Source: a virus
Reading direction: 5' to 3' (one strand)
DNA length: 64,000 nucleotides
IMG/VR virus record: IMGVR_UViG_3300031227_007858
Shown: one piece after another, positions 1 through 64,000 of the stretch
Layout of the letters: each line of letters begins with the position of its first letter
Numbering within the stretch: the stretch's first letter is position 1
Program-made: the position numbers and the translations under genes
The notes under the pieces: model-generated
Databases searched by the model: none
Seen by the model: the letters and a program-made list of their open reading frames with translations, nothing else
What the model was told of the DNA's origin: nothing

Positions 1-2
1 TA

Positions 3-122
3 AATAGAAATTTAGTAGCAATGAGAAATGAGTTAACATATATAATGCAAAGAAGTTATTATTTTAGAGAGCAAGGGACAAATGAGCTTTTCAGTATAGA
101 CAGTAGAAGGGGGGTAAGCTGA
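3..122 (+). CDS. C-terminal fragment of an upstream gene; start lies outside the window
   Basis: Open frame runs from the window edge to a TGA at 120-122 that overlaps the ATG at 122 in a TGATG arrangement suggesting translational coupling. Confidence 0.3.
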   Translation, partial: NRNLVAMRNELTYIMQRSYYFREQGTNELFSIDSRRGVS

Positions 123-955
123 TGGGGCGTGGTACATGGGCGGTAGAAAAAAAGATAAGTGGTACCTGGACAGGAGATGGTAGTTTATACAGGCCAAATG
201 ACTCTTATTCCTTACCTAAATTGTCAACACAAACTAAAGTAGATTTAGCTGAGGGAGATAATGCATATGTAACTCCTTCTACAAAGTATTTAGACCAACC
301 TATGAGCTTTGCATGGTACTATGACGATGGTACTACTAAAACAAAAATAGATACATATATGGATAATCAAAATGATATTAAAATTACAGATGATTTAGGA
401 AATGAATTTGTAGGAAGATTTACTTCTATTACACCTACTAGATTACTTGGGCAATCTACTGAGAAATATGATATAAGAGTTATTTTTACAATAATGCCTA
501 TATTAGCTAGAGCGGTAGAAAATACTAATTTAATATGTAGATTAAATTCTTATTATGCACTTTCTGTTAAGAATCTAGTTTGTAGAGTAAATGTTTATTA
601 TATATCAAGCAGTAAGAATTTAGTTTCAAGAATAACAAGCTTGAAAGAAACTAGTAAGAATTTAGTTAGTAGAATAACAAGTAGAGTTATTACTGAGAAA
701 AATTTAGTATCAAGATTGAATGTTTATTATATTTCTACTCTTACTAATTTAGTTAGTAGAATAACAAGTTTAAAAGAAGTTAATAATAATTTAGTTAGTA
801 GAGTAACAGTTTCTTATGCTTCTACAACTACAAATTTAGTTTCTAGAATAACAGTTTATTATATCTCTACAACTAAAAATCTTGTGTCTAGAATTACAAG
901 TTTAAAAGAAACTAGTGACAATGTAGTAAGTAGAATAATAGTGGTGGCATTATAA
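122..955 (+). CDS. Tail-associated structural protein with a C-terminal array of 14-15-aa tandem repeats
   Basis: N-terminal 130 aa are globular. The C-terminal half holds about 9 alternating repeats (NLVSRITSLKETSK / NLVSRLNVYYISTxT). Stop overlaps the next ATG (TAATG). Confidence 0.55.
   Translation: MGRGTWAVEKKISGTWTGDGSLYRPNDSYSLPKLSTQTKVDLAEGDNAYVTPSTKYLDQPMSFAWYYDDGTTKTKIDTYMDNQNDIKITDDLGNEFVGRFTSITPTRLLGQSTEKYDIRVIFTIMPILARAVENTNLICRLNSYYALSVKNLVCRVNVYYISSSKNLVSRITSLKETSKNLVSRITSRVITEKNLVSRLNVYYISTLTNLVSRITSLKEVNNNLVSRVTVSYASTTTNLVSRITVYYISTTKNLVSRITSLKETSDNVVSRIIVVAL
527..955 (+). repeat. In-frame tandem DNA repeat array (about 42/45-nt units, ~9-10 copies) inside CDS 122..955
   Basis: Recurring aatttagtt(a/t)(g/c)tagaataacaag...-type units seen directly in the sequence. 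Two unit types alternate. Confidence 0.7.
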
Positions 956-3900
956 TGGGAAAAGTATTAACACAAACTATTCAAGATTATATCAGCAATA
1001 GAGATATACAAGTTACTTATATCTTTAAAGTAAATGGTATTGTATATTCTGATTATTTACAACCTGGTTGGACTATTAGCAGTGATATTGGTTTTGGTTC
1101 TATGAGTGCACTTTTTACGTTAAACAATAATTCTGAAATATTTAGTATTGGTGGAACTAGTGAAATTAAAGTTGGTGACTCTGTAGAGTTTATAGAAAAT
1201 TTTGGTAGTGACACTACTAATTGGGGTAGATTTTATGGTATAGTGGACCAAAGAGCTATTGATAAATCTAATAATTCTAGAACAATAACTTTAAATTGTT
1301 TAGATTATATTTCAGTATTAAGATATATGGATATAGATTTAGTTGTTGAAGGTGATAGAGTGGAAGTAGTAGAAGAAACTTTAGACCCAGTATATTTAGA
1401 CGCTCCTAATGACGATATGGCTCAACTTTATAATTTCGCTAATGATGCAATCGCTACCAAGCCTATACCTATTATTAGATTTAAAGATACTAATCATACT
1501 ACTAATGTAGATACTCAATATGACGGTTTTGAAATTTACTATGATACTGGACAGTTAAAATTAGGTACAGCTTTAAATGTGAAATATAATTATAGTGTTT
1601 TAGCTACTTACTCTTATTATATAAAAGGTAAATATGCTGAAGATATAATAGAAGAAATAATTAAAGCAGTAGATGGTTATGACAAATATTTATTTGGAGA
1701 AACATCTGCTGCTGATGTAGTAACTAACCATTTAACAACTACATATCAAGCCCAACAAGGAACAGGAATTCAAGATATATTAACACCTGCAATAAGTGAA
1801 ACAACTTTAACTATAGATACTACTTTAGCATCGGATGTTACTGCAGGAGATGTTAGTATTGTTTTGTCAGATGCTACTGGATTTCCAACAAGTGGCAGTG
1901 GTAGTGTTAATGGTGACCTTTTTACTTGGTCAGGAAAATCTACTAATACTTTAACAGGAGTTCCAGCTAGTGGTGCATATTCTTTATTTGCTCATAGCTC
2001 TGGAGATTATGTAGAGTATGAGAATACATATGCTATAGGTGAAGTATGGTATTTAAAATATTCTAACGTTACTAGTACTTTAATTACATCAGATTTTGAT
2101 TTACCTGGAAGTAGTACAGTAAGTTATCATTGTAAACGAGGAACAAGTGATGGGTCTTATATTATTTTAGATAGTGCTATAGGAATTGGAAATAGAATAA
2201 CTTGTACAACTAATTACACTTTTAAAACGCTTCAAGCATCTGATATAGAAATAAATAAAATGGTTTTTAGAAGTAGAGATGTGGATAATAGATTTGATGC
2301 TATTAATAATATTAGAGATTATTTAGCTCCTAATTATATCATTAGAACTCAAGGAGATAGTTTAATATGGTCATCTTATGTTACACAAAAATCTACTGCT
2401 GATTATGAGCTTAGATTGGTTCAGAGTTTAAATTATCAAGAAGATGAAGATTTATATACTAGAGTTTTAATGTGGGCTAAAAATAAAATACCTACAAATA
2501 TTATGTTTGGAGATGATGTAGATTATACTTCCGATACAGAAGCAGATTATACTGGAGTAGCTACTCAAGATGAGCTATCTTATTTTGGTGAAGAAAAATC
2601 TGGAGTTTTATCTACTTGGGCATCTAACCAATTAACAGAAGCAGAATTATTACATCAAACATCGACTCAAGAGCTTATAAACTATGTTGGAGATAAATAT
2701 ATTGGAACTGAGTATGCTAGTCAAGAGTCTACTGGATATCATGTGTTTGGAACAGTTATAAGTGATACTAGAGGTAAAATTATTTTAGGAGATATTGTGC
2801 CTGTAGTATATGTAAATGGAGTTCCTATTGATAATGGTGTTCATCAACAAACAGCTGTTCCAATAAAAGTAAAAACAACTACTAAAACTATTACAGAAGG
2901 TGGGGGTAAGAGTAAAAGTGTTAGTACTACTAGTTATTATTATTATAGTATTTTATTTCCACATACTTCTATAGTACCTAACCAACCAATTTATTTATAC
3001 GATAATAGTGGATTACTACAGCATACAATTGCAGCTAGTGATCCAAATGTGGATTATGCAACTGGAATTTGGACAATACCTGGTATAGAAAGAAATGATG
3101 TAGCAGAAGTTTTATCTACAGCAACTTATTATGTTTTATATTCTACTGATAAATTGCAGATAGAATATGATGATGTGATATTTAAAATTCATAGAAGTAT
3201 TTTACCAGAGCCAACAAATGTATCTGTTACAGCTACATTTGAGTATTGGGCAATAGCAATAGCTATACAAGATATAGATCATGTTGTAGATGGTAGACGT
3301 GATACACAGTTACAGTTAGAATTTTTTGGAAAACCAGTATCTAATTTTCATTTAGCAACTATAGATTTAGGAGCTACTTATGCTATTCAAGCTATTGATA
3401 TTGTAGGGGGATTTTTTAAACCTGACATTATGAGAAAATTTGATACAGGATTTAGTATGTCTATTGACTCATCTACTGATGGTGTTACTTATACTGCAAT
3501 CAGCGATAAAACTGAGAATGTTCAAGTAAAAGGTGGAGAGTCTTTATCATTAGAAGAAGAAGATTTAGGATGTGAGTTTGAAGCCAGATATTTAAAGTTT
3601 TCATTGCAAGAAGTAGATAAAATAAATTATGGTAGAGGTAGGTATGTAGTTGCTATAACAGAAATTTCTGTTTATAATAATATTATTATAGATTCTGCTG
3701 CTACTTTAATTCCAACAACTACTTTAACTTATAATGCTACTACTGGTGATACTAAAGTATATCTTACTAACACTGCAGTTTTTGCTAGTAGTGGTACAGC
3801 TTATTTTAATAAAGATAGTAATATGTCTTTTACTTATACTGGTAAATCTACAACTACTTTAACAGGATGTACTATTGGAGCTGGAGTATCAGGTACTTCT

Positions 3901-4242
3901 GGTCAGTATGTAACACAAAGTATAGTAGGAGATACTACTTTATATGATAATGAGGGATTGTTAGCTAGTTTGGGAGACCGTGTAACTAAAAAAATAATGA
4001 TTAGTGATAGAAATTTATTTACTCAAAGTGAGTTAGATATAATTACAAAAGCATATTTAAAAGAATATTATAAAAATCATAGTAAAGCTTCAGTGAATGT
4101 ATTGTATACACCATATTTACAAATAGGTCAAACAATTAGTTTGACAGATTCATATAATAATATAACTGATAAAAGTTATTTTATAGAATCTATTGGTGAT
4201 ATGGGTGGTAATTACAGTTTAACTTTAGCATATTATCCCTGA
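955..4242 (+). CDS. Large tail protein (host-specificity / baseplate / central fiber-like), 1095 aa
   Basis: Very long ORF in the tail module, rich in S/T/G/N. Sits directly upstream of tail fiber genes. No enzymatic motif recognised. Confidence 0.55.
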   Translation: MGKVLTQTIQDYISNRDIQVTYIFKVNGIVYSDYLQPGWTISSDIGFGSMSALFTLNNNSEIFSIGGTSEIKVGDSVEFIENFGSDTTNWGRFYGIVDQRAIDKSNNSRTITLNCLDYISVLRYMDIDLVVEGDRVEVVEETLDPVYLDAPNDDMAQLYNFANDAIATKPIPIIRFKDTNHTTNVDTQYDGFEIYYDTGQLKLGTALNVKYNYSVLATYSYYIKGKYAEDIIEEIIKAVDGYDKYLFGETSAADVVTNHLTTTYQAQQGTGIQDILTPAISETTLTIDTTLASDVTAGDVSIVLSDATGFPTSGSGSVNGDLFTWSGKSTNTLTGVPASGAYSLFAHSSGDYVEYENTYAIGEVWYLKYSNVTSTLITSDFDLPGSSTVSYHCKRGTSDGSYIILDSAIGIGNRITCTTNYTFKTLQASDIEINKMVFRSRDVDNRFDAINNIRDYLAPNYIIRTQGDSLIWSSYVTQKSTADYELRLVQSLNYQEDEDLYTRVLMWAKNKIPTNIMFGDDVDYTSDTEADYTGVATQDELSYFGEEKSGVLSTWASNQLTEAELLHQTSTQELINYVGDKYIGTEYASQESTGYHVFGTVISDTRGKIILGDIVPVVYVNGVPIDNGVHQQTAVPIKVKTTTKTITEGGGKSKSVSTTSYYYYSILFPHTSIVPNQPIYLYDNSGLLQHTIAASDPNVDYATGIWTIPGIERNDVAEVLSTATYYVLYSTDKLQIEYDDVIFKIHRSILPEPTNVSVTATFEYWAIAIAIQDIDHVVDGRRDTQLQLEFFGKPVSNFHLATIDLGATYAIQAIDIVGGFFKPDIMRKFDTGFSMSIDSSTDGVTYTAISDKTENVQVKGGESLSLEEEDLGCEFEARYLKFSLQEVDKINYGRGRYVVAITEISVYNNIIIDSAATLIPTTTLTYNATTGDTKVYLTNTAVFASSGTAYFNKDSNMSFTYTGKSTTTLTGCTIGAGVSGTSGQYVTQSIVGDTTLYDNEGLLASLGDRVTKKIMISDRNLFTQSELDIITKAYLKEYYKNHSKASVNVLYTPYLQIGQTISLTDSYNNITDKSYFIESIGDMGGNYSLTLAYYP

Positions 4243-4248
4243 TTTTTT

Positions 4249-5145
4249 ATGAAAAATTTTAAAGATAAAAATAATTCTAATTATAAGCATGGTAAATATT
4301 GTAAAAAATATTATTGTATTGATTGTAGAGATGAAATTAGTTTGTTAGCTGTAAGATGTAAAAAATGTCATAATGTTTACATAGGGATAAATAAAAAAAG
4401 TAAATGTAAAAATTATCGTAGAAATCCTATATGTATAGATTGTGGTAAAAGTTTAAAAAATAAATATGCTCAAAGATGTGTAAGTTGTTCTATGAAACAC
4501 ATTAGAAGGAATAAATTTTGGTCTGTTAATAAAAATAAAAAAATGAGAGAGGAACAAAAAAGAAAAATAAGTAAAACTAGAATTGAGCGAGGCGTTGCTA
4601 AAGGAAGTAAAAATCCTTTTTATAAGAAAGGCAAACCGAAATGTATAGATTGTGGTAAGCAATTAACAAATTACAATGTTAAACGTTGTAATTCTTGTGA
4701 AGTAAAAAGAAGATTTAAAGATTTAAAGTATAAAACAAATTGGTTTAAAAAAGTAGTTAAAAATATAAAGAAAAAACCAAATAAACCAGAAAAACTATTA
4801 AATAAATTATTAAACGATTTACTACCAAAAGAATACAAATATATTGGTAATGGTAATTTTTGGATAGCTCAATTAAATCCAGATTTTATAAATATCAATG
4901 GTCAAAAGAAAATCATAGAGTTTTTTGGTGATTATTGGCATTCTAATCCTAACAAATATATAGCTAATAATATAATGTATAATAAATTAAAAGCTAAGGA
5001 TATATGGAAAAGTGATAGAAAGAGAGTTAATACATTTAGTAAGTATGGTTATAAAACATTAATTATCTGGGAAAGTGAATTGGATGATTTAATTAAAGTA
5101 AGAAGAAAAATCTTAAAATTTAATAAAGTAAGGAGTAGAATATGA
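4249..5145 (+). mobile_element. Freestanding homing endonuclease: N-terminal CxxC zinc-ribbon repeats plus C-terminal Vsr-like (PD-(D/E)xK, DUF559-like) nuclease
   Basis: Three CIDCxxxxxxxxxxRCxxC units. C-terminal motif PDFININGQKKIIEFFGDYWH matches the Vsr pattern (DxxF...IFVDGCFWH). Paralogous to 19030..20106 and 42193..42909. Confidence 0.6.
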
Positions 5146-5666
5146 GACCAATGACAAATGATGTTAGAAAAAAGATAGTACAGTACATTAAAAATCGTAT
5201 TGATATTTCGCCACTAATTAAAGGTGTTGAGATTAAAGGTGAAGATTTTTCTAATGCTATTATTACAGAGTTTAATAGGTCAGGAGAAGATTTAAGCGGT
5301 ATTAATTTATCTCATGCTAAAGTTGGATTAGAGGGCAAAGTAAGTAATTTATCTAATTGTAAAATGCTTAACTCAGAGTGTGTAGGAACGATATTTTTAG
5401 GAGTAGTGTATTTAAGAAGATGTAAATGTGTTGGTTCTAATTTTAATTTTGCAACTTGTACTAATGTTGAATGGCAATACTCTGATATGAGACAATGTAC
5501 GTTTTGTGAGACATTATTAAGATTAGGAGTTAGTTATTTTTATAAAGCAATTGTTGATTTAAATTTATTTCAAGATTGGACTAAATATTTAAATATAAAT
5601 GTAAAATTTAAAAAAGTGGAGTTGAATGAAGCAATTGAACAAAAAATAATGGAGAGTGAGAAATGA
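5142..5666 (+). CDS. Possible pentapeptide-repeat protein
   Basis: Central region shows period-5 spacing of L/F/V (GINLS HAKVG LEGKV SNLSN CKMLN SECVG ...). Confidence 0.35.
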   Translation: MRPMTNDVRKKIVQYIKNRIDISPLIKGVEIKGEDFSNAIITEFNRSGEDLSGINLSHAKVGLEGKVSNLSNCKMLNSECVGTIFLGVVYLRRCKCVGSNFNFATCTNVEWQYSDMRQCTFCETLLRLGVSYFYKAIVDLNLFQDWTKYLNINVKFKKVELNEAIEQKIMESEK

Positions 5667-5801
5667 GTAAGGAAGATTTACAGAAAAGATTGGATGCAAC
5701 AATAAAATTAATAGCACAAACAGAGTCTGCCTACCAGCAAATGTTAGGTAGGAAATTTTGTTTAGAAGAGTTATTAATAGAAACAGAAAAAGGAAAAAAA
5801 G

Positions 5802-6179
5802 ATGAAAAAGAAGCTACAGGGACAGTATCTTAAAGAAATAGGAATTAGTTTTGTGTCATCTAAAAAATTAACTTCTAAAAAAGTACGTATTTTTGTGCAA
5901 GATATAGTTGGTGATTTAGGGTTAGAGATTGTTTCTTCTACTGTTAATGAATTAGCACCTGGATTTGATGTACTTACTACAATTAAAGAGTCATTTGTTT
6001 ATTTTGGTTATTGGGGTGAAACTAAATATTGTAGATTGATAGTATCGTCTTGTAAAGAGTTTTCTACTTTAAAACTAATGGATAGAGTTGATTATTATTT
6101 TCCATACGAAGGTAAAGTTTTATTTAACTCTCATAAAGATATTACAATTAAAGAAGAGGTTAAAAAATGCTTGAAATAA
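5802..6179 (+). CDS. speD: S-adenosylmethionine decarboxylase proenzyme, small bacterial/archaeal class (pyruvoyl enzyme)
   Basis: LAPGFDVLTTIKESFVYFGYWGETKYCRLIVSSC aligns with the SpeD/SpeH core F(A)[22 protein letters not shown](H)GYA..DV(F/Y)TCG, including the ES cleavage site and the downstream (T/S)C. Size is 125 aa. Confidence 0.55.
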   Translation: MKKKLQGQYLKEIGISFVSSKKLTSKKVRIFVQDIVGDLGLEIVSSTVNELAPGFDVLTTIKESFVYFGYWGETKYCRLIVSSCKEFSTLKLMDRVDYYFPYEGKVLFNSHKDITIKEEVKKCLK

Positions 6180-6853
6180 ATCCTATTAAATTAGATATGG
6201 GGCAAGAGTTAATGGAATTAGATTTAATATTTGAAAAAGATACTAAATTTCAGCAGGTGAAATTGTATAACAATAAAAAAGGTCAGTTAGTACTTACATT
6301 AGACTCTTTTATTCAATTTATTGAAGGAGAAGATGAACAAATTTATCACGACATGCTAACTAGACCAGCATTTGAGTTTAATCCTACATCTAGAAGATTT
6401 TTAATACTCGGTGGTGGAGATGGTTTAGTAGCTAGAAATATTTTTAAATTACAACCTAATGCTATTATTAGTTTAATAGATATTGATGATGAAGTAGTAG
6501 AGTTATGTAAAACTAATGAGAGAATTGTTAAAATGAATGAAAACAGTTTGGATAAATGTTTTATTTTAAATGAAGATGCTTTAAAATGGGTTCCTATTTG
6601 TGAAGCTACATATGACATGATTATTTTAGATTTTCCAGATCCAAATAGTGACGAGTTAAAACAGTTATATACAAAGAGTTTTATTCATAATATTATAGAA
6701 CTTCTTAATGATAAAGGAGTAATATCTATTCAAACTCATGATGATATATCTAATACTGTTTATAAGATAGTTAAAGAAGTTACAAATAAATGTGAGGTAG
6801 TAAGTTATAAAATGCCTTTTCTTAGTGGGGGAGTAATAGTAATCGGACAATGA
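6167..6853 (+). CDS. speE: Spermidine synthase / aminopropyltransferase
   Basis: Shows the hallmark ILGGGDGLVARN glycine-rich loop, IYHDML, DIDDEVVELCK, and the acidic DFPDP (DSSDP-like) segment. Four-base overlap with the preceding speD-like gene. Confidence 0.7.
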   Translation: MLEINPIKLDMGQELMELDLIFEKDTKFQQVKLYNNKKGQLVLTLDSFIQFIEGEDEQIYHDMLTRPAFEFNPTSRRFLILGGGDGLVARNIFKLQPNAIISLIDIDDEVVELCKTNERIVKMNENSLDKCFILNEDALKWVPICEATYDMIILDFPDPNSDELKQLYTKSFIHNIIELLNDKGVISIQTHDDISNTVYKIVKEVTNKCEVVSYKMPFLSGGVIVIGQ

Positions 6854-8619
6854 TGACATACAACAATTTATATCGGATGGTTGTAAACACTATCAGGAAT
6901 ATGACTAATTATCCTGATACAGATACTGGAATAAAACAATTAGCTAGAACTCAAGTGTTAGACCCTGTTATGATGACAGCTAGAGGGGCAGATGTAGATG
7001 CTTCTAATGTGTTAGGTTTAGTACATAATATTTTAATATCTACTTTTAATCCTAGAATTTTAAGTGGATTAATAGTAAAAGCTACTGACCCAACATCTTC
7101 TAATGTTACTATATCTGCAGGGCATGGTGCAGTAGGAATTAATATATATAGATTATCTAAAAGCCAAACTGTAAAAATTCCATTTGATAATAGTACATAT
7201 ATATTTTATGTTAACTTATATAGTGATGGTGCTAAAGTAGAGAGAACAACATCACCTGAGCAGTTAACTTTAGCTAAAATTATAGTTCCTAAACCAGGAA
7301 CTACTAGCAGTATTAAAGATGATGAAAGTGAAGATTATGAGTGGGACGCTTATATAATTAATTTAAAAGAAATAAAATTATATGGTAATAATAGAGGTAA
7401 ATTTGAAGAAAATAGTTTACAGTTTTTAAAGAATAATATAGGAGATATATTGGGAGATAATATTATAGGTAATATTACTCTTAATGAAAATTTAAAAGTA
7501 GTTAATGCTGCAAGTAGTTTAGAATTAAATAGTAATTCAATGTTGATAAAAGATTCTGATGAGAATGTAGTTGCTAAGTTTAATAGAGAAGGAACATTTT
7601 TTTATGATACTAATGGAATAGAGCTAGCTAAATTCTCTGTAGATGGTGCTAAAGTTGGTAATATAACAGTAACAAAAAATAGTATTGAATCTGGCAATTT
7701 CGCTAGTGGAACTTTAGGTTCTGGATTTCAAGTACAAGATAATGGAGATGCAGAGTTTAATAATATATTTGCAAGAGGTAAAATTGCTTGTTCTGTATTT
7801 GAGTATAATACTGTTTCCGCTATGGGAGGTAATTTATTAATAAGTCATGATGCAGATAAATTGGCTCAAGATATGACTGATAGTTCTACTGCTTTAATTA
7901 CAGATGGAGATGTTACTTTTGAAGTAAGTGATATTTTATGGTTAAAAGATGGTACTAATTCAGAATATATGACAGTGGGCACAGTTACTAGTGCAACTAC
8001 TTATGTTGTAACTAGAGCAAGTGGTGGCAGTGCTGTAGCTTGGACTACAGGAACTGCTATTGTTAATCTTGGTCAGTCAGCAGATGGTGGTATATATATA
8101 ACAGCTTCTGAGTCTAATGCTCCTTATATGTCAGTATTTACTCAGGCAGGAAGTCCTTGGAGTAGTCTTACTACTAAATTACGAGTAGGTAATCTTAATG
8201 GATTTTTAGGTTATAGCAGTGATAAATATGGTATAGCTATTGGAGAAACAACTAAATATTTAAAGTATGATTCTACTAATGGATTAAGAGTTGCAGGTCA
8301 TACTTTACTTGGTAGTTTAAGTATTTCAACTGGTGGATATATTAATTCAGGACAAAGTGCTTATGACACTGGAACAGGTTTTTGGTTAGAGTATAATAGT
8401 GCAACTCCTAGATTTAGTATTGGTAATGCTTCTGGTAACAAACTTACTTGGAATGGAACAACTCTTACTACCACTGGTGTAATAAATGCGACATCTGGCA
8501 ATTTCAGTGGAACAGTAACTGTTGGTTCTGCAGGTAAAGTTTATATAGATGGAGCAAATGAAGTAGTTAAAATTTATGACGCTTCAAGTAATTTAATGGT
8601 TGAACTAGGTAAACTATAA
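6850..8619 (+). CDS. Tail fiber protein (S/T/G-rich), 589 aa
   Basis: Composition and position in the tail module. Long G/S/T/N-rich segments typical of fibers. ATG overlaps the upstream stop. Confidence 0.55.
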   Translation: MMTYNNLYRMVVNTIRNMTNYPDTDTGIKQLARTQVLDPVMMTARGADVDASNVLGLVHNILISTFNPRILSGLIVKATDPTSSNVTISAGHGAVGINIYRLSKSQTVKIPFDNSTYIFYVNLYSDGAKVERTTSPEQLTLAKIIVPKPGTTSSIKDDESEDYEWDAYIINLKEIKLYGNNRGKFEENSLQFLKNNIGDILGDNIIGNITLNENLKVVNAASSLELNSNSMLIKDSDENVVAKFNREGTFFYDTNGIELAKFSVDGAKVGNITVTKNSIESGNFASGTLGSGFQVQDNGDAEFNNIFARGKIACSVFEYNTVSAMGGNLLISHDADKLAQDMTDSSTALITDGDVTFEVSDILWLKDGTNSEYMTVGTVTSATTYVVTRASGGSAVAWTTGTAIVNLGQSADGGIYITASESNAPYMSVFTQAGSPWSSLTTKLRVGNLNGFLGYSSDKYGIAIGETTKYLKYDSTNGLRVAGHTLLGSLSISTGGYINSGQSAYDTGTGFWLEYNSATPRFSIGNASGNKLTWNGTTLTTTGVINATSGNFSGTVTVGSAGKVYIDGANEVVKIYDASSNLMVELGKL

Positions 8620-9290
8620 TGGCTGTAGATTCAAAGAATTTAGTTTCTAGAATAGATATTAGATATGGAGATTTTACTAATTTAGTTTGTAGAGTAAATA
8701 AAGTCTCTAGATATGGATTAAAAGTGTATAGTTCAAAAGATTCAACTAAATTTACATTGATAACTCCAAAAGTAGCTACTGTTGTTAGCTCTGGTAGAGT
8801 AACAATGTCAGATAGTTTAATTAGTGGTTCTCCAGATACTTATGGCACAGTTATTGACTTACCAGGAACAAGTGCTATAGATAAAGATAATATTGGAGTG
8901 TTAGTATTTCCTGTAAACTTTACATATAAAATCACTAGCATTCAATATGATATAACTGGGGATGGCACTTATTTGCAGAATATAGGATATATGGATGATG
9001 CTCAAACTTATTATGAACATACTAAAGCTACAGGTGCTATGACTACTTGGGTAGCTGGAGACTTGTCAACTGGCGATACTAACGAATTTGACCATATAGC
9101 TGGAATGTTTCCAGTGGCTTTTTGGGATATTAAAGGACAATCTACATTTACAGAAGTATTGTTATTTGCAGCTACTTGTTATCTAATATATGATACTTCC
9201 GCCACAACTTATAGAAAAGTTTATACTATAGGTTCAGATGGAGTTTCTAAAATAGATTATGTAATTACATTAAAAAATTATGACTATTAA
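8619..9290 (+). CDS. Tail fiber / receptor-binding protein, paralog A
   Basis: Shares the TYG(T/V)xIDLPG...IGV(L/M)V core and the (S/T)xIDYVIxLKNYD C-terminus with the next two genes. N-terminus reuses the NLVSRI/NLVCRVN repeat motif of gene 122..955. Confidence 0.5.
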   Translation: MAVDSKNLVSRIDIRYGDFTNLVCRVNKVSRYGLKVYSSKDSTKFTLITPKVATVVSSGRVTMSDSLISGSPDTYGTVIDLPGTSAIDKDNIGVLVFPVNFTYKITSIQYDITGDGTYLQNIGYMDDAQTYYEHTKATGAMTTWVAGDLSTGDTNEFDHIAGMFPVAFWDIKGQSTFTEVLLFAATCYLIYDTSATTYRKVYTIGSDGVSKIDYVITLKNYDY

Positions 9291-9293
9291 ACA

Positions 9294-10952
9294 ATGAAAG
9301 GTCCAAATAGATTATTAAATCAAGATTTTATGGAGTATGGAAATATTATAGTAAATAATATGTATTTTCCTAATAACTGGCTACCATATGGAACAATAAG
9401 TGGTGATACAAGTTTGGGGCTGGTAATCACTACTACAGTAGCTTATACTTTTGATAGAAGTTTTCAGATGTATAAAGTTGGGGCAAATAATACAGGTATG
9501 TCCCAAACAGTTAATTTTGGATATGACATAACTGGACTTACATTTGACATAGGAATGTGGATTAGAATTATTACCCAGACAGGAGATAGCGGTGTAAAAT
9601 TAAGTTATAAATGGTTAGATTCATCTGGTACTCTAGTAGATAGTCAGGTAACAATTGCTTCATTAACTGCAACTCAAAACTATACTTTATCAAGTGTTAG
9701 TGCAGCAACTGCTCCAAGTAATGCTCAAAGAATATGGTTAGGAATAGAAACTATAGGAGCTAATCAACCAATGTTAGCTTATGTTGACTCTCCTTATATT
9801 TGTGGAGGTACAACTTATGGATTAAAAATATATGATACTAGTGGGAACAATAGTGTAGTTGTGCCAGAAGCTTCAAGTATTATTGCATCTGGGACAGTAT
9901 CTATGCCAAATACTTTACAAGATGATGATACTTATGGAGTTGATATAGATTTACCTGGAAGCGAATATATAGATATTGATAGAATAGGAGTAATGGTGCA
10001 AGCTAGAGATTTTGATTGGAAAGCGATTGTTAATATTATAGAGTGGGATGGTGGTGATAAATTTTGGGGTAATTTTTTTGGAGATAGTGCCGTTACTTAT
10101 TATGAAAAAGCCGTTGATGGAGTTATGACTAGTTGGTCTCCTGGGGATATGACTCCTGGAGATAAAGCTAATTATACTCGTTTAATAAATGTTTTACCAT
10201 TTACTGAGTGGAGTACTTATTCTACTAGTGTTAGAAAAGTTAGATTATTTGCTGGTATAGATTATACTTTTTTAAAAGATGTAGGTGGTGGCTCTTCTAC
10301 TTATAATTTATATGCAAGAGATTATGGTAATGCTGATATGGGTAATATTGGATATATGTTATTGACAAGTGAAGGTATAACTGAGAGACAATATGAATAT
10401 GTGTCGTTAAATAATTATCCTGCTTTATGGTATGGGCCTCATTCAAAATTTGATGTTTATGTTGTTCATGTAAATGGCTCACAAACTCTTTTAGGTGAAA
10501 ATGTTGCTGCAATAGATAATGGTACAGCTTGGTTATGGTCAGAAAATGCAGCACAGCTATTCAGTGCTACTTGGGCGTGTCCAGGTTATGGAGCATGGGT
10601 GGCTACTGACGCTTTAAAATTTGTTTTAAAAGTTAATGGGAGATACATGGGTGGATTTATATCGTGGTATGATTGGAGTTTTTCTATTTCGTTTATTACT
10701 TCTCCACTAGGATGGACTGCTTTAAATGCTACAACTTGGACTATGAATAGATATATTTCGTTTAGTAGAATTGGAGTACATGGTTATGGCAGAGTAAAAG
10801 TGCATTGGGGTACAAGTGGTCATGAAATAAAAATATCTAATATTTCTACCGATTATTCTTCGTCAACTGCACAACAAGTATATAGTATAGGTGATAATGG
10901 TATTTCAGAAGTAGATTATATGATTTATTTAAAGGATTATGACGGGAGTTAA
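9294..10952 (+). CDS. Tail fiber / receptor-binding protein, paralog B, with an extra N-terminal domain
   Basis: Contains the same conserved module (TYGVDIDLPGSEYIDIDRIGVMV ... EVDYMIYLKDYDGS) plus roughly 190 additional N-terminal residues. Confidence 0.5.
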   Translation: MKGPNRLLNQDFMEYGNIIVNNMYFPNNWLPYGTISGDTSLGLVITTTVAYTFDRSFQMYKVGANNTGMSQTVNFGYDITGLTFDIGMWIRIITQTGDSGVKLSYKWLDSSGTLVDSQVTIASLTATQNYTLSSVSAATAPSNAQRIWLGIETIGANQPMLAYVDSPYICGGTTYGLKIYDTSGNNSVVVPEASSIIASGTVSMPNTLQDDDTYGVDIDLPGSEYIDIDRIGVMVQARDFDWKAIVNIIEWDGGDKFWGNFFGDSAVTYYEKAVDGVMTSWSPGDMTPGDKANYTRLINVLPFTEWSTYSTSVRKVRLFAGIDYTFLKDVGGGSSTYNLYARDYGNADMGNIGYMLLTSEGITERQYEYVSLNNYPALWYGPHSKFDVYVVHVNGSQTLLGENVAAIDNGTAWLWSENAAQLFSATWACPGYGAWVATDALKFVLKVNGRYMGGFISWYDWSFSISFITSPLGWTALNATTWTMNRYISFSRIGVHGYGRVKVHWGTSGHEIKISNISTDYSSSTAQQVYSIGDNGISEVDYMIYLKDYDGS

Positions 10953-10954
10953 TT

Positions 10955-11494
10955 ATGGCATATGGGTTTAAAGTAAGAGATGTTTTAGGAAATACTTGTG
11001 TGTTAACACCTGATATAAAAAGTATTATTAGTGCTGGAACTGTTAAAATACCTACAACATTGCGACCAGATAATACTTTTGGAGTTAATATACCTTTACC
11101 AGGAACTACTACATATTCTGAAGATGATTTAGGAGTGTTAGTTAAAGTTAGAGATTATGTTGTAGGGGGGTATTCTATATTTTGGATAGATGGTTTAGAA
11201 GCAGACCAATGGCCTTTTGCTAGATGGTTATTTAATGGTGGTATTTTTTGGACTAGAAACGAGACTACAGGTGTTGTTAGTTCTTTCGCAGAAGCAATAT
11301 ACCACGATACTATTTATAATATTCACCCAGTAGCTTTTTGGGATAAGCTTGGAGAAACAACTTTTAATTATGTTAGATTATTTGCAGGGCTTATTTATGA
11401 AATATATGATGCGAGTGCAAGTAGTTATTTAGAAATATATGATTTAGGACGTATTACTACAATAGATTATGTAGTTTATTTAAGAAATTTATAA
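10955..11494 (+). CDS. Tail fiber / receptor-binding protein, paralog C (minimal module)
   Basis: TFGVNIPLPGTTTYSEDDLGVLV ... TTIDYVVYLRNL shows the same module as 8619 and 9294. Confidence 0.5.
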   Translation: MAYGFKVRDVLGNTCVLTPDIKSIISAGTVKIPTTLRPDNTFGVNIPLPGTTTYSEDDLGVLVKVRDYVVGGYSIFWIDGLEADQWPFARWLFNGGIFWTRNETTGVVSSFAEAIYHDTIYNIHPVAFWDKLGETTFNYVRLFAGLIYEIYDASASSYLEIYDLGRITTIDYVVYLRNL

Positions 11495-11509
11495 AGGAGA
11501 AAGAAAAGT

Positions 11510-11863
11510 ATGCTATTAGGATATGACAAAGAAGGAGAAATAAAATTTATTTTTACAGATGAAAAATATTTAGAAAATAAATATCCAAACAATAGTGCTA
11601 AAATAAGCAATTTTTGGGGAACTGAAAATCATGGGCTAACTGAATTTTTTGTTTCAATAAAAGATTTTAAAGAATGGGATAATGCTAAGACTTATAAAAT
11701 AGTAAATAAAATATTAACTAAAAAAATAAGTAAAGATGCTGATAAGAAACAACAGTCACTTTTAACAGGAAAAGACTTATTAGTTGTCCCTAAAAACATA
11801 AAACCTGAAGGTATAACAGAAATAAAAATATCTAGTATTGATATTAAAGGAAATAACGAATGA
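11510..11863 (+). CDS. Hypothetical protein
   Basis: RBS-like AAGGAGAAAG upstream. No recognisable motif. Confidence 0.4.
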   Translation: MLLGYDKEGEIKFIFTDEKYLENKYPNNSAKISNFWGTENHGLTEFFVSIKDFKEWDNAKTYKIVNKILTKKISKDADKKQQSLLTGKDLLVVPKNIKPEGITEIKISSIDIKGNNE

Positions 11864-13125
11864 GTATATATAAAACTAACAAACAAAACTTGGATTCTAA
11901 CAGAATTAATCAAATTAACGAAATGATAATTGAAGTAAATGGTAAAGTTGACCAAGGAAAATTTAATAAAAACGTGTTGACTACAATGTATGCAACACTC
12001 CCACTGTCTGCTAAATATTTAAGAGACCAAACAATAGGTGGAGCTACTGGAACATATGCTGGATGGAGTCATTTAAAAGCTGAAGCAGGGTATAGCATTT
12101 GGAAATTTTCTCCAACTAACTATACCTATAATTCTGTAAATGAGTTATATTTTGATAATGCAGTATTAACTAATAAAGGAGAAGCTGATAGTGAGTCAGC
12201 TACTGCTTTTGATAAAGTATTTTTTTATGATGGTTCTACTTATACTGATGATACTACAGAAGCTGCTACAGAAGGTGGTACAGAGTTTAGTGTAATGGAT
12301 GCTGCATCTGAATATTTATATGTAGGGGAAGCTGCTACATTTTCAGGAGCAAAGTTTGAGTTTCAAACTAGAGGTTCTAATTATACTTTAGTAGCTGAGT
12401 ATTGGAACGGGTCTGCATGGACTACAATGACAGCAAACGCTAATAATTTAGATGATGATACTAGTAATTTTGAAAGTAATGGTAGAATTACATGGACTGC
12501 TCCAGGTGATTGGGCAACAACTACTGTAAATAGTAGTACGTTGTATTGGATTAGATTTTCTACATCTACAGTTCCAACAACTACTGCTAAAATTTATTAT
12601 TTGATACCTGGAAATAGTGTAATTGGTTTATTGGCAATGTCTAGCTCTGAAATACAGAATGAAGAGTGGATGTGGTGTAGTTATACTACAGCTATTTATG
12701 TTACAATAAGAAATGCTGGTAATGCATCATATGAAGGAGATTATTATATTACATCTAGTAGTTCTGCAACTAATCTGCAAAATTTCTTTATTTACAATCA
12801 CACATATACATCAAATTATGAGACAAGTGCTTATAGTCCTCAAACTAGTAAAACAGATGATTATACAGCTACTACCGCTGAAGGAGTTTTTCTTTTAGAT
12901 GGTACAAGTCGTACTGTTACATTAACTTTACCTGCTATTGCAACAGCTAATAAGGGTACGATGTATGTGATTAAAGCGATAGATATTAGTTTTACAGTAA
13001 AAATAGATTGTACAGGAGCAGATACAATAGATGGTGCAGCAGAGTATACTTTTAGTAGTCAATATGAGACTGTTACTGTACAAAGTGATGGAACTAGTAG
13101 TTGGTGGATTATAGGAAAAGTATAA
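11860..13125 (+). CDS. Tail fiber-like structural protein
   Basis: 421 aa, T/S/A/G-rich. Located in the tail module. Confidence 0.45.
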   Translation: MSIYKTNKQNLDSNRINQINEMIIEVNGKVDQGKFNKNVLTTMYATLPLSAKYLRDQTIGGATGTYAGWSHLKAEAGYSIWKFSPTNYTYNSVNELYFDNAVLTNKGEADSESATAFDKVFFYDGSTYTDDTTEAATEGGTEFSVMDAASEYLYVGEAATFSGAKFEFQTRGSNYTLVAEYWNGSAWTTMTANANNLDDDTSNFESNGRITWTAPGDWATTTVNSSTLYWIRFSTSTVPTTTAKIYYLIPGNSVIGLLAMSSSEIQNEEWMWCSYTTAIYVTIRNAGNASYEGDYYITSSSSATNLQNFFIYNHTYTSNYETSAYSPQTSKTDDYTATTAEGVFLLDGTSRTVTLTLPAIATANKGTMYVIKAIDISFTVKIDCTGADTIDGAAEYTFSSQYETVTVQSDGTSSWWIIGKV

Positions 13126-13137
13126 AAGGAGGAGTAA

Positions 13138-13302
13138 ATGAATTATCTTAAATTAATATTATCTATTTTGGCATCCTTTTTTGAAATGAGAAAGGAAAAG
13201 AAATTAGAACGTAAAGAAAAAGTAAAGGAGATGAAAGATGCACTCAAAAAAAATGACACTGGTAGGGTTGTTCGTAGCTTTAGCCGTCTTAACCGTAAGT
13301 AG
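13138..13302 (+). CDS. Small N-terminal transmembrane protein (54 aa); i-spanin-like or holin-like candidate
   Basis: Strong RBS AAGGAGG 7 nt upstream. N-terminal hydrophobic helix YLKLILSILASFF followed by a K/E-rich charged tail. The next gene starts inside it in the +1 frame. Confidence 0.4.
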   Translation: MNYLKLILSILASFFEMRKEKKLERKEKVKEMKDALKKNDTGRVVRSFSRLNRK

Positions 13303-13480
13303 TGGTTGTATTAGTAGAAAGGTAATTATAAATCCTTTAGCTGTAGAAGATATTTTTCATGTGCCTCAAGGTTCTAGAGTAACTTTACCTGATGGAGAGG
13401 AGATAATTACTCAAAAAGATGGAGAATTTGTTTCTAATGATACTATTGAAGAAATATTTAAAGCAAGGTTGGGGGAATAA
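13238..13480 (+). CDS. Lipoprotein (o-spanin-like candidate), start nested out of frame in the preceding gene
   Basis: Signal peptide plus lipobox: MHSKKMTLVGLFVALAVLTVSSGC. AAGGAG RBS upstream. Confidence 0.5.
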   Translation: MHSKKMTLVGLFVALAVLTVSSGCISRKVIINPLAVEDIFHVPQGSRVTLPDGEEIITQKDGEFVSNDTIEEIFKARLGE

Positions 13481-13650
13481 TGTCACACTTTGCTAGATGG
13501 TGGTATGCTAATCAATCTGATAAAAAATATAAAACAATAATATGTAAAAAATGTAATAGACGTATTACGAAATATATGTTAACCGAAGATGGTTGTATTA
13601 ATTGTGATGTTAATTACCATCGTAAAAAAAGAGAGAAAAAAAATGATTAA
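13480..13650 (+). CDS. Zinc-ribbon mini-protein (56 aa)
   Basis: CKKCN...CINCD. ATG overlaps the upstream stop (TAATG). Not in the supplied ORF track because it is under 60 aa. Confidence 0.3.
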   Translation: MSHFARWWYANQSDKKYKTIICKKCNRRITKYMLTEDGCINCDVNYHRKKREKKND

Positions 13651-14368
13651 ACAAAGTTGTAAACTTGATATTGTAATTCCATCATTAGGAAGAAAAGTAA
13701 AATTGGAAAGATGTATAGAGTCTATTAGAAAAGCGAAGTTTCAACACGATGTGCACCTTTACCTATATTTCAGTATTAAAGAAGAATTAGATTATTTTAA
13801 AAAAACGACTAAAGATAAAGATTGGATAACATGTAAAACAGTAAAAAATTATCGAGTTCCTGATTTTTGGAACAAACATCTTAAAACAATGAAAGCAGAC
13901 GCTATGATGTATTTAAATGATGATATAATACTTTTTGGAGATACTATTACTAATGCATTAGAATATATGAGTAAAGTGTATCCTGATTATGATGGCGTTA
14001 TAGGAATAAATCAGTTTAATATACCTATCAATCAAATGGTTAAAACAGCGTTTGGGGTAATTGGTACAAAATTTGCTAATAGATTTCCAGATAGACAAGT
14101 TTTTTGTCCTGATTATGATAGATTTTTTGCTGATCAAGAATTATTTATATTCTCTGATAGAATACATAAATTTACTTTTTCTCATTTAGTAAGATTAGAA
14201 CATGACCATCCAGTATTTAATAAAAATGCTATAGACTCCACTCATCAAAATGTTAGGCAATATTTAACTAGTGATAAGACAGTTTTTCATAATAGAAGAA
14301 TGAAAAATTTAATTTGGGGGGTAGACTTCACATTAAACAAAAATTCCGATATTGAAGGAGATAAGTAA
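13643..14368 (+). CDS. Glycosyltransferase, GT2-like (GT-A fold)
   Basis: LDIVIPSLGR N-terminal segment and an NDDIIL DxD-type motif. Start reassigned to the internal ATG at 13643 (MIKQ...) because a small ORF occupies 13480..13650. Confidence 0.45.
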   Translation: MIKQSCKLDIVIPSLGRKVKLERCIESIRKAKFQHDVHLYLYFSIKEELDYFKKTTKDKDWITCKTVKNYRVPDFWNKHLKTMKADAMMYLNDDIILFGDTITNALEYMSKVYPDYDGVIGINQFNIPINQMVKTAFGVIGTKFANRFPDRQVFCPDYDRFFADQELFIFSDRIHKFTFSHLVRLEHDHPVFNKNAIDSTHQNVRQYLTSDKTVFHNRRMKNLIWGVDFTLNKNSDIEGDK

Positions 14369-15138
14369 TGGGTAAAACATTTTCACTTTTGTGCCCTACT
14401 AGGTCAAGAGATGTAGAAAGAGATAGGCTTTTAATGAGTCTACGAAATAACACTTCTAATAAAGACGAAATAGAGATTTTATTTGCTATTGATAGAGACG
14501 ATCATCATACTCAAGAAAAACTAGAAGAAACTAAAACAGTTTTTCCTGATTTGAATATCAAAGTTTTCGTCAGAAATAGAAGTGTTTTTATTAATAGGGA
14601 TTATTATAACTGGTTAGCAGGGTTTGCCGAAGGAGATTTTTATTGGGTGATAGGTGATGATTTAGTATTTGCTTTTAATGGCTGGGATGTATACATAAAA
14701 AATAGGATTGAAGATTATTTAAAAGATAAACATGATAGAATAGCTTGTATAGGTGCTAGAGATAACACTCCTCCACCAGGTACTTTACCTAGTTTTCCTT
14801 GTTTCCCAATGGTAACTAAAGAGGCTGCAAAAGCTTTAGGATTTGTTTTACATCCTAATATCCCTACTTGGGGAGCAGATTATGTTTTATATTGTTTATA
14901 TAAAGAAGTACCAAGATTGCTTGTAATTGATGAGCATATCTTTTTAAATCATATCAGTTATCATACTAGAAAAGTAGAAGCTGATGCTATCAATAAGAGA
15001 GTGGGAGAGATATTTAATTCTCTTAAAATGATACCAATGTACAATACTGACAGAACTGTTAAAGAAGAAGTACCACAACAAGTTAATTTTTTGAAGAATT
15101 ATATAGAAAAACGATTTAAATATCAAGAATTGGAGTAA
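14368..15138 (+). CDS. Glycosyltransferase-like protein (GT-A-like)
   Basis: SLLCPTRSR start and a VIGDDLVF DxD-like motif. Confidence 0.4.
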   Translation: MGKTFSLLCPTRSRDVERDRLLMSLRNNTSNKDEIEILFAIDRDDHHTQEKLEETKTVFPDLNIKVFVRNRSVFINRDYYNWLAGFAEGDFYWVIGDDLVFAFNGWDVYIKNRIEDYLKDKHDRIACIGARDNTPPPGTLPSFPCFPMVTKEAAKALGFVLHPNIPTWGADYVLYCLYKEVPRLLVIDEHIFLNHISYHTRKVEADAINKRVGEIFNSLKMIPMYNTDRTVKEEVPQQVNFLKNYIEKRFKYQELE

Positions 15139-15141
15139 ACT

Positions 15142-16281
15142 ATGAAAAATACGAAAGTAAAAGAGTGGGAGTCTTGGTTTAATTCTTTCAATTCAGCTAA
15201 AGGATTATTGTATGCCCCATGGTATCAGGCGATTAAAGAGTGGAAAGATGGTAAAAGATTAGCTCCTTTGCCACCTGTAGAAGCAAGCTTAGACCCTATT
15301 AATGTATGTAATTTGAATTGTTCCCACTGTAATGCATCTAGATACTTGTTACATCCACCTAAAGATAGAATGATTAGAATGCCAGATGAGCACTATTTAG
15401 AACTTGTTAAATTCTTAGGAAATTGGGGAGTAAAGGCAATTTGTCATGGAGGGGGAGGAGAACCTACTATGCATACTGCTTTAGGTGAAGCTATGATTAC
15501 TGCTCAAAAATATGGGATGGAGAATAGTATTGCTACTAATGGTATTAATTTTGATGAAGAGTTAATAGATATAGCAGTTAATACTTGTAGATGGGTAGGA
15601 GTATCAGTTGATTCAGCTACTCCTAAAACATATAAAATAGGTAGAAGTGCAGACCGTTTTAGTGATACTATAGGTAATATTGAGAAGCTATGTGATGCTG
15701 TAGATGAGTTTAAAACTAATTGCGATATTGCTTATAAATTTTTAGTGTTTGAATATAATCAAAATGAAATATATGAAGCTTGTAAGTTAGCTAAAGAATT
15801 AGGAGTAAAGGATTTTCATGCTAGACCTGCAGATTTAAGTCATCAAGGAATGGATGAACAATATAAAGGAACAGCTCAACCTTATAGTATAGACTTAGTT
15901 AAAGAACAGTTTGAGAAGTGTCATGACCTTGAAGATGATAATTTCCACGTATATACTATTGTTCATAAATTTGATGAGAACTTTATACCTCGCAAAGATT
16001 TTTCTCAATGTTATGCATCTCCTTGTTGTTTACAGATATGTCCTGATGGATCATTGTTTCTATGTCCAGACCAGAGATATAAAGATTTCTTTAAGTTAGG
16101 AGAACATTACCCTGATGTAACAGAGATAAAAAGAGTTTGGGGTAGTAGGAGACATTATGATTTAGTATTTAATAGTGGTAGAAAAGCTTGCAGTACTAGA
16201 TGTACATTTAATACTTATTGTAAACAAGCAGAAGAATTATTTATGAATGATAATGATCCTATGTGTAAAAACTTTATTTAG
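15142..16281 (+). CDS. Radical SAM enzyme with a SPASM/twitch-like C-terminal Cys cluster
   Basis: CNLNCSHC (CxxxCxxC) near the N-terminus. C-terminal CYASPCCLQICPDGSLFLCPD. Confidence 0.7.
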   Translation: MKNTKVKEWESWFNSFNSAKGLLYAPWYQAIKEWKDGKRLAPLPPVEASLDPINVCNLNCSHCNASRYLLHPPKDRMIRMPDEHYLELVKFLGNWGVKAICHGGGGEPTMHTALGEAMITAQKYGMENSIATNGINFDEELIDIAVNTCRWVGVSVDSATPKTYKIGRSADRFSDTIGNIEKLCDAVDEFKTNCDIAYKFLVFEYNQNEIYEACKLAKELGVKDFHARPADLSHQGMDEQYKGTAQPYSIDLVKEQFEKCHDLEDDNFHVYTIVHKFDENFIPRKDFSQCYASPCCLQICPDGSLFLCPDQRYKDFFKLGEHYPDVTEIKRVWGSRRHYDLVFNSGRKACSTRCTFNTYCKQAEELFMNDNDPMCKNFI

Positions 16282-16289
16282 GAGATATT

Positions 16290-16550
16290 ATGAAAAAGAA
16301 AGTTTATATTGAAGAGAATCAATTAAATTATATAAATTGTAGTGGAGTTGAATATAGATATGAGTTATATGACAAAAAACCTGATTGTTGGTTAGGAGAA
16401 TTATTTAAAATAGAGATGGATTTTTTAGAAGTAAATGCTTTTCACAATTTATTGCTTGAAGAAAAAGAAATAAAAGATAAAATATCAAATCTTATGTGGG
16501 GCAAGTTAAAATCTGATTATAAAATAGACAGAAATAAGCAATACTCTTAA
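16290..16550 (+). CDS. Hypothetical protein
   Basis: ORF with an RBS-like AGGAG upstream. Confidence 0.35.
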   Translation: MKKKVYIEENQLNYINCSGVEYRYELYDKKPDCWLGELFKIEMDFLEVNAFHNLLLEEKEIKDKISNLMWGKLKSDYKIDRNKQYS

Positions 16551-16552
16551 CT

Positions 16553-16843
16553 ATGAAAGTATTTTATATAGACATAGACGGTACTTTAACAAATGCTCCA
16601 TTAGATAGATGGGGTAAAGTTTATCAAGATAGAATAGATAAAGTTAAAGAATTGTGCAAAAACAATACTGTAATTATTTGGAGTGCTGGTGGGTGGAAGT
16701 ATGCTATAAATTTTTGTGTGAAATATAACATAACTCCTACTGTTATACTACCAAAACCTGATTTTATTGTAGATGATACTCCAAGTATTAGAACAGTTGG
16801 AATAATAAAATATTTAAAGCCAGAGGATATAATAAAATTATGA
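16553..16843 (+). CDS. HAD-superfamily phosphatase-like small protein
   Basis: YIDIDGTLT (DxDGT motif I) and a later IVDDTP acidic motif. Confidence 0.45.
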   Translation: MKVFYIDIDGTLTNAPLDRWGKVYQDRIDKVKELCKNNTVIIWSAGGWKYAINFCVKYNITPTVILPKPDFIVDDTPSIRTVGIIKYLKPEDIIKL

Positions 16844-17025
16844 GTGACCGTAAAATATTTTTTAAATGTCCATGTGGAGCAAAGATAGAAAAAGAAATAG
16901 GGTATGATAAATTTGTTTGTGAAAATTGTGGTATGGAAATTAAATTTATCTATAATCCTAAAGAACATCTATATGAAATGGAGATAGTAAATGCTGGACA
17001 GCATAATAATACAACAGCAGCATAA
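16840..17025 (+). CDS. Zinc-ribbon mini-protein
   Basis: CPCG...CENCG. Confidence 0.3.
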   Translation: MSDRKIFFKCPCGAKIEKEIGYDKFVCENCGMEIKFIYNPKEHLYEMEIVNAGQHNNTTAA

Positions 17026-17521
17026 AGATAAAGCAAAGTATATCTTTAAACATATTAAAAATAAAGAAATAATTTCTATAGGTGGTGGCTCCGGTACAGG
17101 TAAGACTGAAGTTGCCTTATGTTTACAAGATTTATTTTTAAAAAGAAAGAAAAAATATCAAGTAATAAGTGAAGATAATTTTTATAATACTCATTGGAGA
17201 AATAGAAATAGAGTAAGAAAGCTAAGAGGTATTATAGGATTACAAGAAATTGCTTGGGAAGAATTAGAAACTGTTATTGGAGTATATAGAAGATTGCCTT
17301 GCTATGATGGAGTAATTGTAGAAGGTTTATACACTAATTATATTCATGGTAAAGATATAGGAATTTTCTTAGAAGGAACAATAAAACAAACAGATAAATT
17401 TAGAAGATTACGTAAAAAAGAATTTCAAACTAAATTTAGACAGCAAGTATTACAAGTAGAATATAAAGAATTAAATAGAACTAAAGCACTAGCTGACATA
17501 GTGGTGCCTTGGAAAATATAA
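16991..17521 (+). CDS. P-loop kinase, uridine kinase / phosphoribulokinase / pantothenate kinase-like family
   Basis: Walker A IGGGSGTGKTEVA, followed by a VISEDNFY segment resembling the Udk VIPEDCYY segment. Confidence 0.45.
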   Translation: MLDSIIIQQQHKDKAKYIFKHIKNKEIISIGGGSGTGKTEVALCLQDLFLKRKKKYQVISEDNFYNTHWRNRNRVRKLRGIIGLQEIAWEELETVIGVYRRLPCYDGVIVEGLYTNYIHGKDIGIFLEGTIKQTDKFRRLRKKEFQTKFRQQVLQVEYKELNRTKALADIVVPWKI

Positions 17522-17536
17522 TGGCTTCCCCAAGCC
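17520..17536. repeat. GC-rich hairpin (stem GGCTT/AAGCC, loop CCCC) overlapping the ATG at 17521
   Basis: The sequence ATGGCTTCCCCAAGCC stands out as a rare GC island in an AT-rich genome. Confidence 0.5.
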
Positions 17537-18066
17537 TAAGAAAATGGAGGAACAAAGTGGAAAAGAAAGACGTAAAAAAGGCATACTCAGATGCCGAGAA
17601 AGAACTGAGAAACAAACAGATTGAAGAAGTAAAAAATATTGTTAAAGCTACTCTTGAAAAGATTGAAGCGTTAAAAGATAGAAAAAAGGATATTGAACAA
17701 GAGATAAAGATACTTAAACTAGACTTAGACAACTTTAAAGATGGTAGACTTGACCTTGTTGAAGAAAGACAAAAAAAAGATAAAAAAGCTAGTGAAGTAT
17801 CAGTTGTAAAGGTAATTAAAGAGGTTGAACATCATCATTATTATGATAGATGGTATGAACCTTATAAGATTTACTGGTATCCATCAACGATAACTGTTCA
17901 ACAAGATTTTACATCAGATGGCACATTTTATTGTAATGGGACAGATACTGCTTCAATTGCTAATTCAACTAACAGTGGTAGTTGGACAACTATTAATTGT
18001 TCAGTAGCAAAATATGCTTCACCTGGAGCATATAGTGTTGCAGGTTCAATTACAAATTTTAAATAA
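17521..18066 (+). CDS. Coiled-coil protein with a C-terminal globular domain
   Basis: K/E-rich heptad-like N-terminal 90 aa. The supplied ORF starts at 17509, but the ATG at 17521 sits inside a GC hairpin. Which start is used remains unresolved. Confidence 0.4.
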   Translation: MASPSLRKWRNKVEKKDVKKAYSDAEKELRNKQIEEVKNIVKATLEKIEALKDRKKDIEQEIKILKLDLDNFKDGRLDLVEERQKKDKKASEVSVVKVIKEVEHHHYYDRWYEPYKIYWYPSTITVQQDFTSDGTFYCNGTDTASIANSTNSGSWTTINCSVAKYASPGAYSVAGSITNFK

Positions 18067-18072
18067 TTAAAT

Positions 18073-18089
18073 ATGGCTTGGGGAAGTCT
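18073..18089. repeat. Partner GC-rich hairpin (stem GGCTT/AAGTC, loop GGGG), complementary to the 17520 hairpin
   Basis: ATGGCTTGGGGAAGTC. GGCTTGGGGAAG is the exact reverse complement of CTTCCCCAAGCC at 17525..17536. Confidence 0.5.
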
Positions 18090-18107
18090 TTTTATAAAGG
18101 AGTAAAC

Positions 18108-18479
18108 ATGGAAAGAGATTGTGGCGATATAATTGATAGAGGGGCGATTGCACAGTTAAAGCATGAACGTATTGGTAACGATGAGAATAATAAAGAATAT
18201 AAAGCATTTAAACAAGAAATTGATTTAGTTATTTCTAAATATCCAGATATACCTATCTCAAAGTTTTTTAATTTATTAATAAAAATTAATGCTATGATAT
18301 GGGATTTAGAATCTGATTTAAGAAAAGGAAAATTGGATGGAGCTTTATCAGAAGTAGGTAGAAGAGCAATTGAAATTAGAAAACACAATAATTTAAGAGT
18401 ACAGGTAAAAAATATTGTGAATGAATTAACTAAAACAGGTTTCATTGACATAAAAAGTGACCATCTTTCGGAGAATTAA
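18108..18479 (+). CDS. Hypothetical protein
   Basis: AAGGAG RBS 6 nt before the ATG at 18108. The supplied ORF begins at a TTG at 18078. Confidence 0.4.
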   Translation: MERDCGDIIDRGAIAQLKHERIGNDENNKEYKAFKQEIDLVISKYPDIPISKFFNLLIKINAMIWDLESDLRKGKLDGALSEVGRRAIEIRKHNNLRVQVKNIVNELTKTGFIDIKSDHLSEN

Positions 18480-18481
18480 TA

Positions 18482-19033
18482 ATGACTACATTAGCGAGAC
18501 TTGAAGAGTTAAATAAAGAATATACAAGCATAGTTGGTACTGATTTTATTCAACAGCATTTGGAAGAAGTTGCACAAGTAGTTGACCATATAGGAGACAA
18601 GAAGTTTAGTTATTATGTAGATATAGGACTTGCTCGTGCAGGAAGTGTCTGGCTATATGCTAATACTGTATGTGAGTCAGGGGCAACTCTTTTAGGTATA
18701 GATGTTGTTGTAACAGTGGAAGCTTTAAAAGCTTTAAAAGTTTTAAAAGAAAGAGGTTTTACTATTGATACTATACAGAGACCAGCTATTAGATGTGTAG
18801 CTGATGTGAAAGATGACATTGAATTATTACATATAGATGCTCAACATAGCTATGCTGCTGTTAGTGAAGAGTATTGGGCTTATTCTAGAAAAGTTAAAGA
18901 TGGTGGCGTTGTTTTGTTACATGATACAATGCTACATGAAGGTTGTATTAAATTTAGAGAAGAATTAGAAAGAGAAGGTAAAAATATTAAAACTTTTGGA
19001 GACTCACTTGGAATCTCATTAATAAGAATATGA
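18482..19033 (+). CDS. Class I SAM-dependent methyltransferase (Methyltransf_24 / TylF-MycF / CmcI-like)
   Basis: LLHIDAQHSY ... GGVVLLHD matches the (L/F)IDxDHxY ... GG(I/V)xxxDD pattern of this family. Paralogs at 25525 and 33862. Confidence 0.5.
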   Translation: MTTLARLEELNKEYTSIVGTDFIQQHLEEVAQVVDHIGDKKFSYYVDIGLARAGSVWLYANTVCESGATLLGIDVVVTVEALKALKVLKERGFTIDTIQRPAIRCVADVKDDIELLHIDAQHSYAAVSEEYWAYSRKVKDGGVVLLHDTMLHEGCIKFREELEREGKNIKTFGDSLGISLIRI

Positions 19034-20106
19034 AAAAAGTAAGTTTTTTATTAACTAAAGAATTTTTATTGAAGGAATATATTTTAAACAAAAAATCTTT
19101 TAAGAAAATAGCTCAAGAATTAAATATTTCTTCATCAAGTATAAAAAGATATTTAATTTATCATGATATTAAAATAAGGAGTGTATCTGAATCTCTTAAA
19201 GGACATACTCCTTGGAATAAAAATAAAAAAATTGGAATAATTCCAAAATCTGCTTTTAAAAAAGGGAATATTCCTTGGAATAAAGATTTAACTAAAGAAA
19301 CAGATAAACGGGTATTTAAAAACGCCCAAAAAATTTCTAAAGCTCTTAAAGGGCAAACTTCTTCTCAAAAAGGTAGAATTTATGTTCCTAGAGAGATTCG
19401 CTATTGTGCTTGTGACTGTGGTCAGAATTTTGAATGTAGAATAACTGATACAAAGAGATATATAAAGAATCATCAACCAAGGAGAATGAATTTAAGGCCT
19501 CCTCAATATGCAATAGATAATTTAACAAAATATGTAAAAGAGAATATGAAAAATCATCCACTTTCAGAAGAACATAAGAAAAAAATAGGAGATAGTAATA
19601 GGGGTAAAAAACGTTCTGAAGCGGCAAGATTGAAAATGAGTAAATCAGCTAAAAATAAGAAAGTATCTGTGGAAACCAGAAATAAATTATCTTTGAGTTC
19701 TAAATTAATGTGGGCCAAAGAAGAAATAAGAAATAAAATTACAAAAGCTGTTTTAAAAGGATTAAAAATAAAACCTAATAAACCAGAAAAGCTATTAAAT
19801 AAATTATTACAACAAATATTACCAAAAGAATATAAATTTGTGGGAGATGGAAAAGTAATAATAAATGGTTTTAACCCTGATTTTGTGAATGTAAATGGTC
19901 AGAAAAAAATCATAGAGCTATATGGAGATTATTGGCATAACAGAAAAGAGGTTATAGAAAGAGATGGAAGACGATTAATTGCTTACAAAAAATATGGTTA
20001 TAAAACATTAATAATTTGGGAACATGAACTAAAGGATTTAGATAAAATTAAAAAAAGAATAATGGAGTTTAATAATGTCAAAAGTAATTTTAATAAAACC
20101 CAATGA
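19030..20106 (+). mobile_element. Freestanding homing endonuclease: NUMOD3-like repeats plus C-terminal Vsr-like nuclease
   Basis: G(N/H)IPWNK...K(A/G)LKG NUMOD3-like units. C-terminal KPNKPEKLLNKLL...NPDFVNVNGQKKIIELYGDYWH...YGYKTLIIWEHELKDL is near-identical to 4249 and 42193. Confidence 0.6.
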
Positions 20107-21313
20107 TATTTTACAATATCAAAATCTTAATCATTTAAAAGCCATTGAACCGCCCATGTGGTTAACGATTTTAGCAAATTATTTTAAATCGGAAAAAATT
20201 ATTGATATGTCTGCACTAAATTTATCTATTATAGAAACAATTGAACAAATAATACAATATAAACCAGATAAAGTAGTGTTATTGAGTACTGGAAACCATC
20301 CAAGTGCATACATACAGTCTAGGGCTCAAATAGAGCGTATAGGAGACATGTTACGAGCATTAAATATAGAAACTGATACTTTATACAGCTTACCAATTAA
20401 TCCTATGGATTATGAATCTCCTAGATGGGATTTATTAGATATGAGTAAATATAGGGCTCATAATTGGCACTGTTTTGGAGGGTTAAAAAGAAATAACTAT
20501 GGTGTTGTTTATAGTAGTGTAAGTTGTCCGATGAAATGTGAATTTTGCAACATTCATAATTTTTACATTACTCCTTATAAACAAAGAGATGTAAATGCAG
20601 TATTAAAAGATTTTCATGATTTATATAGTCAATATGGAATAACTAATTTTAAAATAATGGATGAGTTATTTGTAACTAAAGCTAAAAGAACTTACGAGAT
20701 ACTTGATGGACTTAAAGATATAGGTGATAAAATAAATATTTGGACTTATGCTCGTATAGATACTGTAGATGAGAAGTTATTAAAAGAGTTGAGAGCTGCT
20801 GGTATTAGATGGCTATCTTATGGTATTGAGACAGGTAATGATGAAATAAGAAAGAGTATAATGAAAGGACAGTTTACTAAAGATGACATTAAAGATATTG
20901 TGCAAATGACTAAAGATTGTGGAGTAAATATTATAGCTAATTATATGTTTGGATTTTGGGACGATAATTATAATACTATGAGAGAAACATTAGATTTTGC
21001 TAAAGATTTAAATTGTGAGTTTGCTAATTTTTATGCAACAGTAGCTTATCCTGGTAGCAAGTTTTTTGATGTAATGAAAGAGAGAGGAGTAGAGTTATCT
21101 GATGATTATAACGATTATGCTCAATTTAGTAAAAGTTTTAAACCATTACCAACAAAACACTTAACATCTCAAGAAGTATTGGAGTTTAGGGATAAAGCTT
21201 TTCAAGATTTTTTTACTTCTCCAAAATACTTGTCAATGATGAAACAAAAATTTGGTAATGGGGTTATTGATGAAATTAAACAAATGACAAAAATTAATAT
21301 AAAAAGAACATGA
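20075..21313 (+). CDS. Radical SAM enzyme with an N-terminal B12-binding-like domain (class B-like)
   Basis: CPMKCEFC (CxxxCxxC), preceded by about 150 aa with the Rossmann-like pattern of B12-binding radical SAM proteins. Confidence 0.65.
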   Translation: MSKVILIKPNDILQYQNLNHLKAIEPPMWLTILANYFKSEKIIDMSALNLSIIETIEQIIQYKPDKVVLLSTGNHPSAYIQSRAQIERIGDMLRALNIETDTLYSLPINPMDYESPRWDLLDMSKYRAHNWHCFGGLKRNNYGVVYSSVSCPMKCEFCNIHNFYITPYKQRDVNAVLKDFHDLYSQYGITNFKIMDELFVTKAKRTYEILDGLKDIGDKINIWTYARIDTVDEKLLKELRAAGIRWLSYGIETGNDEIRKSIMKGQFTKDDIKDIVQMTKDCGVNIIANYMFGFWDDNYNTMRETLDFAKDLNCEFANFYATVAYPGSKFFDVMKERGVELSDDYNDYAQFSKSFKPLPTKHLTSQEVLEFRDKAFQDFFTSPKYLSMMKQKFGNGVIDEIKQMTKINIKRT

Positions 21314-21840
21314 TAATATTAACACCAGAAATATTAATAAATGAAGGAATTAAAGAGACATTTAAGAGATTTGACGTTGCTATGATTTATTTAGTAATTG
21401 ATAGATATTTAAAAAATGAAGATAATCCATTTGAACTATATGGTAAATTACAGCATTTAAGAAACTCTAAAAATTTTGAAAAAAAATCAGAATGGGAATT
21501 AAATTTATCTCATGGAATTGATTGTATTAAACAGTATATTAAATTATTCAGTAGAGAAAAAAAATCTGTTAATTTAGTTAGAATGGATAGAATAGACACT
21601 GCTACTTTAACTAACCCCCCTATTCAAATATCCAGAAATCTGAGATTAGTAAATGGCTCTCATAGATTAGCAAATTTTTTATATTTTAAACATGGAGAAA
21701 TAGAAGCTAGAATGGATGGCAGTGAGGTACCTCCATCATTTGGATTTCAAATTAATTGGTTAGAAAAGTATTTTACTAAAGAAGAACAAGAACAAGTATT
21801 TAGTATAATAGAGAGAATAAAAAAAGATTATGGATTTTAA
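21310..21840 (+). CDS. Hypothetical protein
   Basis: No motif recognised. Confidence 0.35.
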   Translation: MIILTPEILINEGIKETFKRFDVAMIYLVIDRYLKNEDNPFELYGKLQHLRNSKNFEKKSEWELNLSHGIDCIKQYIKLFSREKKSVNLVRMDRIDTATLTNPPIQISRNLRLVNGSHRLANFLYFKHGEIEARMDGSEVPPSFGFQINWLEKYFTKEEQEQVFSIIERIKKDYGF

Positions 21841-22432
21841 AGAATATAGTAAATATAAGAGGTGTTTTGTTATAGGTAATGGTTCTAGTTTAAATGAAAT
21901 GAATTTAGATTTATTAAAAGATGAATTAACTATAGGATGTAATTTAATTTGTAAAAGTGGTTTTGTTCCAAAGTTTTTATGTGTATCTGATTCTGACAAT
22001 TTTAAAACGCAAGAAGAGTTTCTACCCTTTAATACTAATTTTGTGTTTGCTTCTCCACCATGTATAGTATCAGATGATATAAAATGTCGTAAAGTTGCAT
22101 TGAAACAGGAAGAATCTATGTTAGATGCTATAGAATTAGATAAAGATTTTAACAAAACATATTGGGCAAGAAATGTAATTATAGAGTTATGTATTCCATT
22201 AGCAAATTATCTTAATATCAAAGAAATATATTTAATTGGAATTGATGGGATTAAAAAAGATAACTATAGTCATTTTTATGATACTGTAATTTTACCAACT
22301 AATACTGATTTTGTACCTTATTATAATAAAATAAAAGAGTTGTATAATGGAACTATTTACGATTGTACTGTTGATGGTTATTTAACAATGTTTGAAAAAA
22401 GAGATTATTTAGAGGTACTAAATGGAAAATAA
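21830..22432 (+). CDS. Cst-II/Maf-like transferase (GT42 / DUF115-like), paralog 1
   Basis: N-terminal CFVIGNGSSL...LTIGCN resembles Cst-II MKKVIIAGNGPSL...FRCN. Later KEIYLIGIDGI resembles Cst-II KEIYLSGIDFY. Confidence 0.5.
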   Translation: MDFKEYSKYKRCFVIGNGSSLNEMNLDLLKDELTIGCNLICKSGFVPKFLCVSDSDNFKTQEEFLPFNTNFVFASPPCIVSDDIKCRKVALKQEESMLDAIELDKDFNKTYWARNVIIELCIPLANYLNIKEIYLIGIDGIKKDNYSHFYDTVILPTNTDFVPYYNKIKELYNGTIYDCTVDGYLTMFEKRDYLEVLNGK

Positions 22433-23081
22433 ACAATTAACATCTGGAATTATATATGATGTATTACACACTACTTTAAAGTATAACAAACCATTTGTTT
22501 TAGATAGAAAAATAAAACCAGCTTGGAGTTTTAATACTCATCTTTTTGGTCAAGTATTTACATGTAAGGGTAAGTTAGTGAGACATTCTCATTTTTTAGA
22601 CGATACAATTAGATTAAAAATGCTATCTAATATATCTGAAGATAATAGAGTAATGGTTTACGATACTGATAGATACTATGATGTAGCACATTTTGGTGAT
22701 ATAACTGCTGCTATAGCTCAAAAAAAGGGCTGTAAAGGAGCAGTAATAGATGGGTGCACTAGAGATATAGAAGGAATTGAAGAACTTAATTTTCCAATTT
22801 TTTGTAGAGATATTTTACCTATAGACTCTTTCGGTACTTGGCAAATAATAGATTATAATTGTGAGATAATCTTACCTGCTATAGATGGTAGAGTGGTAGT
22901 TAAACCTAATGATTGGATATTTGGGGATAGAGACTCAGTACTTATTATACCAGAGAAATTAGTAGATACAGTGCTTGTAGAATCTGAGAAGCAATTTGAG
23001 GCAGAAGAAAGACTTAAAACTAAAATATTAAATAATAACATAGATTTAATACAAGCATATGGAGAGGAGAATATACATTGA
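22422..23081 (+). CDS. RraA-like / MenG-family protein (4-hydroxy-2-oxoacid aldolase-type fold)
   Basis: FGDITAAIAQKKGCKGAVIDGCTRDIEGIEELNFPIFCRDILPI...IDGRVVVKPNDWIFGDRDSVLIIP matches the RraA-family GD..A..A...G..G.VIDG..RD..EI.E..FPVF core. Confidence 0.5.
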   Translation: MENKQLTSGIIYDVLHTTLKYNKPFVLDRKIKPAWSFNTHLFGQVFTCKGKLVRHSHFLDDTIRLKMLSNISEDNRVMVYDTDRYYDVAHFGDITAAIAQKKGCKGAVIDGCTRDIEGIEELNFPIFCRDILPIDSFGTWQIIDYNCEIILPAIDGRVVVKPNDWIFGDRDSVLIIPEKLVDTVLVESEKQFEAEERLKTKILNNNIDLIQAYGEENIH

Positions 23082-23728
23082 TTATCGCATTTATTCACGC
23101 AAAAGAACATAGTAATAGGTTAAGAAATAAAAATATAAAGATATTAGGAGATAAACCATTATTTTGTCATGCATTACTTAATGCTAAGAATGCTAACTTA
23201 GTTGATAGAGTAGTTGTTGATAGTGATTCTGATGAAATATTAAATATAGCTATTGAGCATGGAGTTGAAGCTTTTAAACGTCCTATTGCATTTGCAACTA
23301 ACAAGACTACAGGAGATGATTTAGCATATTATGAAGCTATTAGATATGAATCAGATATTATGTTACAGGTAGTACCAACAGCTCCATTTATTACATCTCA
23401 AACTATAGATGTAGCTATTGATTTGTTATTACAGTGTAAAGAGTTTAATACTGTAGTAGGAGTGAGAGCTGATAAGTTTTATATATGGGGAAATAATAAA
23501 CCAATTTATGGTGATAGCATTCCAAATAGCAACGAATTACCAGATACTATCTACGAAACTACTGGATTATATGTAAATAGAACAGAATCAGTTTTAAAAC
23601 TTAAAAAAAGAATAGATGTAGAGAACAGTTATTTATTGAAATTATCTAAAATAGAAGCAATTGATATTAATACTCAAGAAGATTTTTACTTTGCACAAAC
23701 AATATGGAACGGATTAAACAGAAAATAA
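23078..23728 (+). CDS. Sugar-acid cytidylyltransferase, NeuA/KdsB-like (CMP-nonulosonate synthetase family), divergent
   Basis: IIAFIHAKEHSNRLRNKNIKILGDKPLFCHALLNA...DRVVVDSDSDEI parallels IAIIPARGGSKG(I/L)P.KNI..L.GKPLI...I..A......D.V.VSTD. Confidence 0.5.
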   Translation: MIIAFIHAKEHSNRLRNKNIKILGDKPLFCHALLNAKNANLVDRVVVDSDSDEILNIAIEHGVEAFKRPIAFATNKTTGDDLAYYEAIRYESDIMLQVVPTAPFITSQTIDVAIDLLLQCKEFNTVVGVRADKFYIWGNNKPIYGDSIPNSNELPDTIYETTGLYVNRTESVLKLKKRIDVENSYLLKLSKIEAIDINTQEDFYFAQTIWNGLNRK

Positions 23729-24390
23729 ATAATAGAACAGTAGCGATACTTTCACATGGTAAATCTATAGAGAAATTAGAAGATAAAATTTATCAATTTA
23801 AAGATAAAGATATATGCTGGGTAAGTTTTAATTATTGGCAGTTATTTGATGAATTCATACTTTATAAAATTAATAAGAAACTGGACATAGTATTAGATTG
23901 TGCTAACTCAGAAACTTTAGAGTATGAAGAGTCAATTAGAATTCCTTTTATAAAAAAATTACTTGAGAGAGGAACTACTGTATTATCTGTACAAAAAGTA
24001 TTAAATAGCTGGAACGTTGTTAAGCAAAAATTATATCAAGATAGAATAGTATTATTAGACAATTTTTTTGATATTTCTACAGTAGTTAATACTTTGGTAT
24101 TACTAATATATGCTATAGCTCAATCTAATCCTAAAGAAATACTGCTTTTTGGGGTGGATGGTTATACTGAAGAAGATAATGGGTTATCTAGTTATTATAA
24201 ACCTGATTTTCAATTATTTAGAAGATTAGCTATTAGATTAAATAATAAAGATACTTTAAAAAGAGAAACAAATGCACTTAATGAAACATTTTACAGTAAT
24301 TATAGAGAGTTATTTAATAAAGAGTATACAGTTCCAACAATTAATTATTCAAAAAATAGTAAAATAACAATATTTAATAAGGAGAAATAA
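23704..24390 (+). CDS. Cst-II/Maf-like transferase (GT42 / DUF115-like), paralog 2
   Basis: VAILSHGKSIEKLE...DICWVSFNYW and TLVLLIYAIAQSNPKEILLFGVDGY. Paralogous to 31472 and 32232. Confidence 0.4.
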   Translation: MERIKQKINNRTVAILSHGKSIEKLEDKIYQFKDKDICWVSFNYWQLFDEFILYKINKKLDIVLDCANSETLEYEESIRIPFIKKLLERGTTVLSVQKVLNSWNVVKQKLYQDRIVLLDNFFDISTVVNTLVLLIYAIAQSNPKEILLFGVDGYTEEDNGLSSYYKPDFQLFRRLAIRLNNKDTLKRETNALNETFYSNYRELFNKEYTVPTINYSKNSKITIFNKEK

Positions 24391-24909
24391 ATGGGTTCAA
24401 TAAAAAAAATAGTTGGGAAAGTAGATTTGGGTGAACCAGACCATAATCCCCCAGAAGGAAAATGGAATTTACCATTTGCAGTAGAGTTACATGAAAATAT
24501 TCATATACATTGGCAAGATATTAGAATTGAAATGGATACGGAAGATTTTGAAGAGTTTGCATTATCTATTGCCAATGCTTATAAAAATTGGAAAGATGAT
24601 GGTAGTCCTAAAGGTTTATCAGCTACTAAATGGTATGGTCGTTGGGTAGGTGAAGAAGATATGCATTTTTATAAGGATAGATTAACTAAAATTAATGCAT
24701 TAGGTAAAACTTCACATTTGTTTAGAAAGTTTCCTAGAACTGAAAGTGGTAAAAAATATTATGATGGAGTATTTCAGATAGAGAAGCAGAATGGAGATGG
24801 AAGATATCATATTCATTATAAGAATTTTAGATGGGAGTTAGGAAAGAAACAATGTAAACAAGTAGCTGAAGAGTTTAGTAATGTAGTTAAAGAAGAGGAA
24901 GAATTATGA
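24391..24909 (+). CDS. Hypothetical protein
   Basis: No motif recognised. Confidence 0.35.
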   Translation: MGSIKKIVGKVDLGEPDHNPPEGKWNLPFAVELHENIHIHWQDIRIEMDTEDFEEFALSIANAYKNWKDDGSPKGLSATKWYGRWVGEEDMHFYKDRLTKINALGKTSHLFRKFPRTESGKKYYDGVFQIEKQNGDGRYHIHYKNFRWELGKKQCKQVAEEFSNVVKEEEEL

Positions 24910-25574
24910 TTGTAAGACCGAAACTTCCACAATCAATGTTAGATTATGTGGAAGTAAAAAGTGTACAGGATTTAGGTAAAGAGATATTATTTGAACAGTT
25001 TATAAAATATAATAACTTAGATAGTGGTACTGATAAAACAATGTTACAAGTAGGTGGTACTGGTAGAGACCCTGATGGAACAGTGAGAATAAATAAAAAA
25101 ACAAATTCTTCATATTTTTATCAAATGAAATATGTTAATTTAGATTTAGCAGATGATGGAAACCCTAGTACTATTATAGCTGATATTACTAATTGTCCTG
25201 AAGTAGAGAGTGAACAATTTGATTTTATTTTCTGCAATGATACTTTTGAACATATTGCAGAACCCTGGAAAGCAGCAAAAGAGATAAGTAGATTGCTAAA
25301 ACATAATGGTATTTGTTTTATTATAGCTCCTTTTGCATGGAGATACCATACTTCTCCTATTGATTATTGGAGATTTACTCCACAATGTTTAGTTTATCTA
25401 TTTAGAGATTTAGAGTTAGTAGAAGCTAATTGGGCTAATAGTCTCAATCTTAGAAGAGGGAATGCTGAAAAGGGAATACAGGGTAATGGTTCATGTAATG
25501 ATTTAGTTCCAGAAGATAGATTAGGTGGATGGAGAGAGAACTGGAGGGTATACTACTGTGGACGTAAAAAATAG
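24906..25574 (+). CDS. Class I SAM-dependent methyltransferase (Methyltransf_11/23-like)
   Basis: FDFIFCNDTFEHIAEPWKAAKEISRLLKHNGICFII matches the classic motif II/III region of small-molecule methyltransferases. Confidence 0.45.
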   Translation: MIVRPKLPQSMLDYVEVKSVQDLGKEILFEQFIKYNNLDSGTDKTMLQVGGTGRDPDGTVRINKKTNSSYFYQMKYVNLDLADDGNPSTIIADITNCPEVESEQFDFIFCNDTFEHIAEPWKAAKEISRLLKHNGICFIIAPFAWRYHTSPIDYWRFTPQCLVYLFRDLELVEANWANSLNLRRGNAEKGIQGNGSCNDLVPEDRLGGWRENWRVYYCGRKK

Positions 25575-26166
25575 AAAAGGAGAAATATTTGAGTTAAGAG
25601 AACAATTATCAAAATTTAATAATGAAGTTGATTATAGAGTTCAATATAAATATTGTTTTAATATTTCTCACAATCTATTTGAAATTGAACAACTTGCTAA
25701 TTACATAGGGAACAGAAAGTTTAATTACTTTTTAGAAATAGGTGGAGCTAATGGTGGTTCTTTATGGTTTTATTCTAATTTATTTTGTTCTTCTTCAGCT
25801 TTTATTAGATGTATAGAACCTAAAAGAGTAGAAGCATTACTTTTTATTAGAGATAAATTAGAAGAAACTGGTAAAAGTGTATCTATCGACCAAGCTTGGT
25901 CTTATACTAAAAATTTATGTGAAAGTATACCAGATAATACTATTGATTTATTACATATAGATGGTTCTCATTTGTATGAGGATGTTAAAATAGATTTTGA
26001 ACTATTCTATCCTAAAGTAAAGAAAGGTGGAATAATATTAATGCATGATGTTATATCTCACGAAGGTTCTAAGAAATTTATTGGTGGGATAGGTGATAAA
26101 TATAATATGATAAAGTTTGTAGATAAAGATTTTGGATTAGGGATTGGTTTAATTGAAAAACAGTGA
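25525..26166 (+). CDS. Class I SAM-dependent methyltransferase (Methyltransf_24-like), paralog
   Basis: EIGGANGGSLWFYS ... DLLHIDGSHLYEDV ... GGIILMHDV. Confidence 0.5.
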   Translation: MDGERTGGYTTVDVKNRKGEIFELREQLSKFNNEVDYRVQYKYCFNISHNLFEIEQLANYIGNRKFNYFLEIGGANGGSLWFYSNLFCSSSAFIRCIEPKRVEALLFIRDKLEETGKSVSIDQAWSYTKNLCESIPDNTIDLLHIDGSHLYEDVKIDFELFYPKVKKGGIILMHDVISHEGSKKFIGGIGDKYNMIKFVDKDFGLGIGLIEKQ

Positions 26167-26750
26167 GGATAAAAATGAATAAAAAAGATTTAATTAAATT
26201 TGAAAAAGAGATAGCAGATTTATTTGAAAATGGAGAAATTAAATTTCCTATTCATTTAGGTGGTGGTAATGAAGATAAATTAATAGAGATTTTTAAAGAA
26301 CATTATAAAGATGGAGATTGGATACTTGGTACATGGAGAAATCACTATCAGTGGTTATTATCTGGTAGAGATTCTGAAGAGTTAAAAAAGCAAATAATGA
26401 ATTATGGTAGCATGCATGTATATGATGATAGATTCTTTACTAGTGCTATTGTTGGTGGAATAGCTCCTATAGCTGTAGGTATAGCTCTAGCTTTACAAAA
26501 ACAGAAATCTAATAGCAAAGTACTATGTTTCTTAGGAGACATGGGAGCAAGCACTGGTATATCTAGAGAAAGCATCACTTATGCTGAAGGGCATGATTTA
26601 CCAGTATTATTTATTATAGAAGATAATGGTTTATCAGTTGCTACAGATACTAAAGAAGTATGGGGTACTAAAAATAAGTCTAAAACAATTAAATATGAAT
26701 ATGAGCGTTTTTATCCTCATTCAGGAATAGGCAAGTTCATTTTATTTTAA
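26163..26750 (+). CDS. Thiamine-diphosphate-binding subunit, E1-alpha / transketolase-N-like (short)
   Basis: CFLGDMGASTG...IIEDNGLS shows the GDG-(x~25)-N TPP-binding signature. At 195 aa it is a truncated or minimal version. Confidence 0.5.
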   Translation: MRIKMNKKDLIKFEKEIADLFENGEIKFPIHLGGGNEDKLIEIFKEHYKDGDWILGTWRNHYQWLLSGRDSEELKKQIMNYGSMHVYDDRFFTSAIVGGIAPIAVGIALALQKQKSNSKVLCFLGDMGASTGISRESITYAEGHDLPVLFIIEDNGLSVATDTKEVWGTKNKSKTIKYEYERFYPHSGIGKFILF

Positions 26751-26793
26751 AAACAAAGAGAGGAAGATAGTTAGCTAGAAAGGGAGGCAGTAA

Positions 26794-27066
26794 ATGATAG
26801 TAAAAATTAGCAAAGAAGAGGGTTGGGCATTTTATGATGGGTTTTCAAGTGTTGATTATGAGAGAGTAGATGAAGCAAAGTCTAAACAGTATCGATGTGA
26901 TGCAGAGTGGTTTACTGGTAAAAAGGGTTGTGGGATTTTAATGGTACTTTGTCATAAAGAATCTAGAGATGAACATTCAAAATTTGCACCTACATTTTCA
27001 ATAAAAACAGACAATATTACTTATCTATGTAATGATAAGGGTGAGACAATAGAAAGAATTAACTAA
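26794..27066 (+). CDS. Hypothetical protein
   Basis: Strong RBS GGAGG upstream. Confidence 0.4.
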   Translation: MIVKISKEEGWAFYDGFSSVDYERVDEAKSKQYRCDAEWFTGKKGCGILMVLCHKESRDEHSKFAPTFSIKTDNITYLCNDKGETIERIN

Positions 27067-27108
27067 ACAGAGAACAATCTTCCTCTCTGTATATAAAGGA
27101 GAAATAAT

Positions 27109-27363
27109 ATGTATAAAAAACCTGACAAATTAAAATACTTGATTTATACCATGGATGAATTTTTTAACCAGTCACATTCTAAAGATGAGATAAAACTAAA
27201 TGAAGAATATCTTAATGGAGTATATCGAACAAAGCAATATTTTTTTAGTATTGTGAAAATGCTATATTGTGATTTAGAGTTACATGAAAATTTAATTAAA
27301 GATATAGAGAGATATTTTAGTACAAAAAAGTATGAGCAAAATTATCAAGATATTTTTAAATAA
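27109..27363 (+). CDS. Hypothetical protein
   Basis: RBS AAGGAG upstream. Confidence 0.4.
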   Translation: MYKKPDKLKYLIYTMDEFFNQSHSKDEIKLNEEYLNGVYRTKQYFFSIVKMLYCDLELHENLIKDIERYFSTKKYEQNYQDIFK

Positions 27364-27377
27364 TAAGTGAACAAATT

Positions 27378-27593
27378 ATGAAAAATAAATATCCTAAATG
27401 TTATGGAAAGTTTAGCAAATGTCCTTTAGAGAAAAGAATATTTTGTGTTAAAGATACAATTAACGTTGCTGAAAAATGTAGACGAACAGAGCTTATTAAT
27501 AACGAAAAAATAAAGTACAAAATGTACACTGATTTAAATGGTAAAGTGTGGGTTTGTTCAAATGCTAAAGTAAAGAATGGAGAGAAAAAATAG
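27378..27593 (+). CDS. Hypothetical Cys-containing mini-protein
   Basis: ORF with three scattered Cys residues and a C-terminal CxxxxxxxxC pair. Confidence 0.3.
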   Translation: MKNKYPKCYGKFSKCPLEKRIFCVKDTINVAEKCRRTELINNEKIKYKMYTDLNGKVWVCSNAKVKNGEKK

Positions 27594-28116
27594 TATGAAT
27601 GTAAAAACAGCAAAATTAATATGGCTAACAGGATTACCGTGTTCAGGTAAAACTACACTAGGAGATGCTTTAGCATCAAAGTTAAAAGAGTTAAATGTTA
27701 ATGTTTGTAGATTAGATGGAGATATTGTGAGAAAGAATCTATGGACAGATTTAGGTTTTAGTAAAGAAGATAGAGCTGAAAATTTAAGAAGAATATGTGA
27801 ATTATCTAAATTGTTTGTAAAAAGTAATGTTACTGTTATAGCTACTTTTGTATCACCATATCAAAAAGTTAGAGATGATATACGAAAACAATTTAAAGAT
27901 AATTTTATTGAAGTATTTGTTAAAACATCTAAAGATGAATGTATTAAAAGAGATGTAAAAGGAATGTGGGCTAAAGCTATAAATGGAGAAATTAAAGAAT
28001 TTACAGGGTGGGATGACCCTTATGAAGAGCCTGTTAATCCAGAAATTATTATTGAAACAGAAATAGAGACTATTGATATTTCTATTACTAGACTCATTAA
28101 CAATCTAAAAATATGA
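27577..28116 (+). CDS. cysC: Adenylylsulfate (APS) kinase
   Basis: IWLTGLPCSGKTTLGDAL...CRLDGDIVRKNLWTDLGFSKEDRAENLRRICEL...FVSPY parallels the CysC signature (W.TGLSGSGKST.A..L..........LDGDN.R..L..DLGFS..DR.EN.RR..EV...F.....V.FISP). Confidence 0.75.
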   Translation: MERKNSMNVKTAKLIWLTGLPCSGKTTLGDALASKLKELNVNVCRLDGDIVRKNLWTDLGFSKEDRAENLRRICELSKLFVKSNVTVIATFVSPYQKVRDDIRKQFKDNFIEVFVKTSKDECIKRDVKGMWAKAINGEIKEFTGWDDPYEEPVNPEIIIETEIETIDISITRLINNLKI

Positions 28117-28766
28117 AATTAGGAATTATAGTGGGGAGTGGGTTAGAAGATTTAGAAAAATTAGATGGAATTAGTTTAGTAATATCTAGACATGGGCAGC
28201 AACATGATATAAGTCCTAGTAAAATTCCATATAAAAATCAAATGTTAGCTATGGCAAATGCAAATATTACTCATATATTATCAATGACTGCATGTGGCTC
28301 ATTAAGAGAGAATTTGTGTCCTGAGATGTTTATTTTGCCTGACCAAGTTATAGATAGAACATATAAAAGAAGTAATACAATACTTAATGATGTTGTTCAC
28401 ACTGCTATGGCTGACCCATTTAGTAAAGAGCTTGCTGATATTATAGAGAGCTCGTTAGTAAAATTAAAACTACCTTATGCTAGAAATAAAACATTGGTAA
28501 CAATAGAAGGACCAAGATTTTCTACTAGAGCAGAATCTAAGATGTATAGACAATTAGGATTTGATATTATTAATATGACTACAATGCCTGAAGCTATATT
28601 TGCTAAAGAGTTAGGAATACAGTATCAACCTATTGCTATGGTTACAGATTATGATTGTTGGAAGAAAGGAGAAGACGTTACATTTGAAAAAATAAAAAGT
28701 GTAATGAGTGACAACCGTGAAAATGCAATTGCATTATTAACTGATATAGTAAGGGGGTTAAAATGA
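28113..28766 (+). CDS. 5'-methylthioadenosine / purine nucleoside phosphorylase (PNP-MTAP family)
   Basis: MKLGIIVGSGLEDL start and IINMTTMPEAIFAKELGIQYQPIAMVTDYDCW match the MTAP/PNP N- and C-terminal signatures. Confidence 0.65.
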   Translation: MKLGIIVGSGLEDLEKLDGISLVISRHGQQHDISPSKIPYKNQMLAMANANITHILSMTACGSLRENLCPEMFILPDQVIDRTYKRSNTILNDVVHTAMADPFSKELADIIESSLVKLKLPYARNKTLVTIEGPRFSTRAESKMYRQLGFDIINMTTMPEAIFAKELGIQYQPIAMVTDYDCWKKGEDVTFEKIKSVMSDNRENAIALLTDIVRGLK

Positions 28767-29281
28767 AAGAGTATAAGAAAGCAATTCGCGAAGGAATGTT
28801 AAATTTAGCTAAATTACCTAATTCAATTTTTCTTGGACAGCAAGTTGGAGTTACTAATTTTTACTCTACATTAGATGGAATACCGAACAAGAAAAGACTA
28901 GAGTTACCAGTTGCTGAAGAATTACAGTTAGGAATGTCTATAGGATTAGCTATGCAAGGTTATTTACCTATTAGTATATATCAACGTATGGATTTTTTAC
29001 CTAGAGCCTGTGACCAATTAGTTAATCATTTAAATATAATGAAAGAAATGACGAGAGGGCAGTTTAATCCTAAAGTTATAGTTAGAGTTACTGTAGGAAG
29101 TACAAAACCTTTAAATACAGGATTGCAACATAGTAAAGATTTAACAGAAGAATTTAAAGCTTTATTAAAGAATATTAAAGTTGTTAAATTAGAGACAGCG
29201 AAACAAGCCAAACTTGTATATAGAGAAGCATTGACAGACAATGACTCACATTTAATAATTGAACTGCAGGATTTATATTAA
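28763..29281 (+). CDS. E1-beta / transketolase pyrimidine-binding-domain-like subunit (short)
   Basis: AIREGMLNLAKLPNSIFLGQQVGV...LPVAEELQLGMSIGLAMQGYLPISIYQRMDFLPRACDQLVNHLN...GQF parallels E1-beta domain I. The C-terminal domain is absent (172 aa). Confidence 0.5.
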   Translation: MKEYKKAIREGMLNLAKLPNSIFLGQQVGVTNFYSTLDGIPNKKRLELPVAEELQLGMSIGLAMQGYLPISIYQRMDFLPRACDQLVNHLNIMKEMTRGQFNPKVIVRVTVGSTKPLNTGLQHSKDLTEEFKALLKNIKVVKLETAKQAKLVYREALTDNDSHLIIELQDLY

Positions 29282-30072
29282 TGAAAGTAACAAGAACAGT
29301 AGATTACAATAAAGAACATATGTTTGCTTGTATGGGGTTTCCAAGGGGGGGTACTCATTATGTTCAAGAAGTTATGAAATATGCCAAATTTGATGTAGGA
29401 CATGCTAGAATAGAGTCAGAAGGAAATAGTGATTGGAGAATAATATTATCTTTAGATAAAAGAGTTAACCCTCATGATAATGGTTTAACTTTTGATTCTA
29501 ATACTCCTAATAAAATGTGTTTATATGCTGGCAAGTCGTTAGTTGAACACTTTAATCATGATAAATATATAGAAAAGTTAGCTTATACGAATAAGTATTA
29601 CAGAGAAACATTAAATAAAGTTATTAATATAAAATATAAATATAAACTATTTTTTGTTAGAAATCCATGGCATACTATTTCAACTTGGACTCAAATGTAT
29701 GAGTATCCTTATGGTGAAGGTGGATTACCTTCTTTAGTTTATTTTTCTAAAAGTGGAATAAATTTTGGAGAATTTAACAATGTTATTCATCGTAGTTGTA
29801 TAATGTTCGTAGAGTATGCTGAGTTAATGGAAAAATATGCTGATAAAGTTATTAGAATTGAGAATATATTTGAAGAGTTAAATCAATTTTTTATTGAAAA
29901 TGAATTAGAAAAACATATTATGAAACCAATAGAAATTAAAACATGGAAAGGAACTTTTCATGGACAAACTGATTTTCATAATCAACGCATATCAAAGTCT
30001 GAAATAGAAAAAAATGTTTCAGAAGAATTATTTAATAAAATATCAAAATTTATTGGAAGGATATATAAATGA
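29281..30072 (+). CDS. Putative PAPS-dependent sulfotransferase
   Basis: GFPRGGTHYV resembles the 5'-PSB PKSGTTW. LFFVRNPWHTISTW resembles the 3'-PB RDP.D..(V)S. The two motifs lie about 100 aa apart, as in sulfotransferases. Confidence 0.45.
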   Translation: MKVTRTVDYNKEHMFACMGFPRGGTHYVQEVMKYAKFDVGHARIESEGNSDWRIILSLDKRVNPHDNGLTFDSNTPNKMCLYAGKSLVEHFNHDKYIEKLAYTNKYYRETLNKVINIKYKYKLFFVRNPWHTISTWTQMYEYPYGEGGLPSLVYFSKSGINFGEFNNVIHRSCIMFVEYAELMEKYADKVIRIENIFEELNQFFIENELEKHIMKPIEIKTWKGTFHGQTDFHNQRISKSEIEKNVSEELFNKISKFIGRIYK

Positions 30073-31475
30073 AAACTCAACAATGTCAAGTAAGTATTAT
30101 TCTACCTACTTTAAGACCTGAAGTAGTTAAAAATTGTCTTGAAAGGATTTACCACACTACTAAAAATCTAGATTATGAAATTATATTGGTTACTCCTATT
30201 ATAGGCATTAAAGACAAGTTACGAGAGTGTAAAGCTTTTGATTATATAAAAGTGATAGAAGAACAAGAAAAAGCAGGAGTTAGTAGAGCTTTTGAACTAG
30301 CTATTCCACATATTAAAGGAGAGTATATATTTTTATTATCAGATGACCAGTTAATTCAAACTGACTGTATTCTCAATCTATATGAATACTCTAAAAATCA
30401 AGAGATTGATAGGGAAAATTTTATAGTTACAGGTCCTAGATATACATCTGTTTGGGGAAGTCATTGGGACGAAACTATTTTTGACCTTTATTACCCTTGT
30501 AATCCTTTTTTTCATAAAGAGATATTAAAATCTGTAGATAATGTTATATTTGATACTTATCTTACTAATTATTATGGAGATCCAGATTTTGCTCTAAGAG
30601 CTAGAGATAAGGGTTATCCTGTAATACCGTGCCCTACAGCATGGATGGAAAATACTAATGCTTTTGATGAAGTAGAAAAAGAAAGAAGAGATGATAATTT
30701 TAATAATGACCATGATAATTTTGTTAAAAGATGGGAAAGTAAGTTTGATGTTCCTGATAACTCATCTGCACAGATAAATAAAGGAAAATCAATTCAAGGT
30801 GGGGGTATATCATCTGAATTTTGTTCTAGAATTATGCATCATATTCAACATGAAGATTTTGAGTGTATTGTGGGGGAGATATCGTTGCGAGAAAATATAA
30901 ATGCTACAACACATTACTATTTAGAAGAACAATATGTTTCAGATGTTTTTGGATATATAGTATCAATGGGAAAACTTTTTCCAACATTTTTAAAAACACG
31001 AAATTATCCTCTACAAAGAAATCTGTTCAGATTGTTTTTATCTGAAATGAAAAATCCTGTTTTAGATTTTAAAACTGTTATAAATAAAGCTAAATGGATA
31101 GACTCTGAAATTGTTAGAAATTTGATTATGTCTGGATATATTATCTATTTAAAAAATAAAAAAGAAGGTAAAACTGATTTTATATTTATAAAAGACTATA
31201 AAGATACTAATATTGGATATAAAGATAAACATTTTTATGATACAGTACATAATCTTAAAACAACTACTTTTTGTGAGATGATAGGATTATTAGATGATAT
31301 CTCTTCAAAATTTCCAGTAATAGACTATTTAGAGTTAAAGCTATTTGAAACATATTTATCAAATAATCAAATATCTTTCCAATATATGTTTAATGCTTTA
31401 GAGTATTTTACTAATAAAAAGATTGATGAAAGAAGAAAGGGTAAGTTTGATGCTTATACATGGGATTTTAAATGA
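30069..31475 (+). CDS. Glycosyltransferase family 2-like with a C-terminal extension
   Basis: VSIILPTLRPE N-terminal motif and an LLSDDQL DxD motif. 468 aa. Confidence 0.5.
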   Translation: MKTQQCQVSIILPTLRPEVVKNCLERIYHTTKNLDYEIILVTPIIGIKDKLRECKAFDYIKVIEEQEKAGVSRAFELAIPHIKGEYIFLLSDDQLIQTDCILNLYEYSKNQEIDRENFIVTGPRYTSVWGSHWDETIFDLYYPCNPFFHKEILKSVDNVIFDTYLTNYYGDPDFALRARDKGYPVIPCPTAWMENTNAFDEVEKERRDDNFNNDHDNFVKRWESKFDVPDNSSAQINKGKSIQGGGISSEFCSRIMHHIQHEDFECIVGEISLRENINATTHYYLEEQYVSDVFGYIVSMGKLFPTFLKTRNYPLQRNLFRLFLSEMKNPVLDFKTVINKAKWIDSEIVRNLIMSGYIIYLKNKKEGKTDFIFIKDYKDTNIGYKDKHFYDTVHNLKTTTFCEMIGLLDDISSKFPVIDYLELKLFETYLSNNQISFQYMFNALEYFTNKKIDERRKGKFDAYTWDFK

Positions 31476-32239
31476 AAGTACCTATGTTAGATGATATAAT
31501 ACAAGGTAGAACAGTAGCTATTTGTGCTCACGGAGCATCTTTAAATAAGTTAGAAAATCAAATAGAAAAATTTAAAGATTATGATGTTTGTTGGACAAGT
31601 TTAAATCTTTATACTATAATAGAAGTGAATATTTTACATAAAATTAATAAAAAGTTAGATATAGTTTTAGATAGCTCCACTATTGCTAATCAGTTAATGA
31701 AAAGATTTGAAGCAGAGAGAAGAATTCCAAGATTAGAGCAATTTTTAGCTAGACCAGAGAAAAATTTATGGATAACAACTGAAGGATTATTAAGAGACCA
31801 GTTAAGACCTTTAGGATATGGAGATTTTTTAAGTAGACATCAACATAAAATTTTAGTTTTAGATAAAGTTTACCGCTCTATGCATGCTCCAAATTCGATA
31901 AGCTTATTGATATGTGCTGCTGCTATAGGTGGAGCTAAAAAAATAGTGTTATTTGGATATGATGGGTATTGGGGTAATTATCAAGAAAATATAAATTCTT
32001 TTTATAGACCTGAAGATATAGCTATAGAGAGGAAGTATGCGGTGGGTAATACTGTAGATTCTGATGTAGCAAAAGATACCACTAATTTTAATAGTTATTT
32101 TTGGAATATTTATTTAAAGTGGTGTTCAGCATATGATATTAAACCTGTTGAAGTAGTTAATTGTTCACCTGGCAGCAAATATACTATATTTCCTATTTTT
32201 AACTATAACAATATACATCAGGTATTGATAGATGCTTAA
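31472..32239 (+). CDS. Cst-II/Maf-like transferase (GT42 / DUF115-like), paralog 3
   Basis: TVAICAHGASLNKLE...DVCWTSLNLY and LLICAAAIGGAKKIVLFGYDGY. Confidence 0.4.
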   Translation: MKVPMLDDIIQGRTVAICAHGASLNKLENQIEKFKDYDVCWTSLNLYTIIEVNILHKINKKLDIVLDSSTIANQLMKRFEAERRIPRLEQFLARPEKNLWITTEGLLRDQLRPLGYGDFLSRHQHKILVLDKVYRSMHAPNSISLLICAAAIGGAKKIVLFGYDGYWGNYQENINSFYRPEDIAIERKYAVGNTVDSDVAKDTTNFNSYFWNIYLKWCSAYDIKPVEVVNCSPGSKYTIFPIFNYNNIHQVLIDA

Positions 32240-33014
32240 ATTAGAACAAATTAAACATAGAATTAATAAGAGGCCAATACTTATTTTATTACATGGTAAA
32301 TCTATTGCTGAGTTAGAAGATAATATAATACAGATGAAAGATTTGGATGTATGTTATTGTAGTATTAATTATTTTACATTATTGGAAGAACATATTTTAA
32401 ATCGTATAGATAGAAGATTAGATTTTGTATATGATAGTTCTTTTATTCCTGTTGAGTATAGACAAAACTTTGAGTGTAAGTATAGAATTCCTAGATTAAG
32501 AGGATTTTTAGATTCTTCTCCAGAAAAATTTTATGTTACTACTAAAGGTAGTTTGGAAAGAATGTGTTTAGATACTGGAAATGAAGAGTTTATTATTAAA
32601 TATGAAAATCAAATATTTTTAATAGATAATTTACCTTTTAATTTAAATGCTCCTAACTCGGCTATATTGCTTGTAGGACTGTGTATAGCATTTGAGATAT
32701 CTCTTATTGCTTTATTAGGTTTTGATGGATTTAAAGGTGTTGTACAAAATGATTTATTACACTCTTATTATAAATCTGAGTTGTATATTAAAAATCACAG
32801 ATATCCTAGTGTTGGAAATTTAGAACCATCGTTGTTATCTATTGAGACATTAAATATTGAAAGTAGAGGATTAGGTATAGTACAACAATATTGTAGAGAG
32901 TTAGGTGTTTTTATGCCAGAAATATATAATTGTTCACCTAGTACAATATATACAGGATTATTTGACATTATAAGTTATAAAACATTAATTAACAAATTAA
33001 AGGAGAAAAGATGA
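32232..33014 (+). CDS. Cst-II/Maf-like transferase (GT42 / DUF115-like), paralog 4
   Basis: ILILLHGKSIAELE...DVCYCSINYF and ILLVGLCIAFEISLIALLGFDGF. Confidence 0.4.
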   Translation: MLKLEQIKHRINKRPILILLHGKSIAELEDNIIQMKDLDVCYCSINYFTLLEEHILNRIDRRLDFVYDSSFIPVEYRQNFECKYRIPRLRGFLDSSPEKFYVTTKGSLERMCLDTGNEEFIIKYENQIFLIDNLPFNLNAPNSAILLVGLCIAFEISLIALLGFDGFKGVVQNDLLHSYYKSELYIKNHRYPSVGNLEPSLLSIETLNIESRGLGIVQQYCRELGVFMPEIYNCSPSTIYTGLFDIISYKTLINKLKEKR

Positions 33015-33865
33015 AAAAAGTAACAATTATAGCTGAAGTTGGTATCAACCATAATGGAGATATTAAAACAGCTAAAAGATTAATAGATGCTGCTAAATTT
33101 GCAGGTGCGAATTATGTAAAATTTCAAAAAAGAAATATTGATAGTGTATATACTCAAGAAGTTTTAAATGGACTTAGAGAGTCTCCTTGGGGCACTACTC
33201 AAAGAGAACAAAAAGCTGGATTGGAGTTTGGTAAAGAAGAGTATAGAATTATTGATGCATACTGTAAAGATAAAGATATACAGTGGTTTGCTAGCCCTTG
33301 GGATTTTATTAGTTTTAATTTTTTAGAAGAGTTTAAACCTCTAGTACAAAAGGTAGCATCTGCTTTATTAACTCATACTAAATTATTGACAGCCATGGCT
33401 GAGAGAAGAGTATTAACTTATATCTCTACAGGAATGTCTACTATGGTAGAAATAAATGCAGCTGTTACTATATTTGATAAATTGCAATGCCCTTTTATAG
33501 TATTACATTGTAATAGTAGCTATCCTATGGATAACAAAGATGCTAATCTATTAATGATTCCTAGATTGAAAGACTTATACAAAAATTTAACTTATTTTAA
33601 AGGGGTAGGATACTCTGGACATGAAGTAGGGTTGGACATAAGTATTGCAGCAGTAGCTTTAGGAGCAATAGTTATAGAAAGACATATTACTTTAGATAGA
33701 ACTATGTACGGTAGTGACCAAGCAGCTTCTGTAGAGCCTATGGGATTTTATAGACTAGTGAATTATATTAGGTCTATTGAAATTGCTTTAGGAGTACCTG
33801 AGAAGATAGTAACAGCTAAAGAGGAAGAATGTAAAAAGAAATTAAGACGGAGTTTGGACTTATGA
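33011..33865 (+). CDS. Nonulosonic acid (sialic / pseudaminic / legionaminic acid) synthase, NeuB family; lacks the C-terminal SAF domain
   Basis: MKKVTIIAEVGINHNGDIKTAKRLIDAAKFAGANYVKFQK is near-canonical for the NeuB/PseI/LegI N-terminus (IIAE.G.NHNGD...A..LI..A...GADAVKFQ). Confidence 0.75.
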   Translation: MKKVTIIAEVGINHNGDIKTAKRLIDAAKFAGANYVKFQKRNIDSVYTQEVLNGLRESPWGTTQREQKAGLEFGKEEYRIIDAYCKDKDIQWFASPWDFISFNFLEEFKPLVQKVASALLTHTKLLTAMAERRVLTYISTGMSTMVEINAAVTIFDKLQCPFIVLHCNSSYPMDNKDANLLMIPRLKDLYKNLTYFKGVGYSGHEVGLDISIAAVALGAIVIERHITLDRTMYGSDQAASVEPMGFYRLVNYIRSIEIALGVPEKIVTAKEEECKKKLRRSLDL

Positions 33866-34335
33866 GTAGTAGGGCAAATGCATTAATTCAATTAGCAAAG
33901 AAATGTAATTGTAATACTTATGCGGAGATAGGGTGCATGACAGGTAATACTGCAGTTAAATTACATAAGAAACATCCTCTCAGTGATGTTATTTTAGTAG
34001 ATATAATTAATAATAAATTGAGGAAAGATTTAGTGAGCAACTTACCATATAAATTTTATCATATACCATCTGTCGATGCTTCTGATAAGATTTTAGATAA
34101 CTCTATAGATTTATGTTTTATAGATGCTGACCATGGATATAAATATGTTTTAGCAGATATCAAAGCATGGTTACCTAAAGTAAAAGCAGATAAAATTATT
34201 TGTGGTCATGATTATAGTAAAACTCAACATCCTGGAGTTGTTAAAGCAGTACACGAAAGTTTTAAAGATGAAGAGATTAATTTAATTCCAGATTTAGATT
34301 ATAATGATGTTTATGTTTGGTGGGTACGAGTATAA
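33862..34335 (+). CDS. Class I SAM-dependent methyltransferase (Methyltransf_24-like), paralog
   Basis: YAEIGCMTGNTAV ... DLCFIDADHGYKYV ... KIICGHDY. Confidence 0.5.
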   Translation: MSSRANALIQLAKKCNCNTYAEIGCMTGNTAVKLHKKHPLSDVILVDIINNKLRKDLVSNLPYKFYHIPSVDASDKILDNSIDLCFIDADHGYKYVLADIKAWLPKVKADKIICGHDYSKTQHPGVVKAVHESFKDEEINLIPDLDYNDVYVWWVRV

Positions 34336-35504
34336 TCTAATGTTTCTTTTGTAGCATTAATCATATAATTAAAATCCTTAGCGGGCATCCACTCGTGGAA
34401 AGGAAATGACATCATATTATCAAAGAAGAGGTCTGTGTTGGGGCAATTAGCTTCACCATAACCTCTTTTTTTGAATAGTTCGTATCTATTTAAAGGATAA
34501 TATTGTACATTCATTTCTATTCCATATGTCTCTATTAACCTAGAGATTATATTATCTCTATTTCGCATACATTTTACAGGCATTAAATGATATGAAGATG
34601 AAATATTAAATGGTATTTTTTGAAATACTATGTCAGGATAGTTACTTAATGCTTCTTTAAAACTCCAAAACATAGATTCTCTATTAGAGTTTAATTCATC
34701 TATTCTATCAAGTAATAATATACCAACAAGTGCTTGTATTTCTGACATATTATATTTATAGGGTAAATCATTAGATACATCTGTAACATTAGTCATCGCT
34801 GGTTTCCAATATTTATCTTGATTTTCAAATGGTTTATTACCAAACATTCTCAATGGAGCTACTTTTTTAGCTAGTTCTTCATCTCTAACATATAAAGCAC
34901 CACCTTCACCTAAAGTAGTTAAATTCTTTTGAGCATGAAAACTAAATACTCCAAAATCACATAATACTCCAGCTTTTTTATTATTGTATTTAGCACCAAA
35001 TGATTGAGCTGCATCTTCTACTAATGGAATATCAAATTCTCTAAACTTATCTATATCACAAGGTATTCCATATAAATGTACTAATATAATAGCTTTTGTT
35101 TTATTAGTAATTTTCTTTTTTACATCTTCATACGACATTACCAAAGTATCAGGATCAATATCTGCCCAAACTAATTTAGCTCCCCTTCTAAGAAATGGTA
35201 TAGCTGTAGCACAAAATGTATGTGATGGTAATATTATTTCATCTCCTTCTTTAATTTCTAATAACTCAGCAGTTAGCTCTAAAGCAGATGTTCCACTATT
35301 AACAGCAAATATATCCCCTTGTTCAACATCTAAATAATCTTTTAATTTAGTTTCAAATGCATCTTTATATGCTCCTTGAGTTAGTGCTTCAGTACTTCTA
35401 AGAAAAGCATTAATAGTTTTTATTTCTTGTTCATTTAATAACACACTTCTAATTGACCAAGGTATTTTAAAGTTCATTTTTTCTCCTGTATTTTTAATAT
35501 CCAT
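34311..35504 (-). CDS. DegT/DnrJ/EryC1/StrS-family PLP-dependent sugar aminotransferase
   Basis: FAVNSGTSALELT, ILPSHTFCATA, VEDAAQSFGA and FSFHAQKNLTTLGEGG (Schiff-base Lys in SFHxxK). Confidence 0.8.
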   Translation of the reverse strand: MDIKNTGEKMNFKIPWSIRSVLLNEQEIKTINAFLRSTEALTQGAYKDAFETKLKDYLDVEQGDIFAVNSGTSALELTAELLEIKEGDEIILPSHTFCATAIPFLRRGAKLVWADIDPDTLVMSYEDVKKKITNKTKAIILVHLYGIPCDIDKFREFDIPLVEDAAQSFGAKYNNKKAGVLCDFGVFSFHAQKNLTTLGEGGALYVRDEELAKKVAPLRMFGNKPFENQDKYWKPAMTNVTDVSNDLPYKYNMSEIQALVGILLLDRIDELNSNRESMFWSFKEALSNYPDIVFQKIPFNISSSYHLMPVKCMRNRDNIISRLIETYGIEMNVQYYPLNRYELFKKRGYGEANCPNTDLFFDNMMSFPFHEWMPAKDFNYMINATKETLDYTRTHQT

Positions 35505-35660
35505 AATCAGTTAAAACCCATCTTAAAAAGTATTTCATTCTAGTAAAATATGACACTTTATTGCGTATATCTCTATATCTAAAATGTGCAAACCAAGGAG
35601 TGAATAATACTAATACTAAAAAGTCTGTTATTACAGCTATTCTTATTCTCATTTTGTCTC

Positions 35661-35909
35661 CTAAAGTAATGATTTTATATCGTCTTTGTAAACATAATCT
35701 CTGTCTATTATTCTCTCATATTCGTCAATCACAACCTGTGCTTCATAGAATATTTTACTCATTAGACCTCCGGTTATATGCCAATATACTTTTGGGACTT
35801 CTTGCATTACCATATAATAATCTGATAACTCTCTTAACACTGCTTCTTCATTAAGTTTTCCATTTTTGTAAATAATATCTTTCCAAAATTCTTTTGATTT
35901 ATCCATCAT
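35661..35909 (-). CDS. Hypothetical protein
   Basis: Balanced composition. Preferred over the overlapping + strand ORF 35561..35854. Confidence 0.4.
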   Translation of the reverse strand: MMDKSKEFWKDIIYKNGKLNEEAVLRELSDYYMVMQEVPKVYWHITGGLMSKIFYEAQVVIDEYERIIDRDYVYKDDIKSLL

Positions 35910-35935
35910 TGTCTCCTATTCAATTTACTCTGTTA

Positions 35936-36472
35936 TTAATACCAATGACATTTTTCAGTTTCAACTTTAACTCCACAATTTTTACATTCAAAAAAGATTC
36001 TATAATGTTTTATATATTTTTTTAATTTTTCATCCCATGATTCAGATAAAGATTTCACTTTTTTATCTCCTTTTAAACTAGTGTAAAATCTATAAACATC
36101 TCCATTACATTTAGAGCAAGTGTATAAATAATCTTCAAAACAAGAAGGCATCCCATCCATTACTTTTTTTGTTTCTATATCAACTATCCAAATATTATTT
36201 TCTTTTTCTTCAACAACGTAGATTTTATTACAATCGCTACATTTTCTCCAATGCCATTGATGATTAGGATTAGTTTTTCCAGACCAACCTAATAGTGTGG
36301 TGATACTTTCTAAATTAATATAATCTTTTGATTTACAAAAAGGACATGTAGCATTATTAAGATTAAGTTTTTTATTAGGTCTTTGTTTAACTATATCAAA
36401 CAATGCAAATTTTATATATTCTTTACTTGTATCCATTATCTCTCCTCTTCTATCCAGTTTTTTCCATCCCAC
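35936..36472 (-). CDS. Cys-rich multi-zinc-finger protein
   Basis: Four CxxC pairs (CPFCKS, CSDCNK, CSKCNG, CKNCG). Confidence 0.4.
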   Translation of the reverse strand: MGWKKLDRRGEIMDTSKEYIKFALFDIVKQRPNKKLNLNNATCPFCKSKDYINLESITTLLGWSGKTNPNHQWHWRKCSDCNKIYVVEEKENNIWIVDIETKKVMDGMPSCFEDYLYTCSKCNGDVYRFYTSLKGDKKVKSLSESWDEKLKKYIKHYRIFFECKNCGVKVETEKCHWY

Positions 36473-36891
36473 CTCTTATTATATTTCTCTTTCATTACGA
36501 AAGCTAACCATAGTTGCTCCATAGAAGGATATCTCTGCCTGAAGTAATAAAATCCTGATGTATAGTCAACTGATTGAGGGATAAATCCTCTCGGTGTCAA
36601 TAGTTTTCTTTCTTGATTCATAAACCCAAAAAGACTTTCTATTTTAGAATAAATATCGTTATAATTATATCCTAAATCTCTAGCATTTACCATCTCTTGC
36701 AACTGGTCTTGCCGTGGAAGCCAGATAGCGTTGTCAACATTTTTATTAAAGAAATCTGGACTATAAATATATTCACCAATTGCTATTACTCCATGTGTAT
36801 ATTCAAAAAAATCCCCATAAGCTGCTTCTCTTGGTATTTGTATCTCCTTTGCTTTTTCACATTGCAATATAAATTCTTTAGTTTTATCCAT
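36436..36891 (-). CDS. Hypothetical protein
   Basis: GGAG RBS 7 nt upstream of the ATG. Confidence 0.4.
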   Translation of the reverse strand: MDKTKEFILQCEKAKEIQIPREAAYGDFFEYTHGVIAIGEYIYSPDFFNKNVDNAIWLPRQDQLQEMVNARDLGYNYNDIYSKIESLFGFMNQERKLLTPRGFIPQSVDYTSGFYYFRQRYPSMEQLWLAFVMKEKYNKRWDGKNWIEEER

Positions 36892-36983
36892 TACATCTCC
36901 TAGAAAGTGTTAATATATATATAAACTAATATCCAAATTATTATTATAGTTAATACTTTTATTATTTTCATATTATTTATTGT

Positions 36984-37094
36984 TGGTTAGGGAGTCAGGA
37001 ATCAAACCTGATTTTTTTACTCTTACTCTCTTTGGTCTGGCCACAACCTCAAGCTATACAAGTAAATACCTTTAATCAATTAGGCTACCCCCTA
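36984..37094 (-). tRNA. tRNA-like gene with an atypical 34-41-nt insertion in the anticodon region (anticodon GTA/Tyr if the insertion follows position 37); possibly a pseudo-tRNA
   Basis: Minus-strand 3' half is canonical: T-arm TCAGG-TTTGATT-CCTGA, acceptor CTCCCTA, discriminator A, CCA. A 5' acceptor TAGGGGG (one G-U pair) and a D-arm GCCT/AGGT fold. The anticodon stem TTTAC/GTAAA closes only if 41 nt lie between its halves. Confidence 0.3.
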
Positions 37095-37104
37095 TCATTT
37101 TTAA

Positions 37105-37386
37105 TTAATCTTTTAGTTCTTTATTTGACTCTTGAAAAGTTTCTAATTTTAATTGACCACCTGATAACCAACTATTAGGAGATATTCTTACAGAACAATC
37201 TGGGTGTTTTTTTAAAGTCTTCTGTATTTCTTCTGATAACGAATTAAAAAAGTATAACACTGCATGTAAATCTTTACTATTTTTAATAGATATATCAACC
37301 TGCTTTATTCCATTATGAAAATATGTACAGATTTGTATAGGTTTAACTGTTTCTTTTTTGGTAAATAGTTTTTTAAAAAGATTCAT
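37105..37386 (-). CDS. Hypothetical protein
   Basis: ORF in the co-oriented minus-strand block. Confidence 0.35.
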   Translation of the reverse strand: MNLFKKLFTKKETVKPIQICTYFHNGIKQVDISIKNSKDLHAVLYFFNSLSEEIQKTLKKHPDCSVRISPNSWLSGGQLKLETFQESNKELKD

Positions 37387-37664
37387 ATAGTCTCCAGTTT
37401 GTAAAATAAGTATTCTGCTGTTACATCATCTATTAATCTTTCAAATTTAAATATTAAAAAATTACGTTGTTCAATTAAAGGGAGTTTAATTTCAGGATGA
37501 AACTGTAATACTGGCATTTTTCCTTCTAAACAATCTAATTTTAATATTGCAGTAAGTGGAGTATGTGCTAATTCTGTACCACATTCGGGGCAGTAGTTAA
37601 CCATTTTACCTAAGTATTCAATCCAATGCTCACAACATTTATTTAAAGTATGTGTTTTATTCAT
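37383..37664 (-). CDS. Zinc-ribbon mini-protein
   Basis: CCEHW...CPECGTE. Confidence 0.35.
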   Translation of the reverse strand: MNKTHTLNKCCEHWIEYLGKMVNYCPECGTELAHTPLTAILKLDCLEGKMPVLQFHPEIKLPLIEQRNFLIFKFERLIDDVTAEYLFYKLETI

Positions 37665-37873
37665 TTTTTCTTTATTTTTTCTTTTAATTTTTTAATGAAT
37701 TCAGCATCTTGTTTATCTCTTTTTATTTGATATTCTTTTGCTTCTTTATTACATTTATCTTTACATTTCTCACATAAATCCATCTCTACTACTGTAACAC
37801 AAGTACCAATACGATAATCAATTCCTATACTAGTTATTTTTTCTTCACACTTATCACAATTATAGTTTTTCAT
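37661..37873 (-). CDS. Zinc-ribbon mini-protein
   Basis: CDKCEEK...CEKCKDKC. Confidence 0.35.
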   Translation of the reverse strand: MKNYNCDKCEEKITSIGIDYRIGTCVTVVEMDLCEKCKDKCNKEAKEYQIKRDKQDAEFIKKLKEKIKKK

Positions 37874-38193
37874 TTATTACTCCTTATCTTCTTATTAAAT
37901 TTCGGATTACATATTTCACAAATAAAATGCTTGCATCCATTTTCAGGCTCCTTTCGTTCTTTTAATAAGTTACAATAACCTTTACTACAATATACCGCTC
38001 CTTTTACAATTTCACCATCCACTACAGTATCTTCCCCATTATAATCATAATATACACAATAATCGCATATATCATAGTTACAATGTCTTTCAATCAAGTT
38101 TTCCATATTGTTCCCCCTAAAAATTTGGATATAATGTTTATTCCAAACATTTTTGTTAGTTGCTCTATATGTGTCACCTTTTCCTGCACTCAT
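37870..38193 (-). CDS. Cys-rich mini-protein
   Basis: CNYDICDYC...CSKGYC...CKHFICEIC. Confidence 0.35.
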   Translation of the reverse strand: MSAGKGDTYRATNKNVWNKHYIQIFRGNNMENLIERHCNYDICDYCVYYDYNGEDTVVDGEIVKGAVYCSKGYCNLLKERKEPENGCKHFICEICNPKFNKKIRSNK

Positions 38194-38206
38194 TTATTTT
38201 AATAGT

Positions 38207-38285
38207 TGGCAGGGGTAGAAAGAATCGAACTTTCCCAATGAGATTTGGAATCTCATTCGCCTTTATCCTTGGAACATGTACCCCC
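38207..38285 (-). tRNA. tRNA-Trp (anticodon CCA) candidate, 79 nt, with an irregular D-arm
   Basis: Minus strand reads GGGGGTA...[AC stem (A)TGAGA / loop TTCCAAA / TCTCA(T)]...T-arm GAAAG-TTCGATT-CTTTC, acceptor TACCCCT, G, CCA. U33 and A37 are present. The D-stem pairs poorly. Confidence 0.5.
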
Positions 38286-39644
38286 AAGTAATTTTGTAAA
38301 ATTTGTATAATAATGCTCTAAACTAGGAGCATTATCTTTTAAAATACTTTTATAAAAGGATATCTCAGGATAGAACCTATCTTCTATTAAACCTTCATTT
38401 ATACACACATTTCTTATCTTGGTACCATAGTATGGAGCCAGTATAGCAAGCCCTACGCTGTCTGGTTGGCACTTTTTTAAGAAACTAATAGTATCACCTA
38501 GGTTAGCATCGTTTTCATCAGGAAATCCCATCATAATGTTTGCTGTAGTCCTTATTCCTATTTTTTTACAGTTTTTAAAAGCCTGTATGTAAGTCTCGTT
38601 TTTAATAGGTTTATTGAGCATAGTTTTCCTAAACCACTCATTCCCTACTTCTACACCGATAGAGATAGTATCACAATTACTATCTTTTAAAGCTTGTAAT
38701 TTACTCATATCAAGTAAACTATCTGCTCTTGTTTGTATAAAGAATGGCAGATTAATTCTTTTATAACCCTTTATAAACTTTTTAAATCTATCTCTGCTCA
38801 TTGTTAAAAAGTTCTCATCATGAAACCAGATTAATTCTAGATTATGCCAACTAGTCAATAAACTAATTTCCAATAATGAATCCATAATATCTTTTTCTCT
38901 ACGATATTTACCACAATCTTTAAATAACTCTTGATATGTAGAATTAACACAAAAACTACATTGATGAGGACATCCTCTACTCATCTCAAAACACCCTGTT
39001 CTCCACATTTTACCTCTATAAGGTTTTAGCAAATGTCTCTCATCAAATACTTCCCAATTTTGATAAGTAAAAGGTTTCCAATCATAAAAATCAGTTTGTA
39101 AATTAACTGTTATTTTTTTATTACCATTTTTAATAGCCAATCCTTTTATCTTTTTAATACTATCTCCAGACTCTAATTTATTAGCTAATTCTACAATAGC
39201 TCTTTCTCCTTCTCCACCACATAAAATATCTACATTTTTATCTTGAATAAAAAACTGTGGGGCTACTGTTGGAAATATACCTCCTACAATTATAGGTATA
39301 TTAAAGTATCTTTTTATGTGAGACATTAATTTTTTAGCTAAAGTATAATTGTTCTCTACAATAGATACTCCTACTAATTTAGGATTGAAATCTTTTATTA
39401 TATTACATAATTCTTGATATACATCTTTTTTATCTTTACTCCATATACTTTCAGCTTCAGTGTGTTGTACTAATCCTAACTTTTCTCTTTCTTTATGGTC
39501 AATGTAAGATTTTTCCATCATAAATGTAGTATCAAATATTTTTACATCATGTCTAGCATCTCTTAATACTCCTGCAAGTACACTTAATCCGAGAGGTATC
39601 ATTGGATAAGATTCTTTATTTGGATAAACTAATAATATGTTCAT
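38253..39644 (-). CDS. B12-binding radical SAM enzyme (class B-like)
   Basis: N-terminal MNILLVYPNKESYPMIPLGLSVLAGVLRDARHDVKIFD (B12-binding-like domain) plus MSRGCPHQCSFC (CxxxCxxC). The 3' end overlaps the tRNA-Trp candidate by about 33 nt. Confidence 0.7.
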   Translation of the reverse strand: MNILLVYPNKESYPMIPLGLSVLAGVLRDARHDVKIFDTTFMMEKSYIDHKEREKLGLVQHTEAESIWSKDKKDVYQELCNIIKDFNPKLVGVSIVENNYTLAKKLMSHIKRYFNIPIIVGGIFPTVAPQFFIQDKNVDILCGGEGERAIVELANKLESGDSIKKIKGLAIKNGNKKITVNLQTDFYDWKPFTYQNWEVFDERHLLKPYRGKMWRTGCFEMSRGCPHQCSFCVNSTYQELFKDCGKYRREKDIMDSLLEISLLTSWHNLELIWFHDENFLTMSRDRFKKFIKGYKRINLPFFIQTRADSLLDMSKLQALKDSNCDTISIGVEVGNEWFRKTMLNKPIKNETYIQAFKNCKKIGIRTTANIMMGFPDENDANLGDTISFLKKCQPDSVGLAILAPYYGTKIRNVCINEGLIEDRFYPEISFYKSILKDNAPSLEHYYTNFTKLLGGTCSKDKGE

Positions 39645-39980
39645 TTATTTTATTTTTTTATAATCTTGACAATTGTATCGTTTACATATTTCTGGTCTTT
39701 TATCATATATTTTACAAGAGTAATCTCCTTTTTTATATGACAAATATTTACAAGTTAAAGGAATACTTAAAGCTAAATACTCTTTACCATCTTGTCTAGT
39801 TATTATAGGATCACATCTATGATAAGATAACCAATTAGCTCTATCCATTAAAATCTCTCTATTCTCATCTGTAATTTCCCACAGATTTAAAAAAGCATCT
39901 ACACAGCACTTACCACATCTTTTACAAGAATTATTTGTTATTTCTTTTTCCGATTGTTTTGTAGTCTTTGACTTTTTCAC
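39645..39980 (-). CDS. YkgJ/UPF0153-like CxxCxxCC putative Fe/Zn-binding protein
   Basis: CKRCGKCC, then distal CKY...C...CKRY Cys residues. Start abuts the radical SAM gene's stop (39644/39645). Confidence 0.4.
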   Translation of the reverse strand: MKKSKTTKQSEKEITNNSCKRCGKCCVDAFLNLWEITDENREILMDRANWLSYHRCDPIITRQDGKEYLALSIPLTCKYLSYKKGDYSCKIYDKRPEICKRYNCQDYKKIK

Positions 39981-39989
39981 TATAACTCC

Positions 39990-40265
39990 TTAGTTAAATA
40001 ATATTCTTTTACAAAACTTATAAATCTCTTTAGTTGTATATTTATAATAATAACCTTTAACTATATGCATTGGTATTAAACTTATGCTATACCAGCGTTG
40101 TTTTACTATTCGATACCAAAATCTTTGTAGAAAACTATCTTCTTTCATTAATCTATTTTCATAAAGATAAGAAAAAATAGATAGTATATCGAATATGTTA
40201 TATATATCTCCTACAAAAGGATTTATTACTAACTCTATATGATTTCTTCCTTGTTTTGTTCTCAT
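39990..40265 (-). CDS. Hypothetical protein
   Basis: ORF with no recognised motif. Confidence 0.3.
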   Translation of the reverse strand: MRTKQGRNHIELVINPFVGDIYNIFDILSIFSYLYENRLMKEDSFLQRFWYRIVKQRWYSISLIPMHIVKGYYYKYTTKEIYKFCKRILFN

Positions 40266-40324
40266 TTAATCTCTAAATAAAAATATCAAAGCCCATACAA
40301 TCATAATTATAATTAATAATATCT

Positions 40325-41020
40325 TCACAATATCTCCTGTTTCATAAATGTTCTACATATTTCTAATGTTTCCTTGTCATCTATTTCAAATCCTCTAGCT
40401 AGAGGCATTTCATAAAGTACTATTTTACCACCTAACCTATTATTATACTTTTGTAATATTTCTGGTTTAAATATGTAAATTGAACCATTATCAAAGAAAT
40501 TATGGTCTGTTACTTGTCTAGGTTTTCTATTATCTAAATCATGTCCTAAAGGAGTAAATGAACCATCTTCATGTTTAGTCCAAGCACATAAATGAAAGAA
40601 AGGACTAACTGACATTAAACTATCAGCTTCTTCTTTAATAATCATTTTTAAAGCATTATCAATATCACTTGTTAATCTTACTGGAGAAGTACATTGTAAA
40701 AACACTACATAATCTATAGGGCAATACCAATCATAATCTTTTTTTATTGTTTTTATAGCATGTTTAATAGCATCTTCAGATGAAGCAGTATCAGTAGATA
40801 GTTCATCGGGTCTCTTAATAACCCTTGCTCCAGCATGTTCCGATGCAATTGTAATATCTTTCATATCATCAGTAGATATAAAAACACCATTAATATATTT
40901 ACTTTTATGTGCTTGCTCTATACTCCAAGTAATTAAGGGTTTACCACAGAAATCTATAACATTTTTTCCTGGTAACCCTTTACTTCCTCCACGAGCTGGT
41001 ATTATGCATATTATATTCAT
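40325..41020 (-). CDS. CMP-nonulosonate / CMP-KDO-type cytidylyltransferase (NeuA/PseF/LegF/KdsB family)
   Basis: MNIICIIPARGGSKGLPGKNVIDFCGKPLITWSIEQA...GVFISTDD is near-canonical for the family. Confidence 0.75.
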   Translation of the reverse strand: MNIICIIPARGGSKGLPGKNVIDFCGKPLITWSIEQAHKSKYINGVFISTDDMKDITIASEHAGARVIKRPDELSTDTASSEDAIKHAIKTIKKDYDWYCPIDYVVFLQCTSPVRLTSDIDNALKMIIKEEADSLMSVSPFFHLCAWTKHEDGSFTPLGHDLDNRKPRQVTDHNFFDNGSIYIFKPEILQKYNNRLGGKIVLYEMPLARGFEIDDKETLEICRTFMKQEIL

Positions 41021-41027
41021 TTTAATA

Positions 41028-41330
41028 TTATACTTTTTCTTTTATTATTTTAATAATATCTTGTTTTTTTACTTCAAATATACCATTTTTATTTTTAATT
41101 GTGAAATATTGTTGTGTACGGTAATCTAGATGCCCACATCCCTCCCACTCATCACGATATGGTATGGTTTCTTCTCTGCTATTAATTATTTTACCAATTT
41201 GTCCTATTGCAAATCCACAAACAACTTTAACTTTACCTCCTAAAATAAAATTATTATGCATATTTTCACATTCCGAACACTCTGAACCTCTTCCCCAACC
41301 AGTATCTATTCCACATTTACATCTTCCCAT
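41028..41330 (-). CDS. Cys-rich hypothetical protein
   Basis: CKCGIDTGWGRGSECSEC. Confidence 0.35.
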   Translation of the reverse strand: MGRCKCGIDTGWGRGSECSECENMHNNFILGGKVKVVCGFAIGQIGKIINSREETIPYRDEWEGCGHLDYRTQQYFTIKNKNGIFEVKKQDIIKIIKEKV

Positions 41331-41643
41331 TTAACACCTCCAAATTAGGTATAGGGTTTGCAATTATAGTATCTTCCTTACTTACTATTAATGGTTTCAT
41401 TGTGTCATGTAACTCATTGTAACACTCTTTACATACCTCTATTTCTTTTACTATCTCATTGCCCTTACTAGTTTTTGTAATAGTATTTCTTCCTTTCTGT
41501 ACTTCAAATTCATATTCTTTTTTTCTAATTTCACTTATTATTTTATTAATAGGCTCTCTTGGTTTACTAACTTTACCACACTCTTGACACTTATACATTA
41601 TTTGCCTCCATAAATTTTTGTAAATACTGTAACGGGTTTTCAC
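41317..41643 (-). CDS. Zinc-ribbon hypothetical protein
   Basis: CQECGK...CKECY. Confidence 0.35.
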   Translation of the reverse strand: MKTRYSIYKNLWRQIMYKCQECGKVSKPREPINKIISEIRKKEYEFEVQKGRNTITKTSKGNEIVKEIEVCKECYNELHDTMKPLIVSKEDTIIANPIPNLEVLNGKM

Positions 41644-41941
41644 ATAACACCATTTGTTGGAGATGGTATTCCCAATCCTCTAATTTTTTACCTGAGCCAT
41701 CATAGTAAGAAGAAATACTCTTACTATCTCTAAATCCAAAAAAGGCTTTAGCAAAATCATGAGAAAAAACAATTTCTGGCATACTTAATTCAAGCATTAC
41801 AAATGAATCTCCATATTCTAAGATTACAGATTCATCTCCTAACTCAACTACTTCCCAAGGAGTATCAAATCGTTCAGGTATTTCCCAGCCATTTTTCAGA
41901 GCTTTCCCAATTGCTTTGGTTAAAATCTTTTCATTTGTCAT
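41591..41941 (-). CDS. Hypothetical protein
   Basis: ORF with no recognised motif. Confidence 0.35.
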   Translation of the reverse strand: MTNEKILTKAIGKALKNGWEIPERFDTPWEVVELGDESVILEYGDSFVMLELSMPEIVFSHDFAKAFFGFRDSKSISSYYDGSGKKLEDWEYHLQQMVLCENPLQYLQKFMEANNV

Positions 41942-41960
41942 TTTAAAATTATTCTCCTAT

Positions 41961-42185
41961 TTAACGATTTATTCCTGCAAATGCTCCTATGATATCAGGG
42001 TATGGTAATTTTGGATTAATAGGAGCTCCTATTGACTCGGCTAACCATTTGTATACATCTATAACTATATAATCTGTTTTTCTAGGTCTTCCAACTCCAC
42101 TATATGTTTCTTCATCTATAATAGCTGCATACAATATTTTGTTTTCTATAAACTCGTAAGATTTGTTCATTTTAAAAATCTCCAT
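41961..42185 (-). CDS. Hypothetical protein
   Basis: ORF with no recognised motif. Confidence 0.35.
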   Translation of the reverse strand: MEIFKMNKSYEFIENKILYAAIIDEETYSGVGRPRKTDYIVIDVYKWLAESIGAPINPKLPYPDIIGAFAGINR

Positions 42186-42192
42186 TAAAATA

Positions 42193-42909
42193 TTATTTGT
42201 TAAAATTAATTATCCCATTTTTTACTTTAATTAAATCCTTTAACTCGTGTTCCCAAATAATTAACAATTTATATCCATATTTTCTATAAGCTTTCAATCT
42301 TCTAACATCTCTTTTAACTACTTCTTTTCTGCTGTGCCAGTAGTCACCATATAATTCTATTATTTTCTTTTGACTATTAACATTAATAAAGTCTGGATTA
42401 AAACCACCAATTATTACTTTACCATCCCCAACATATTTATATTCATTTGGCAGTGTTTTGTTTAATATTCCAATTAGTATTTTTTCTGGTTTATTTGGAG
42501 TAATTTTTAAAGCCTTTATTATTTTCTTAATAATTATATCTCTATATTTTACATTTTCCCATTTTAATTTAGAAGCACAAGAACCACAATACATGTTTCT
42601 CAGTCCTATCTTTTTATTACAAATAATACATTTTGGTCTCTCTATATAATTCCAACTTAATTCATCTTTTTTACCATGATAGGGGTTTAATACTCCTTTT
42701 TTACTGCAACTCCTACATCTTATAGCATAACAATTAGTTAATTGTTTATCGCAATCTATACAAAAATTTTTCTTTTTAGTTCTCCCATCTATATATTTGT
42801 AACTTCTATCTCCTACTGTCATATGATGTTTGCAATATATAGCATAATGATTTTGTAAGTCTTTACCACATAACTTACAGGTTGGATTTTTTCTATATTT
42901 TCTTTTCAT
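42193..42909 (-). mobile_element. Freestanding homing endonuclease: CxxC zinc ribbons plus Vsr-like nuclease (third paralog)
   Basis: CKLCGK/CKHH, CIDCDKQLTNCYAIRCRSC, CIICNKK...CGSC. Then ITPNKPEKILIGILNKTLPNEYKYVGDGKVIIGGFNPDFINVNSQKKIIELYGDYWH...YGYKLLIIWEHELKDL. Confidence 0.6.
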
Positions 42910-43074
42910 TTAGAAAAAAATTTCCCACCGTAGAAAATAAAGAAGTTAGCTAAAGCAATCCCTAGATTAATAGATGCTTGATGCCATCTTCTTAATATTA
43001 AACTAGCTAACCCTGCTATTACAAACACTAATATAGCCATCGGTTGTACTGCATTAAGTATAAATAATGCTATT

Positions 43075-43293
43075 TTATTCATGTTCGTACATTGTTTTTA
43101 AATTATCTATATCTTGCATTGATACTTGTCCCATATCAACTCTAAATATTCTTGGTTCTATTAAAAGTTTTATTGTTTCTATTATTGTGTTTCTTTCTTT
43201 TTGATTTAATTTTTCTAATTTATCTAGATATTTATCAAGAACTTTAATAATTGGACTTTCTATTATCCCTATTTTTTTATCTATTATTTTCAT
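43075..43293 (-). CDS. Hypothetical protein
   Basis: ORF with no recognised motif. Confidence 0.35.
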   Translation of the reverse strand: MKIIDKKIGIIESPIIKVLDKYLDKLEKLNQKERNTIIETIKLLIEPRIFRVDMGQVSMQDIDNLKTMYEHE

Positions 43294-43667
43294 TTTTCCT
43301 CCAACAACTTAGAATTTTCATATATATTACCTACTACCTCTATTGGACAGCTTATTGGACACCATTCATCCATATTTTGAAAATTTCCACTTTTCCTTTT
43401 TTTATTTTCATATAAAAACACTCCAAAAGCACTACCAATATATTCTACCACTTCTAATTGATGATGATTATATAGTTTTACAATATCACCTTCATATATC
43501 TCTTTTTTATCTTTTCCTATTATACCAGTAAATTGCATAAGTACCATATTTATACTATCTTCATATCTTTCATGTATTAAAGGTATTTTAATTCTTAAAT
43601 CTATATTTAATACTTCAGTCATATATTTTCTTTTTGTGTCCCAAGCTCTGAATTTAATCTCTCTCAT
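43290..43667 (-). CDS. YopX-family protein (paralog 1 of 5)
   Basis: Starts MREIKFRAWD and ends VVGNIYENSKLLEEK. Confidence 0.65.
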   Translation of the reverse strand: MREIKFRAWDTKRKYMTEVLNIDLRIKIPLIHERYEDSINMVLMQFTGIIGKDKKEIYEGDIVKLYNHHQLEVVEYIGSAFGVFLYENKKRKSGNFQNMDEWCPISCPIEVVGNIYENSKLLEEK

Positions 43668-44017
43668 TTTTCTTCCAGTAACTCAGGATTCTCGTATATA
43701 TTTCCTATTACTTCTATTGTCTTATTGCATTGGTTTAAATCTACTTCGTATTCATTAGACCAAGAAACATAAGCACCCTCATAAAACTTCACGAAAGTAG
43801 CTAAACCATTGGAATAAATTATATCCCCCTCATATATCTCTACCTTATTTTTGTCGAGTAATCCTGTATAATCAAGTGGAATATACCTATCATCACAACC
43901 CCCTAAAATTAACTCTAAAAACTCTTGCATATTACAGATAATTTCAAAAGGAATATCACACATACTAATCATTACATTGTTCTCTGTGTCCCAAATTTTA
44001 AATTTTCTCTCTCGCAT
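43664..44017 (-). CDS. YopX-family protein (paralog 2)
   Basis: MRERKFKIWD ... VIGNIYENPELLEEK. Confidence 0.65.
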   Translation of the reverse strand: MRERKFKIWDTENNVMISMCDIPFEIICNMQEFLELILGGCDDRYIPLDYTGLLDKNKVEIYEGDIIYSNGLATFVKFYEGAYVSWSNEYEVDLNQCNKTIEVIGNIYENPELLEEK

Positions 44018-44421
44018 TATTTCTTCTCCAAAAGCTCAGGAGTTTCATATATATTGCCGATTATTTCAAATTGCTCCCAATCACATTCAAAAGAAAATCC
44101 ACTCTCATTATCAACACAGTAGAAATTATCTCTCCCATATACTACTTTAGCTTTCCATCCTGCTTCATCTGTTTTAACAATATCACCTTCACATATTTCT
44201 ACTCCTTTAGAATCTTTAACTCCAACATATTGCATAATAGCATAATGGCTCAAAACATCATCTATCCCATAAACACAATCTGGTATTATTATTTCACCAT
44301 AAGCATTTAAATAGAAATTAGTACACATTTCTTTTAATATGTTATCCCATGCTCTAAATCTAATTTCTCTCATTGTTTTCTCCTTATCTATAAAATATCC
44401 ACTTTTTATAACCCCACGCAA
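44017..44421 (-). CDS. YopX-family protein (paralog 3)
   Basis: MREIRFRAWD (after a short leader) ... IIGNIYETPELLEKK. Confidence 0.65.
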   Translation of the reverse strand: MRGVIKSGYFIDKEKTMREIRFRAWDNILKEMCTNFYLNAYGEIIIPDCVYGIDDVLSHYAIMQYVGVKDSKGVEICEGDIVKTDEAGWKAKVVYGRDNFYCVDNESGFSFECDWEQFEIIGNIYETPELLEKK

Positions 44422-44709
44422 ATTCTACACCATTATCAAAAAAGAAAATATGAAATTGTCTTTTACATGGTTTACAATCTGAAAAATCCCATCTTTTTAA
44501 CTTCCATTTTCTTTTTTTCTTCATTTTTTATTCCATACTAATTTTGGCAGTTTGTAACAGATTATTATTTTAAACTCATTAGGAAAAGTTTTTCTACCTT
44601 CTTCAATTTTAAATATTTCATAACCATTTTTTGTAAGTGTGTTTAATTTATTTTCCAAATCATCTTCCTTTACTTCTACAACCTTCCATTTTTTCATTGC
44701 TTTCTCCGT

Positions 44710-45327
44710 TTATTCAATACTCACAAAATTATCAATTGATTTATTAAGATTTTTCATAATTTTATTAACATACTGTTCTTCTTTCTTATAATCGTGATTT
44801 CCAAATATTTCTTTTCTCTCCCAGCTCTCTGTTTCATAAAAATCAAATCCAAATAGAGTTAAAGATTTAAATGCTAGATACTTATATATAAAGTAAAAAG
44901 CTATACATCCTGTTGATGGATTACTACCTAATTCTTTTCTTAAATCTTCTAATGCTTCATCTCCAAATAATATAGCACCTTCTTCTTTAATACCCATATA
45001 TCTACCAGTACTCCATACTTTAAAAGGAGTCAATATATGTTTAGTATTTTTAAATATACTTCCTAAAAACAATACATCTGTTTTAGTACCTATTTTATCT
45101 CTGTATTTATCTTCTTCAGGAAATGCTTGATTAATTCTACATACTATATCATAATTATCAATATCTTTAGGAGTATCTAATACTGTTTTAGAGTTACCTA
45201 TTAAACAAATATCTTTACCTTGAGTATAATAAAATAATTCTTCTAAAGATTCATAAGACAAATCTAGTATTTTTTTAGAAGGCTCTGGTAAGTCTATTTT
45301 GATACTAGATATTAGATTTTTTCGCAT
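44710..45327 (-). CDS. Cst-II/Maf-like transferase (GT42 / DUF115-like), paralog 5
   Basis: ICLIGNSKTVL...DIVCRINQAF and TGCIAFYFIYKYLAFKSLTLFGFDFY. Confidence 0.4.
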   Translation of the reverse strand: MRKNLISSIKIDLPEPSKKILDLSYESLEELFYYTQGKDICLIGNSKTVLDTPKDIDNYDIVCRINQAFPEEDKYRDKIGTKTDVLFLGSIFKNTKHILTPFKVWSTGRYMGIKEEGAILFGDEALEDLRKELGSNPSTGCIAFYFIYKYLAFKSLTLFGFDFYETESWERKEIFGNHDYKKEEQYVNKIMKNLNKSIDNFVSIE

Positions 45328-45453
45328 GTTGATAATCCCTCCTTATTTTGTCGGTCGTTACTTGACCTGTAATTCTATTTTTATAATAGCCTCTTTTCTC
45401 TAACTCACTATATCCTTCAATACTTTTTCTTAATCGTTTTGCTCTTTTCCCAC

Positions 45454-45873
45454 TCATAGTCTCTCCATTAGTTCTATTAGGTTACCATCTAAGTCTCTAC
45501 AGAAACACACTTTACTTGTTTTGTTCTTATCTTTTGTCGGCTTACTGTAAAATTTAATATTCTTTTTTAATCTTTTATATATCTTATTTATATCATCAAC
45601 TAATAAACAAATATGCCCAAAATTAGTATTTAGTGTTTGCTTAGGCTCAAACTCATAAAGCTCTAATGATGGTGGATATGGAGGCTTATCTTGCACCTCA
45701 CTAACCATTTTTACATATGTTACTTTTTTTATCTTATTAGCATATATTTTTTTACAATAATCTGCTGGCAATTGGGTTATTTTTAAAAACTTTAATTCTA
45801 ATTGCTCATAAAATTTAATTGCTTTATTTAAATTAGATACTACAATACATATGTGATTAATTTCTTTAATCAT
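45454..45873 (-). CDS. VOC-family (glyoxalase / bleomycin-resistance / dioxygenase fold) protein
   Basis: INHICIVVSNLNKAIKFYEQ ... FGHICLLVDDINKIYKRL ... DLDGNLIELMER shows the two-module VOC pattern. Confidence 0.55.
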   Translation of the reverse strand: MIKEINHICIVVSNLNKAIKFYEQLELKFLKITQLPADYCKKIYANKIKKVTYVKMVSEVQDKPPYPPSLELYEFEPKQTLNTNFGHICLLVDDINKIYKRLKKNIKFYSKPTKDKNKTSKVCFCRDLDGNLIELMERL

Positions 45874-46297
45874 TTTTTTCTAAAAGTTCAGGATTCTCAT
45901 ATATATTACCAATTATCTCATTATCTTCATCTCCAAGTGTCAATAAATCAAAATTGTAATCTCCATACTCTTCAGGGAATTTTCCTAAATATCTTTTAAC
46001 TAATTGAGGAATACCATGTTTATGCCATTCTACTACTACAATATTATTACCATTTATTAAACCTTCCATGCTTGTTCTATCTATATCAAGTTTTAATATG
46101 TCTCCATCATATATCTCAACTTCGTTTGCTTTAAGCCCTGTGTATTGCATAAGAATTAGATTATTTATTTCAATACTATAACCATCCCACATATATCCAA
46201 GCATATCGTCTACACCAAATTCCCACACATCTATCGCCTTTAACATTTTTTTGTTCACTTTATCCCAAGCTCTAAATTTAATTTCTCTATTCATCAA
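45866..46297 (-). CDS. YopX-family protein (paralog 4)
   Basis: MMNREIKFRAWD ... IIGNIYENPELLEKND. Confidence 0.65.
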   Translation of the reverse strand: MMNREIKFRAWDKVNKKMLKAIDVWEFGVDDMLGYMWDGYSIEINNLILMQYTGLKANEVEIYDGDILKLDIDRTSMEGLINGNNIVVVEWHKHGIPQLVKRYLGKFPEEYGDYNFDLLTLGDEDNEIIGNIYENPELLEKND

Positions 46298-46598
46298 AAA
46301 ACTCCTCTGGTTTTATAGCTTTATCATCTATAAAGCAATCTGCCTCGATTTTTCCCATAATTAATTCATGAAATTTACAACCCCATAAATTCAATTGTGC
46401 TTTTGTTACTTTATACCAATCTATACCAGTTTTAGTGCCCCTAGCAGTGTGATAAATAATATAGTTTTTTTGGTTATAAAGTGCATTAATCTTTTTAATC
46501 CTTTCTTTAAAAGGTTTAGCTTTAGTATAATCTCTCTCTTGAGAACAAATAGTGTTGTCGATATCTATACAAAATTTCATGCTACTGGACACCCCCAA
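46287..46598 (-). CDS. HAD-superfamily phosphatase-like small protein (second copy)
   Basis: FCIDIDNTIC (DxDxT) ... CFIDDKAI. Confidence 0.4.
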   Translation of the reverse strand: MGVSSSMKFCIDIDNTICSQERDYTKAKPFKERIKKINALYNQKNYIIYHTARGTKTGIDWYKVTKAQLNLWGCKFHELIMGKIEADCFIDDKAIKPEEFFDE

Positions 46599-46879
46599 TA
46601 TTCTTTATTTATAAAAGATTCTTTATCAGATATTAGCTGAAGTTGTTTACATTTAAAACCTTTATGATGTTTACGTTTACCACGATTTACTTGGCACATT
46701 TTACTAAAAGATAAGTTATTCCCTCTACAAAATTTTTTGATACCATAAATAATTTTTTGCTCACTGTCAGGAAAAGTAATTAAATATTTTGTTCGATATT
46801 TTCCCCAAGATGGATTATTACTATAGTTGACAGGTCTTCTTGAATCTAAATATATGTAGGTATAGAATTTATTTTTCAA
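46577..46879 (-). CDS. Hypothetical basic protein; weak GIY-YIG-like N-terminus
   Basis: KFYTYIYLDSRRPVNYSNNPSWGKY...IIYGI is faintly reminiscent of GIY-(x10)-YIG. Not secure. Confidence 0.2.
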   Translation of the reverse strand: MKNKFYTYIYLDSRRPVNYSNNPSWGKYRTKYLITFPDSEQKIIYGIKKFCRGNNLSFSKMCQVNRGKRKHHKGFKCKQLQLISDKESFINKEYWGCPVA

Positions 46880-47671
46880 TTAACTAACTGGATACCCAAA
46901 GTATTCACATTTATCACATAATGGTACCTCGTTTCTTTTACCATCAATATGTAATTGTAAATATTTTTGTCTTAAATCTCCGTTCCAAATTTCATCTAGA
47001 GTATTTTTATACACATTACCTATCACACCTACTCTCTCAGGATCAAATCTGACACACATTGAAACATCTCCATTAACTGATATAGCTAAATGATTTAATG
47101 CTTCTACACAAATACCAATTTCAGGTATAGTTGGTGTTTTTTCATATTTAAAACTACCCATAGGTGAGTGTAATGTTCTAGTAGCGATTAATCCAGGTAA
47201 TTCATACCATCTTTCACTATTTGTTATTTCTCCTAACAACCTGTAAATCACTCTAGGCTTTTTAATACCTTTAATTTCTAAAAACTTTTTAACTATCCCA
47301 TATTGCTCATCTGCTTCAGGATCATTTTCAAAAACAGATATTGTTATAGTATCTAAATTATCTATTATTTTATTAGCATCTTTTAGTAATAACTTTCCAT
47401 TAGTATCTAAACATCTAATTTGTTTTTTAAATAGATGTAGAGCATCAAATAGCTTAGAATATAAAAATGGTTCTCCATTATTATGAAACTGTACTACTAT
47501 GTTTTTAGGTAGTTGTTGAGCAATAGATTTAACTAAACTAAATTCCATATCATCATTAAAAGTAGCTAAATGAGGACAATCTTTTTCTATCTTTCTTCTA
47601 CCACACATCCAACATCTTTTATTACACTTATTTGTTAGTTCGAGATGGATACAATATAATCCTGTTAACAT
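46880..47671 (-). CDS. Radical SAM enzyme with SPASM/twitch-like C-terminal cysteines
   Basis: CIHLELTNKCNKRCWMC (CxxxCxxC). C-terminal CVEAL...CVRF...CDKCEY. Confidence 0.65.
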   Translation of the reverse strand: MLTGLYCIHLELTNKCNKRCWMCGRRKIEKDCPHLATFNDDMEFSLVKSIAQQLPKNIVVQFHNNGEPFLYSKLFDALHLFKKQIRCLDTNGKLLLKDANKIIDNLDTITISVFENDPEADEQYGIVKKFLEIKGIKKPRVIYRLLGEITNSERWYELPGLIATRTLHSPMGSFKYEKTPTIPEIGICVEALNHLAISVNGDVSMCVRFDPERVGVIGNVYKNTLDEIWNGDLRQKYLQLHIDGKRNEVPLCDKCEYFGYPVS

Positions 47672-47673
47672 TT

Positions 47674-48174
47674 TTATTCATACTCTCCTTTTATATCATC
47701 AATTCCAAACTTTTTATCAATTAGTATAGCTATTTTTCTTACATCTTCCCAACATTTAAGATAATCATCATATGTATATATCTTATTATTGACTCCATGG
47801 CCTATAGTTAGCCACGTATCTTTTAATTCTTTTATCATACCTCCTAATTCAGTACTTTTAAATGTGTTTGGTATTTCTAATTCATATAAATGGTCGCTTG
47901 CTCCATTAGCCCATAAAGTTATTTGACTACTAAGAGCTAGTATTGGAGTACTGTATATAGGTACTATCTTCTCATACCACCACTTTACATCTTTATTAAA
48001 TCCATAACTATGTTTACTGTCTGGGTTATCACTTAAAATTAACTTTCTTTCTTTTTCTGATTTATTCATAACAAAAGCATAATTACCTATTTTCTCAGAT
48101 AAATCATTGTTCATGTGATAAACAAATAACATTAAATTATATACAAATCCTTTACCAAATTCACTTGTTTTCAT
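47674..48174 (-). CDS. Hypothetical protein
   Basis: ORF with no recognised motif. Confidence 0.35.
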   Translation of the reverse strand: MKTSEFGKGFVYNLMLFVYHMNNDLSEKIGNYAFVMNKSEKERKLILSDNPDSKHSYGFNKDVKWWYEKIVPIYSTPILALSSQITLWANGASDHLYELEIPNTFKSTELGGMIKELKDTWLTIGHGVNNKIYTYDDYLKCWEDVRKIAILIDKKFGIDDIKGEYE

Positions 48175-48189
48175 CTTTTATCTCCTTAC

Positions 48190-48372
48190 TTATAAATCAA
48201 TTTTTAATTTTAAAGAAAAAGGAATAATAGGAGAATTACCATCTAAAACACGTATAAAATTATAATCTATAGCTTTAACTTCTAATCCTGTTTTCTCATT
48301 AAATGTAGCAAGTAATTGTACTATCTTATTTTCCGTTTCTTTTTTTAACTGTCTTATATCTGTCAATTCCAT
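48190..48372 (-). CDS. Hypothetical small protein
   Basis: 60-aa ORF in the co-oriented block. Confidence 0.25.
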   Translation of the reverse strand: MELTDIRQLKKETENKIVQLLATFNEKTGLEVKAIDYNFIRVLDGNSPIIPFSLKLKIDL

Positions 48373-48381
48373 TTCTTCTCC

Positions 48382-49248
48382 TTATTTCCAATGCCCTTTT
48401 ACTCCCTGTGTTCGACTACAAACATCTTCCGTATTTTCATAAGGCTTAACAGGTACTAATGGAGTATTTGATATCTCTACTACATTTTTTAATTGGTCAG
48501 CAGTATATTGTTCATAACTACCATACCCCTGTACAACCCATCTATTCTCTAATGCTTTTCTATCTTCAGGATACCATTTTCTAAAATCATTTACTTCTTG
48601 ACCTGCAGAATTTCTAGGATGAACCTGCCTATGATGTACGTATAAAAATGCTTCTCTACAAAACTCTACTCTTCCTCCTAAAGCAAGTCCTGACATAATA
48701 ACAGAGTTTTCTGCTTGTCCACTTACATGGTCTGTAGGATAACCTTTAATGTCATTTAGTAAAAACTCTCTATTTAAAATGCCAAATGGTGCCATTCTAG
48801 GGCTCCAAGGACATCCACCGAATAAGTAATGCCATTTTTCCTGAACGTCTCCACCATCTTCAATAGGCCTCATAGCAACCATTGTTTTATTATCGTTATA
48901 TTTTTTTTCTCCATCCTTATAGCATTTATAAGCTATGTCTAAAGCATTAGGGCAGTTATTTTTTGGATGATTGTAATCAGAATCGTCTGCTGACCAGTGT
49001 ATTAACTCACCTTTTGCTTCCCAGAATGCAATCATGTAAGATTGGCAAGGCTTTACAGTTGCATAAATATATTTAAACTCAGGGTATTTAGATGCGTCCA
49101 AATCTGGCTTTACATCTCCTACAAATATTACTTCATATTTTATTTTATTTTCTTTAAGAGAATCTAAAAACCTTTCCCAGTTTTTAAATCCATTTTGTAA
49201 AATTGGTCTATTAGCTGATGCACAAATTGAAATTTGAATATCTTCCAC
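48382..49248 (-). CDS. Hypothetical protein; possible glycosyltransferase-like
   Basis: ISICASANRP N-terminal strand and an HWSADDSDY acidic motif. Weak. Confidence 0.3.
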   Translation of the reverse strand: MEDIQISICASANRPILQNGFKNWERFLDSLKENKIKYEVIFVGDVKPDLDASKYPEFKYIYATVKPCQSYMIAFWEAKGELIHWSADDSDYNHPKNNCPNALDIAYKCYKDGEKKYNDNKTMVAMRPIEDGGDVQEKWHYLFGGCPWSPRMAPFGILNREFLLNDIKGYPTDHVSGQAENSVIMSGLALGGRVEFCREAFLYVHHRQVHPRNSAGQEVNDFRKWYPEDRKALENRWVVQGYGSYEQYTADQLKNVVEISNTPLVPVKPYENTEDVCSRTQGVKGHWK

Positions 49249-49424
49249 TCTTTTTCTCCTCTTATGTAGTGTGTTCTATTTTTACTGCATTATCTTCAAT
49301 TAACTGAATAAATTTTGTAATAGGAACATAATAATAACCATCTTTTAAACTTATTTTCAATGCTATTTTTCTACCACTTTCAGTTGTTACAGTATAAACA
49401 TCTTTGTCAATAACATAGAGTTCG

Positions 49425-49670
49425 TCACTTTTCATTATTTTTCTTCTCTTTTATATAATTATATTCTCCTTCTATTTGTTTTCCACAATCATTACATTTC
49501 CAAATAACTTCATTGATATTTTCTTTAACCATATTTCTAGATTCTGAATGATACATATCAAAACTATCATCTACTAACATGACAGGTCTTAGAATGGGTA
49601 CTAAATTACCTCCACATTTACAAGTAGTTGCTGATGGTAAATTGATTGTAACATGTGTATTATTTAACAT
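49425..49670 (-). CDS. Zinc-ribbon protein
   Basis: CKCGG ... CNDCGKQ. Confidence 0.35.
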   Translation of the reverse strand: MLNNTHVTINLPSATTCKCGGNLVPILRPVMLVDDSFDMYHSESRNMVKENINEVIWKCNDCGKQIEGEYNYIKEKKNNEK

Positions 49671-49683
49671 TTTATATTCTCCT

Positions 49684-49839
49684 TGGAATTATAGACTGTG
49701 TTGAGCTAAACATTTTTACTTTGCCAGTACCGTTACAATCTAAACATTTTTTTCCTGTTTCTTCATCAATAGTTGCTCCGTCACAATTTGGACAAATAAT
49801 AGTGGTAGTATTCCGTGCTTTAGGTTTTGCTTTCATTTT
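49684..49839 (-). CDS. DnaJ-type zinc-finger mini-protein (about 51 aa)
   Basis: CPNCDGATIDEETGKKCLDCNGTGKV contains a CxxCxG...CxxCxGxG repeat. Under 60 aa, so absent from the ORF track. Confidence 0.3.
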
Positions 49840-50032
49840 TTATCTCCTTTTCACATTGAAAAACTAAATAAATATCGTTATCATCTTCTTCAATATCTAC
49901 AATTTTCGCTTCTTTTGGCACTCCAGATAAACTATCAATAAGAGATTGAACATTTTTCCCAGTCCATACACCTACAAGATATTCACACCTTACTATTTTA
50001 GTTTCTAATCTTTTTTCAAAACTTCTTCTCAT
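49820..50032 (-). CDS. Hypothetical protein
   Basis: ORF with no recognised motif. Confidence 0.3.
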   Translation of the reverse strand: MRRSFEKRLETKIVRCEYLVGVWTGKNVQSLIDSLSGVPKEAKIVDIEEDDNDIYLVFQCEKEIKNESKT

Positions 50033-50054
50033 TTTTTACCTCTCTTTGTTTGAG

Positions 50055-50429
50055 TTAAATCCATAAATTTAAAAAATGTTCTGCAAATAAGTTAATTCCT
50101 TCACTTATTTTTTCTTTATGTTTTATTTCATAAGAAATGTCGTCTCTATTTATAGCTTTAAATGAAAATATTATTTTATTTAGAACTATTTTCCACTTTT
50201 TAGGTGTTAATCCTATTGGATAACTATATGAGTTATTTTTAAATGCTTCTAATCTTGGAACTAAAAATTCAGATATAGTATGGTATAACCCAAAAATATC
50301 AAGATATTCAAAATCATATTCTTTTCTAAAAGCAACGCACTTTTTACACCTACACTTTTTTTTCTTTACTTCCTCACCTTTATTACATTCATAAGTTGGA
50401 TTTGATTTCATATATACTTTTGCTATCAT
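50055..50429 (-). CDS. Hypothetical protein (Cys-rich N-terminus)
   Basis: CNKGEEVKKKKCRCKKC. Confidence 0.35.
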   Translation of the reverse strand: MIAKVYMKSNPTYECNKGEEVKKKKCRCKKCVAFRKEYDFEYLDIFGLYHTISEFLVPRLEAFKNNSYSYPIGLTPKKWKIVLNKIIFSFKAINRDDISYEIKHKEKISEGINLFAEHFLNLWI

Positions 50430-50634
50430 TTCACTTCTCTACTTATTTGTTTGAGTTAATCCAACATAAAATCGTAGTCGGGGTATTTTTCTTTATAATC
50501 TTCTATATTCATACCCCAACCACGAGCAAAATCGTCTGGAGTAGATTTGTCAAAATCTTTTTTTCCATTAAGATGTATTATTTTAAACCTTAAAATAGCA
50601 CCATCCCAAGAAGCTATTATTTTTCCTTTTTCCA

Positions 50635-51492
50635 TTATTTAATGTTTATTAAAGGACTAATTCCTATATTCTCAGGTACAAATATTACAGTATTATTAGG
50701 ACTATCAACAAGCTCTTTCATCATCGATATTTTATACCAACTTAAATAAGATGGAGTTAATCCTTGTGCAATAATTGCATTAGCTTCTTTAATACCCTGT
50801 GCTTCAATTACTTTTCTATCTTTTTCTTGCACAGCTTTTTGTAATACAAATTCCATTTTACGAGCATCTTGTTCTGCTACTAGTTTCGAGTTAATAGCAT
50901 CTGATAACTCTTTAGGAAGTGATACATTTCTAAGTAAGAGTTTCTCAAATAGGATACCTTTCTCTTGTAATGCTTTAGCTGTTTTCTCCTGTATCTCTAA
51001 TGATATTTGCTCTCTCTTCTTTGAGTATATTACTTGTGCTGAATATTTAGCTACTACATCTCTAATAGCGGTTCTTAATGTAGGTCTAATAATTTTTTCT
51101 TCATAATTCATACCTACATTCTTATATAGTTCCCATGCTTTAGAAGGCTCTATACGATACCAAGCAGTTAAATCTAATCTAACAGTTAACCCCTCTAATG
51201 ATAGAGCATCAATAGCGTCATCGCCTTTTTTAAATCCTTCATTTTCCATTATACTCATTGTATACTCTTGCAATCTTACATTCATATTGCTTATTCTAGC
51301 GAGAGGATTTTTCACGGTTAATCCAGATTGAATAACTTCATTTTTTACTTTACCAAACATATGATATACTCCCACTTTACCAACTCCTACTACTCTTACG
51401 CTTGTTATTAGAAATAATCCCAATAACACTAAAGTAACAATAGTACCAACAAACATAAAATCTGACAACTTTACTCTTCTACTTTCTCCCAT
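50635..51492 (-). CDS. SPFH/band-7 (stomatin/prohibitin/HflKC-like) membrane protein
   Basis: N-terminal TM helix. VRVVGVGKVGVYHMFGKVKNEVIQSGLTVKNPLARISNMNVRLQE shows the SPFH core, followed by a coiled-coil-like tail. Confidence 0.65.
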   Translation of the reverse strand: MGESRRVKLSDFMFVGTIVTLVLLGLFLITSVRVVGVGKVGVYHMFGKVKNEVIQSGLTVKNPLARISNMNVRLQEYTMSIMENEGFKKGDDAIDALSLEGLTVRLDLTAWYRIEPSKAWELYKNVGMNYEEKIIRPTLRTAIRDVVAKYSAQVIYSKKREQISLEIQEKTAKALQEKGILFEKLLLRNVSLPKELSDAINSKLVAEQDARKMEFVLQKAVQEKDRKVIEAQGIKEANAIIAQGLTPSYLSWYKISMMKELVDSPNNTVIFVPENIGISPLINIK

Positions 51493-51503
51493 CTTACTCC
51501 TCC

Positions 51504-51782
51504 TTACAGATTAAAAATTAACATACTTACTACATACCCTACTACAATTATAGATAACAGAAACAAACTACATTTCAACAATGTAAAATCTTTTTTTTGT
51601 TGAGGCATTATTTCTGGAGTTGTATTCCACGTATTTTTATAATGTTTTTCTTTAAATAATTTTTGTATATTTGTTTTCTTACTTACTAAATCAACATAAC
51701 TAACATTTGATGCAGTATAAGGTATATAAGATGCACTGCTACCATAATCAAAACCGCTACAGCTAGGTGGGAATTTACCCAT
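51504..51782 (-). CDS. C-terminally anchored small membrane protein
   Basis: C-terminal LLKCSLFLLSIIVVGYVVSMLIFNL. Confidence 0.35.
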   Translation of the reverse strand: MGKFPPSCSGFDYGSSASYIPYTASNVSYVDLVSKKTNIQKLFKEKHYKNTWNTTPEIMPQQKKDFTLLKCSLFLLSIIVVGYVVSMLIFNL

Positions 51783-51794
51783 AAAAATCTCCTT

Positions 51795-52046
51795 TTAAAA
51801 TGAATTAAGTTTATCATGTTTCCATTCTTTAAACTCTTTTTGTAATACTCGACTATCTTCATACATATTTACAGATACTCCTTTTTCGTGGCAGAAATAT
51901 TCTACATCTCCATAATTCTCAGATTTGGACTCATATGGCATTCTATTTTCTTGGATATCTATAAATTTCGGAACAGCAATAGCTGACAGTATTGCTATAA
52001 TCACTATTACCATTATTAACTCGATTAATGGAAATCCTTTTTTCAT
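51795..52046 (-). CDS. Type IV pilin / pseudopilin-like protein (class III signal peptide)
   Basis: MKKGFPLIELIMVIVIIAILSAIAVPKF shows the G|F(P/T)LIE prepilin-peptidase cleavage motif with Glu at +5 and a hydrophobic helix. Confidence 0.55.
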   Translation of the reverse strand: MKKGFPLIELIMVIVIIAILSAIAVPKFIDIQENRMPYESKSENYGDVEYFCHEKGVSVNMYEDSRVLQKEFKEWKHDKLNSF

Positions 52047-52069
52047 CTTTTCCCCCCCTTACTCACTTT

Positions 52070-52462
52070 TTAAAATTTATTAAATAATCTTTTCCACCAT
52101 GTTATATTTTTGATCCTGTAATTTTCATCCCTACTACCTTTATTTATAAAACCATCTTTTTTCTTATTAATTCTCTCTAATGTATATCTTTCTAAATCAT
52201 CTTTATAAATCTGTACTAAATTTTCAATAATCCCATTATCATTTTCCTGTATTAAATATCTTGTTCTTTTTTCACCTATCGGATTATAAAACTCTCTTAC
52301 TTTATATGTTAATATTTCATCGTTTACTATTTCAGAACAAGTATCAGTATTTTCTATTAACTCTGATATATCTGATTCCTCATATAGTTTATAAAAACAA
52401 TACTTAAGTCTTGGAGATAAATCTAAAATTTCCTGTTTGATATCTATTTTAATATGTTTCAT
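52070..52462 (-). CDS. Hypothetical protein
   Basis: ORF with no recognised motif. Confidence 0.35.
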   Translation of the reverse strand: MKHIKIDIKQEILDLSPRLKYCFYKLYEESDISELIENTDTCSEIVNDEILTYKVREFYNPIGEKRTRYLIQENDNGIIENLVQIYKDDLERYTLERINKKKDGFINKGSRDENYRIKNITWWKRLFNKF

Positions 52463-52683
52463 TTTATTTTTTCCTTGTCTTGTTTATTCCACCTAATAAA
52501 ATTTCTTATATTTATACAAATTGCAGGTGATACAACTATTAGTAATCCATAAACTTTTGTTTTAAAGGCAGTAATAATCCAAAATATTCCTCCTACTATA
52601 AGTAATATAAACCCAATTTTATTTTTATTACCTACTTTCCAAGTACCTAATAACTCTAACACCCCTGCTACATAATCTACCAT
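52459..52683 (-). CDS. Small two-helix membrane protein
   Basis: FILLIVGGIFWIITAF and LLIVVSPAICI hydrophobic segments. Confidence 0.35.
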   Translation of the reverse strand: MVDYVAGVLELLGTWKVGNKNKIGFILLIVGGIFWIITAFKTKVYGLLIVVSPAICINIRNFIRWNKQDKEKIK

Positions 52684-53297
52684 TATATTATTCCATCTGC
52701 TAAACCTAACTCAATAGCTTCTTCAGGTATCATATACTTATCATATTTCATTAGATTTTGAAGTTTTTCTCTAGTATATTTAGGATATACTTCTTTAATT
52801 CTATCTAAATATATATTCTCCATTATAGTATTTTCTCTTGACACTTCTTTAGCAAACATCTCAAGATTTTTTGCATGCACTATATCTACCCCTGCTGTTC
52901 CATAATGAATCATGAATAAGCAATTAGGAGCTAATAATCTTTCATTACAAGCTTGTAGTATTACAGTACCCATTGACCTTATACGCCCATAAGCTTTTAT
53001 TCTTACATTGCTTTTAATCTCTCTTATTATATCAAATATTGCTATACCTGAATCCCAATCCCCTCCATAGCTTAACCAGTTAATAGTAATAGCTCTGTGA
53101 TTTCTCTTATCTAAAAATTGTAATCCTTTAATTATATTTTGAGCTGTCCAATCATTAACTTCCCAAGTTTTATCATCAGCTACCATTTCTTCATTCGGTT
53201 GCCAAGGACAAAAATAAATCACTCTGTTATTTACATCAATATTACGAGTATAAAGGCGTTCAAATTTTTCAATATCTACTTTTAATTCTCTTTTCAT
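52683..53297 (-). CDS. ClpP-family (S14) serine peptidase-like protein; NfeD-like partner candidate for the nearby SPFH protein
   Basis: ITINWLSYGGDWDSGIAIFDIIREIKSNVRIKAYGRIRSMGTVILQA...LFMIHYG parallels ClpP (INSPGG.V.AG.AIYDTM.....V.T.C.G.AASM...HQP) with Ser in SMG and His in MIHYG. Confidence 0.55.
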   Translation of the reverse strand: MKRELKVDIEKFERLYTRNIDVNNRVIYFCPWQPNEEMVADDKTWEVNDWTAQNIIKGLQFLDKRNHRAITINWLSYGGDWDSGIAIFDIIREIKSNVRIKAYGRIRSMGTVILQACNERLLAPNCLFMIHYGTAGVDIVHAKNLEMFAKEVSRENTIMENIYLDRIKEVYPKYTREKLQNLMKYDKYMIPEEAIELGLADGII

Positions 53298-53926
53298 CTA
53301 ATTCTCCTTTTGAACTCCCTAGATTTCTGGTGATGGAGTACCACTGGTTCACATTTTACTAAAGGTTCTTGTCCTTGAGGTCTAGTAGCAACGAAACAAT
53401 ATTCTACAGGTAGTTCGTAAATTTTTATATCATATTTTTTAATTACTCTAGCTAAACATTTCTGTTCCCACTCATTAGTTTGTACTGCCATATTATACCA
53501 TTCTTTGCATAAATCTTCTACAACTTTTCTAGGTCTAAAAAACATAGTTCCAGTTAATAACTCTCTTGTTTTATCTCCTCTATAACCATACCAAGTTTCC
53601 CAATTTAAATAATGAAAAGCTATATCATATTCTTCTGGTATGTCGTGAAAAAGCTGTGGATATCTTTCTATTGTAGCATCTGAATCCAAGAAAACAAGAC
53701 TATCTTTTTGTAAATCTTTTAACTGTCCTAACATATTTAATATTACTTTTGGCTTCTCAGCTACATTTTTATACCAACTATTTTGATTTGGGATTTCACT
53801 GCACGATATATCTAAATCCCATTTATTAATTGACTTTTTTAAATATTCCTCATAAACTTGTTTATATGGAGTATCAGTGGTAAAAAATGTGCCTATTAAA
53901 AAGTTATTCATACTACTGCTCCACAA
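53294..53926 (-). CDS. Hypothetical protein; possible nucleotide-diphospho-sugar transferase fold
   Basis: SLVFLDSDATI DxD-like motif. Confidence 0.3.
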   Translation of the reverse strand: MWSSSMNNFLIGTFFTTDTPYKQVYEEYLKKSINKWDLDISCSEIPNQNSWYKNVAEKPKVILNMLGQLKDLQKDSLVFLDSDATIERYPQLFHDIPEEYDIAFHYLNWETWYGYRGDKTRELLTGTMFFRPRKVVEDLCKEWYNMAVQTNEWEQKCLARVIKKYDIKIYELPVEYCFVATRPQGQEPLVKCEPVVLHHQKSREFKRRIR

Positions 53927-54486
53927 TGTTTAATTCTAATATTAGTATCTACTCCTATTTTTAATTTGTAGTTTTTATCTTGTAATCTTTTATAAAACAT
54001 AGTATCTCCAGACTCAAACTTCTTATTTATAAATGCTGTTTTAAATATATCTGTTCCAAACTCTTTTAATGCTTTTCTAATAACACTTTTTTTAATCATT
54101 AAAAATCCAAAAGGTGTAACATCACAATCTACTATCCCATATCCTTCCTCAAGATTTAAATATTTATCATCTTTTAAACATAATAGTCTAGATGGATTAG
54201 CACGGGCAAATGTCATACCATGTAAAGCATCGTATTTAGACTCTTTAAAATGTTTCCATAAATCGTGACATTGAGCTAAAGTAAATACATGGTCATCGTC
54301 TAACCAAAATAATGTTTCTTCTCCATATTTAACAGCTAGTTTAGATAACTCATATCTTGAGTTTTCCAAATCTAAACCACCTTTAACAATAAGAGGTATA
54401 CCTGTTTGTGCTAATTGTAATGCACAAGCATATGCTTCGCTTGGCACTTGCTTATAGGTTGCAATTAATACTGTTGTATTATTCAT
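53908..54486 (-). CDS. Glycosyltransferase-like protein (GT-A-like)
   Basis: TTVLIATYKQ N-terminal strand and an FWLDDDHVF DxD motif. Confidence 0.4.
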   Translation of the reverse strand: MNNTTVLIATYKQVPSEAYACALQLAQTGIPLIVKGGLDLENSRYELSKLAVKYGEETLFWLDDDHVFTLAQCHDLWKHFKESKYDALHGMTFARANPSRLLCLKDDKYLNLEEGYGIVDCDVTPFGFLMIKKSVIRKALKEFGTDIFKTAFINKKFESGDTMFYKRLQDKNYKLKIGVDTNIRIKHCGAVV

Positions 54487-54988
54487 TATTTTTTAATAAT
54501 TCTGGATTTTCATATATATTACCGATTACTTCAAATATATTACTATCTATCTTTCTGTCTTCCCACACTCTTTCAAGTGCGTTGATGTAACGGTATATCT
54601 GCTTTAATGATTTGATTTCTAATATTTCTTTATGAGAGCTTGTTTTCCATTTATCATGAGGTATCTCTTCATCCTCTTTTTTTACCTGTACAATGTTTAG
54701 AAATCCAAGAGGTTTGCTTTCAATTTTGCTGACATAGTATTCAACTCTACAAATATCACCTTCGTATATATCTACTCCATTAGCTTTAAGCCCTGTATAT
54801 TGCATTAAAATTACTTCTGGCTCAACATTTTCCATTTCTTTACATTCTTTATTAACAGTTGCCCAACCATTACCAAGATGAACACCTGTTCCTTCTACTT
54901 TTACTCCACCGACTAAATATTCAATACTATATACATCCATTATAGAATTAATTGATTTATCCCAAGCTCTAAATTTAATTTCTCTCAT
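54479..54988 (-). CDS. YopX-family protein (paralog 5, with an insert)
   Basis: MREIKFRAWD ... VIGNIYENPELLKNNE. Confidence 0.65.
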   Translation of the reverse strand: MREIKFRAWDKSINSIMDVYSIEYLVGGVKVEGTGVHLGNGWATVNKECKEMENVEPEVILMQYTGLKANGVDIYEGDICRVEYYVSKIESKPLGFLNIVQVKKEDEEIPHDKWKTSSHKEILEIKSLKQIYRYINALERVWEDRKIDSNIFEVIGNIYENPELLKNNE

Positions 54989-55665
54989 TTTTTTATCTCT
55001 AAAAAGTTTATTAACATTTGCCTTACTCTAGTAGGTAATACTATACCTAATAATTTAATATGAAATGGATCTTTTGTTTCTCCACCACTACTTTTAATAT
55101 GGTTAATAATCATTTTATAAATGTTAGCGATCGATAAAGCAATTTGGAATAAAGTGGTTTTGTCTGCTCCTCTTACATGCACCACTCCTTTTGCATTAAT
55201 ACTAATTAAACTATTTATTAAATCTACTACATCTGAAATATATACTGGATAAAGTAATATTTTATTATCATAAGTTACTTCTTTTTTAGCTTTTATTTTT
55301 TTAGCCATTTCTAAAACTAAATCTTTTTCTAGTATATATGGTAATCTTATAATTAAATGTTCATCGTGAGTCTGAATAATCTTTTCCTCTTCATATTTAT
55401 CTTTATATTTAATAGTAGGATTTGGTATTGAATCAAAACTATGTGTTCCACCATTAAATACTTTATCAGTTGATAAATAAATAACATATGTTTTTAAAGA
55501 ACATTTTTTAACTACTTGTTTAGCTTTATTTGAGCAAATAATAACATCTGGATTAATTTCAGTTATTTTATTAACTGAAGTATATCGAAATATATCATGC
55601 TCTTTTTTAAGAGTAGCTTTTAAAGCTTTTCCTAAGTTGCAATCTCCTAATATCAATATTCTCAT
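54985..55665 (-). CDS. NAD(P)-binding Rossmann protein; dTDP-4-dehydrorhamnose reductase (RmlD)-like / sugar epimerase-reductase
   Basis: MRILILGDCNLGKAL glycine-rich start and YLSTDKVFNG resembling the RmlD STDYVFDG motif. Confidence 0.45.
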   Translation of the reverse strand: MRILILGDCNLGKALKATLKKEHDIFRYTSVNKITEINPDVIICSNKAKQVVKKCSLKTYVIYLSTDKVFNGGTHSFDSIPNPTIKYKDKYEEEKIIQTHDEHLIIRLPYILEKDLVLEMAKKIKAKKEVTYDNKILLYPVYISDVVDLINSLISINAKGVVHVRGADKTTLFQIALSIANIYKMIINHIKSSGGETKDPFHIKLLGIVLPTRVRQMLINFLEIKK

Positions 55666-55666
55666 T

Positions 55667-55900
55667 TTACTCCTCGTTTTCTCCTGTTTTACTTTTCATA
55701 TAATCTATTATATTTTGAACTGTTTTCCAACTTTCAGCATCTTCGTCAGATATCTCAATACTATATATATCCTCTAACGCCATCACTATTTCCACGCCAT
55801 CTAAAGAGTCTGTACCTAATTCAGCTAATGTTTGAGACAATTTAATATTAGAATTTAATTGTTCTTCAATAATTTTAATTACTTGTTCTTTTATTTTCAT
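55667..55900 (-). CDS. Acyl carrier protein
   Basis: [29 protein letters not shown] contains the DSL phosphopantetheine-attachment motif and an acidic helix II. 77 aa. Confidence 0.7.
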
Positions 55901-55954
55901 TTTTAATTCTCCTTTAAATTATTCTGCATATCTCTTCTAAAATATCATCTAATT

Positions 55955-56389
55955 TCATTTCACCACCTTTATAACCTTACCTTGTTCTATTGCTTTGGAG
56001 ATTGCTTGTTCTACATCTACAACCCAATCTTCACAATCGGAGTTTTTACTTCCAATAAATGCATTAGCTATAGTCTTGTTTAATTCTTTTCTATCAACCT
56101 CTACCTGTCTATTGCAGAGTTGATTGTGTCCTATCATTTTACTTATACCATGACAATTTTCTTCAGAGTGAATAACATTTGAAGGTGGTTCGTCTATTGG
56201 TGAATTTCCACCAACAGTTTCCTTCCCCTCTAACCCACCTATTACATTCATCACTACTAATTTCTTCTTTTTAATATTTCCATAATTTTCCAATGCATCT
56301 GGATAAAGTTCCCATAACATTCCACTCTTTTTTAATATATTGAATTGATTCTCTGTTAAATCTTTTAGTTCTTTCATTTTACCTCTCAT
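55955..56389 (-). CDS. Hypothetical protein
   Basis: ORF with no recognised motif. Confidence 0.35.
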   Translation of the reverse strand: MRGKMKELKDLTENQFNILKKSGMLWELYPDALENYGNIKKKKLVVMNVIGGLEGKETVGGNSPIDEPPSNVIHSEENCHGISKMIGHNQLCNRQVEVDRKELNKTIANAFIGSKNSDCEDWVVDVEQAISKAIEQGKVIKVVK

Positions 56390-56747
56390 CCATATAGTAT
56401 GCAGTTATAACTTTATTATCTTTACCTACTACTACTCTTAAATTATCTTTCTCAAATATCCATCTATTACGAGATTTATATGGTACTTTTGAATGTTCTA
56501 ATGTTTTTCTAATAGCTTCTGGTGTTACAAAAGGATGTCTTACTTGAATATGATTTTCCCATCTATAATCTGTAAGAGTTATTTTACCTATCTTCGTGTT
56601 AAATTGCCAGCAATCTTCTACATCTTTAATACGGCGGAGAGAATTTATATCTTGGTTGAGCAATTTTAACGGAAGGTATGCCATCTTCCCCAAGCTACTC
56701 TCTCCGCACAATAATAATAGTAATAATATTTTAAATATTATCTTCAA
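56379..56747 (-). CDS. Secreted / signal-peptide protein
   Basis: MKIIFKILLLLLLCGESSLG N-terminal signal-like segment. Confidence 0.4.
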   Translation of the reverse strand: MKIIFKILLLLLLCGESSLGKMAYLPLKLLNQDINSLRRIKDVEDCWQFNTKIGKITLTDYRWENHIQVRHPFVTPEAIRKTLEHSKVPYKSRNRWIFEKDNLRVVVGKDNKVITAYYMDER

Positions 56748-56888
56748 TTATTTTTTTCATCTCTTCTCTTTTTCCTTTGATAACACTCCTTACAATTATA
56801 TATTTGATTTTTACTAAATAATTTATTATAATTTTTTTTAATAGCTACTCTTCTTACTTCATTTACCATTTTACCGCAAGTATCACAT

Positions 56889-57182
56889 TTAAACTTTTCC
56901 ATTTAAATATATATCATGTTTGTCATAGTCTTCATTACTACTCTCTATTAATATAGTAAATATTCCATCTTTAAACTCAAATACAACTCCCCCGCCTGTA
57001 TAAGGAGCTATAAATAAATATTCACAAATATCTTCCCAGTTAAAATGCTCTTTTACATACTCCAAACATCTAAGCCCGCTTAAAATATCTTCTTCATCAA
57101 AAGCAGGTGCTCCATAACTATCCCAATCATCTTCTAAATCATAAAAACTATGTATTTTATCCACTGCTTCATTATATGTCAT
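56889..57182 (-). CDS. Hypothetical acidic protein
   Basis: ORF with no recognised motif. Confidence 0.35.
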   Translation of the reverse strand: MTYNEAVDKIHSFYDLEDDWDSYGAPAFDEEDILSGLRCLEYVKEHFNWEDICEYLFIAPYTGGGVVFEFKDGIFTILIESSNEDYDKHDIYLNGKV

Positions 57183-57424
57183 AACTCCTCCAAGTTTTTA
57201 TTTGTTGATAACCTAACACTGTTAACAACAAATTTATATAAATCTTTCATATCCATATATGATGTTAAAAACACCACTACTTTTATAAACAATCCATCTG
57301 GAATATTTTCATTTACTTTCCAAACATTTTTATCATATTCATCGACTCTAAAACAGTCAGGACAAGCTTTTGGTTTAGTATTTGATTCTCCAAAATAATA
57401 ACCACATCCACAACAATATGTCAT
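57179..57424 (-). CDS. Cys-containing hypothetical protein
   Basis: CCGCGYYFGE...CPDC. Confidence 0.3.
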   Translation of the reverse strand: MTYCCGCGYYFGESNTKPKACPDCFRVDEYDKNVWKVNENIPDGLFIKVVVFLTSYMDMKDLYKFVVNSVRLSTNKNLEEL

Positions 57425-57999
57425 AGTTCTTCTTCTTTTACTTTTCTTATTATTATACCACTTTCTTTTAATATAGTATTAGAATATCCATCATACTCCG
57501 ATCCTTCTAAAAAGATTAACTCTTTTACTCCTGCATTAACAATTTCAATTGCACAATCTTTACAAACTTGAGGACACCAGCAATAAAGTGAAGTATCTAA
57601 AGTACTTATCCCATTCCTTGCTGCTTGTATTAATGCATTACGCTCCGCATGCCCTGCTTGACAAAGATGTAATCCTTCTCCTGATTTATAACCTAAAGCT
57701 TTTCTTGGACAATTTGGAAAATAAAAATCTTTATCTAATTTGTGAGGTATTTTATTATCTAATACTAACAAAAAATTACTTGTTCTTTCATTACAATGCT
57801 TTACTCCTCTAGCAGGTCCGTTATACCCTGTAGATATAATAGATTTCTCCTTTACTAACACGGCTCCTATTTTACGAGATAAACATTTACTATTCTTAGA
57901 TACTTCTCTAGCTAATCTTAAAAAATATAAATCCCAATTGTGTTGTTTTGTACTAGTAGGTATTACATGTGCCATCAATAATTTTCTATCCTTTTTCAT
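57421..57999 (-). CDS. dCMP deaminase (CMP/dCMP-type zinc deaminase)
   Basis: WDLYFLRLAREVSKNSKCLSRKIGAVLV...GYNG ... CQAGHAERNALIQAARNG ... CWCPQVCKDCA shows the HAE.NA and PC..CA zinc-ligand motifs. Confidence 0.65.
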   Translation of the reverse strand: MKKDRKLLMAHVIPTSTKQHNWDLYFLRLAREVSKNSKCLSRKIGAVLVKEKSIISTGYNGPARGVKHCNERTSNFLLVLDNKIPHKLDKDFYFPNCPRKALGYKSGEGLHLCQAGHAERNALIQAARNGISTLDTSLYCWCPQVCKDCAIEIVNAGVKELIFLEGSEYDGYSNTILKESGIIIRKVKEEEL

Positions 58000-58259
58000 A
58001 TTAACTCTCTTAATTTATGTAGTTTTTCTAATCTCTCTCTTAAACATAGTTCTTCAAATACTGGAGGAGAATAATTTTTTATCTCTAAAAACATTTTTAA
58101 ATATTCACTAGTTTCATGCATTAAAGTTTGATGTTCATTTAATAGAGCAGAGTGTTTAACATTTAATTTTTTTATTTCTTTTACATACCTATTATCTAAT
58201 ATCAATCTTAAACATAAAACAACTCCTAATGTTCCCCAAATTATTGTTAAAATTAACAT
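57996..58259 (-). CDS. Small N-terminal membrane-anchored protein
   Basis: MLILTIIWGTLGVVLCLRLIL. Confidence 0.35.
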   Translation of the reverse strand: MLILTIIWGTLGVVLCLRLILDNRYVKEIKKLNVKHSALLNEHQTLMHETSEYLKMFLEIKNYSPPVFEELCLRERLEKLHKLRELI

Positions 58260-58268
58260 TTTTACTCC

Positions 58269-58742
58269 TTATTTTTCAGCCCATTTAAGCAAATCTTTTC
58301 CTAGTCTTTTAGCTGTTTTATTTTGAAATGTTAAATGACAACTGTGACATAAAGTTATTGCATTATTTTTATTCCAACAAAGTTCAGGATATTGTTCTTT
58401 TGGCTTTATGTGATGAACATCCAATTTTTTATGATATCCTTTTAAATCTTTTTGTTTTATTCCACATAATTGACAAGTATAGTTATCTCGTTCTCTGATT
58501 TTCTCACAAAATTGACTCCATTTAATCCAGCCTCTAGAAATACTCCCATTTAATATAGCTTCTAATTCTGTATGTTTTCTTTTTAAAGAAACCCTACCTT
58601 TCATTTTTTGACTTTGTTTTTCTTTACTTTCTTTAGTATGATGCTTACCTGATATCCAAGGAATTATACCTTTTAATGCTTCGCTTATTTTTCTTTTATG
58701 TTCTTTGGTAAATGGTTTTCTTTTATAAACTCCTGTTGGCAT
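58269..58742 (-). mobile_element. Freestanding HNH homing endonuclease with NUMOD3-like repeats
   Basis: KPFTKEHKRKISEALKG and HHTKESKEKQSQKMKG repeats. HNH core CQLCG...HHIKP...LCHSCH. Confidence 0.65.
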
Positions 58743-59031
58743 TTCTACTCCTCTTATTTGCCCAACTCAATAAATCTTTACCTAATTTATGGGCAGTTTG
58801 GGGGTCTAATATAACCATATCTGTCCAAGGTTTATTATATTTAAACATATCGCTAGTATATTTTAATTTTTCTTTAAATGAAAAGTTATCATTTCCAAAC
58901 CCTTGTCTAAAAAAACCTAAATCTATTAAAGGGTATTCAACTCCTTTATCATCTTTTTCCTGATATTCATAACTTAACATTATTCCTTCAGTACAACAAT
59001 TACACTCATAAAACTTATTCCATATTTTCAT
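58723..59031 (-). CDS. Hypothetical protein (Cys cluster CNCC); C-terminus duplicated at the HNH gene's C-terminus
   Basis: C-terminal AHKLGKDLLSWANKR resembles the HNH C-terminal AKRLGKDLLKWAEK. Confidence 0.35.
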   Translation of the reverse strand: MKIWNKFYECNCCTEGIMLSYEYQEKDDKGVEYPLIDLGFFRQGFGNDNFSFKEKLKYTSDMFKYNKPWTDMVILDPQTAHKLGKDLLSWANKRSRNANRSL

Positions 59032-59215
59032 TATTTCTCCTTCTAGGCATTAGCTCCCACTCATAAAAATAAACTTCTTTAGCCGATCCTTCCCAGAAAT
59101 ATCTAACCTCATATTTAATACCTTTTTCAATAACCCAAATAGATGTAATAACTCCATTTGTGTCTAACTCTAAAATATTTACTTTATCTAGTAGATCAAA
59201 TTTATTATCTATCAT
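59015..59215 (-). CDS. Hypothetical protein
   Basis: ORF with no recognised motif. Confidence 0.3.
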   Translation of the reverse strand: MIDNKFDLLDKVNILELDTNGVITSIWVIEKGIKYEVRYFWEGSAKEVYFYEWELMPRRRNNENME

Positions 59216-59579
59216 TATGTTTGTCCTCTTTTATAAAGACTCCAGGATTACATCCTTTTTTCATTCCTTTTGGAGACTCTCCATTTATAGGAATACCTGA
59301 CAAAATTCCAATATCAACTCCAAATTTTTTAAGAAGTTTTTCATGTAACTCTTCTTCTTGTTTTTTAGTTAAATTTAATGGCTCAATCGGTTCTATTCCA
59401 TCTCTTATTATGGAAGGAATATATCCATTTATATATGGAAATTTTATTCCTTTAAATATGTCTATCATAGATCTTGGCTCTTTTATATATATAGCAGGTC
59501 TCTTCAAAATATTAACTGAAAACCATGCTATAGGAAAATGCCACAAACTTTTATAATAAAACTTACCTATTTTTATCAT
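59205..59579 (-). CDS. Hypothetical protein
   Basis: Preferred over the antisense ORF 59158..59556 by strand context. Confidence 0.3.
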   Translation of the reverse strand: MIKIGKFYYKSLWHFPIAWFSVNILKRPAIYIKEPRSMIDIFKGIKFPYINGYIPSIIRDGIEPIEPLNLTKKQEEELHEKLLKKFGVDIGILSGIPINGESPKGMKKGCNPGVFIKEDKHNDR

Positions 59580-59598
59580 CTTATAATTCCTTTATTTT

Positions 59599-59847
59599 TT
59601 ATCCAGTATATCCATCCGCTACTTCTTCATTGACAATCTTAACTTTTTTACTTGTAGCCCACTCAATACCTTCTATAAAACCTTCAAGTCTGTATTCACC
59701 AGAATCATGATAAGAATCTCCAAAATATTTAATTTTTTTCTTTCCATCAAAAACTTCTATACAATAATAATCTTCACAAAATTCTTTATCATCTTCATCA
59801 TAATGTGTAACAACTTTTAATTTAATTATCTCATCACTTTTTTCCAT
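59599..59847 (-). CDS. Hypothetical acidic protein
   Basis: ORF with no recognised motif. Confidence 0.3.
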   Translation of the reverse strand: MEKSDEIIKLKVVTHYDEDDKEFCEDYYCIEVFDGKKKIKYFGDSYHDSGEYRLEGFIEGIEWATSKKVKIVNEEVADGYTG

Positions 59848-59848
59848 T

Positions 59849-61897
59849 TTACAATTCCTTTATCTTTTCCCAAGGGAATTTATCTCTTCCAAAATGACCA
59901 TAAGATGCAGTCTCTTCATATATAGGTTTTCTTAAATCTAAATACTCTATTATTGCTTGTGGTCTTAAATCAAAATTCTTTTTAATTATGTCTATTAAAT
60001 TCTCATCATTCAAACCACCTAAATCAGTTTTTACAAATATACTAACAGGTTCAATTACACCTATCGCATAAGCTATTTGAACTAAACATCTACGACCATA
60101 TTTGCTAGCTACAATACTCTTAGCAATGTGTCTAGCCATATAAGCACCGCTTCTATCTACTTTAGTAGGGTCTTTACCACTATTCCCAGTTACAAATACT
60201 CTATTATTTCTTCTAACTATTAATATACCGCTTGGTACAGTAAAGCAATACATTTTAGAATCTTTTGTTACGCACGGCTTAATATTTACTTTTTCTTTTC
60301 TACTATAACCATTTTTTATTCCAACATATTTATTCTTTTTTAGATTGACAATGTAACAAATAGATTTAATTGTATATTTATTTTTCTTTAATCCTACCCT
60401 ATCATCAATTAAAATAGAAGTATTAGTATGATAAATAGACATAAATATAAACTGTACAAAATCTGCATCTTCTTTTTGAGTTGTTCTAAAACACTTATTA
60501 AGTATACCATCCCATTGAGTTACTTCTTTAGCTATAATAGCCATTTGCTCTTTATTTATTTTGTTTCTAAAACACTCAACCAAACTTTTACTGATAATAG
60601 GGGGGATAAAATAAAATCTTGTAAAATTATCAGAATTTGTTTTTTCAGTAAAAAAAGTATTGGAGTTTAATAATAACTGTTTTAATCTTTCGATTTTATT
60701 TTTCTTTTTTAAACTTATTCTAAACTTATTTTTTTCTTTATTTATAGTACCATCAGCACAAAATGCTACTTGTAACTGTATTTGATCATCTGATAAATTT
60801 ATTCCTTTACATAGAGAATTATATTTAAAATAAACAGGTATTTCACCTCCAAACCCTAATTTTGCATTTTGATGCTGTTTTATTACATCTTTAACTTTTT
60901 TCTTATTAAGGTTATTTTTAGATGTTTTATAAACAATATCATGGTTTTCTGATAACACCATATCTATATTATAAGGAGTATAAAAATGATACATTTTATC
61001 AGCTTTACATTCTATATAATCTATAGGTTTTACAAATTCTAATATCCCATTATTCCATTGGGCAATTAAATCATTTTTATTATAAGAATTTATTTTTTTC
61101 CACCCATTAAGTGTTAAATATTCTGTTTCTGAATCTAAACAAAATGCTCCACCCCCATGACCTACTAAACCACCATAAGTATCTACTATAATCTTTCTGC
61201 CTGTTAACCCTGTATCAGCCACAGGTCCACCAATTTCAAATTTACCTGTAGGATTGATATGTATTTTCAAATCATTAAAGCGTAAACAAGGTGGGACTGT
61301 TTTATTAATAACTTTCTCAATAATATCTTGCTTTAAATATTCATAATAATCATAGTCTATACTTTCATGTTGGCTACTTATTACTATAGTAGTAACTTTC
61401 TCTGGAATATGTCCGTTATATTCAACAGTTACTTGACTTTTACCATCAGGTTTTAAATAACCCACTTCTTGACTCTTTCTAACATCTGCTAATTTTTTAG
61501 TTAATTTATGAGCTAAATATATAGGTAGAGGCATATACTCTTTTGTTTCATCAGTAGCATAACCTATCATCATTCCTTGGTCTCCTGCCCCACCTGTATC
61601 TACGCCTTGAGCAATATCTTTGGATTGGGAATGAATACTGTTTAATATACCAAAATCATCTGGATTATATCCTATTCTAGTTAATACTCTTTTAACTGTT
61701 TTATTAATCTCACATTCACCTTTAGTAGTTACTTCTCCAGCTACTATTATTAATCCATTAGTAGCCATTGTTTCTACAGCTACTCTACTCATAGGGTCTT
61801 GTTTTAATAAATCATCTAATATAGCGTCACTTATTTGGTCACAAACTTTATCTACATGTCCTTCAGTTACGCTTTCTGCTGTTATCAGTTTTTTCAC
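59849..61897 (-). CDS. metK: S-adenosylmethionine synthetase (methionine adenosyltransferase) interrupted by an intein
   Basis: Extein carries MetK hallmarks: N-terminal ...SVTEGHVDKVCDQISDAILD, GMMIGYA, GGPVADTGLTGRKIIVDTYGG, and GHGGGAF|...|SGKDPTKVDRSGAY, which is split by 320 aa. Extein total is 362 aa. Confidence 0.8.
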   Translation of the reverse strand: MKKLITAESVTEGHVDKVCDQISDAILDDLLKQDPMSRVAVETMATNGLIIVAGEVTTKGECEINKTVKRVLTRIGYNPDDFGILNSIHSQSKDIAQGVDTGGAGDQGMMIGYATDETKEYMPLPIYLAHKLTKKLADVRKSQEVGYLKPDGKSQVTVEYNGHIPEKVTTIVISSQHESIDYDYYEYLKQDIIEKVINKTVPPCLRFNDLKIHINPTGKFEIGGPVADTGLTGRKIIVDTYGGLVGHGGGAFCLDSETEYLTLNGWKKINSYNKNDLIAQWNNGILEFVKPIDYIECKADKMYHFYTPYNIDMVLSENHDIVYKTSKNNLNKKKVKDVIKQHQNAKLGFGGEIPVYFKYNSLCKGINLSDDQIQLQVAFCADGTINKEKNKFRISLKKKNKIERLKQLLLNSNTFFTEKTNSDNFTRFYFIPPIISKSLVECFRNKINKEQMAIIAKEVTQWDGILNKCFRTTQKEDADFVQFIFMSIYHTNTSILIDDRVGLKKNKYTIKSICYIVNLKKNKYVGIKNGYSRKEKVNIKPCVTKDSKMYCFTVPSGILIVRRNNRVFVTGNSGKDPTKVDRSGAYMARHIAKSIVASKYGRRCLVQIAYAIGVIEPVSIFVKTDLGGLNDENLIDIIKKNFDLRPQAIIEYLDLRKPIYEETASYGHFGRDKFPWEKIKEL
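60182..61141 (-). mobile_element. Intein (320 aa) in metK at the GGGAF/SGKDP junction, with a central endonuclease-like region
   Basis: Starts CLDSETEYLTLNG (block A-like) and has a block B-like TPYNIDMVLSENHDIVYKT (ENH). Ends ...FVTGN followed by Ser(+1). Interior QLQVAFCADGTI is LAGLIDADG-like. Boundaries computed from codon positions. Confidence 0.7.
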
Positions 61898-62099
61898 TTT
61901 TTCTCCTCTTTATTGATTTATCTATATAATAAAAAAAGCAATACCAATGATAAGGTTTATTTTTCTTTTCTCCTATTACTGTGATAACTGAATGTCTTTG
62001 GTCTCTGGATATGATTTTTTTACATTTAGTACATATCCAGAAATCATCTCCATCTAAATAATCATCATCAAATATGCTTTTTCTATGAGTTTTCTCCAC
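61863..62099 (-). CDS. Zinc-ribbon mini-protein
   Basis: CTKCKK...HWYC. Confidence 0.3.
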   Translation of the reverse strand: MEKTHRKSIFDDDYLDGDDFWICTKCKKIISRDQRHSVITVIGEKKNKPYHWYCFFYYIDKSIKRRKSEKTDNSRKRN

Positions 62100-62100
62100 T

Positions 62101-62337
62101 TTACTTATTAAAATCTTGTATTGTAAAAATTTTAGAATTTTGTTTATTTATATTATTATTAAGATTTCTACCATATCCTAACCCTCTACCACGACCACCA
62201 CCTCTTCCTAAACTCCTACCTATACTTCTTCCTAACTTCCTAAAAAATCCTTCTTTTACAGGTACTACACAATTCCCCATTCCTCTTCCAGTCATTGGTC
62301 CTTTTCCTTCAGGCCCTGTAAAATCTCTGTTTGGCAT
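62101..62337 (-). CDS. Small Gly/Arg-rich protein (DUF5320-like recollection)
   Basis: MPNRDFTGPEGKGPMTGRGMGNC, then a GR-rich tract RSIGRSLGRGGGRGRGLGYGR. Confidence 0.35.
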   Translation of the reverse strand: MPNRDFTGPEGKGPMTGRGMGNCVVPVKEGFFRKLGRSIGRSLGRGGGRGRGLGYGRNLNNNINKQNSKIFTIQDFNK

Positions 62338-62339
62338 AG

Positions 62340-62795
62340 TTAAACCCTCCTAGCTCTTAATACTGTATTTTTACTAACATTTAAAATTTTTGCTATTTTT
62401 CTAGAAGAAAATCCTTTCTTCGTTAAATTTTTAACTTTTTCTGCTATCTTATATCTGATTCTATGATATTGTTTAGAACCTAAACGTTGCTTATTATGTA
62501 ATGTGCAATGCTCAGATTGGGTCATTATTTGTAAATTGTTTTTATTATTATTAGTAACATCTCCATCTATATGATGAACAACATACTCTTTTGGGCAGTT
62601 CATTATTTTATTAGCTTTTTTTCTACAATATGTTTCTACTGTAGATTTAGCCAAATTATTTAAATTGTCAATACCACCTTTCCAATTAACGTGCTCTTTA
62701 CCTGACTTAAAGCTAGTATTAGTAGCGTGTCTAGGCATTTTACTTCTCCTTTTTAATTTTATTTTTAAAATCTCTTTCAAATAATTTACAAGCAT
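62340..62795 (-). mobile_element. Freestanding HNH endonuclease with a C-terminal HTH
   Basis: HHIDGDVTNNNKNNLQIMTQSEHCTLH HNH core. C-terminal KKGFSSRKIAKILNVSKNTVLRARR helix-turn-helix. Confidence 0.6.
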
Positions 62796-62922
62796 GTATA
62801 TCTACAAACTCTGCCATTTTAAAGTCATCACAAAATAAATAATATTTATCATTTTCCATATAAGTCCACCAACGAACATTATCTAATAATATATCTTCTC
62901 TTATCTTAAAACTTTTTTCCAT
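62740..62922 (-). CDS. Hypothetical small protein
   Basis: 60-aa ORF; weak. Confidence 0.2.
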   Translation of the reverse strand: MEKSFKIREDILLDNVRWWTYMENDKYYLFCDDFKMAEFVDIHACKLFERDFKNKIKKEK

Positions 62923-63205
62923 GTTTTTTAGGTCTTTTCTTATTTATTTCAATCTTCTTATTTAACTCTTTTTCTAAATCTATATCCCGTGCTCCACAAT
63001 AATCAAAAATTCTTATACAACAATCTGCTAACTCTTCTCCAACATTATTTTTACTTTCATCTATTTGTCTCAATGCTTCTAATGCTTCAGATAACTCACT
63101 GTGCATTAAAGCAATTAATTCTCCATTATTTCTAGGCTCATCCCAGAATCCCTTTTCCACCGCTACTTGATGACATTTTTTACACATCTCATTTATATTC
63201 ATCAT
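62906..63205 (-). CDS. MazG-like nucleoside triphosphate pyrophosphohydrolase
   Basis: GFWDEPRNNGELIALMHSELSEALEALR ... GEELADCCIRIFDYC ... DLEKELNKKIEINKKR matches the MazG/HisE-type all-alpha NTP-PPase pattern. Confidence 0.6.
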   Translation of the reverse strand: MMNINEMCKKCHQVAVEKGFWDEPRNNGELIALMHSELSEALEALRQIDESKNNVGEELADCCIRIFDYCGARDIDLEKELNKKIEINKKRPKKHGKKF

Positions 63206-63399
63206 CTTCTCCTAACAAAAAACTTATCCCAACAATCGAAAGCTATATAATAACCTATAAAACCTACTATCATAGCAATTATTTTATTAGGCATATTATT
63301 CATTATTGATGTAGTTGAAATAATTATTAAAAAAATACCAAGTTTTTTATAATCAAGATCCTCAAATGCCCATTTAAACCATGCAATTATTTTTTTCAT
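63202..63399 (-). CDS. Small membrane protein
   Basis: LGIFLIIISTTSIM ... IIAMIVGFIGYYIAF. Confidence 0.35.
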   Translation of the reverse strand: MKKIIAWFKWAFEDLDYKKLGIFLIIISTTSIMNNMPNKIIAMIVGFIGYYIAFDCWDKFFVRRR

Positions 63400-63995
63400 A
63401 TAGTCTCCTTTTTTCCAAAAAATGCATCATTATCCCATTTATTATTGTTTTCTTGTTCTTTCATAATATTATCTAGTAACTTCCATCCTTTTTGTGTTTT
63501 ATTTACAACTAACTCTTGTAACTCTATTGGCATTCTTTCTTTATACCAATATCTTCTATCTTCTAATTTAATAGTTTTAATATAATCTTCTATTGGTAAT
63601 TCACAATAATTAAATACTTTTTTTAATACTTCTTGAGTATTTCCTATTAAATCATCATAAATAACAGGCATAAAATCCATTTCTTTTCTTGCTTCTTCTA
63701 GATACTCTATAGTTTCTACCCATTTTTGAGATAATACTTTATATATTTTTTTAGTTTCTTTCATTAAATGTTGTAATTTAAATGGTCTCCAAGAATTTAT
63801 AGTTTGTAATGGATTTCTATATATAGCAATAATTTTAGGATTGGGAAATATAGTAGGTAATATTTTTACAGCAAAAGATAAACTAGGAGATTTAGTAATA
63901 AATCTAGGTTCTTCTAATCCTTCAGTTAATCTAGCTTTTATTATCTCCTTTTGTTTCTCAGTAAAACTATCTTCAGTTATTAATTCTTTGCCCAT
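63396..63995 (-). CDS. Hypothetical protein; weak sulfotransferase-like motifs
   Basis: ITKSPSLSF (PSB-like) and AIYRNPLQTINSW (RNP..xxxS-like), but the spacing between them is atypically short. Confidence 0.25.
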   Translation of the reverse strand: MGKELITEDSFTEKQKEIIKARLTEGLEEPRFITKSPSLSFAVKILPTIFPNPKIIAIYRNPLQTINSWRPFKLQHLMKETKKIYKVLSQKWVETIEYLEEARKEMDFMPVIYDDLIGNTQEVLKKVFNYCELPIEDYIKTIKLEDRRYWYKERMPIELQELVVNKTQKGWKLLDNIMKEQENNNKWDNDAFFGKKETI

Positions 63996-64000
63996 CTGTA

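Follow-up and report, generated by a model that had tools for sequence, protein, structure and literature searches.

Layout and conservation of the locus

The locus lies in a 64,000 nt stretch of DNA (hereafter the window) from an uncultivated, AT-rich tailed phage (IMGVR_UViG_3300031227_007858) and comprises a cassette of three genes on the plus strand. The first gene (5142..5666) encodes a 174-residue pentapeptide-repeat protein (Pfam Pentapeptide, 23.1 bits). The second, SpeD-like gene (5802..6179) encodes a 125-residue protein with a divergent, predicted S-adenosylmethionine decarboxylase (AdoMetDC) class 1b fold, in which S64 is the putative pyruvoyl precursor, C84 the putative catalytic cysteine and Gly69 the equivalent of His68 of the Thermotoga maritima enzyme. 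The third, SpeE-like gene (6167..6853) encodes a 228-residue protein assigned to a minimal form of the aminopropyltransferase family. The two latter open reading frames (ORFs) had been reported in an initial annotation and were both recovered on the plus strand at these coordinates. An additional small ORF of 56 residues (5663..5833, plus strand) overlaps both of its neighbours and was seen in the window and in its close relative L185, where the two versions share 88% amino acid identity with a dN/dS of 0.13; a 65-residue ORF occupies the same position in lineage L014 and none is found there in the other lineages.

The position of the cassette is bounded upstream by a gene for a 1095-residue tail protein (955..4242, plus strand), orthologs of which are 53-82% identical and which lies downstream of the tape-measure gene (PhageMin_Tail) in L001 and in relatives, and downstream by a gene for a 589-residue tail-fibre or tail-tip-like protein (6850..8619, plus strand), where the ORFs of relatives display faint matches to Phage_Tail_Tip and Collar. 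The SpeD-like and SpeE-like ORFs overlap by 13 nt, the SpeE-like ORF and the next tail gene overlap by 4 nt, and the start codons (ATG) of the SpeD-like and SpeE-like ORFs are preceded by AAAGGA and AGAGG, respectively. Scans for promoters and terminators at the cassette yielded no enrichment over shuffled sequences, and hence nothing pointing to a separate transcription unit. The pair of genes described in the initial annotation is real, but its conserved pentapeptide-repeat neighbour and its setting within a tail operon had been missed.

The same trio is located between the tail protein of approximately 1100 residues and the tail-fibre gene in eight lineages, with the SpeD-like gene directly preceding its SpeE-like partner in the window, L185, L012, L014, L016, L023, L181 and L183. 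All of the lineages inspected have a pentapeptide-repeat ortholog a short distance upstream of the SpeD-like gene (or of the SpeE-like one). In L022 the pentapeptide-repeat and SpeE-like genes are kept and the SpeD-like gene is absent at that position, indicating that the SpeE-like transferase can dispense with its SpeD-like partner, at least in this lineage. The more distant relative L237 has the same tail genes with all three cassette genes absent, and the cassette is therefore unneeded for building the tail. A structural role in the tail for both proteins was rejected as the main reading on the basis of this genome and of the conservation of the catalytic residues. Both ORFs are under purifying selection, with dN/dS values of 0.10 (SpeD-like) and 0.29 (SpeE-like), alongside 0.17 for the pentapeptide-repeat gene and 0.16-0.18 for the flanking tail genes.

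A DNA similarity search with positions 4000-9000 of the window against 50,697 phage records gave no match, and neither did a tblastn search of the same records with the SpeD-like protein, indicating that cultured or deposited phages lack the cassette. The SpeE-like protein matched only three of these records, one of which ('Microcystis phage MaAM05') carries the gene in a speH-speH-speE-speB cluster with surroundings that look cellular. Scanning of 185,579 species genomes revealed no phage-type SpeE-like gene and no clue to the host; the best cellular matches are at most 41% identical and correspond to the catalytic domains of PRK03612-type proteins. PHROGs returned nothing useful for either protein.

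The SpeE-like protein

Judged by sequence and by its predicted structure, the 228-residue protein is a clear member of the aminopropyltransferase family in a minimal version. It scored 95.8 bits against PF01564 (Spermine_synth; gathering score 22.9), with the next family, MTS, at 31.3 bits, and its five best NCBIfam matches were all polyamine aminopropyltransferase or speE models, with scores below every equivalog cut-off (PRK03612, 160.3 against 472; PRK00811, 131.9 against 260; TIGR00417, 111.5 against 249.55). A sequence search of the PDB matched 26 aminopropyltransferases with E-values down to 1e-21. The AF2 model (pLDDT 93.9) was compared with the PDB using Foldseek, and the top 50 matches were all aminopropyltransferases (TMq 0.77-0.86), spanning only 62-70% of the targets. 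The spermidine-synthase signature attributed to 6167..6853 in the initial annotation is borne out by these matches, and the protein groups with aminopropyltransferases and not with Rossmann methyltransferases.

The motifs G82-G-G-D85-G, Y60-H61, D105-I-D107 and D155-F-P-D158-P are all present, and across 36 homologs no variation was seen at Q50, E57, Y60, H61, G82-84, D107 or D155, and almost none at D85. From the T. maritima and human structures, we take the Asp of GGGDG to select decarboxylated SAM, the acidic residue to bind the ribose and the DxxDP loop to be catalytic. The N-terminal beta-hairpin and oligomerisation domain of the family (PF17284, Spermine_synt_N) was not matched in the protein, and neither the N-terminal hairpin nor the C-terminal extension known from characterised enzymes is seen in the model: residues 1-18 are disordered, four strands are formed within residues 19-52, and confidence is lowest over residues 1-20 (pLDDT 54-78). 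In an alignment made by eye, a Leu presumably takes the place of the acceptor-pocket Tyr241 of human spermidine synthase. Given the missing hairpin and extension and this Leu, the amine acceptor is uncertain.

One reading of these features is that the SpeE-like protein aminopropylates a non-polyamine acceptor, such as a sugar, a nucleotide-sugar, a virion protein or the neighbouring pentapeptide-repeat protein, as part of a toolkit for modification of the surface or virion. Such a role would explain the fixed place among tail genes, next to a pentapeptide-repeat gene, in eight lineages, and is consistent with the shortened, low-confidence N-terminal segment, which in canonical enzymes lies over the acceptor pocket, and with the presence in the same genome of NeuB, CMP-sugar synthetase-like proteins, an aminotransferase, glycosyltransferases, APS kinase, a sulfotransferase and four radical-SAM enzymes. 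However, the amine-binding and deprotonating residues of spermidine synthases are all kept (Y60, D155, D158), L237 has the same tail genes without the cassette, and in L181 the SpeE-like gene is fused only to a homing endonuclease and to no structural domain. We also know of no aminopropyltransferase of this family that acts on sugars or proteins, and consider this reading improbable.

The SpeD-like protein and its active site

The family assignment of the SpeD-like protein was obtained from profiles and predicted structure. Its scores were below threshold for both Pfam PF02675 (AdoMet_dc; 21.9 bits, E-value 2.3e-4, gathering score 25) and NCBIfam TIGR03330 (SAM_DCase_Bsu; 13.1 bits, cut-off 75.65), and a single-sequence search of the PDB gave no match. 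A profile built from the SpeD-like family alone matched only AdoMetDC structures in the PDB (2iii, 1.2e-5), and Pfam AdoMet_dc was matched by 34 of 35 sequences of the family and its outliers. The AF2 model (pLDDT 93.6) displays the alpha-beta sandwich fold of class 1b AdoMetDCs, superposing on the T. maritima enzyme with TM-scores of 0.74-0.80 and an rmsd of 2.3-3.0 Å, and its top five Foldseek matches were to 1vr7, 1tmi, 1tlu and 2iii (TM 0.68-0.80).

E63-S64 matches E62-S63 of T. maritima AdoMetDC in a gap-free alignment, the Glu before the Ser being that of bona fide AdoMetDCs. S64 and C84 (T. maritima C83) are invariant in every alignment, including the 35-sequence set with outliers, and this invariance extends to sequences as low as 22% identical; the autoprocessing serine is accordingly present on alignment. 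Other active-site positions differ. The position of His68 is occupied by Gly69 in the window and by Gly, Ser or Asn in 25 of 25 clade members, whereas His is found in all eight references (the four phage enzymes assayed in PMC9992855, two PDB enzymes and the two annotated MaAM05 speH genes). The position of the Pro in the TWPE motif is Gly72 in the window and is variable among clade members (G, P, A, Q, Y, E, K). T. maritima positions 55 and 68 change together, with Ser or Thr paired with His in eight of eight references and Asp or Glu paired with Gly, Ser or Asn in 24 of 25 clade members, and their equivalents are cross-strand partners in a hairpin (54-61/64-71) of the AF2 model. In a neighbour-joining tree of AdoMetDC homologs, which was built without characterised SpeDC (ODC-type) members, the SpeD-like family forms a small separate clade of 25 members, apart from the clade of the HTVC201P arginine decarboxylase (ADC). 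Of the earlier assignment of 5802..6179 to the small pyruvoyl SAM decarboxylases with an ES self-cleavage site, the fold and the Glu-Ser pair hold, but the protein is atypical in lacking His68 and the TWPE Pro, in belonging to a clade of its own and in its sub-threshold Pfam score.

His68 has been reported to be essential for processing of T. maritima AdoMetDC and conserved across AdoMetDC, ADC and ornithine decarboxylase (ODC) homologs, and a Pro, probably that of TWPE, to be fully conserved in bona fide AdoMetDCs (PMC10407285). With His68 absent in 25 of 25 members and described as essential, and with a sequence-model score below threshold, the protein might be regarded as a non-self-processing, non-catalytic subunit with the AdoMetDC fold, for example a regulator or a SAM- or dcSAM-binding partner of the transferase, comparable to the trypanosomatid AdoMetDC prozyme. 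This is very unlikely, since invariance of S64 and C84 down to 22% identity would be difficult to account for if no chemistry took place there, loss of the His goes together with an Asp or Glu at the facing position, and purifying selection on the gene is strong (dN/dS 0.10).

Phage AdoMetDC homologs have repeatedly been found to be arginine or ornithine decarboxylases (PMC9992855; see also PMC10407285), and the SpeD-like protein could accordingly be a neofunctionalised pyruvoyl enzyme of this kind, which would supply the acceptor (putrescine or agmatine) to the SpeE-like protein, with decarboxylated SAM coming from the host. Loss of the conserved Pro, which the SpeD-like family does not have at that position, marks the ADC forms (PMC9992855, PMC10407285). 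Further points in favour are an SCK motif common to the SpeD-like family and the phiN3 SpeD clade (from a reading of motifs), the best structural matches of the SpeE-like protein, which are a Thermus thermophilus triamine/agmatine aminopropyltransferase and a Pyrobaculum calidifontis enzyme, and the transferase of L022, which stands without a SpeD-like gene. If arginine is the substrate, the pair would yield N1-aminopropylagmatine, in parallel with the Thermus route. On the other side, the SpeD-like family lies apart from the HTVC201P ADC clade in the tree, keeps Glu-Ser like bona fide AdoMetDCs where ADC and its relatives have Thr-Ser, and lacks the His68 that the neofunctionalised forms keep. 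The obligatory partner of an aminopropyltransferase, moreover, is an AdoMetDC. The published neofunctionalised forms were identified precisely by a missing SpeE partner (PMC10407285). We consider an amino-acid decarboxylase unlikely here, and decarboxylation of AdoMet by the SpeD-like protein is suggested by the pairing of the genes rather than by the sequence.

Proposed function and significance

Other genes of SAM metabolism are present in the window. The gene at 28113..28766 (plus strand), previously annotated as PNP/MTAP-family, encodes a 217-residue MTAP-like phosphorylase (PF01048, 120.5 bits) with possible function in MTA salvage; it has GIIVGSG (N-terminal) and SRHGQQH motifs, its top five matches were MTAP models, and its score against TIGR01694 was 224.8 bits, below the equivalog cut-off of 274.85. 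The metK gene (SAM synthetase; 59849..61897, minus strand) matched TIGR01034 in two stretches with 475 bits (cut-off 309.4) and contains the N, M and C Pfam domains. It had been described as a full metK, but is interrupted between GGGAF and SGKDP by an insertion of approximately 320 residues, which starts with Cys, ends with Asn followed by Ser, and has a weak match to LAGLIDADG_3; this intein-like insertion would have to splice out of the product. Four radical-SAM ORFs were confirmed, two on the plus strand (15142-16281 and 20075-21313) and two on the minus strand (38253-39644 and 46880-47671), and four methyltransferase-domain ORFs were counted where five or more had been claimed. The MTAP-like gene lies 22 kb from the SpeD-like/SpeE-like pair, in a sugar-modification region, and metK 53 kb away, in an early-gene region. 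A scan of IMG/VR with the MTAP-like query returned no contig, the contigs bearing the pair being partial, and a scan with metK returned 47 contigs, none with the cassette, the cassette contigs being fragments. The coordinated SAM economy put forward in the initial annotation thus rests only on a shared genome, co-inheritance with the pair not having been found, and a functional link of the pair to the MTAP-like and metK genes can be suggested at most.

The pair most likely makes a spermidine-type polyamine late in infection. In the proposed mechanism, the 125-residue protein, with its class 1b AdoMetDC fold, would cleave itself between E63 and S64 to generate a pyruvoyl group and would then decarboxylate S-adenosylmethionine with C84 as the proton donor, Asp56, located opposite position 69 across the beta-hairpin, taking over the role of His68 of the known enzymes. 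The 228-residue protein would bind decarboxylated SAM via Asp85 of GGGDG and the ribose-binding Asp105, and Asp155, Tyr60 and Asp158 would serve in transfer of the aminopropyl group to a di- or polyamine with release of MTA, the simplest such reaction being the conversion of putrescine to spermidine. Polyamines are needed for phage replication and are counter-ions for packaged DNA. The cassette genes are probably translationally coupled to the tail genes, which would make the product available at a late stage of infection, during DNA packaging, when both counter-ions and translation capacity are required. We assign a probability of roughly 0.55 to the reading that, within a clade of uncultivated, AT-rich tailed phages, the pair is an accessory polyamine-synthesis cassette that operates by this mechanism and is housed in the late (tail) operon. 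More tentatively, the SpeD-like clade may represent a mechanistically novel form of the pyruvoyl AdoMetDC fold, performing serinolysis and decarboxylation without the canonical His by means of a relocated carboxylate (Asp56 facing Gly69), and the trio a dedicated late-expressed unit whose polyamine or aminopropylated product serves the virion or the packaging of DNA and not general metabolism.

A complete putrescine-to-spermidine module has so far been validated in only one phage, and the cassette would add a second one, independent and evolutionarily stable, found in eight lineages that are all under purifying selection, in a tail operon, an unexpected place for polyamine synthesis. The SpeD-like clade offers a natural test of the indispensability of His68 for pyruvoyl formation in the AdoMetDC fold; if the protein is active, the accepted set of catalytic residues would be revised and the sequence criteria for such decarboxylases in metagenomes widened. 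The SpeE-like protein is, at 228 residues, among the smallest of its family and could define a minimal catalytic unit.

Comparison with known systems

The SpeD-like protein shares with the AdoMetDCs of T. maritima (1tlu, 1tmi, 1vr7) and Aquifex aeolicus (2iii) the predicted fold noted above, the Glu-Ser cleavage site, the proton-donor Cys and the Trp and Glu of W-x-E, but is only 15-17% identical to them and differs by His68 to Gly, Ser/Thr55 to Asp, Pro71 to Gly and, after the Cys, Gly to Lys. The neofunctionalised phage ADC and ODC enzymes (SpeDA/SpeDC, e.g. of pelagiphage HTVC201P) are likewise small proteins of the AdoMetDC fold, divergent from canonical SpeD and with the conserved Pro lost; unlike the SpeD-like protein, they keep His68, have Thr-Ser (HTVC201P), belong to another clade of the tree and have no SpeE partner. 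For the SpeE-like protein, the best matches were the T. thermophilus triamine/agmatine aminopropyltransferase (1uir, 3anx) and P. calidifontis SpeE (7xif), with E-values of 1e-21 to 4e-20 and TMq of 0.84-0.86. The dcSAM-binding and catalytic motifs are common to all three, whereas the SpeE-like protein is 26-29% identical to these enzymes and approximately 60-85 residues shorter, with the first N-terminal hairpin and the C-terminal extension missing.

The closest known system is the clustered AdoMetDC and spermidine synthase of one uncultured freshwater Caudovirales phage, through which E. coli mutants regained spermidine (Li et al., PNAS 2023, PMC9992855). As in the window, adjacent speD-type and speE-type genes of a tailed phage, with a small prokaryotic class 1b decarboxylase, form a putrescine-to-spermidine module, a putative one in the window, and the window pair appears to be a variant of this already known phage polyamine module, with its activity and substrates presumed. 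The pair of Li et al. is similar to gamma-proteobacterial enzymes and has demonstrated activity, whereas the window pair is known from sequence and models, its SpeD-like protein falls into a separate clade without His68 and the conserved Pro, its SpeE-like protein is a truncated 228-residue form, and the two genes have a fixed place within a tail operon, alongside a pentapeptide-repeat gene.

Identity of the two proteins

The ORF at 6167-6853 (228 aa; SpeE-like) was initially annotated as a spermidine synthase, a family assignment borne out by its match to the Pfam family Spermine_synth (95.8 bits; gathering score 22.9), which lies far over that to any methyltransferase family. The best NCBIfam match was PRK03612, over its catalytic part only (positions 229-432 of 522). 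Twenty-six solved aminopropyltransferases were matched in the PDB, the best being P. calidifontis SpeE and the T. thermophilus triamine/agmatine enzyme, and all 50 of the 50 best PDB matches of the AlphaFold model (36 homologs; pLDDT 93.9) were aminopropyltransferases, with TMq values of 0.77-0.86 at a target coverage of only 62-70%. The protein has neither the first N-terminal hairpin nor the C-terminal extension. Residues Y60-H61, G82-G-G-D85-G, D105-I-D107, D137 and D155-F-P-D158-P are kept, most of them invariant or nearly so in the homolog alignment; from the T. maritima and human enzymes, we take their roles to be binding of decarboxylated SAM and deprotonation of the attacking amine, with the Asp of GGGDG disfavouring SAM itself. 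On the strength of the kept motif residues and the family matches, the protein is assigned to the aminopropyltransferase family, as a minimal form predicted to work like that family. Its top NCBIfam matches are without exception polyamine aminopropyltransferase or speE models, none of them reaching the equivalog cut-off. Use of a non-polyamine acceptor is considered improbable.

As a single sequence, the product of the ORF at 5802-6179 (125 aa; SpeD-like) scored 21.9 bits against Pfam AdoMet_dc, under the gathering score of 25, and gave no match in the PDB or in phage GenBank records. A word-index search returned only six relatives, and when 1.84 billion representatives were searched exhaustively with a profile, just 35 proteins came up at E <= 0.001. 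Taken individually, 34 of 35 members and outliers matched AdoMet_dc. A profile built from 24 members only of the 25-member clade to which the window protein belongs matched solely AdoMetDC structures in the PDB (2iii, 1.2e-5), and the AlphaFold model (pLDDT 93.6) superposed on T. maritima AdoMetDC with a TM of 0.74-0.80. Judged by this profile and superposition, AdoMetDC homology and fold are considered secure. In a neighbour-joining tree, the clade is distinct from three groups, namely canonical SpeD, phiN3/speH1 and the HTVC201P arginine-decarboxylase group, and it has an S-C-K motif in common with the phiN3/speH1 group.

Catalytic residues and proposed pathway

Around the cleavage site, gap-free alignment placed T. 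maritima E62-S63, W70, E72 and C83 at E63-S64, W71, E73 and C84 of the window protein. S64 and C84 are invariant in all alignments; therefore, loss of the SAM-decarboxylase serine, which had been set beforehand as refuting the SpeD-like reading, was not found. PMC10407285 names S63, H68 and C83 as essential for processing and catalysis, and describes one Pro as present in every bona fide AdoMetDC but no longer found in arginine-decarboxylase derivatives. In the window protein, H68 is replaced by Gly69 and this Pro, taken to be that of TWPE, by Gly72. The His68 position is occupied by G, S or N in all 25 clade members; His is present in 8/8 references (the four phage enzymes assayed in PMC9992855, two PDB enzymes and two annotated MaAM05 speH genes). 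At the Ser55 position, Asp or Glu is found in 24 of the 25 members, whereas all references carry S or T. Because an acidic residue replaces Ser55 where His68 is lost, and residues 56 and 69 pair across the two strands (54-61 and 64-71) of the predicted hairpin, we infer that the general base may have been relocated in compensation. Three small AdoMetDC-like proteins outside the clade (P0087, P0089 and P0091) also combine N or G at the His68 position with Asp at the Ser55 position, so this combination may have arisen more than once.

The most likely reading of the pair, with a probability of roughly 0.55, is a late-expressed two-enzyme route to spermidine or a close analogue via a His-less decarboxylase variant. 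The unusual SpeD-like enzyme would convert SAM to decarboxylated SAM, and the SpeE-like enzyme would then transfer the aminopropyl group to a di- or polyamine, yielding spermidine or the analogue. The main rival, in which the SpeD-like protein would act on ornithine or arginine and thereby supply the acceptor to the transferase, is rather unlikely; loss of the Pro, as in arginine-decarboxylase derivatives, speaks for it, and the clade's separation from the HTVC201P group against it. Less likely still is a non-processing regulatory subunit, a role to be set beside the loss of His68 on one side and the invariant serine on the other. The parts of the finding most worth testing are the residue swap at the His68 and Ser55 positions and the tail-operon cassette.

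A cassette within the tail operon

The window is AT-rich (GC 25-33%), and its genes switch from the + to the - strand at about 34.3 kb. GC skew and AT skew flip sign near ~34300, where the arms converge (+ strand genes stop at 34335, - strand genes at 34311). The pair was found as initially placed, with plausible ribosome-binding sites before both ORFs, within a densely packed + strand operon whose adjacent genes overlap by 4-32 nt. This operon comprises a 277-aa ORF (122-955), a 1095-aa tail protein (955-4242), a 298-aa zinc-ribbon/endonuclease-like ORF with PHROG endonuclease hits (4249-5145), a pentapeptide-repeat protein (5142-5666), a 56-aa ORF (5663-5833), the pair and a 589-aa tail-fibre-like ORF (6850-8619); the tape-measure gene, seen in L001, lies beyond the upstream edge. 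Promoter-like and terminator-like sites showed no enrichment relative to shuffled sequence. The ORF at 4249-5145 (+), probably a homing endonuclease, occurs in the window phage only, relatives having other small ORFs or none at this point; HNH/NUMOD3 ORFs also occur at 19030-20106, 58269-58742 (-) and 62340-62795 (-).

The gene order is common to the window phage, its close relative L185 and six further relatives (L012, L014, L016, L023, L181 and L183): tape-measure gene, usually a single ORF of ~130-320 aa (a pair in L181 and L185, as well as in L014, where a NUMOD3 ORF is included), tail protein of about 1040-1330 aa, pentapeptide-repeat gene, SpeD-like, SpeE-like and a large tail-fibre-like gene. 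Identity among these lineages is 46-79% for SpeE-like and 41-86% for SpeD-like proteins. In L181 (6379-7656), SpeE-like continues in frame into an HNH homing endonuclease domain at its C-terminus, giving a 425-aa fusion, and in L022 (6498-7660) the pentapeptide gene directly precedes SpeE-like, SpeD-like being absent between them. In the more distant relative L237 (6992-13993), the tail protein (42% identical) lies directly before a 1279-aa ORF, and all three genes are missing; therefore, the trio is an accessory cassette, gained in a fixed tail-operon slot and retained, rather than a core part of the structure. In comparison with the closest relative, dN/dS was 0.10 for SpeD-like, 0.29 for SpeE-like, 0.17 for the pentapeptide-repeat gene and 0.16-0.18 for the flanking tail genes.

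SAM-related genes and occurrence elsewhere

The initial annotation linked the pair to an MTA phosphorylase and metK as a SAM economy. The ORF at 28113-28766 is MTAP-like in its top five NCBIfam matches, the best of which falls under the equivalog cut-off, and lies between APS kinase and transketolase-like genes within a large sugar-modification region. The full metK (59849-61897, -) is indeed present, split by a ~320-aa insertion at the precise junction of the conserved motifs GHGGGAF and SGKDPTKVDRS; with Cys at its start, VTGN at its end followed by Ser, and a weak LAGLIDADG_3 match (E 5.8e-4), the insertion resembles an intein that carries a homing endonuclease, here within a phage SAM synthetase. 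These genes share one genome with the pair, but no co-localisation was found in the window, and IMG/VR scans, in which cassette contigs are partial, gave no sign of co-inheritance. That the phage both uses up and regenerates SAM is reasonable solely from this shared genome.

A large sugar and modification toolkit spans ~17000-35500 (+) and 34311-64000 (-), including NeuB (33011-33865, +), a DegT aminotransferase (34311-35504, -), APS kinase (27577-28116, +), a sulfotransferase (63396-63995, -), two CTP_transf_3 genes, an RmlD-like gene, glycosyltransferases, a split E1_dh/Transket_pyr and an acyl-carrier protein. It also holds four radical-SAM genes, as initially counted, and four methyltransferase-domain genes in place of the five or more claimed. 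Its content suggests that a modified and possibly sulfated sugar of the nonulosonic-acid type is made. The minus-strand arm (34311-55700) further encodes five YopX-domain ORFs, a ClpP protease, a Band_7 protein and a glyoxalase-family ORF, and tRNA-Trp(cca) (38207-38285, -) overlaps the 3' end of a B12-binding radical-SAM ORF.

SpeE relatives of some kind were found in 142 IMG/VR viral contigs, the tail-operon type in only three; no close relative of the phage gene was found among 185,579 species genomes. Canonical SpeD adjoins SpeE in a few other IMG/VR contigs (L032, L034 and L069). In GenBank record MW495066 ('Microcystis phage MaAM05'), a speH_2-speH_1-speE-speB cluster (3868-6646) has guaD, purL and a galacturonate synthase gene as its neighbours. 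This region looks cellular, and host DNA may have been deposited there under a phage label. Searches for reports after PMC9992855 yielded none of such a cassette. In the literature, phage AdoMetDC is recorded as common, and its pairing with spermidine synthase (SpdSyn) is recorded in just one phage, where it was validated by complementation (PMC9992855).

Follow-up and report, generated by a model that had tools for sequence, protein, structure and literature searches.

What is a phage doing with a set of genes for a sialic-acid-like sugar? In an uncultured tailed phage, some 40 genes beside the tail genes appear capable of directing the synthesis, decoration and attachment of such a sugar. 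This island extends from approximately 13.6 to 56 kb of the window (the whole 64,000-nucleotide stretch of IMG/VR record IMGVR_UViG_3300031227_007858 that was analysed), with SAM and sulfate support genes reaching 64 kb. ORFs are designated here by their first coordinate and related contigs by L numbers. A family was considered confirmed at the Pfam gathering score and a specific function at the NCBIfam equivalog cut-off. The phage origin given in an earlier note on this DNA is confirmed by a tape-measure/tail module, YopX paralogs, homing endonucleases and relatives in IMG/VR. The observations in that note largely hold and are partly confirmed: the enzyme families stand but the set of five paralogous transferases does not. 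Similarly, the family assignments bear out its set for synthesis, activation and transfer of a sialic-acid-like (2-keto-3-deoxy) sugar, but neither the canonical pseudaminic/legionaminic/neuraminic pathway nor the single paralog set that it envisaged.

The first step would be condensation of PEP with an aldose or aldose-phosphate, giving a 3-deoxy-2-ulosonic acid, by the NeuB homolog (33011..33865, plus strand, 284 aa). Pfam places this protein firmly in the NeuB family, as claimed (PF03102, 217 bits, cut-off 22), and its SGH and ERH motifs line up with SDH and EKH of the nearest solved structure, 6ncs (290 aa, 3e-46). A SAF domain was not found in it, and its scores against the equivalog models NeuB_NnaB (233 bits, cut-off 400) and PseI (176 bits, cut-off 340) are low. 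The same applies to the sugar aminotransferase (34311..35504, minus strand), a PLP enzyme whose proposed DegT family is correct (PF01041, 291 bits) and which gives 233 bits with PseC (cut-off 423) and 161 bits with LegC (cut-off 420). A DegT gene also adjoins NeuB in L010.

A NeuA-like enzyme would then form the CMP-sugar. Both predicted NeuA/KdsB-type cytidylyltransferases exceed the gathering score of CTP_transf_3 (PF02348). One (40325..41020, minus strand, 88 bits) is of the NeuA CMP-ulosonic acid synthetase type, its nearest solved structure being the CMP-Neu5Ac synthetase 6ifd (2e-31); homologs adjoin NeuB in L001 and are separated from it by one small ORF in L002. The other (23078..23728, plus strand, 61 bits) is a divergent CMP-sugar synthetase-type enzyme, closest to NeuA 9ftb (2e-11) and, with PseF, at 81 bits, under the 206 cut-off. 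It follows an RraA-like protein of the class II pyruvate aldolase family (22422..23081, plus strand; PF03737, 85 bits), for which LigK/HMG-aldolase-type NCBIfam matches are sub-threshold. From its place between 21830 and 23078, this is a candidate second 2-keto-3-deoxy-acid synthase. A second triad (aldolase 22422, cytidylyltransferase 23078 and transferases 21830 and 23704) may be responsible for synthesis and transfer of another keto-deoxy acid.

Which sugar would be made? The canonical pseudaminic, legionaminic or neuraminic pathway was considered and rejected: three of its six steps are missing, the NeuB protein is SAF-less and every equivalog cut-off was failed, NeuB, DegT and the CMP-transferase all falling far short. 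The pathway had already been described as incomplete. This is confirmed over all scanned ORFs, none of which encodes a 4,6-dehydratase, N-acetyltransferase or UDP-sugar hydrolase/epimerase. In addition, these pathways do not include the mini-TPP pair, the HpnJ/AprD4-like radical-SAM enzyme or the DUF6165-like protein, which form the lineage-conserved core of the island. The sugar is probably something other than pseudaminic, legionaminic or N-acetylneuraminic acid.

The terminal phosphate of the condensation product may be removed by a mini-HAD phosphatase, a step that would resemble the routes to Kdn and, in animals, to Neu5Ac, and one that would explain why dehydratase, acetyltransferase and hydrolase are not needed. 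Two mini-HAD-like ORFs account for the HAD phosphatases noted earlier. The first (16553..16843, plus strand, 96 aa) has DIDGT as its motif I, DD as a C-terminal motif and no Pfam match; the second (46287..46598, minus strand) has the motifs DIDNT, TARG and IDDK and a weak PGP_phosphatase match (15.9 bits), the only Pfam support for the pair. Their small size (about 97 aa) and this dependence on motifs and one weak match weigh against the proposal. Homologs of 46287 occur immediately downstream of NeuB in L010, a Kyanoviridae virus (46% identity), and near NeuB in L009, a 484-kb phage (40%). This co-occurrence in two other phages hints at a phospho-sugar route, for which there is a precedent (PMC6200933).

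Transfer of the sugar from CMP would fall to the sialyltransferase-fold proteins. Among the five supposed Cst-II/Maf-like paralogs, only three are truly paralogous (mutual blastp 1e-26 to 1e-45), all on the plus strand: 23704..24390 (1e-26 to 1e-35 against the other two), 31472..32239 and 32232..33014 (6e-45 against 31472). They have no Pfam match and constitute a new family with, from the model of 31472, a predicted sialyltransferase/Maf/MptE-like fold. Low Foldseek TM-scores in this comparison (0.31-0.40) count against the proposal. So does the lack, in the 31472 family, of a conserved histidine after the G-x-D-G motif, where Cst-II has its catalytic His188. In its favour, proteins of this family found elsewhere carry fused polysaccharide pyruvyl transferase, methyltransferase, GT1-like and TPR domains.

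The remaining two are sub-threshold or motif-level relatives. One, 21830..22432 (plus strand), is an MptE-like/DUF115 (Maf-type) protein and a probable glycosyltransferase: it matches PF01973 over profile positions 19-165 of 171 (E 3.5e-6; 27.3 bits, below the 34.6 cut-off), carries GNGSS and IGIDG motifs collinear with Cst-II and aligns weakly with the paralog family over its full length (hhalign probability 51%, E 1.6e-4). The other, 44710..45327 (minus strand), is possibly a GT29/GT42-like sialyltransferase. Its PF00777 (GT29) match spans only 35 residues (21.2 bits, cut-off 23), although two close homologs have precomputed PF00777 matches and its own motif matches are collinear with Cst-II; the AF2 model has no usable fold (pLDDT 37). 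The huge phage LR756508 has a homolog at a distance of 2 kb from NeuB. Placement of the five in GT42/DUF115 by HMM thus failed, none reaching the GT42, GT29 or DUF115 thresholds, a further point against the proposal. Their number, described as exceptional for one genome, is unusual among phages but not when bacteria are included: Campylobacter jejuni has seven maf genes.

Glycosyltransferases of GT-A type are also present, two above the Pfam cut-off and four more at sub-threshold or motif level. Of the GT2-like enzymes reported previously, 30069..31475 (plus strand, 468 aa) is secure (PF00535, 30 bits, cut-off 23.3), and its homolog in L002-L004 is directly upstream of the sialyltransferase-fold genes. 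The others are motif-level only: 13589..14368 (plus strand, also cited as 13643) reaches 17.8 bits with PF00535, below the cut-off, while 14368..15138 (plus strand) and 53908..54486 (minus strand) have no Pfam match. Homologs of 13589 (40-44% identity) occur in L001, L012 and L013 in unchanged order, and the L001 homolog of 14368 (55%) matches PF00535 faintly. A Nucleotid_trans-type enzyme (53294..53926, minus strand; PF03407, 23 bits, cut-off 22) and the GT-A-like 48382..49248 (minus strand, no Pfam match) complete the set. Homologs of 48382 are found in L002 (66% identical) and, in L012 and L013, next to the sialyltransferase-fold gene.

Radical-SAM, methyl, TPP (for a two-carbon branch) and sulfate enzymes would tailor the sugars. 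The radical-SAM enzymes are a viperin/MoaA/SPASM-like protein (15142..16281, plus strand; PF04055, 81.6 bits, all NCBIfam matches sub-threshold; homologs of 43-61% identity in L001, L012 and L013); an HpnJ/AprD4/B12-rSAM-like protein (20075..21313, plus strand; PF04055, 54 bits; HpnJ 109 and AprD4 75 bits, both sub-threshold), with homologs in L001, L002, L013 and L014 (40-51%) and, over only 270/412 aa, in L012 (48%); a B12-binding enzyme (38253..39644, minus strand; PF02310, 63 bits; PF04055, 67 bits), probably of the C-methyltransferase class; and a radical-SAM/SPASM enzyme (46880..47671, minus strand; SPASM 49, Radical_SAM 27 bits). The expected four or more methyltransferases are all above the gathering score on the plus strand: three of Methyltransf_24 (18482..19033, 35 bits; 25525..26166, 55 bits; 33862..34335, 38 bits) and one of Methyltransf_11 (24906..25574, 45 bits).

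The mini-TPP enzyme is split between a 195-aa E1-alpha-like PP-domain subunit (26163..26750, plus strand; PF00676, 57 bits), with the TPP motif GD...EDNG conserved, and a 172-aa Pyr-domain subunit (28763..29281, plus strand; PF02779, 37 bits). Both have homologs in L001, L002, L012 and L013 (52-60% and 49-54% identity, respectively), and proteins of 190-210 aa homologous to 26163 number at least 2720. In favour of the island proposal, the mini-TPP pair also occurs in polysaccharide clusters, flanked by sugar SDR enzymes, in L051 and L052, two long contigs of unestablished origin that carry Wzx-family flippases. Sulfate would be supplied by an APS kinase, which makes PAPS (27577..28116, plus strand; PF01583, 187 bits), and transferred by a sulfotransferase represented by the C-terminal half of its domain (63396..63995, minus strand; Sulfotransfer_3 54, Sulfotransfer_1 41 bits). 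SAM would come from a MetK with a probable intein (59849..61897, minus strand; S-AdoMet_synt_N, M and C 110, 151 and 191 bits): its C domain is in two stretches, LAGLIDADG_3 scores 19.7 bits and tblastn aligns it to phage MetKs in two pieces. A PNP_UDP_1, MTA/SAH-nucleosidase-like enzyme (28113..28766, plus strand; PF01048, 120 bits) would clear radical-SAM and methyltransferase by-products. The minus strand also encodes an ACP (55670..55900; PP-binding, 44 bits) and the RmlD-like reductase (54985..55665; PF04321, RmlD_sub_bind, 51.5 bits) and VOC/glyoxalase-fold protein (45454..45873; PF00903, 53 bits; homolog in L001) recognised earlier, both above the Pfam gathering score. The four radical-SAM enzymes, split mini-TPP enzyme, APS kinase and sulfotransferase had not been noted before, nor had the RraA-like aldolase, ACP, nucleosidase and intein-bearing MetK.

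Several viral contigs share the core module. NeuB, CMP-transferase and sialyltransferase-fold genes are adjacent in the independent phage contigs L001 and L002-L004. The IMG/VR contigs L012 and L013 repeat the order GT-A, GT-A, rSAM, DUF6165, rSAM, TPP-alpha, TPP-beta and, further on, sialyltransferase-fold; against the proposal, NeuB was not seen in the parts of these two examined, despite the sialyltransferase-fold gene. The most conserved gene encodes the DUF6165-like protein (18078..18479, plus strand; PF19662, 20 bits), with homologs of 59-68% identity in L001, L002, L012 and L013; it occurs at 34 IMG/VR loci compared with one locus in 185,579 species genomes. A conserved protein without a Pfam match (24391..24909, plus strand) is 74% identical in L002-L004.

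What would receive the glycan? The host envelope is a possible target. In the phage, the island enzymes are all soluble, no ORF of the window has two or more hydrophobic segments (no polytopic membrane protein), and flippase, polymerase and polyprenyl-phosphate transferase are absent from every Pfam scan. This lack of export genes, together with gene position, makes a tail-fibre target plausible: tape-measure, tail and fibre genes directly precede the island on the same strand. The putative tail-fibre/receptor-binding genes 6850, 8619, 9294, 10955, 11510 and 11860 (6850..13125, plus strand) are downstream of a PhageMin_Tail tape measure (just outside the window), a 277-aa ORF and a 1095-aa ORF, and have no PHROG or Pfam match. 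Their description as Ser/Thr-rich applies to the four larger ORFs (18-24% Ser+Thr) but not to the short 10955 (14.5%) and 11510 (12.0%). In L001, homologs of 11860 and 6850 adjoin the module.

Phage DNA is another possible target. Approximately half of the island lies in the convergent minus-strand block amid YopX, nuclease and nucleotide-metabolism genes, which speaks against the virion proposal; late co-expression with the tail genes should consequently not be assumed. Judged from the sequence, the acceptor is nevertheless most likely a phage structural protein, for example the Ser/Thr-rich tail fibres, which would be glycosylated in the cytoplasm ahead of assembly. As a precedent, phage glycosyltransferases have been reported to glycosylate virions (Freeman et al. 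2023, cited in PMC12619734).

With slightly more confidence than doubt, we regard this region as a self-contained cytoplasmic island that would produce tailored CMP-ulosonic acid glycans, with virion proteins as their most plausible destination. Phage-borne ulosonic-acid toolkits of this kind are rare among phages.

The window is phage DNA. It is AT-rich (approximately 28% GC) and contains a single strand switch near 34.3 kb, with genes on the plus strand to 34335 and on the minus strand after this point (ORFs cited by a single number are designated by their start position). A metagenome contig overlapping the left end carries a PhageMin_Tail tape-measure protein (1068 aa) which precedes ORF 122-955 (+). 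The gene order therefore reads as a tail module: tape measure, a 277-aa protein, a 1095-aa protein and then fibre-like ORFs. The 1095-aa protein gave no match in a tblastn search against phages. Since PHROGs and Pfam matched no structural family among the ORFs in 122-13125, the label 'tail fibre' rests on position and composition. The earlier note described the fibre-like ORFs (6850-13125) as Ser/Thr-rich and this is indeed the case (18-24% Ser+Thr for the four larger ones).

The tail module has several other features. ORF 122-955 includes many copies of a repeat of approximately 13-15 aa ('KNLVSRIT...'), which at the DNA level is a 45-nt tandem repeat (784-904), and ORF 8619-9290 (+) opens with the same NLVSR motif. 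This may be an attachment or adaptor motif common to tail proteins. Polyamine synthesis by the phage is suggested by two further ORFs inside the module, at 5802-6853 (+): one is SpeD-like (sub-threshold, AdoMet_dc 21.9 bits) and the other spermidine-synthase-like (Spermine_synth, 95.8 bits). An 80-aa ORF (13238-13480 (+)), after the fibre-like genes and before the first glycosyltransferase, has a hydrophobic N-terminus followed by Cys24, and its product may be a lipoprotein.

The minus-strand block includes five YopX-domain paralogs (43290-44421, 45866-46297 and 54479-54988, all (-), three in tandem), HNH/NUMOD3 endonucleases, a ClpP-like protease, a dCMP deaminase (57421-57999, identified with Pfam) and a SAM synthetase. 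Homing-endonuclease-like ORFs (NUMOD3, DUF559, HNH) occur on both strands (4249-5145 (+), 19030-20106 (+), 42193-42909 (-), 58269-58742 (-) and 62340-62795 (-)), one of them within the glycan module between methyltransferase 18482 and the radical-SAM gene 20075. ARAGORN predicts a tRNA-Trp (CCA) at 38207-38285 (-), overlapping the 3' end of the B12-radical-SAM ORF 38253-39644 by approximately 33 nt. A promoter and terminator scan performed no better than on shuffled sequence. Genes identical to those of the window are present in several ENA and JGI metagenomes, and related modules are found on IMG/VR viral contigs of 12-109 kb. A DNA-level search of deposited phages with the segment 30000-36000 gave no match.

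The genes for glycan biosynthesis and transfer (approximately 13.6-56 kb, with support genes out to 64 kb) form a real and unusual phage island. Its approximately 40 genes would make and transfer a heavily tailored glycan containing an ulosonic acid, and they include a new sialyltransferase-fold family. The family assignments of the earlier note, made without database searches, are mostly right. The NeuB-type synthase (33011-33865) is placed in its family by PF03102 with 217 bits (cut-off 22.1) over profile positions 1-239 of 241. Its ...YSGHE... and ...IERHI... segments align with ...YSDHS... and ...IEKHY... of the solved homolog 6ncs (alignment only); we take these SxH and ExH His motifs to be the metal-binding site of NeuB-family synthases. 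Both proposed cytidylyltransferases match PF02348 (CTP_transf_3; 88 bits for 40325-41020 (-) and 61 bits for 23078-23728, cut-off 22.6) and the DegT aminotransferase (34311-35504 (-)) matches PF01041 with 291 bits. The GT2 enzyme 30069 (30 bits) holds, as do, above Pfam thresholds, methyltransferases 18482, 24906, 25525 and 33862, RmlD_sub_bind 54985 and Glyoxalase/VOC 45454. The other GT2 calls (13643, 14368 and 53908) are sub-threshold or supported by motifs only. NeuB homologs occur in just 3 of 50,697 deposited phage records and an IMG/VR search with NeuB 33011 alone found nothing. No account of a nonulosonic acid pathway encoded by a phage emerged from full-text literature searches.

The pathway itself is a different matter. 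The earlier note recognised pseudaminic/legionaminic/neuraminic logic, and this did not withstand comparison with the equivalog models, where every score is about half its cut-off. NeuB 33011 reaches 233 bits for N-acetylneuraminate synthase (TIGR03569, cut-off 400) and 176 for pseudaminic acid synthase (TIGR03586, cut-off 340). The NeuB/LegI-type model thus gives it a higher score than PseI does, and the match stops at position 280 of 329 in the model. With 284 aa, the protein is without the C-terminal SAF domain; 6ncs, its best solved relative, is equally short. The best NCBIfam score of both cytidylyltransferases is with PseF (117 bits for 40325 and 81 for 23078, against a cut-off of 206). 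The best model for DegT 34311 is PseC (233 versus 423.5; LegC, 161 versus 420), and from these scores it would be a DegT-family member whose specificity the equivalog models do not fix. No Pfam family corresponding to a 4,6-dehydratase (PseB/LegB), an N-acetyltransferase (PseH/LegH) or a hydrolase/2-epimerase (PseG/LegG/NeuC) was found in any scanned ORF of the window (essentially all ORFs of at least 100 aa and many of 80-99 aa). Judged by its sequences, the island is a non-canonical pathway and not one of the recognised Pse/Leg/Neu type.

The view of the earlier note was that the pathway is a canonical Pse/Leg one whose dehydratase, acetyltransferase and hydrolase-epimerase come from the host or from outside the window. 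The preference of DegT for PseC and of both cytidylyltransferases for PseF would agree with this. In addition, the window is only part of a genome (contigs of this phage reach approximately 74 kb and related ones 107-109 kb). We nevertheless consider it unlikely, given the equivalog scores and the SAF-less, NeuB/LegI-leaning synthase. Moreover, the related modules do not retain DegT, having an Aminotran_3 gene nearby instead, and a HAD phosphatase travelling with NeuB suits a phospho-sugar substrate, which the Pse/Leg pathways do not use.

The HAD phosphatases that the earlier note listed are tiny ORFs (16553 and 46287; about 97-103 aa) with DxDxT motifs, and only 46287 (103 aa) adds a Pfam match, a weak one (PGP_phosphatase, 15.9 bits). 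A homolog of 46287 (46% identical) lies directly downstream of NeuB, with DegT upstream, in a Kyanoviridae single-virus genome, and another (40% identical) near NeuB in the 484-kb huge phage LR756508. The former is a compact DegT - NeuB - mini-HAD trio (18889-21127 of MH319754.1, from a marine cyanophage family); in LR756508.1, NeuB occurs together with 44710-like, mini-HAD, cytidylyltransferase and methyltransferase genes. Unrelated phages therefore have smaller forms of the toolkit. Both the Kdn route of Bacteroides and the animal sialic acid route start from a central sugar phosphate (PMC6200933). The pairing of NeuB with a phosphatase would fit a phospho-sugar route of this kind, which would need none of the 'missing' steps, and its recurrence across three phage lineages hints at a short route from central metabolites to CMP-ulosonic acids. 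Bacteroides thetaiotaomicron makes Kdn with BT1713-BT1715; like animals, whose route passes through Neu5Ac-9-P, it relies on a synthase, a HAD phosphatase and a CMP-synthetase and needs no nucleotide-sugar precursor steps (PMC6200933). The phage arrangement is similar in that a HAD-like gene accompanies NeuB in all three lineages. It differs in that the phage HADs are of approximately 97 aa and supported by motifs, and in having an aminotransferase and tailoring enzymes, which imply a product other than plain Kdn.

We have analysed the five ORFs proposed in the earlier note as Cst-II/Maf-like paralogs using profile searches and structure prediction. None passes a GT42, GT29 or DUF115 cut-off. 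Three of them (23704, 31472 and 32232) are true paralogs (33-35% identity, E 1e-26 to 1e-45), while 21830 and 44710 are not. The guess concerning their fold was right for these three, but they belong to a distinct family. They have no Pfam hit, and a PDB sequence search with the paralog profile gave none with E <0.05 (best 0.05). The family is rare: a word-indexed search of 5.8 billion proteins gave 22 hits and a profile search retrieved 533 cluster representatives among 1.84 billion, while tblastn with 31472 against phages gave no match. The AlphaFold model of 31472, obtained with the 22-sequence alignment, is confident (pLDDT 92.5, pTM 0.91) and the modelled family has the GT-A-variant sialyltransferase fold. 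Foldseek agrees on this fold, with low TM-scores (0.31-0.40). The nearest viral structures in BFVD, from uncultured Caudovirales and a choanoflagellate giant virus, are annotated as MptE-like, DUF115 or GT29. The alignment shows conserved residues H20, G21, S23, R84, N230 and S232, and the N-terminal conserved motif is HGxS versus GNGxS in Cst-II. The catalytic general base of Cst-II is His188, downstream of its GxDFY motif. In the 22-sequence family alignment there is no invariant or near-invariant His after G162-x-D164-G165, the positional equivalence with Cst-II not being structurally fixed. ORFs 23704, 31472 and 32232 are a separate new family, with a sialyltransferase fold predicted by the model.

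ORF 21830 shows a weak profile match to this family. Its sole Pfam match is to PF01973 (MAF_flag10/DUF115/MptE-like), nearly full length and below the cut-off (27.3 bits versus 34.6, E 3.5e-6). This match, together with the HGxS motif, could be taken to mean that 21830 and the three paralogs act in a small-molecule pathway (for example, for a cofactor or modified nucleotide), as MptE-like (pyro)phosphokinases or nucleotide-binding enzymes and not as glycosyltransferases. Such a function appears very improbable. Maf and Cst-I give longer structural alignments (176-179 residues) than MptE does (154), the genes are consistently located beside NeuB and the CMP-transferase, and no pterin or folate genes are nearby. 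Furthermore, the family elsewhere includes fusion proteins with polysaccharide pyruvyl-transferase, methyltransferase, GT1-like and TPR domains, and the fusions to glycan-enzyme domains point to glycan work.

ORF 44710 matches PF00777 (GT29) over 35 residues with 21.2 bits (cut-off 23). Its AF2 model, built with four close homologs, is unusable (pLDDT 37), and hhalign with the paralog family matched the GxDxY motif alone (probability 1%). A PDB sequence search gave no hit for 44710 or 21830. Motif-level collinearity with Cst-II (whose sequence was checked against 1ro7) has E 0.007-0.07 in a one-sequence search. A homolog of 44710 is located 2 kb from the NeuB gene in LR756508.

The island also includes components that the earlier note did not list: radical-SAM enzymes, an RraA-like protein, a mini-TPP enzyme, an APS kinase with a sulfotransferase, a PNP_UDP_1 nucleosidase, an ACP and a SAM synthetase. 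There are four radical-SAM enzymes (15142; 20075, HpnJ/AprD4-like; 38253, B12-binding; and 46880, SPASM). With at least four methyltransferases, these constitute a SAM-hungry programme into which the SAM synthetase and a PNP_UDP_1 nucleosidase (28113) fit. The SAM synthetase (MetK, 59849-61897 (-)) has an insert of approximately 330 aa within its C-terminal domain with a weak LAGLIDADG_3 hit, and tblastn matches to other phage MetKs fall in two pieces; the insert is probably an intein. An RraA-like protein of the pyruvate-aldolase family (22422) lies between 21830 and the pair formed by cytidylyltransferase 23078 and paralog 23704. Together, 22422, 23078 and 21830/23704 might constitute a second synthase-activase-transferase line. 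An APS kinase (27577-28116 (+), 187 bits) and a sulfotransferase domain (63396-63995 (-), an ORF at the end of the window that has only the C-terminal half of this domain) imply, from the domain matches, a phage-supplied capacity for PAPS and sulfation, of which we know no described phage example. A second sulfotransferase was considered for 29281 (with a P-loop-like motif, FPRGGTHYV) and dropped, the PDB sequence search having given nothing usable.

A mini two-subunit TPP enzyme is encoded by 26163-26750 (195 aa) and 28763-29281 (172 aa), both (+). Its alpha subunit family is large and tight (at least 2720 hits of 190-210 aa), and to our knowledge no member of this two-subunit family has been characterised. 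On two long contigs with polysaccharide clusters (L051 and L052) the pair is located between sugar SDR epimerase/dehydratases, and the clusters also include B12-rSAM, SPASM-rSAM and methyltransferase genes. The first of these additionally has DegT aminotransferases and Wzx-family flippases. Because the pair occurs in these sugar clusters, it is plausibly a sugar-tailoring enzyme which adds a two-carbon unit. Possible counterparts are the E1-like TPP enzymes of branched-sugar and C2-unit pathways (AviB1/AviB2; transketolase-like E1 plus ACP systems), whose separate PP- and Pyr-domain subunits are likewise associated with sugar-tailoring genes. Compared with these, the phage subunits are minimal; an ACP is also present in the window (55670-55900 (-), 77 aa, PP-binding 44 bits), adjoining the RmlD-like gene. 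The ACP and the TPP enzyme may serve an unusual N-acyl or C2-unit transfer. A phosphonate reading of the TPP, cytidylyltransferase and B12-rSAM genes (PEP mutase/phosphonopyruvate decarboxylase/Fom3-like) was ruled out: there is no PEP mutase, and the TPP subunits belong to the E1/transketolase families, with a weak generic match to TPP_enzyme_C (22 bits) and none to TPP_enzyme_N.

A tblastn comparison of all window ORFs with the related contigs defines a conserved core: the DUF6165-like gene, radical-SAM 20075, methyltransferase 24906, TPP-alpha, TPP-beta and one to three sialyltransferase-fold genes, together with NeuB and a NeuA-like enzyme in the phage contigs L001 and L002-L004. Two IMG/VR loci (L012 and L013) have the order GT-A, GT-A, rSAM, DUF6165, rSAM, TPP-alpha, TPP-beta ... 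GT-A-like, sialyltransferase-fold. Within the module, conservation is highest for the gene of the DUF6165-like protein (18078-18479 (+), 59-68% identity), found at 34 IMG/VR loci compared with one contig among 185,579 species genomes. This single contig is from a Woesearchaeota MAG and may itself be viral. At most of the other viral DUF6165 loci (L012-L045) the remainder of the module is absent.

What does the glycan decorate? A hydrophobicity scan found no ORF in the window with two or more transmembrane-like segments, and Pfam scans of the window found no flippase, polymerase, ligase or polyprenyl-phosphate transferase. These predictions suggest that the chemistry of the island is cytoplasmic. 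Its plus-strand half comes directly after the fibre genes, and L001 retains fibre homologs beside its module. Virion glycosylation has a precedent in mycobacteriophages (Freeman et al. 2023, as cited in PMC12619734). The adjacency to the fibre genes, the lack of export genes and this precedent together argue, with moderate weight, for virion proteins as the likeliest acceptor. In those systems (cited in PMC12619734), phage glycosyltransferases and methyltransferases with genes near the structural ones modify virion proteins in the cytoplasm. They need few enzymes, of the GT2 type, and draw on nucleotide sugars of the host. The island, by contrast, has approximately 40 genes with a predicted full pathway for the synthesis of an acidic ulosonic sugar, and would glycosylate virion proteins.

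Remodelling of the host envelope is also conceivable, if rather doubtful. The CMP- or nucleotide-activated sugars would be added to host LPS, capsule, S-layer or flagellin during infection via host export and ligation, with superinfection exclusion or the avoidance of progeny losses on debris as the effect. The nearest fold relatives do act on LOS (Cst-I) and flagellin (Maf), the mini-TPP pair is found in the Wzx-type polysaccharide clusters of L051 and L052, the alteration of capsular pseudaminic acid by prophage enzymes is documented (PMC12053666), and the minus-strand block, with its probable early/middle genes, contains half of the island. The absence from the window of export and ligation genes and of any polytopic membrane protein does not favour this, nor does the fact that no integrase or lysogeny genes were seen in it, and eleven candidate transferases are many for the mere editing of a host glycan.

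The clusters for DNA hypermodification described by Pyle et al. (bioRxiv 10.1101/2023.12.21.572611) resemble the island in combining glycosyltransferases with sugar-activating and -tailoring enzymes. These phage enzymes are reported to place diverse glycans on 5hmC, and one product was assigned as a Kdo adduct. The window has a dCMP deaminase (57421-57999) and a viperin-like radical-SAM gene, the latter a co-occurrence which the same study noted. The sugars, including the ulosonic acid, might be attached to hydroxymethylated pyrimidines of the phage DNA for restriction evasion. This we judge quite improbable: such pathways are usually clustered (bioRxiv 10.1101/2023.12.21.572611), beside C5-methyltransferase/5mYOX or ThyS-like genes, but no thymidylate-synthase-like hydroxymethylase, C5-methyltransferase or 5mYOX/TET was found among the scanned ORFs of the 64-kb window. 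In addition, the DNA glycosyltransferases of that study are of the GT-A (JGT-like) or GT-B type and not of the sialyltransferase fold.

Among the closest known systems are those in which bacteria transfer nonulosonic acids with Maf (PF01973/DUF115) or GT42 (Cst-I/Cst-II) enzymes, such as the Campylobacter flagellin and LOS sialylation loci. Unlike these, the island is phage-encoded, is without dehydratase, acetyltransferase and hydrolase, and has a NeuB without SAF. Its transferases are a family without a Pfam model, with HGxS for GNGxS and no conserved His after GxDG, and it adds radical-SAM, TPP and sulfation enzymes.

The most far-reaching reading of the island is one that we hold with well under even confidence: an uncultured tailed-phage lineage would build a heavily tailored, acidic ulosonic glycan (C- and O-methylated, possibly also two-carbon-branched and sulfated) entirely with its own soluble enzymes and attach it to tail fibres or capsid using a previously unrecognised sialyltransferase-fold family, with its own SAM synthetase, nucleosidase and PAPS supply. 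The island brings to light three enzyme families, so far uncharacterised, that lend themselves to in vitro work: the sialyltransferase-fold family (approximately 530 cluster representatives, without a Pfam model), the very common mini two-subunit TPP enzymes and the DUF6165-like proteins, which are mainly from viral contigs. The suggested short route with NeuB and a mini-HAD might find use in glyco-engineering. On cells, sugars of the sialic-acid type are classic factors in recognition and immune evasion. If the far-reaching reading is true, the phage would have a 'sialylated', negatively charged virion surface. A phage that itself makes and transfers such a sugar would extend the glyco-engineering of virion or host surfaces to a new chemical class.

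Follow-up and report, generated by a model that had tools for sequence, protein, structure and literature searches.

Dedicated PAPS supply combined with a sulfotransferase for one product has been described for NodPQ and NodH of Sinorhizobium meliloti and for RaxPQ and RaxST of Xanthomonas oryzae (PMC4216712). In these systems, an extra APS kinase is encoded together with the sulfotransferase, and the product is a lipo-chito-oligosaccharide or a peptide, not cysteine (PMC4216712). Large phages and giant viruses are also reported to carry APS kinase genes (PMC13172472, PMC12713726), and the usual reading of such a viral 'cysC' AMG is assimilatory sulfate reduction. A different function is known from the capsule of Campylobacter jejuni: the CysC homologue Cj1415 is a cytidine diphosphoramidate kinase and belongs to the MeOPN donor pathway, together with a glutamine kinase (Cj1418-like), a CTP:phosphoglutamine cytidylyltransferase and a gamma-glutamyl-CDP-amidate hydrolase (PMC11800397).

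Here, we analyzed a stretch of 64,000 nt (the window, meaning this whole stretch), which probably derives from a large phage-like genome rich in AT. The assignment to phages was based solely on PHROG matches and on how the genome is organised; among the window genes, none was recognised as a structural hallmark. Like the Nod and Rax systems, the window encodes an APS kinase along with a sulfotransferase-like protein, and this kinase belongs to the same enzyme family as the viral 'cysC' AMGs. Unlike the Nod and Rax systems, it lies on a phage-like genome in a nonulosonic acid (NulO) cluster, and this genome has three genes for sulfotransferase-fold proteins, one of which belongs to a family that Pfam does not model. 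Moreover, the Nod and Rax systems contain a canonical ATP sulfurylase (NodP/NodQ, RaxP), whereas none was found among window ORFs of at least 100 aa. By analogy, the locus may be described as a new variant of NodPQ/NodH-type systems. Our main reading, to which we assign a probability of roughly two in three, is a dedicated virus-encoded module for sulfation, located within and next to a cluster for nonulosonic-acid/glycan modification.

A CysC-type APS kinase in a sugar-modification operon

The predicted kinase gene lies in a sugar-modification operon recognised by Pfam and NCBIfam matches:

20075..34335, plus strand: sugar-modification operon
23078..23728, plus strand: CMP-NulO synthetase
26163..26750: alpha half of a split TPP-dependent enzyme
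27577..28116, plus strand: predicted APS (adenylyl-sulfate) kinase, CysC type, 179 aa (PF01583, TIGR00455, PDB 5cb6)
28113..28766, plus strand: MTAP-like nucleoside phosphorylase (PF01048, E 9.6e-35)
28763..29281, plus strand: beta (pyrimidine-binding) half of the split TPP-dependent E1/transketolase-like enzyme (PF02779, E 3.7e-9; PF00676, E 1.6e-15)
29281..30072, plus strand: putative divergent sulfotransferase-superfamily protein, 263 aa (motifs, family profile, structure model)
30069..31475, plus strand: GT2
33011..33865, plus strand: NeuB
34311..35504, minus strand: DegT aminotransferase, convergent to the operon

The operon further encodes a radical SAM enzyme, MptE/Maf-like paralogues, an RraA-like aldolase and methyltransferases. 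Judged by its sequence, the 27577..28116 product is a canonical CysC-type APS kinase, as the initial annotation had proposed with correct coordinates. Both profile matches were above their cut-offs, with E 3e-55 and 186.9 bits for PF01583 (cut-off 21.1; profile positions 3-151 of 152) and 204.8 bits for TIGR00455 apsK (cut-off 138.7), and the protein shares 57-60% identity with cellular proteins named adenylyl-sulfate kinase. Its best solved relative is the Synechocystis APS kinase 5cb6 (E 3.8e-43), compared with which the P-loop, LDGDxVR, LGFSxEDRxxNxRR, SPY and KGxxxxAxxGxIxxFTGxDDPYE are kept. The residue-for-residue alignment to 5cb6 and 2gks covers GLPCSGKTT, LDGDIVR, DLGFSKEDRAENLRR, FVSPY and RDVKGMWAKAINGEIKEFTGWDDPYE, which we take to be the P-loop, the LDGD motif, the Arg/Phe/Arg/Asn substrate-binding stretch, SPY and the lid helix with FTG, respectively; the Arg/Phe/Arg/Asn positions aligned to 5cb6 are retained. 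An identical database protein (P0089), encoded on a 71-kb contig, was called from Met7 (27595), a start that lies directly at the stop of the preceding ORF and is likely the true one. An 85%-identical orthologue occupies the same position in syntenic contigs (L011-L014), and APS kinase matches were obtained in 10 of 50,697 deposited phage records. A Zeta-toxin-like P-loop protein (16991..17521) was rejected as a second APS kinase, showing generic P-loop matches only.

Two genes separate the kinase from the sulfotransferase-like gene, in line with the initial annotation. The first, encoding the MTAP-like protein, reached 224.8 bits for TIGR01694 MTAP, which is under the cut-off of 274.85. As the window also codes for MetK, an AdoMet-decarboxylase-like protein, a spermidine synthase and several radical-SAM enzymes and methyltransferases, this SAM/polyamine gene set provides a better fit than sulfation chemistry, for which the MTAP-like protein was rejected as a participant; it probably salvages SAM by-products. 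The second encodes the beta half of the TPP enzyme. Both TPP halves adjoin each other in a related contig (L002), and therefore, in the lineage of the window, they are separated by the kinase-MTAP block.

A putative divergent sulfotransferase downstream of the kinase

The initial annotation had pointed to 5'-PSB and 3'-PB motifs in the 29281..30072 product, and both are present. The 5'-PSB loop FPRGGTH, of the pattern P-K/R-x-G-T/S, covers residues 20-26 (nt 29338..29358), while the 3'-PB motif RNPWHTIS (R-x7-S; residues 127-134) lies within FVRNPWHTISTW (residues 125-136; nt 29653..29688). Both motifs are invariant in the three closest relatives (43-49% identity), which points to purifying selection on the cofactor site. 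Across 62 family members, R22, G24, T25, R127 and P129 are nearly invariant, with each of the first three conserved in at least 90% of the sequences and R127 and P129 nearly or fully invariant.

Searches of the protein against Pfam and NCBIfam at E up to 10 gave no match, including Sulfotransfer_1 to Sulfotransfer_5, and the Sulfotransfer_1/3 check proposed in the initial annotation was negative for the protein itself. A PDB search with a three-sequence profile returned nothing, and an AF2 model built on the three-sequence alignment was unusable (pLDDT 50). The family is linked to sulfotransferases transitively, as Sulfotransfer_3 was matched by 24 and Sulfotransfer_1 by 5 of 84 scanned sequences. 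With the family profile, the ten best PDB matches were all sulfotransferases; in the profile alignment, PRxGT faces PKSGTHW of SULT7A1 and RNPxxxxxS faces RNPKDTAVS (IVRNPKDTAVS of 5x2b). In a comparison of the family with the canonical sulfotransferases of the same genome, hhalign aligned only the 24-column PSB region, at 91% probability.

A confident structure model was also obtained, and it came out in favour of a sulfotransferase fold. The best matches were TPST1, an olefin-synthase sulfotransferase domain and TPST2, with 160-170 residues aligned, whereas kinases align over about 105-115 residues only. Nearly all top Foldseek matches were sulfotransferases, at weak E-values of about 1e-2. 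Compared with TPST1/2 and bacterial/PKS Sulfotransfer_3-type proteins, the window protein is much smaller, shares 11-12% identity, lacks a direct HMM match and carries an Ala at a Glu position (see below). In contrast to TPST1/2, its acceptor is probably a sugar and not a protein tyrosine, as judged from the genomic context. Model and motifs support its placement as a diverged sulfotransferase-fold protein that has kept both PAPS-binding motifs, and not as a generic P-loop kinase. The family would represent a sulfotransferase-fold family missed by current HMM libraries.

The Ala replaces the Glu of a His-Glu dyad that follows the PSB loop at a distance of about 20 residues. H41 and E42 are at least 90% conserved in the family (G-H-E), and the dyad is likely the catalytic base; cytosolic sulfotransferases use a His base. 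The window protein has H41-A42, and the corresponding positions in its closest relatives read HE, AE, TH and HE. With the Glu missing, the catalytic competence of the window protein is presumed. The replacement, together with the weak Foldseek values and the failure to match a curated HMM directly, would also fit a protein that is degenerate or binds PAP(S) without catalysis, or else an enzyme of P-loop fold whose activity is a different one. We regard this as improbable, given the strict conservation of both PAPS-binding motifs in the closest relatives, the longer alignment to sulfotransferases than to kinases, the retention of H41 and the absence of a Walker A motif (GxxxxGK[ST]) with its lysine.

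Further sulfotransferases and association with APS kinases

A second member of the superfamily is encoded at the end of the window:

63396..64000, minus strand: canonical sulfotransferase, C-terminal 200 codons, cut by the window end (Sulfotransfer_3, E 3.4e-14, 54.1 bits, cut-off 27)

Contig L015, which is 100% identical to window positions 59778..64000, extends past the window end. The full-length form of the truncated product (P0209, 285 aa) matches Sulfotransfer_3 with E 8.9e-23 and Sulfotransfer_1 with E 2.6e-14, and a second canonical sulfotransferase, of 258 aa, adjoins it beyond the window end. The genome consequently contains at least three sulfotransferase-superfamily genes, namely the one at 29281 and two canonical ones. 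In the same region of the window, a protein encoded at 62340..62795 had no database record on look-up.

All relatives of the 29281 gene with readable flanks have an APS-kinase gene nearby. In L002 and L003, the orthologue begins within a short gene of the APS kinase family. In L001, which shares an equal gene set with the sugar operon of the window, the orthologue occupies another slot of the same NulO cluster and the N-terminus of an APS kinase is found at the contig end. More remote family members were located next to an epimerase (L004) and in a glycan cluster (L009) with four GT2 genes, GT11, NeuB, an MptE-like gene and CTP_transf_3. A scan of metagenomes yielded nothing beyond a duplicate of L002, and IMG/VR was searched for related loci with both the sulfotransferase-like family and a nucleotidyltransferase pair described below, which gave no relatives that could be confirmed or no pattern that could be used. 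Against the 50,697 phage records, neither megablast of the sugar cluster nor tblastn of the 29281 product, the canonical sulfotransferase fragment, a 1095-aa ORF and a B12 radical-SAM ORF gave a match.

The initial annotation had interpreted the kinase and the sulfotransferase-like protein as a pair that makes and uses PAPS. That the pairing is no coincidence is borne out by the two additional canonical sulfotransferases and by the kinases next to the relatives, while catalysis by the 29281 product itself is presumed.

These data also bear on the reading of the kinase as an ordinary AMG that enhances assimilatory sulfate reduction in the host (from APS via PAPS and sulfite to cysteine), with an incidental sulfotransferase-like neighbour. 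Viral cysC is routinely listed as such an AMG without validation (PMC12713726, PMC13172472), and by sequence the window kinase is not distinguishable from cellular CysC. However, PAPS reductase, ATP sulfurylase and sulfite reductase families gave no strong match among window ORFs of at least 100 aa, leaving an assimilatory role without partners in the window. The kinase gene is moreover part of a tightly packed glycan operon in a position kept by its orthologues, stands directly beside the orthologous sulfotransferase-like gene in L002 and L003, and shares its genome with three sulfotransferase-superfamily genes. An assimilatory AMG is therefore very unlikely here, and the context rather suggests donor supply for sulfotransferases.

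Proposed sulfation module and source of APS

In the proposed sulfation module, the kinase would phosphorylate the 3'-OH of APS to yield PAPS, as predicted from its very strong homology. Fold, motifs and gene association suggest that the 29281 product uses the 5'-PSB and 3'-PB motifs to bind PAPS, whose sulfate it would pass on to a hydroxyl or amine. The same role may fall to the two canonical sulfotransferases, one cut by the window end and one encoded past it. The neighbouring sugar genes would provide the acceptor; it could be an intermediate of the nucleotide-sugar type, a glycan with NulO or a protein that carries a glycan. Considering the genomic setting in glycan clusters, the acceptor may be a sugar, and a sulfated NulO is plausible. 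From these steps, it follows that the phage 'cysC' would be a donor-supply gene for sulfation and not for sulfur assimilation. With a PAPS-making enzyme and at least three sulfotransferase-type genes beside sugar-decoration genes, this 'sulfur metabolism' gene most likely serves glycan sulfation. The locus would thereby offer a concrete case of a viral cysC supplying PAPS to virus-encoded sulfotransferases in a NulO cluster, with the implication that virions or the surface of infected cells bear sulfated glycans.

The host could supply APS, or a small nucleotidyltransferase that the phage encodes shortly past the window could make it. The initial annotation had seen no ATP sulfurylase, which holds for window ORFs of at least 100 aa (Sat PF01747; CysD PF01507 with CysN; in one window scan, the best 25 of 41 families were considered, the remaining families being single weak matches). 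Its conclusion that APS must come from the host stands for the window alone, but beyond the window end there is a candidate for the activation step. About 2-3 kb past this end, a 118-aa HIGH-motif NMNAT-like nucleotidyltransferase, a DUF2061-like ORF and a HAD-like phosphatase are encoded beside the two canonical sulfotransferases. The nucleotidyltransferase (L015, 858..1214) passes CTP_transf_like and scores 14.6 bits for PF01747 (cut-off 24.3). Its family (about 115 aa) shows the motifs GR(W/Y)QP(L/P)HxGH and ISATxIR; a search with a strict DNA pattern that encodes GRYQPPHxGHF gave no match. The domain is closest to NadM-type NMN adenylyltransferases (PDB 1f9a, E 1.6e-13), and ATP sulfurylase was absent from the best 60 of 74 PDB matches (E up to 10), those 60 reaching about E = 1.

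Members of this family are adjacent or fused to APS-kinase-family kinases at 97 of 108 loci on viral contigs and at 83 of 102 loci in cellular genomes, mostly of Pelagibacteraceae. Fusions, with the kinase domain N-terminal, account for 14 viral and 30 cellular loci. In animal bifunctional PAPS synthase, the APS kinase domain likewise precedes the ATP sulfurylase domain, whereas the C-terminal partner in the fusions is the NadM-like domain of about 115 aa. This almost constant association suggests that the phage may bring its own non-canonical activation step. We tentatively propose, as a possible but rather doubtful extension, a self-contained sulfation system in which the nucleotidyltransferase, as a previously unrecognised enzyme, performs the ATP-sulfurylase step. 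If true, many viral and SAR11 'cysC' genes would belong to PAPS-synthase-like pairs feeding surface-glycan sulfation (here of modified NulO) and not assimilation. Such a new route to APS and PAPS could also explain the orphan cysC of SAR11, whose genomes carry cysC and cysQ, no sat and mostly no cysD/cysN according to a survey (PMC5069961).

The small nucleotidyltransferase could also make another ADP-X or CDP-X. Kinase and sulfotransferase-fold proteins might alternatively use a different 3'-phosphorylated nucleotide donor carrying a non-sulfate group, as in the O-methyl phosphoramidate pathway of C. jejuni, where Cj1415-Cj1418 lead to CDP-phosphoramidate 3'-phosphate and thus exemplify CysC homologues with non-APS substrates (PMC11800397). 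The window kinase resembles Cj1415, which makes a 3'-phosphorylated nucleotide donor (PMC11800397), in its location inside a glycan-modification cluster; the several methyltransferases of this cluster and the many short, divergent 'mini' kinases among the viral partners of the nucleotidyltransferase would fit as well. Nevertheless, we consider such a donor unlikely for the window. Cj1416-Cj1418 counterparts are missing among window ORFs of at least 100 aa, which gave no glutamine-kinase-like (PEP-utilising), amidohydrolase or glutamine amidotransferase-type match. The kinase is full length, keeps the Arg/Phe/Arg/Asn positions and, compared with Cj1415 by description, is much closer to true APS kinases, as its identity to cellular adenylyl-sulfate kinases indicates; the two bona fide Pfam sulfotransferases of the genome likewise favour sulfation.

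An ORF of the sulfotransferase superfamily is also present in at least 46 of the 108 viral loci, where the three genes commonly form a sulfotransferase-kinase-nucleotidyltransferase row. Kinase and small nucleotidyltransferase, with or without a sulfotransferase, thus form a conserved cassette in viruses, and the kinase-nucleotidyltransferase pair recurs in SAR11.

The APS kinase and its operon

On all sequence-based tests applied, the ORF at 27577..28116 is an APS kinase. It covers nearly the entire Pfam profile PF01583 (E 3e-55), scores 204.8 bits against TIGR00455 (curated cut-off 138.7) and aligns with the solved Synechocystis enzyme 5cb6 (E 3.8e-43), the hallmark stretches (P-loop, LDGDxVR, LGFSxEDRxxNxRR, SPY and a lid ending in FTGxDDPYE) matching residue for residue. 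These comparisons bear out the CysC-type assignment made in the initial annotation. Many cellular proteins named adenylyl-sulfate kinase by their sources share 57–60% identity with it. Since the identical database protein P0089 begins at Met7, 27595 is a likelier start than 27577.

The ORF map of the window places the kinase in a single densely packed plus-strand operon (~20.0–34.3 kb) with numerous stop/start overlaps. As originally described, it lies two genes upstream of the sulfotransferase-like gene:

26163..26750 (+), alpha half of a split TPP-dependent E1/transketolase-like enzyme
27577..28116 (+), APS kinase
28113..28766 (+), MTAP-like phosphorylase
28763..29281 (+), beta half of the split TPP-dependent enzyme
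29281..30072 (+), divergent sulfotransferase-superfamily protein (29281 protein)

The TPP-enzyme halves are ~2 kb apart, separated by three small ORFs, the kinase and the MTAP gene. On the related contig L002 they directly adjoin, and the kinase–MTAP block therefore looks like an insertion in the window lineage.

No window ORF of at least 100 aa matched the PAPS reductase, sulfite reductase or ATP sulfurylase families, so that an assimilatory kinase would be without partners in the window. A real rival to PAPS formation comes from Campylobacter Cj1415, a CysC homologue making a phosphoramidate donor (PMC11800397), which sets a precedent for a phosphoramidate-type product here. However, the partner enzymes of Cj1415 are absent among window ORFs of at least 100 aa, and the window kinase appears to stand far nearer to genuine APS kinases.

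A divergent sulfotransferase-fold protein

The 29281 protein gave zero matches to Pfam and NCBIfam HMMs, even up to E = 10, and the HMM check proposed in the initial annotation was thus negative for this protein itself. The sulfotransferase-like motifs noticed there are nevertheless present: FPRGGTH and FVRNPWHTISTW are invariant across its three close homologues, the only ones among 5.8 billion proteins. A profile built from these sequences retrieved 87 remote relatives from 1.84 billion representatives; Sulfotransfer_3 matched 24/84 and Sulfotransfer_1 5/84 of the sequences scanned. In a PDB search with a 62-sequence family profile, the ten best matches were sulfotransferases, led by SULT7A1 (5x2b, E 1.5e-4). 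Here, PRsGTgY of the profile aligned with PKSGTHW, the 5'-PSB loop, and vvRnPlkaisS with IVRNPKDTAVS, the 3'-PB motif.

The 62-sequence alignment also yielded a confident AlphaFold model (pLDDT 86.8, pTM 0.86), while a 3-sequence alignment gave a useless one. Foldseek matches were weak (E ~1e-2), with nearly all of the top list being sulfotransferases. In structure comparison, P-loop kinases ranked after sulfotransferases with similar Z but only ~105–115 residues aligned, as expected because sulfotransferases have that core in common. The model, the PDB profile matches and the missing Walker A lysine speak against a non-sulfotransferase P-loop fold, the outcome that would have told against the initial proposal. 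One reservation concerns catalysis: about 20 residues past the PSB loop, a nearly invariant His-Glu dyad is the likely catalytic base of the family; the 29281 protein has H41-A42, and the position is variable among its closest relatives.

Further sulfotransferases and conservation of the pairing

Scanning the other ORFs of the window added a canonical sulfotransferase truncated at the end of the window, and contig L015, 100% identical to the window over 59778..64000, continues the sequence by 3 kb:

63396..64000 (-), canonical sulfotransferase (Sulfotransfer_3 54.1 bits, cut-off 27)
L015 1..3075, nucleotidyltransferase-bearing extension past window position 64000

L015 encodes the full-length form of the cut protein (P0209, 285 aa) and, in the extension, another canonical sulfotransferase of 258 aa (Sulfotransfer_3 5e-20).

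Related contigs keep the pairing. In L002 and L003, a short, lid-less APS-kinase-family gene (127 aa; PF01583 6.4e-26) overlaps the 29281 orthologue at its start. L001 carries the orthologue in another slot of the same NulO cluster and ends in an APS-kinase N-terminus at the position of the window kinase; four further contigs (L011–L014) have an 85%-identical kinase at the equivalent position. Remote family members were found beside an epimerase gene (L004) and amid glycan genes (L009: four GT2, GT11, NeuB, MptE-like, CTP_transf_3). The retained pairing, the extra sulfotransferases and the glycan-cluster location of remote members argue that the pairing is meaningful.

On L005, a very large, virus-like contig (302 kb) also encoding HSP70, HSP20, FKBP and a cold-shock protein, two such genes lie 2 kb apart:

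L005 6860..7768 and 10001..10792, remote family member P0007 (25% identity) and a weak Sulfotransfer_1 gene

A candidate source of APS

The initial statement that ATP sulfurylase is missing holds within the window (ORFs of at least 100 aa); beyond its end, L015 offers a candidate. Upstream of the two sulfotransferases, the extension encodes a 118-aa HIGH-motif nucleotidyltransferase (CTP_transf_like 1e-8; PF01747 sub-threshold, 14.6 bits), a DUF2061-like membrane ORF and a HAD-like phosphatase. The nucleotidyltransferase is NMNAT-like, with the motifs GR(W/Y)QPxHxGH and ISATxIR. Its 63% identical counterpart in L002 is fused to a HAD domain and lies upstream of a DUF2061 ORF, the lid-less mini APS kinase and the 29281 orthologue. 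In L017–L020 it lies directly upstream of APS kinases whose N-terminal membrane extension resembles the DUF2061-like ORF of L015; Pfam sulfotransferases occur close by.

An IMG/VR motif scan gave 120 loci, 108 of them with the nucleotidyltransferase family. An APS-kinase-family ORF was within 1 kb of, or fused to, the nucleotidyltransferase in 97/108 viral loci, including 14 fusions with the kinase N-terminal. Among Pfam matches of 148 same-strand neighbouring ORFs from 28 of these loci, Sulfotransfer_1 (10 ORFs) and Sulfotransfer_3 (9) led, followed by glycosyltransferases, 2OG oxygenases and DUF2061, plus one inorganic pyrophosphatase. An iterative search found a sulfotransferase-superfamily ORF in at least 46/108 viral loci, usually one gene-length from the nucleotidyltransferase and often making up a row of three genes. 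In cellular genomes, the kinase–nucleotidyltransferase pair occurred in 83/102 loci, mostly of Pelagibacteraceae. A SAR11 genome survey reported cysC and cysQ, no sat, and cysD/cysN mostly missing (PMC5069961).

By gene association, we hypothesize that the small nucleotidyltransferase may be a sulfate adenylyltransferase. This stays a hypothesis because its sequence points to NadM-type NMN adenylyltransferases (E 1.6e-13, nearest among the PDB matches listed), and no ATP sulfurylase occurs among the 60 matches listed (up to E ~1). Its product could just as well be a different ADP-X compound, to be 3'-phosphorylated by the kinase. The kinase–nucleotidyltransferase–sulfotransferase cassette is the part most deserving experiment.

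Proposed sulfation within the sugar cluster

The best-supported reading, each step of which we infer from homology and context, is that the window kinase would convert APS to PAPS, which the three sulfotransferase-fold proteins would spend on sulfating products of the neighbouring sugar genes. These include NeuB, two CMP-NulO synthetases, a DegT aminotransferase, several MptE/Maf-like paralogues and GT2 genes, together with a weak GT29-like match, methyltransferases and radical SAM enzymes. A sulfated NulO is a reasonable guess for the product. The initial annotation, which had PAPS made and used in this cluster from host APS, is thus largely supported and extended by the extra sulfotransferases and the candidate activation enzyme; a NulO would be one possible acceptor, and APS may come from the host or from that enzyme.

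Functionally, the system resembles NodPQ/NodH and RaxPQ/RaxST, where a dedicated PAPS supply and a sulfotransferase serve one product (PMC4216712). In contrast to these, it has no canonical ATP sulfurylase among window ORFs of at least 100 aa, is virus-borne, lies in a NulO cluster and uses a sulfotransferase family outside every Pfam model. The locus also bears on the many reports of viral cysC AMGs, whose interpretation as sulfate-assimilation genes is unvalidated (PMC13172472, PMC12713726).

Four paralogues of ~200–260 aa (21830..22432, 23704..24390, 31472..32239 and 32232..33014, +) share a common N-terminal sequence. The first has a real but sub-threshold MptE-like match (PF01973 3.5e-6) and the third a marginal one (E 0.11); the second and fourth have none. 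If Maf-type, they would be candidate NulO transferases acting on proteins. Glycan genes extend past the plus-strand operon, as more of them lie on the opposite arm (40325..41020, 44710..45327, 53294..53926 and 54985..55665, -): the second CMP-NulO synthetase (CTP_transf_3 1.3e-24), the weak GT29 sialyltransferase-like match, a nucleotide-diphospho-sugar transferase and an RmlD-like reductase. The NeuB-type NulO synthase (33011..33865, +) is very rare, matching 3/50,697 deposited phage records (an uncultured phage of 484 kb, a virus from a marine single cell and an entry under the name Moritella viscosa); none of these 50,697 records matched the whole sugar cluster at the nucleotide level.

Phage identity and other features

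The window is probably of phage origin, judging from five YopX copies, homing endonucleases, a Clp protease, PHROG matches and the two-arm strand organisation. No structural genes were recognised in the window, and no deposited phage matched it.

SAM/polyamine genes (5802..6853, +; 28113..28766, +; 59849..61897, -) comprise an AdoMet-decarboxylase-like ORF (weak match), a spermidine synthase, the MTAP-like phosphorylase and MetK (S-adenosylmethionine synthetase), beside many radical-SAM enzymes and methyltransferases. MetK (59849..61897, -) carries a ~325-aa insertion exactly inside the conserved loop GGGAF|SGKDPTKVDRS, which begins with Cys (CLDSETEYL...), ends in ...VFVTGN before Ser and reads like an intein. 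Against phage MetK genes, tblastn aligned the two flanks only (52% of the query, 2 pieces); the insert matches a PHROG labelled PhoH-like.

Two homing-endonuclease-like paralogues (19030..20106, +; 42193..42909, -) combine NUMOD3 with a DUF559/Vsr-like C-terminus, their C-terminal halves being nearly identical. The former, between a methyltransferase and a radical-SAM gene, looks like a recent mobile insertion, since it is missing from syntenic L001, where both flanking genes abut. Finally, ARAGORN predicted a tRNA-Trp (CCA) at 38207..38285 (-), overlapping by ~30 nt the 3' end of the following ORF:

38253..39644, B12-binding radical-SAM ORF
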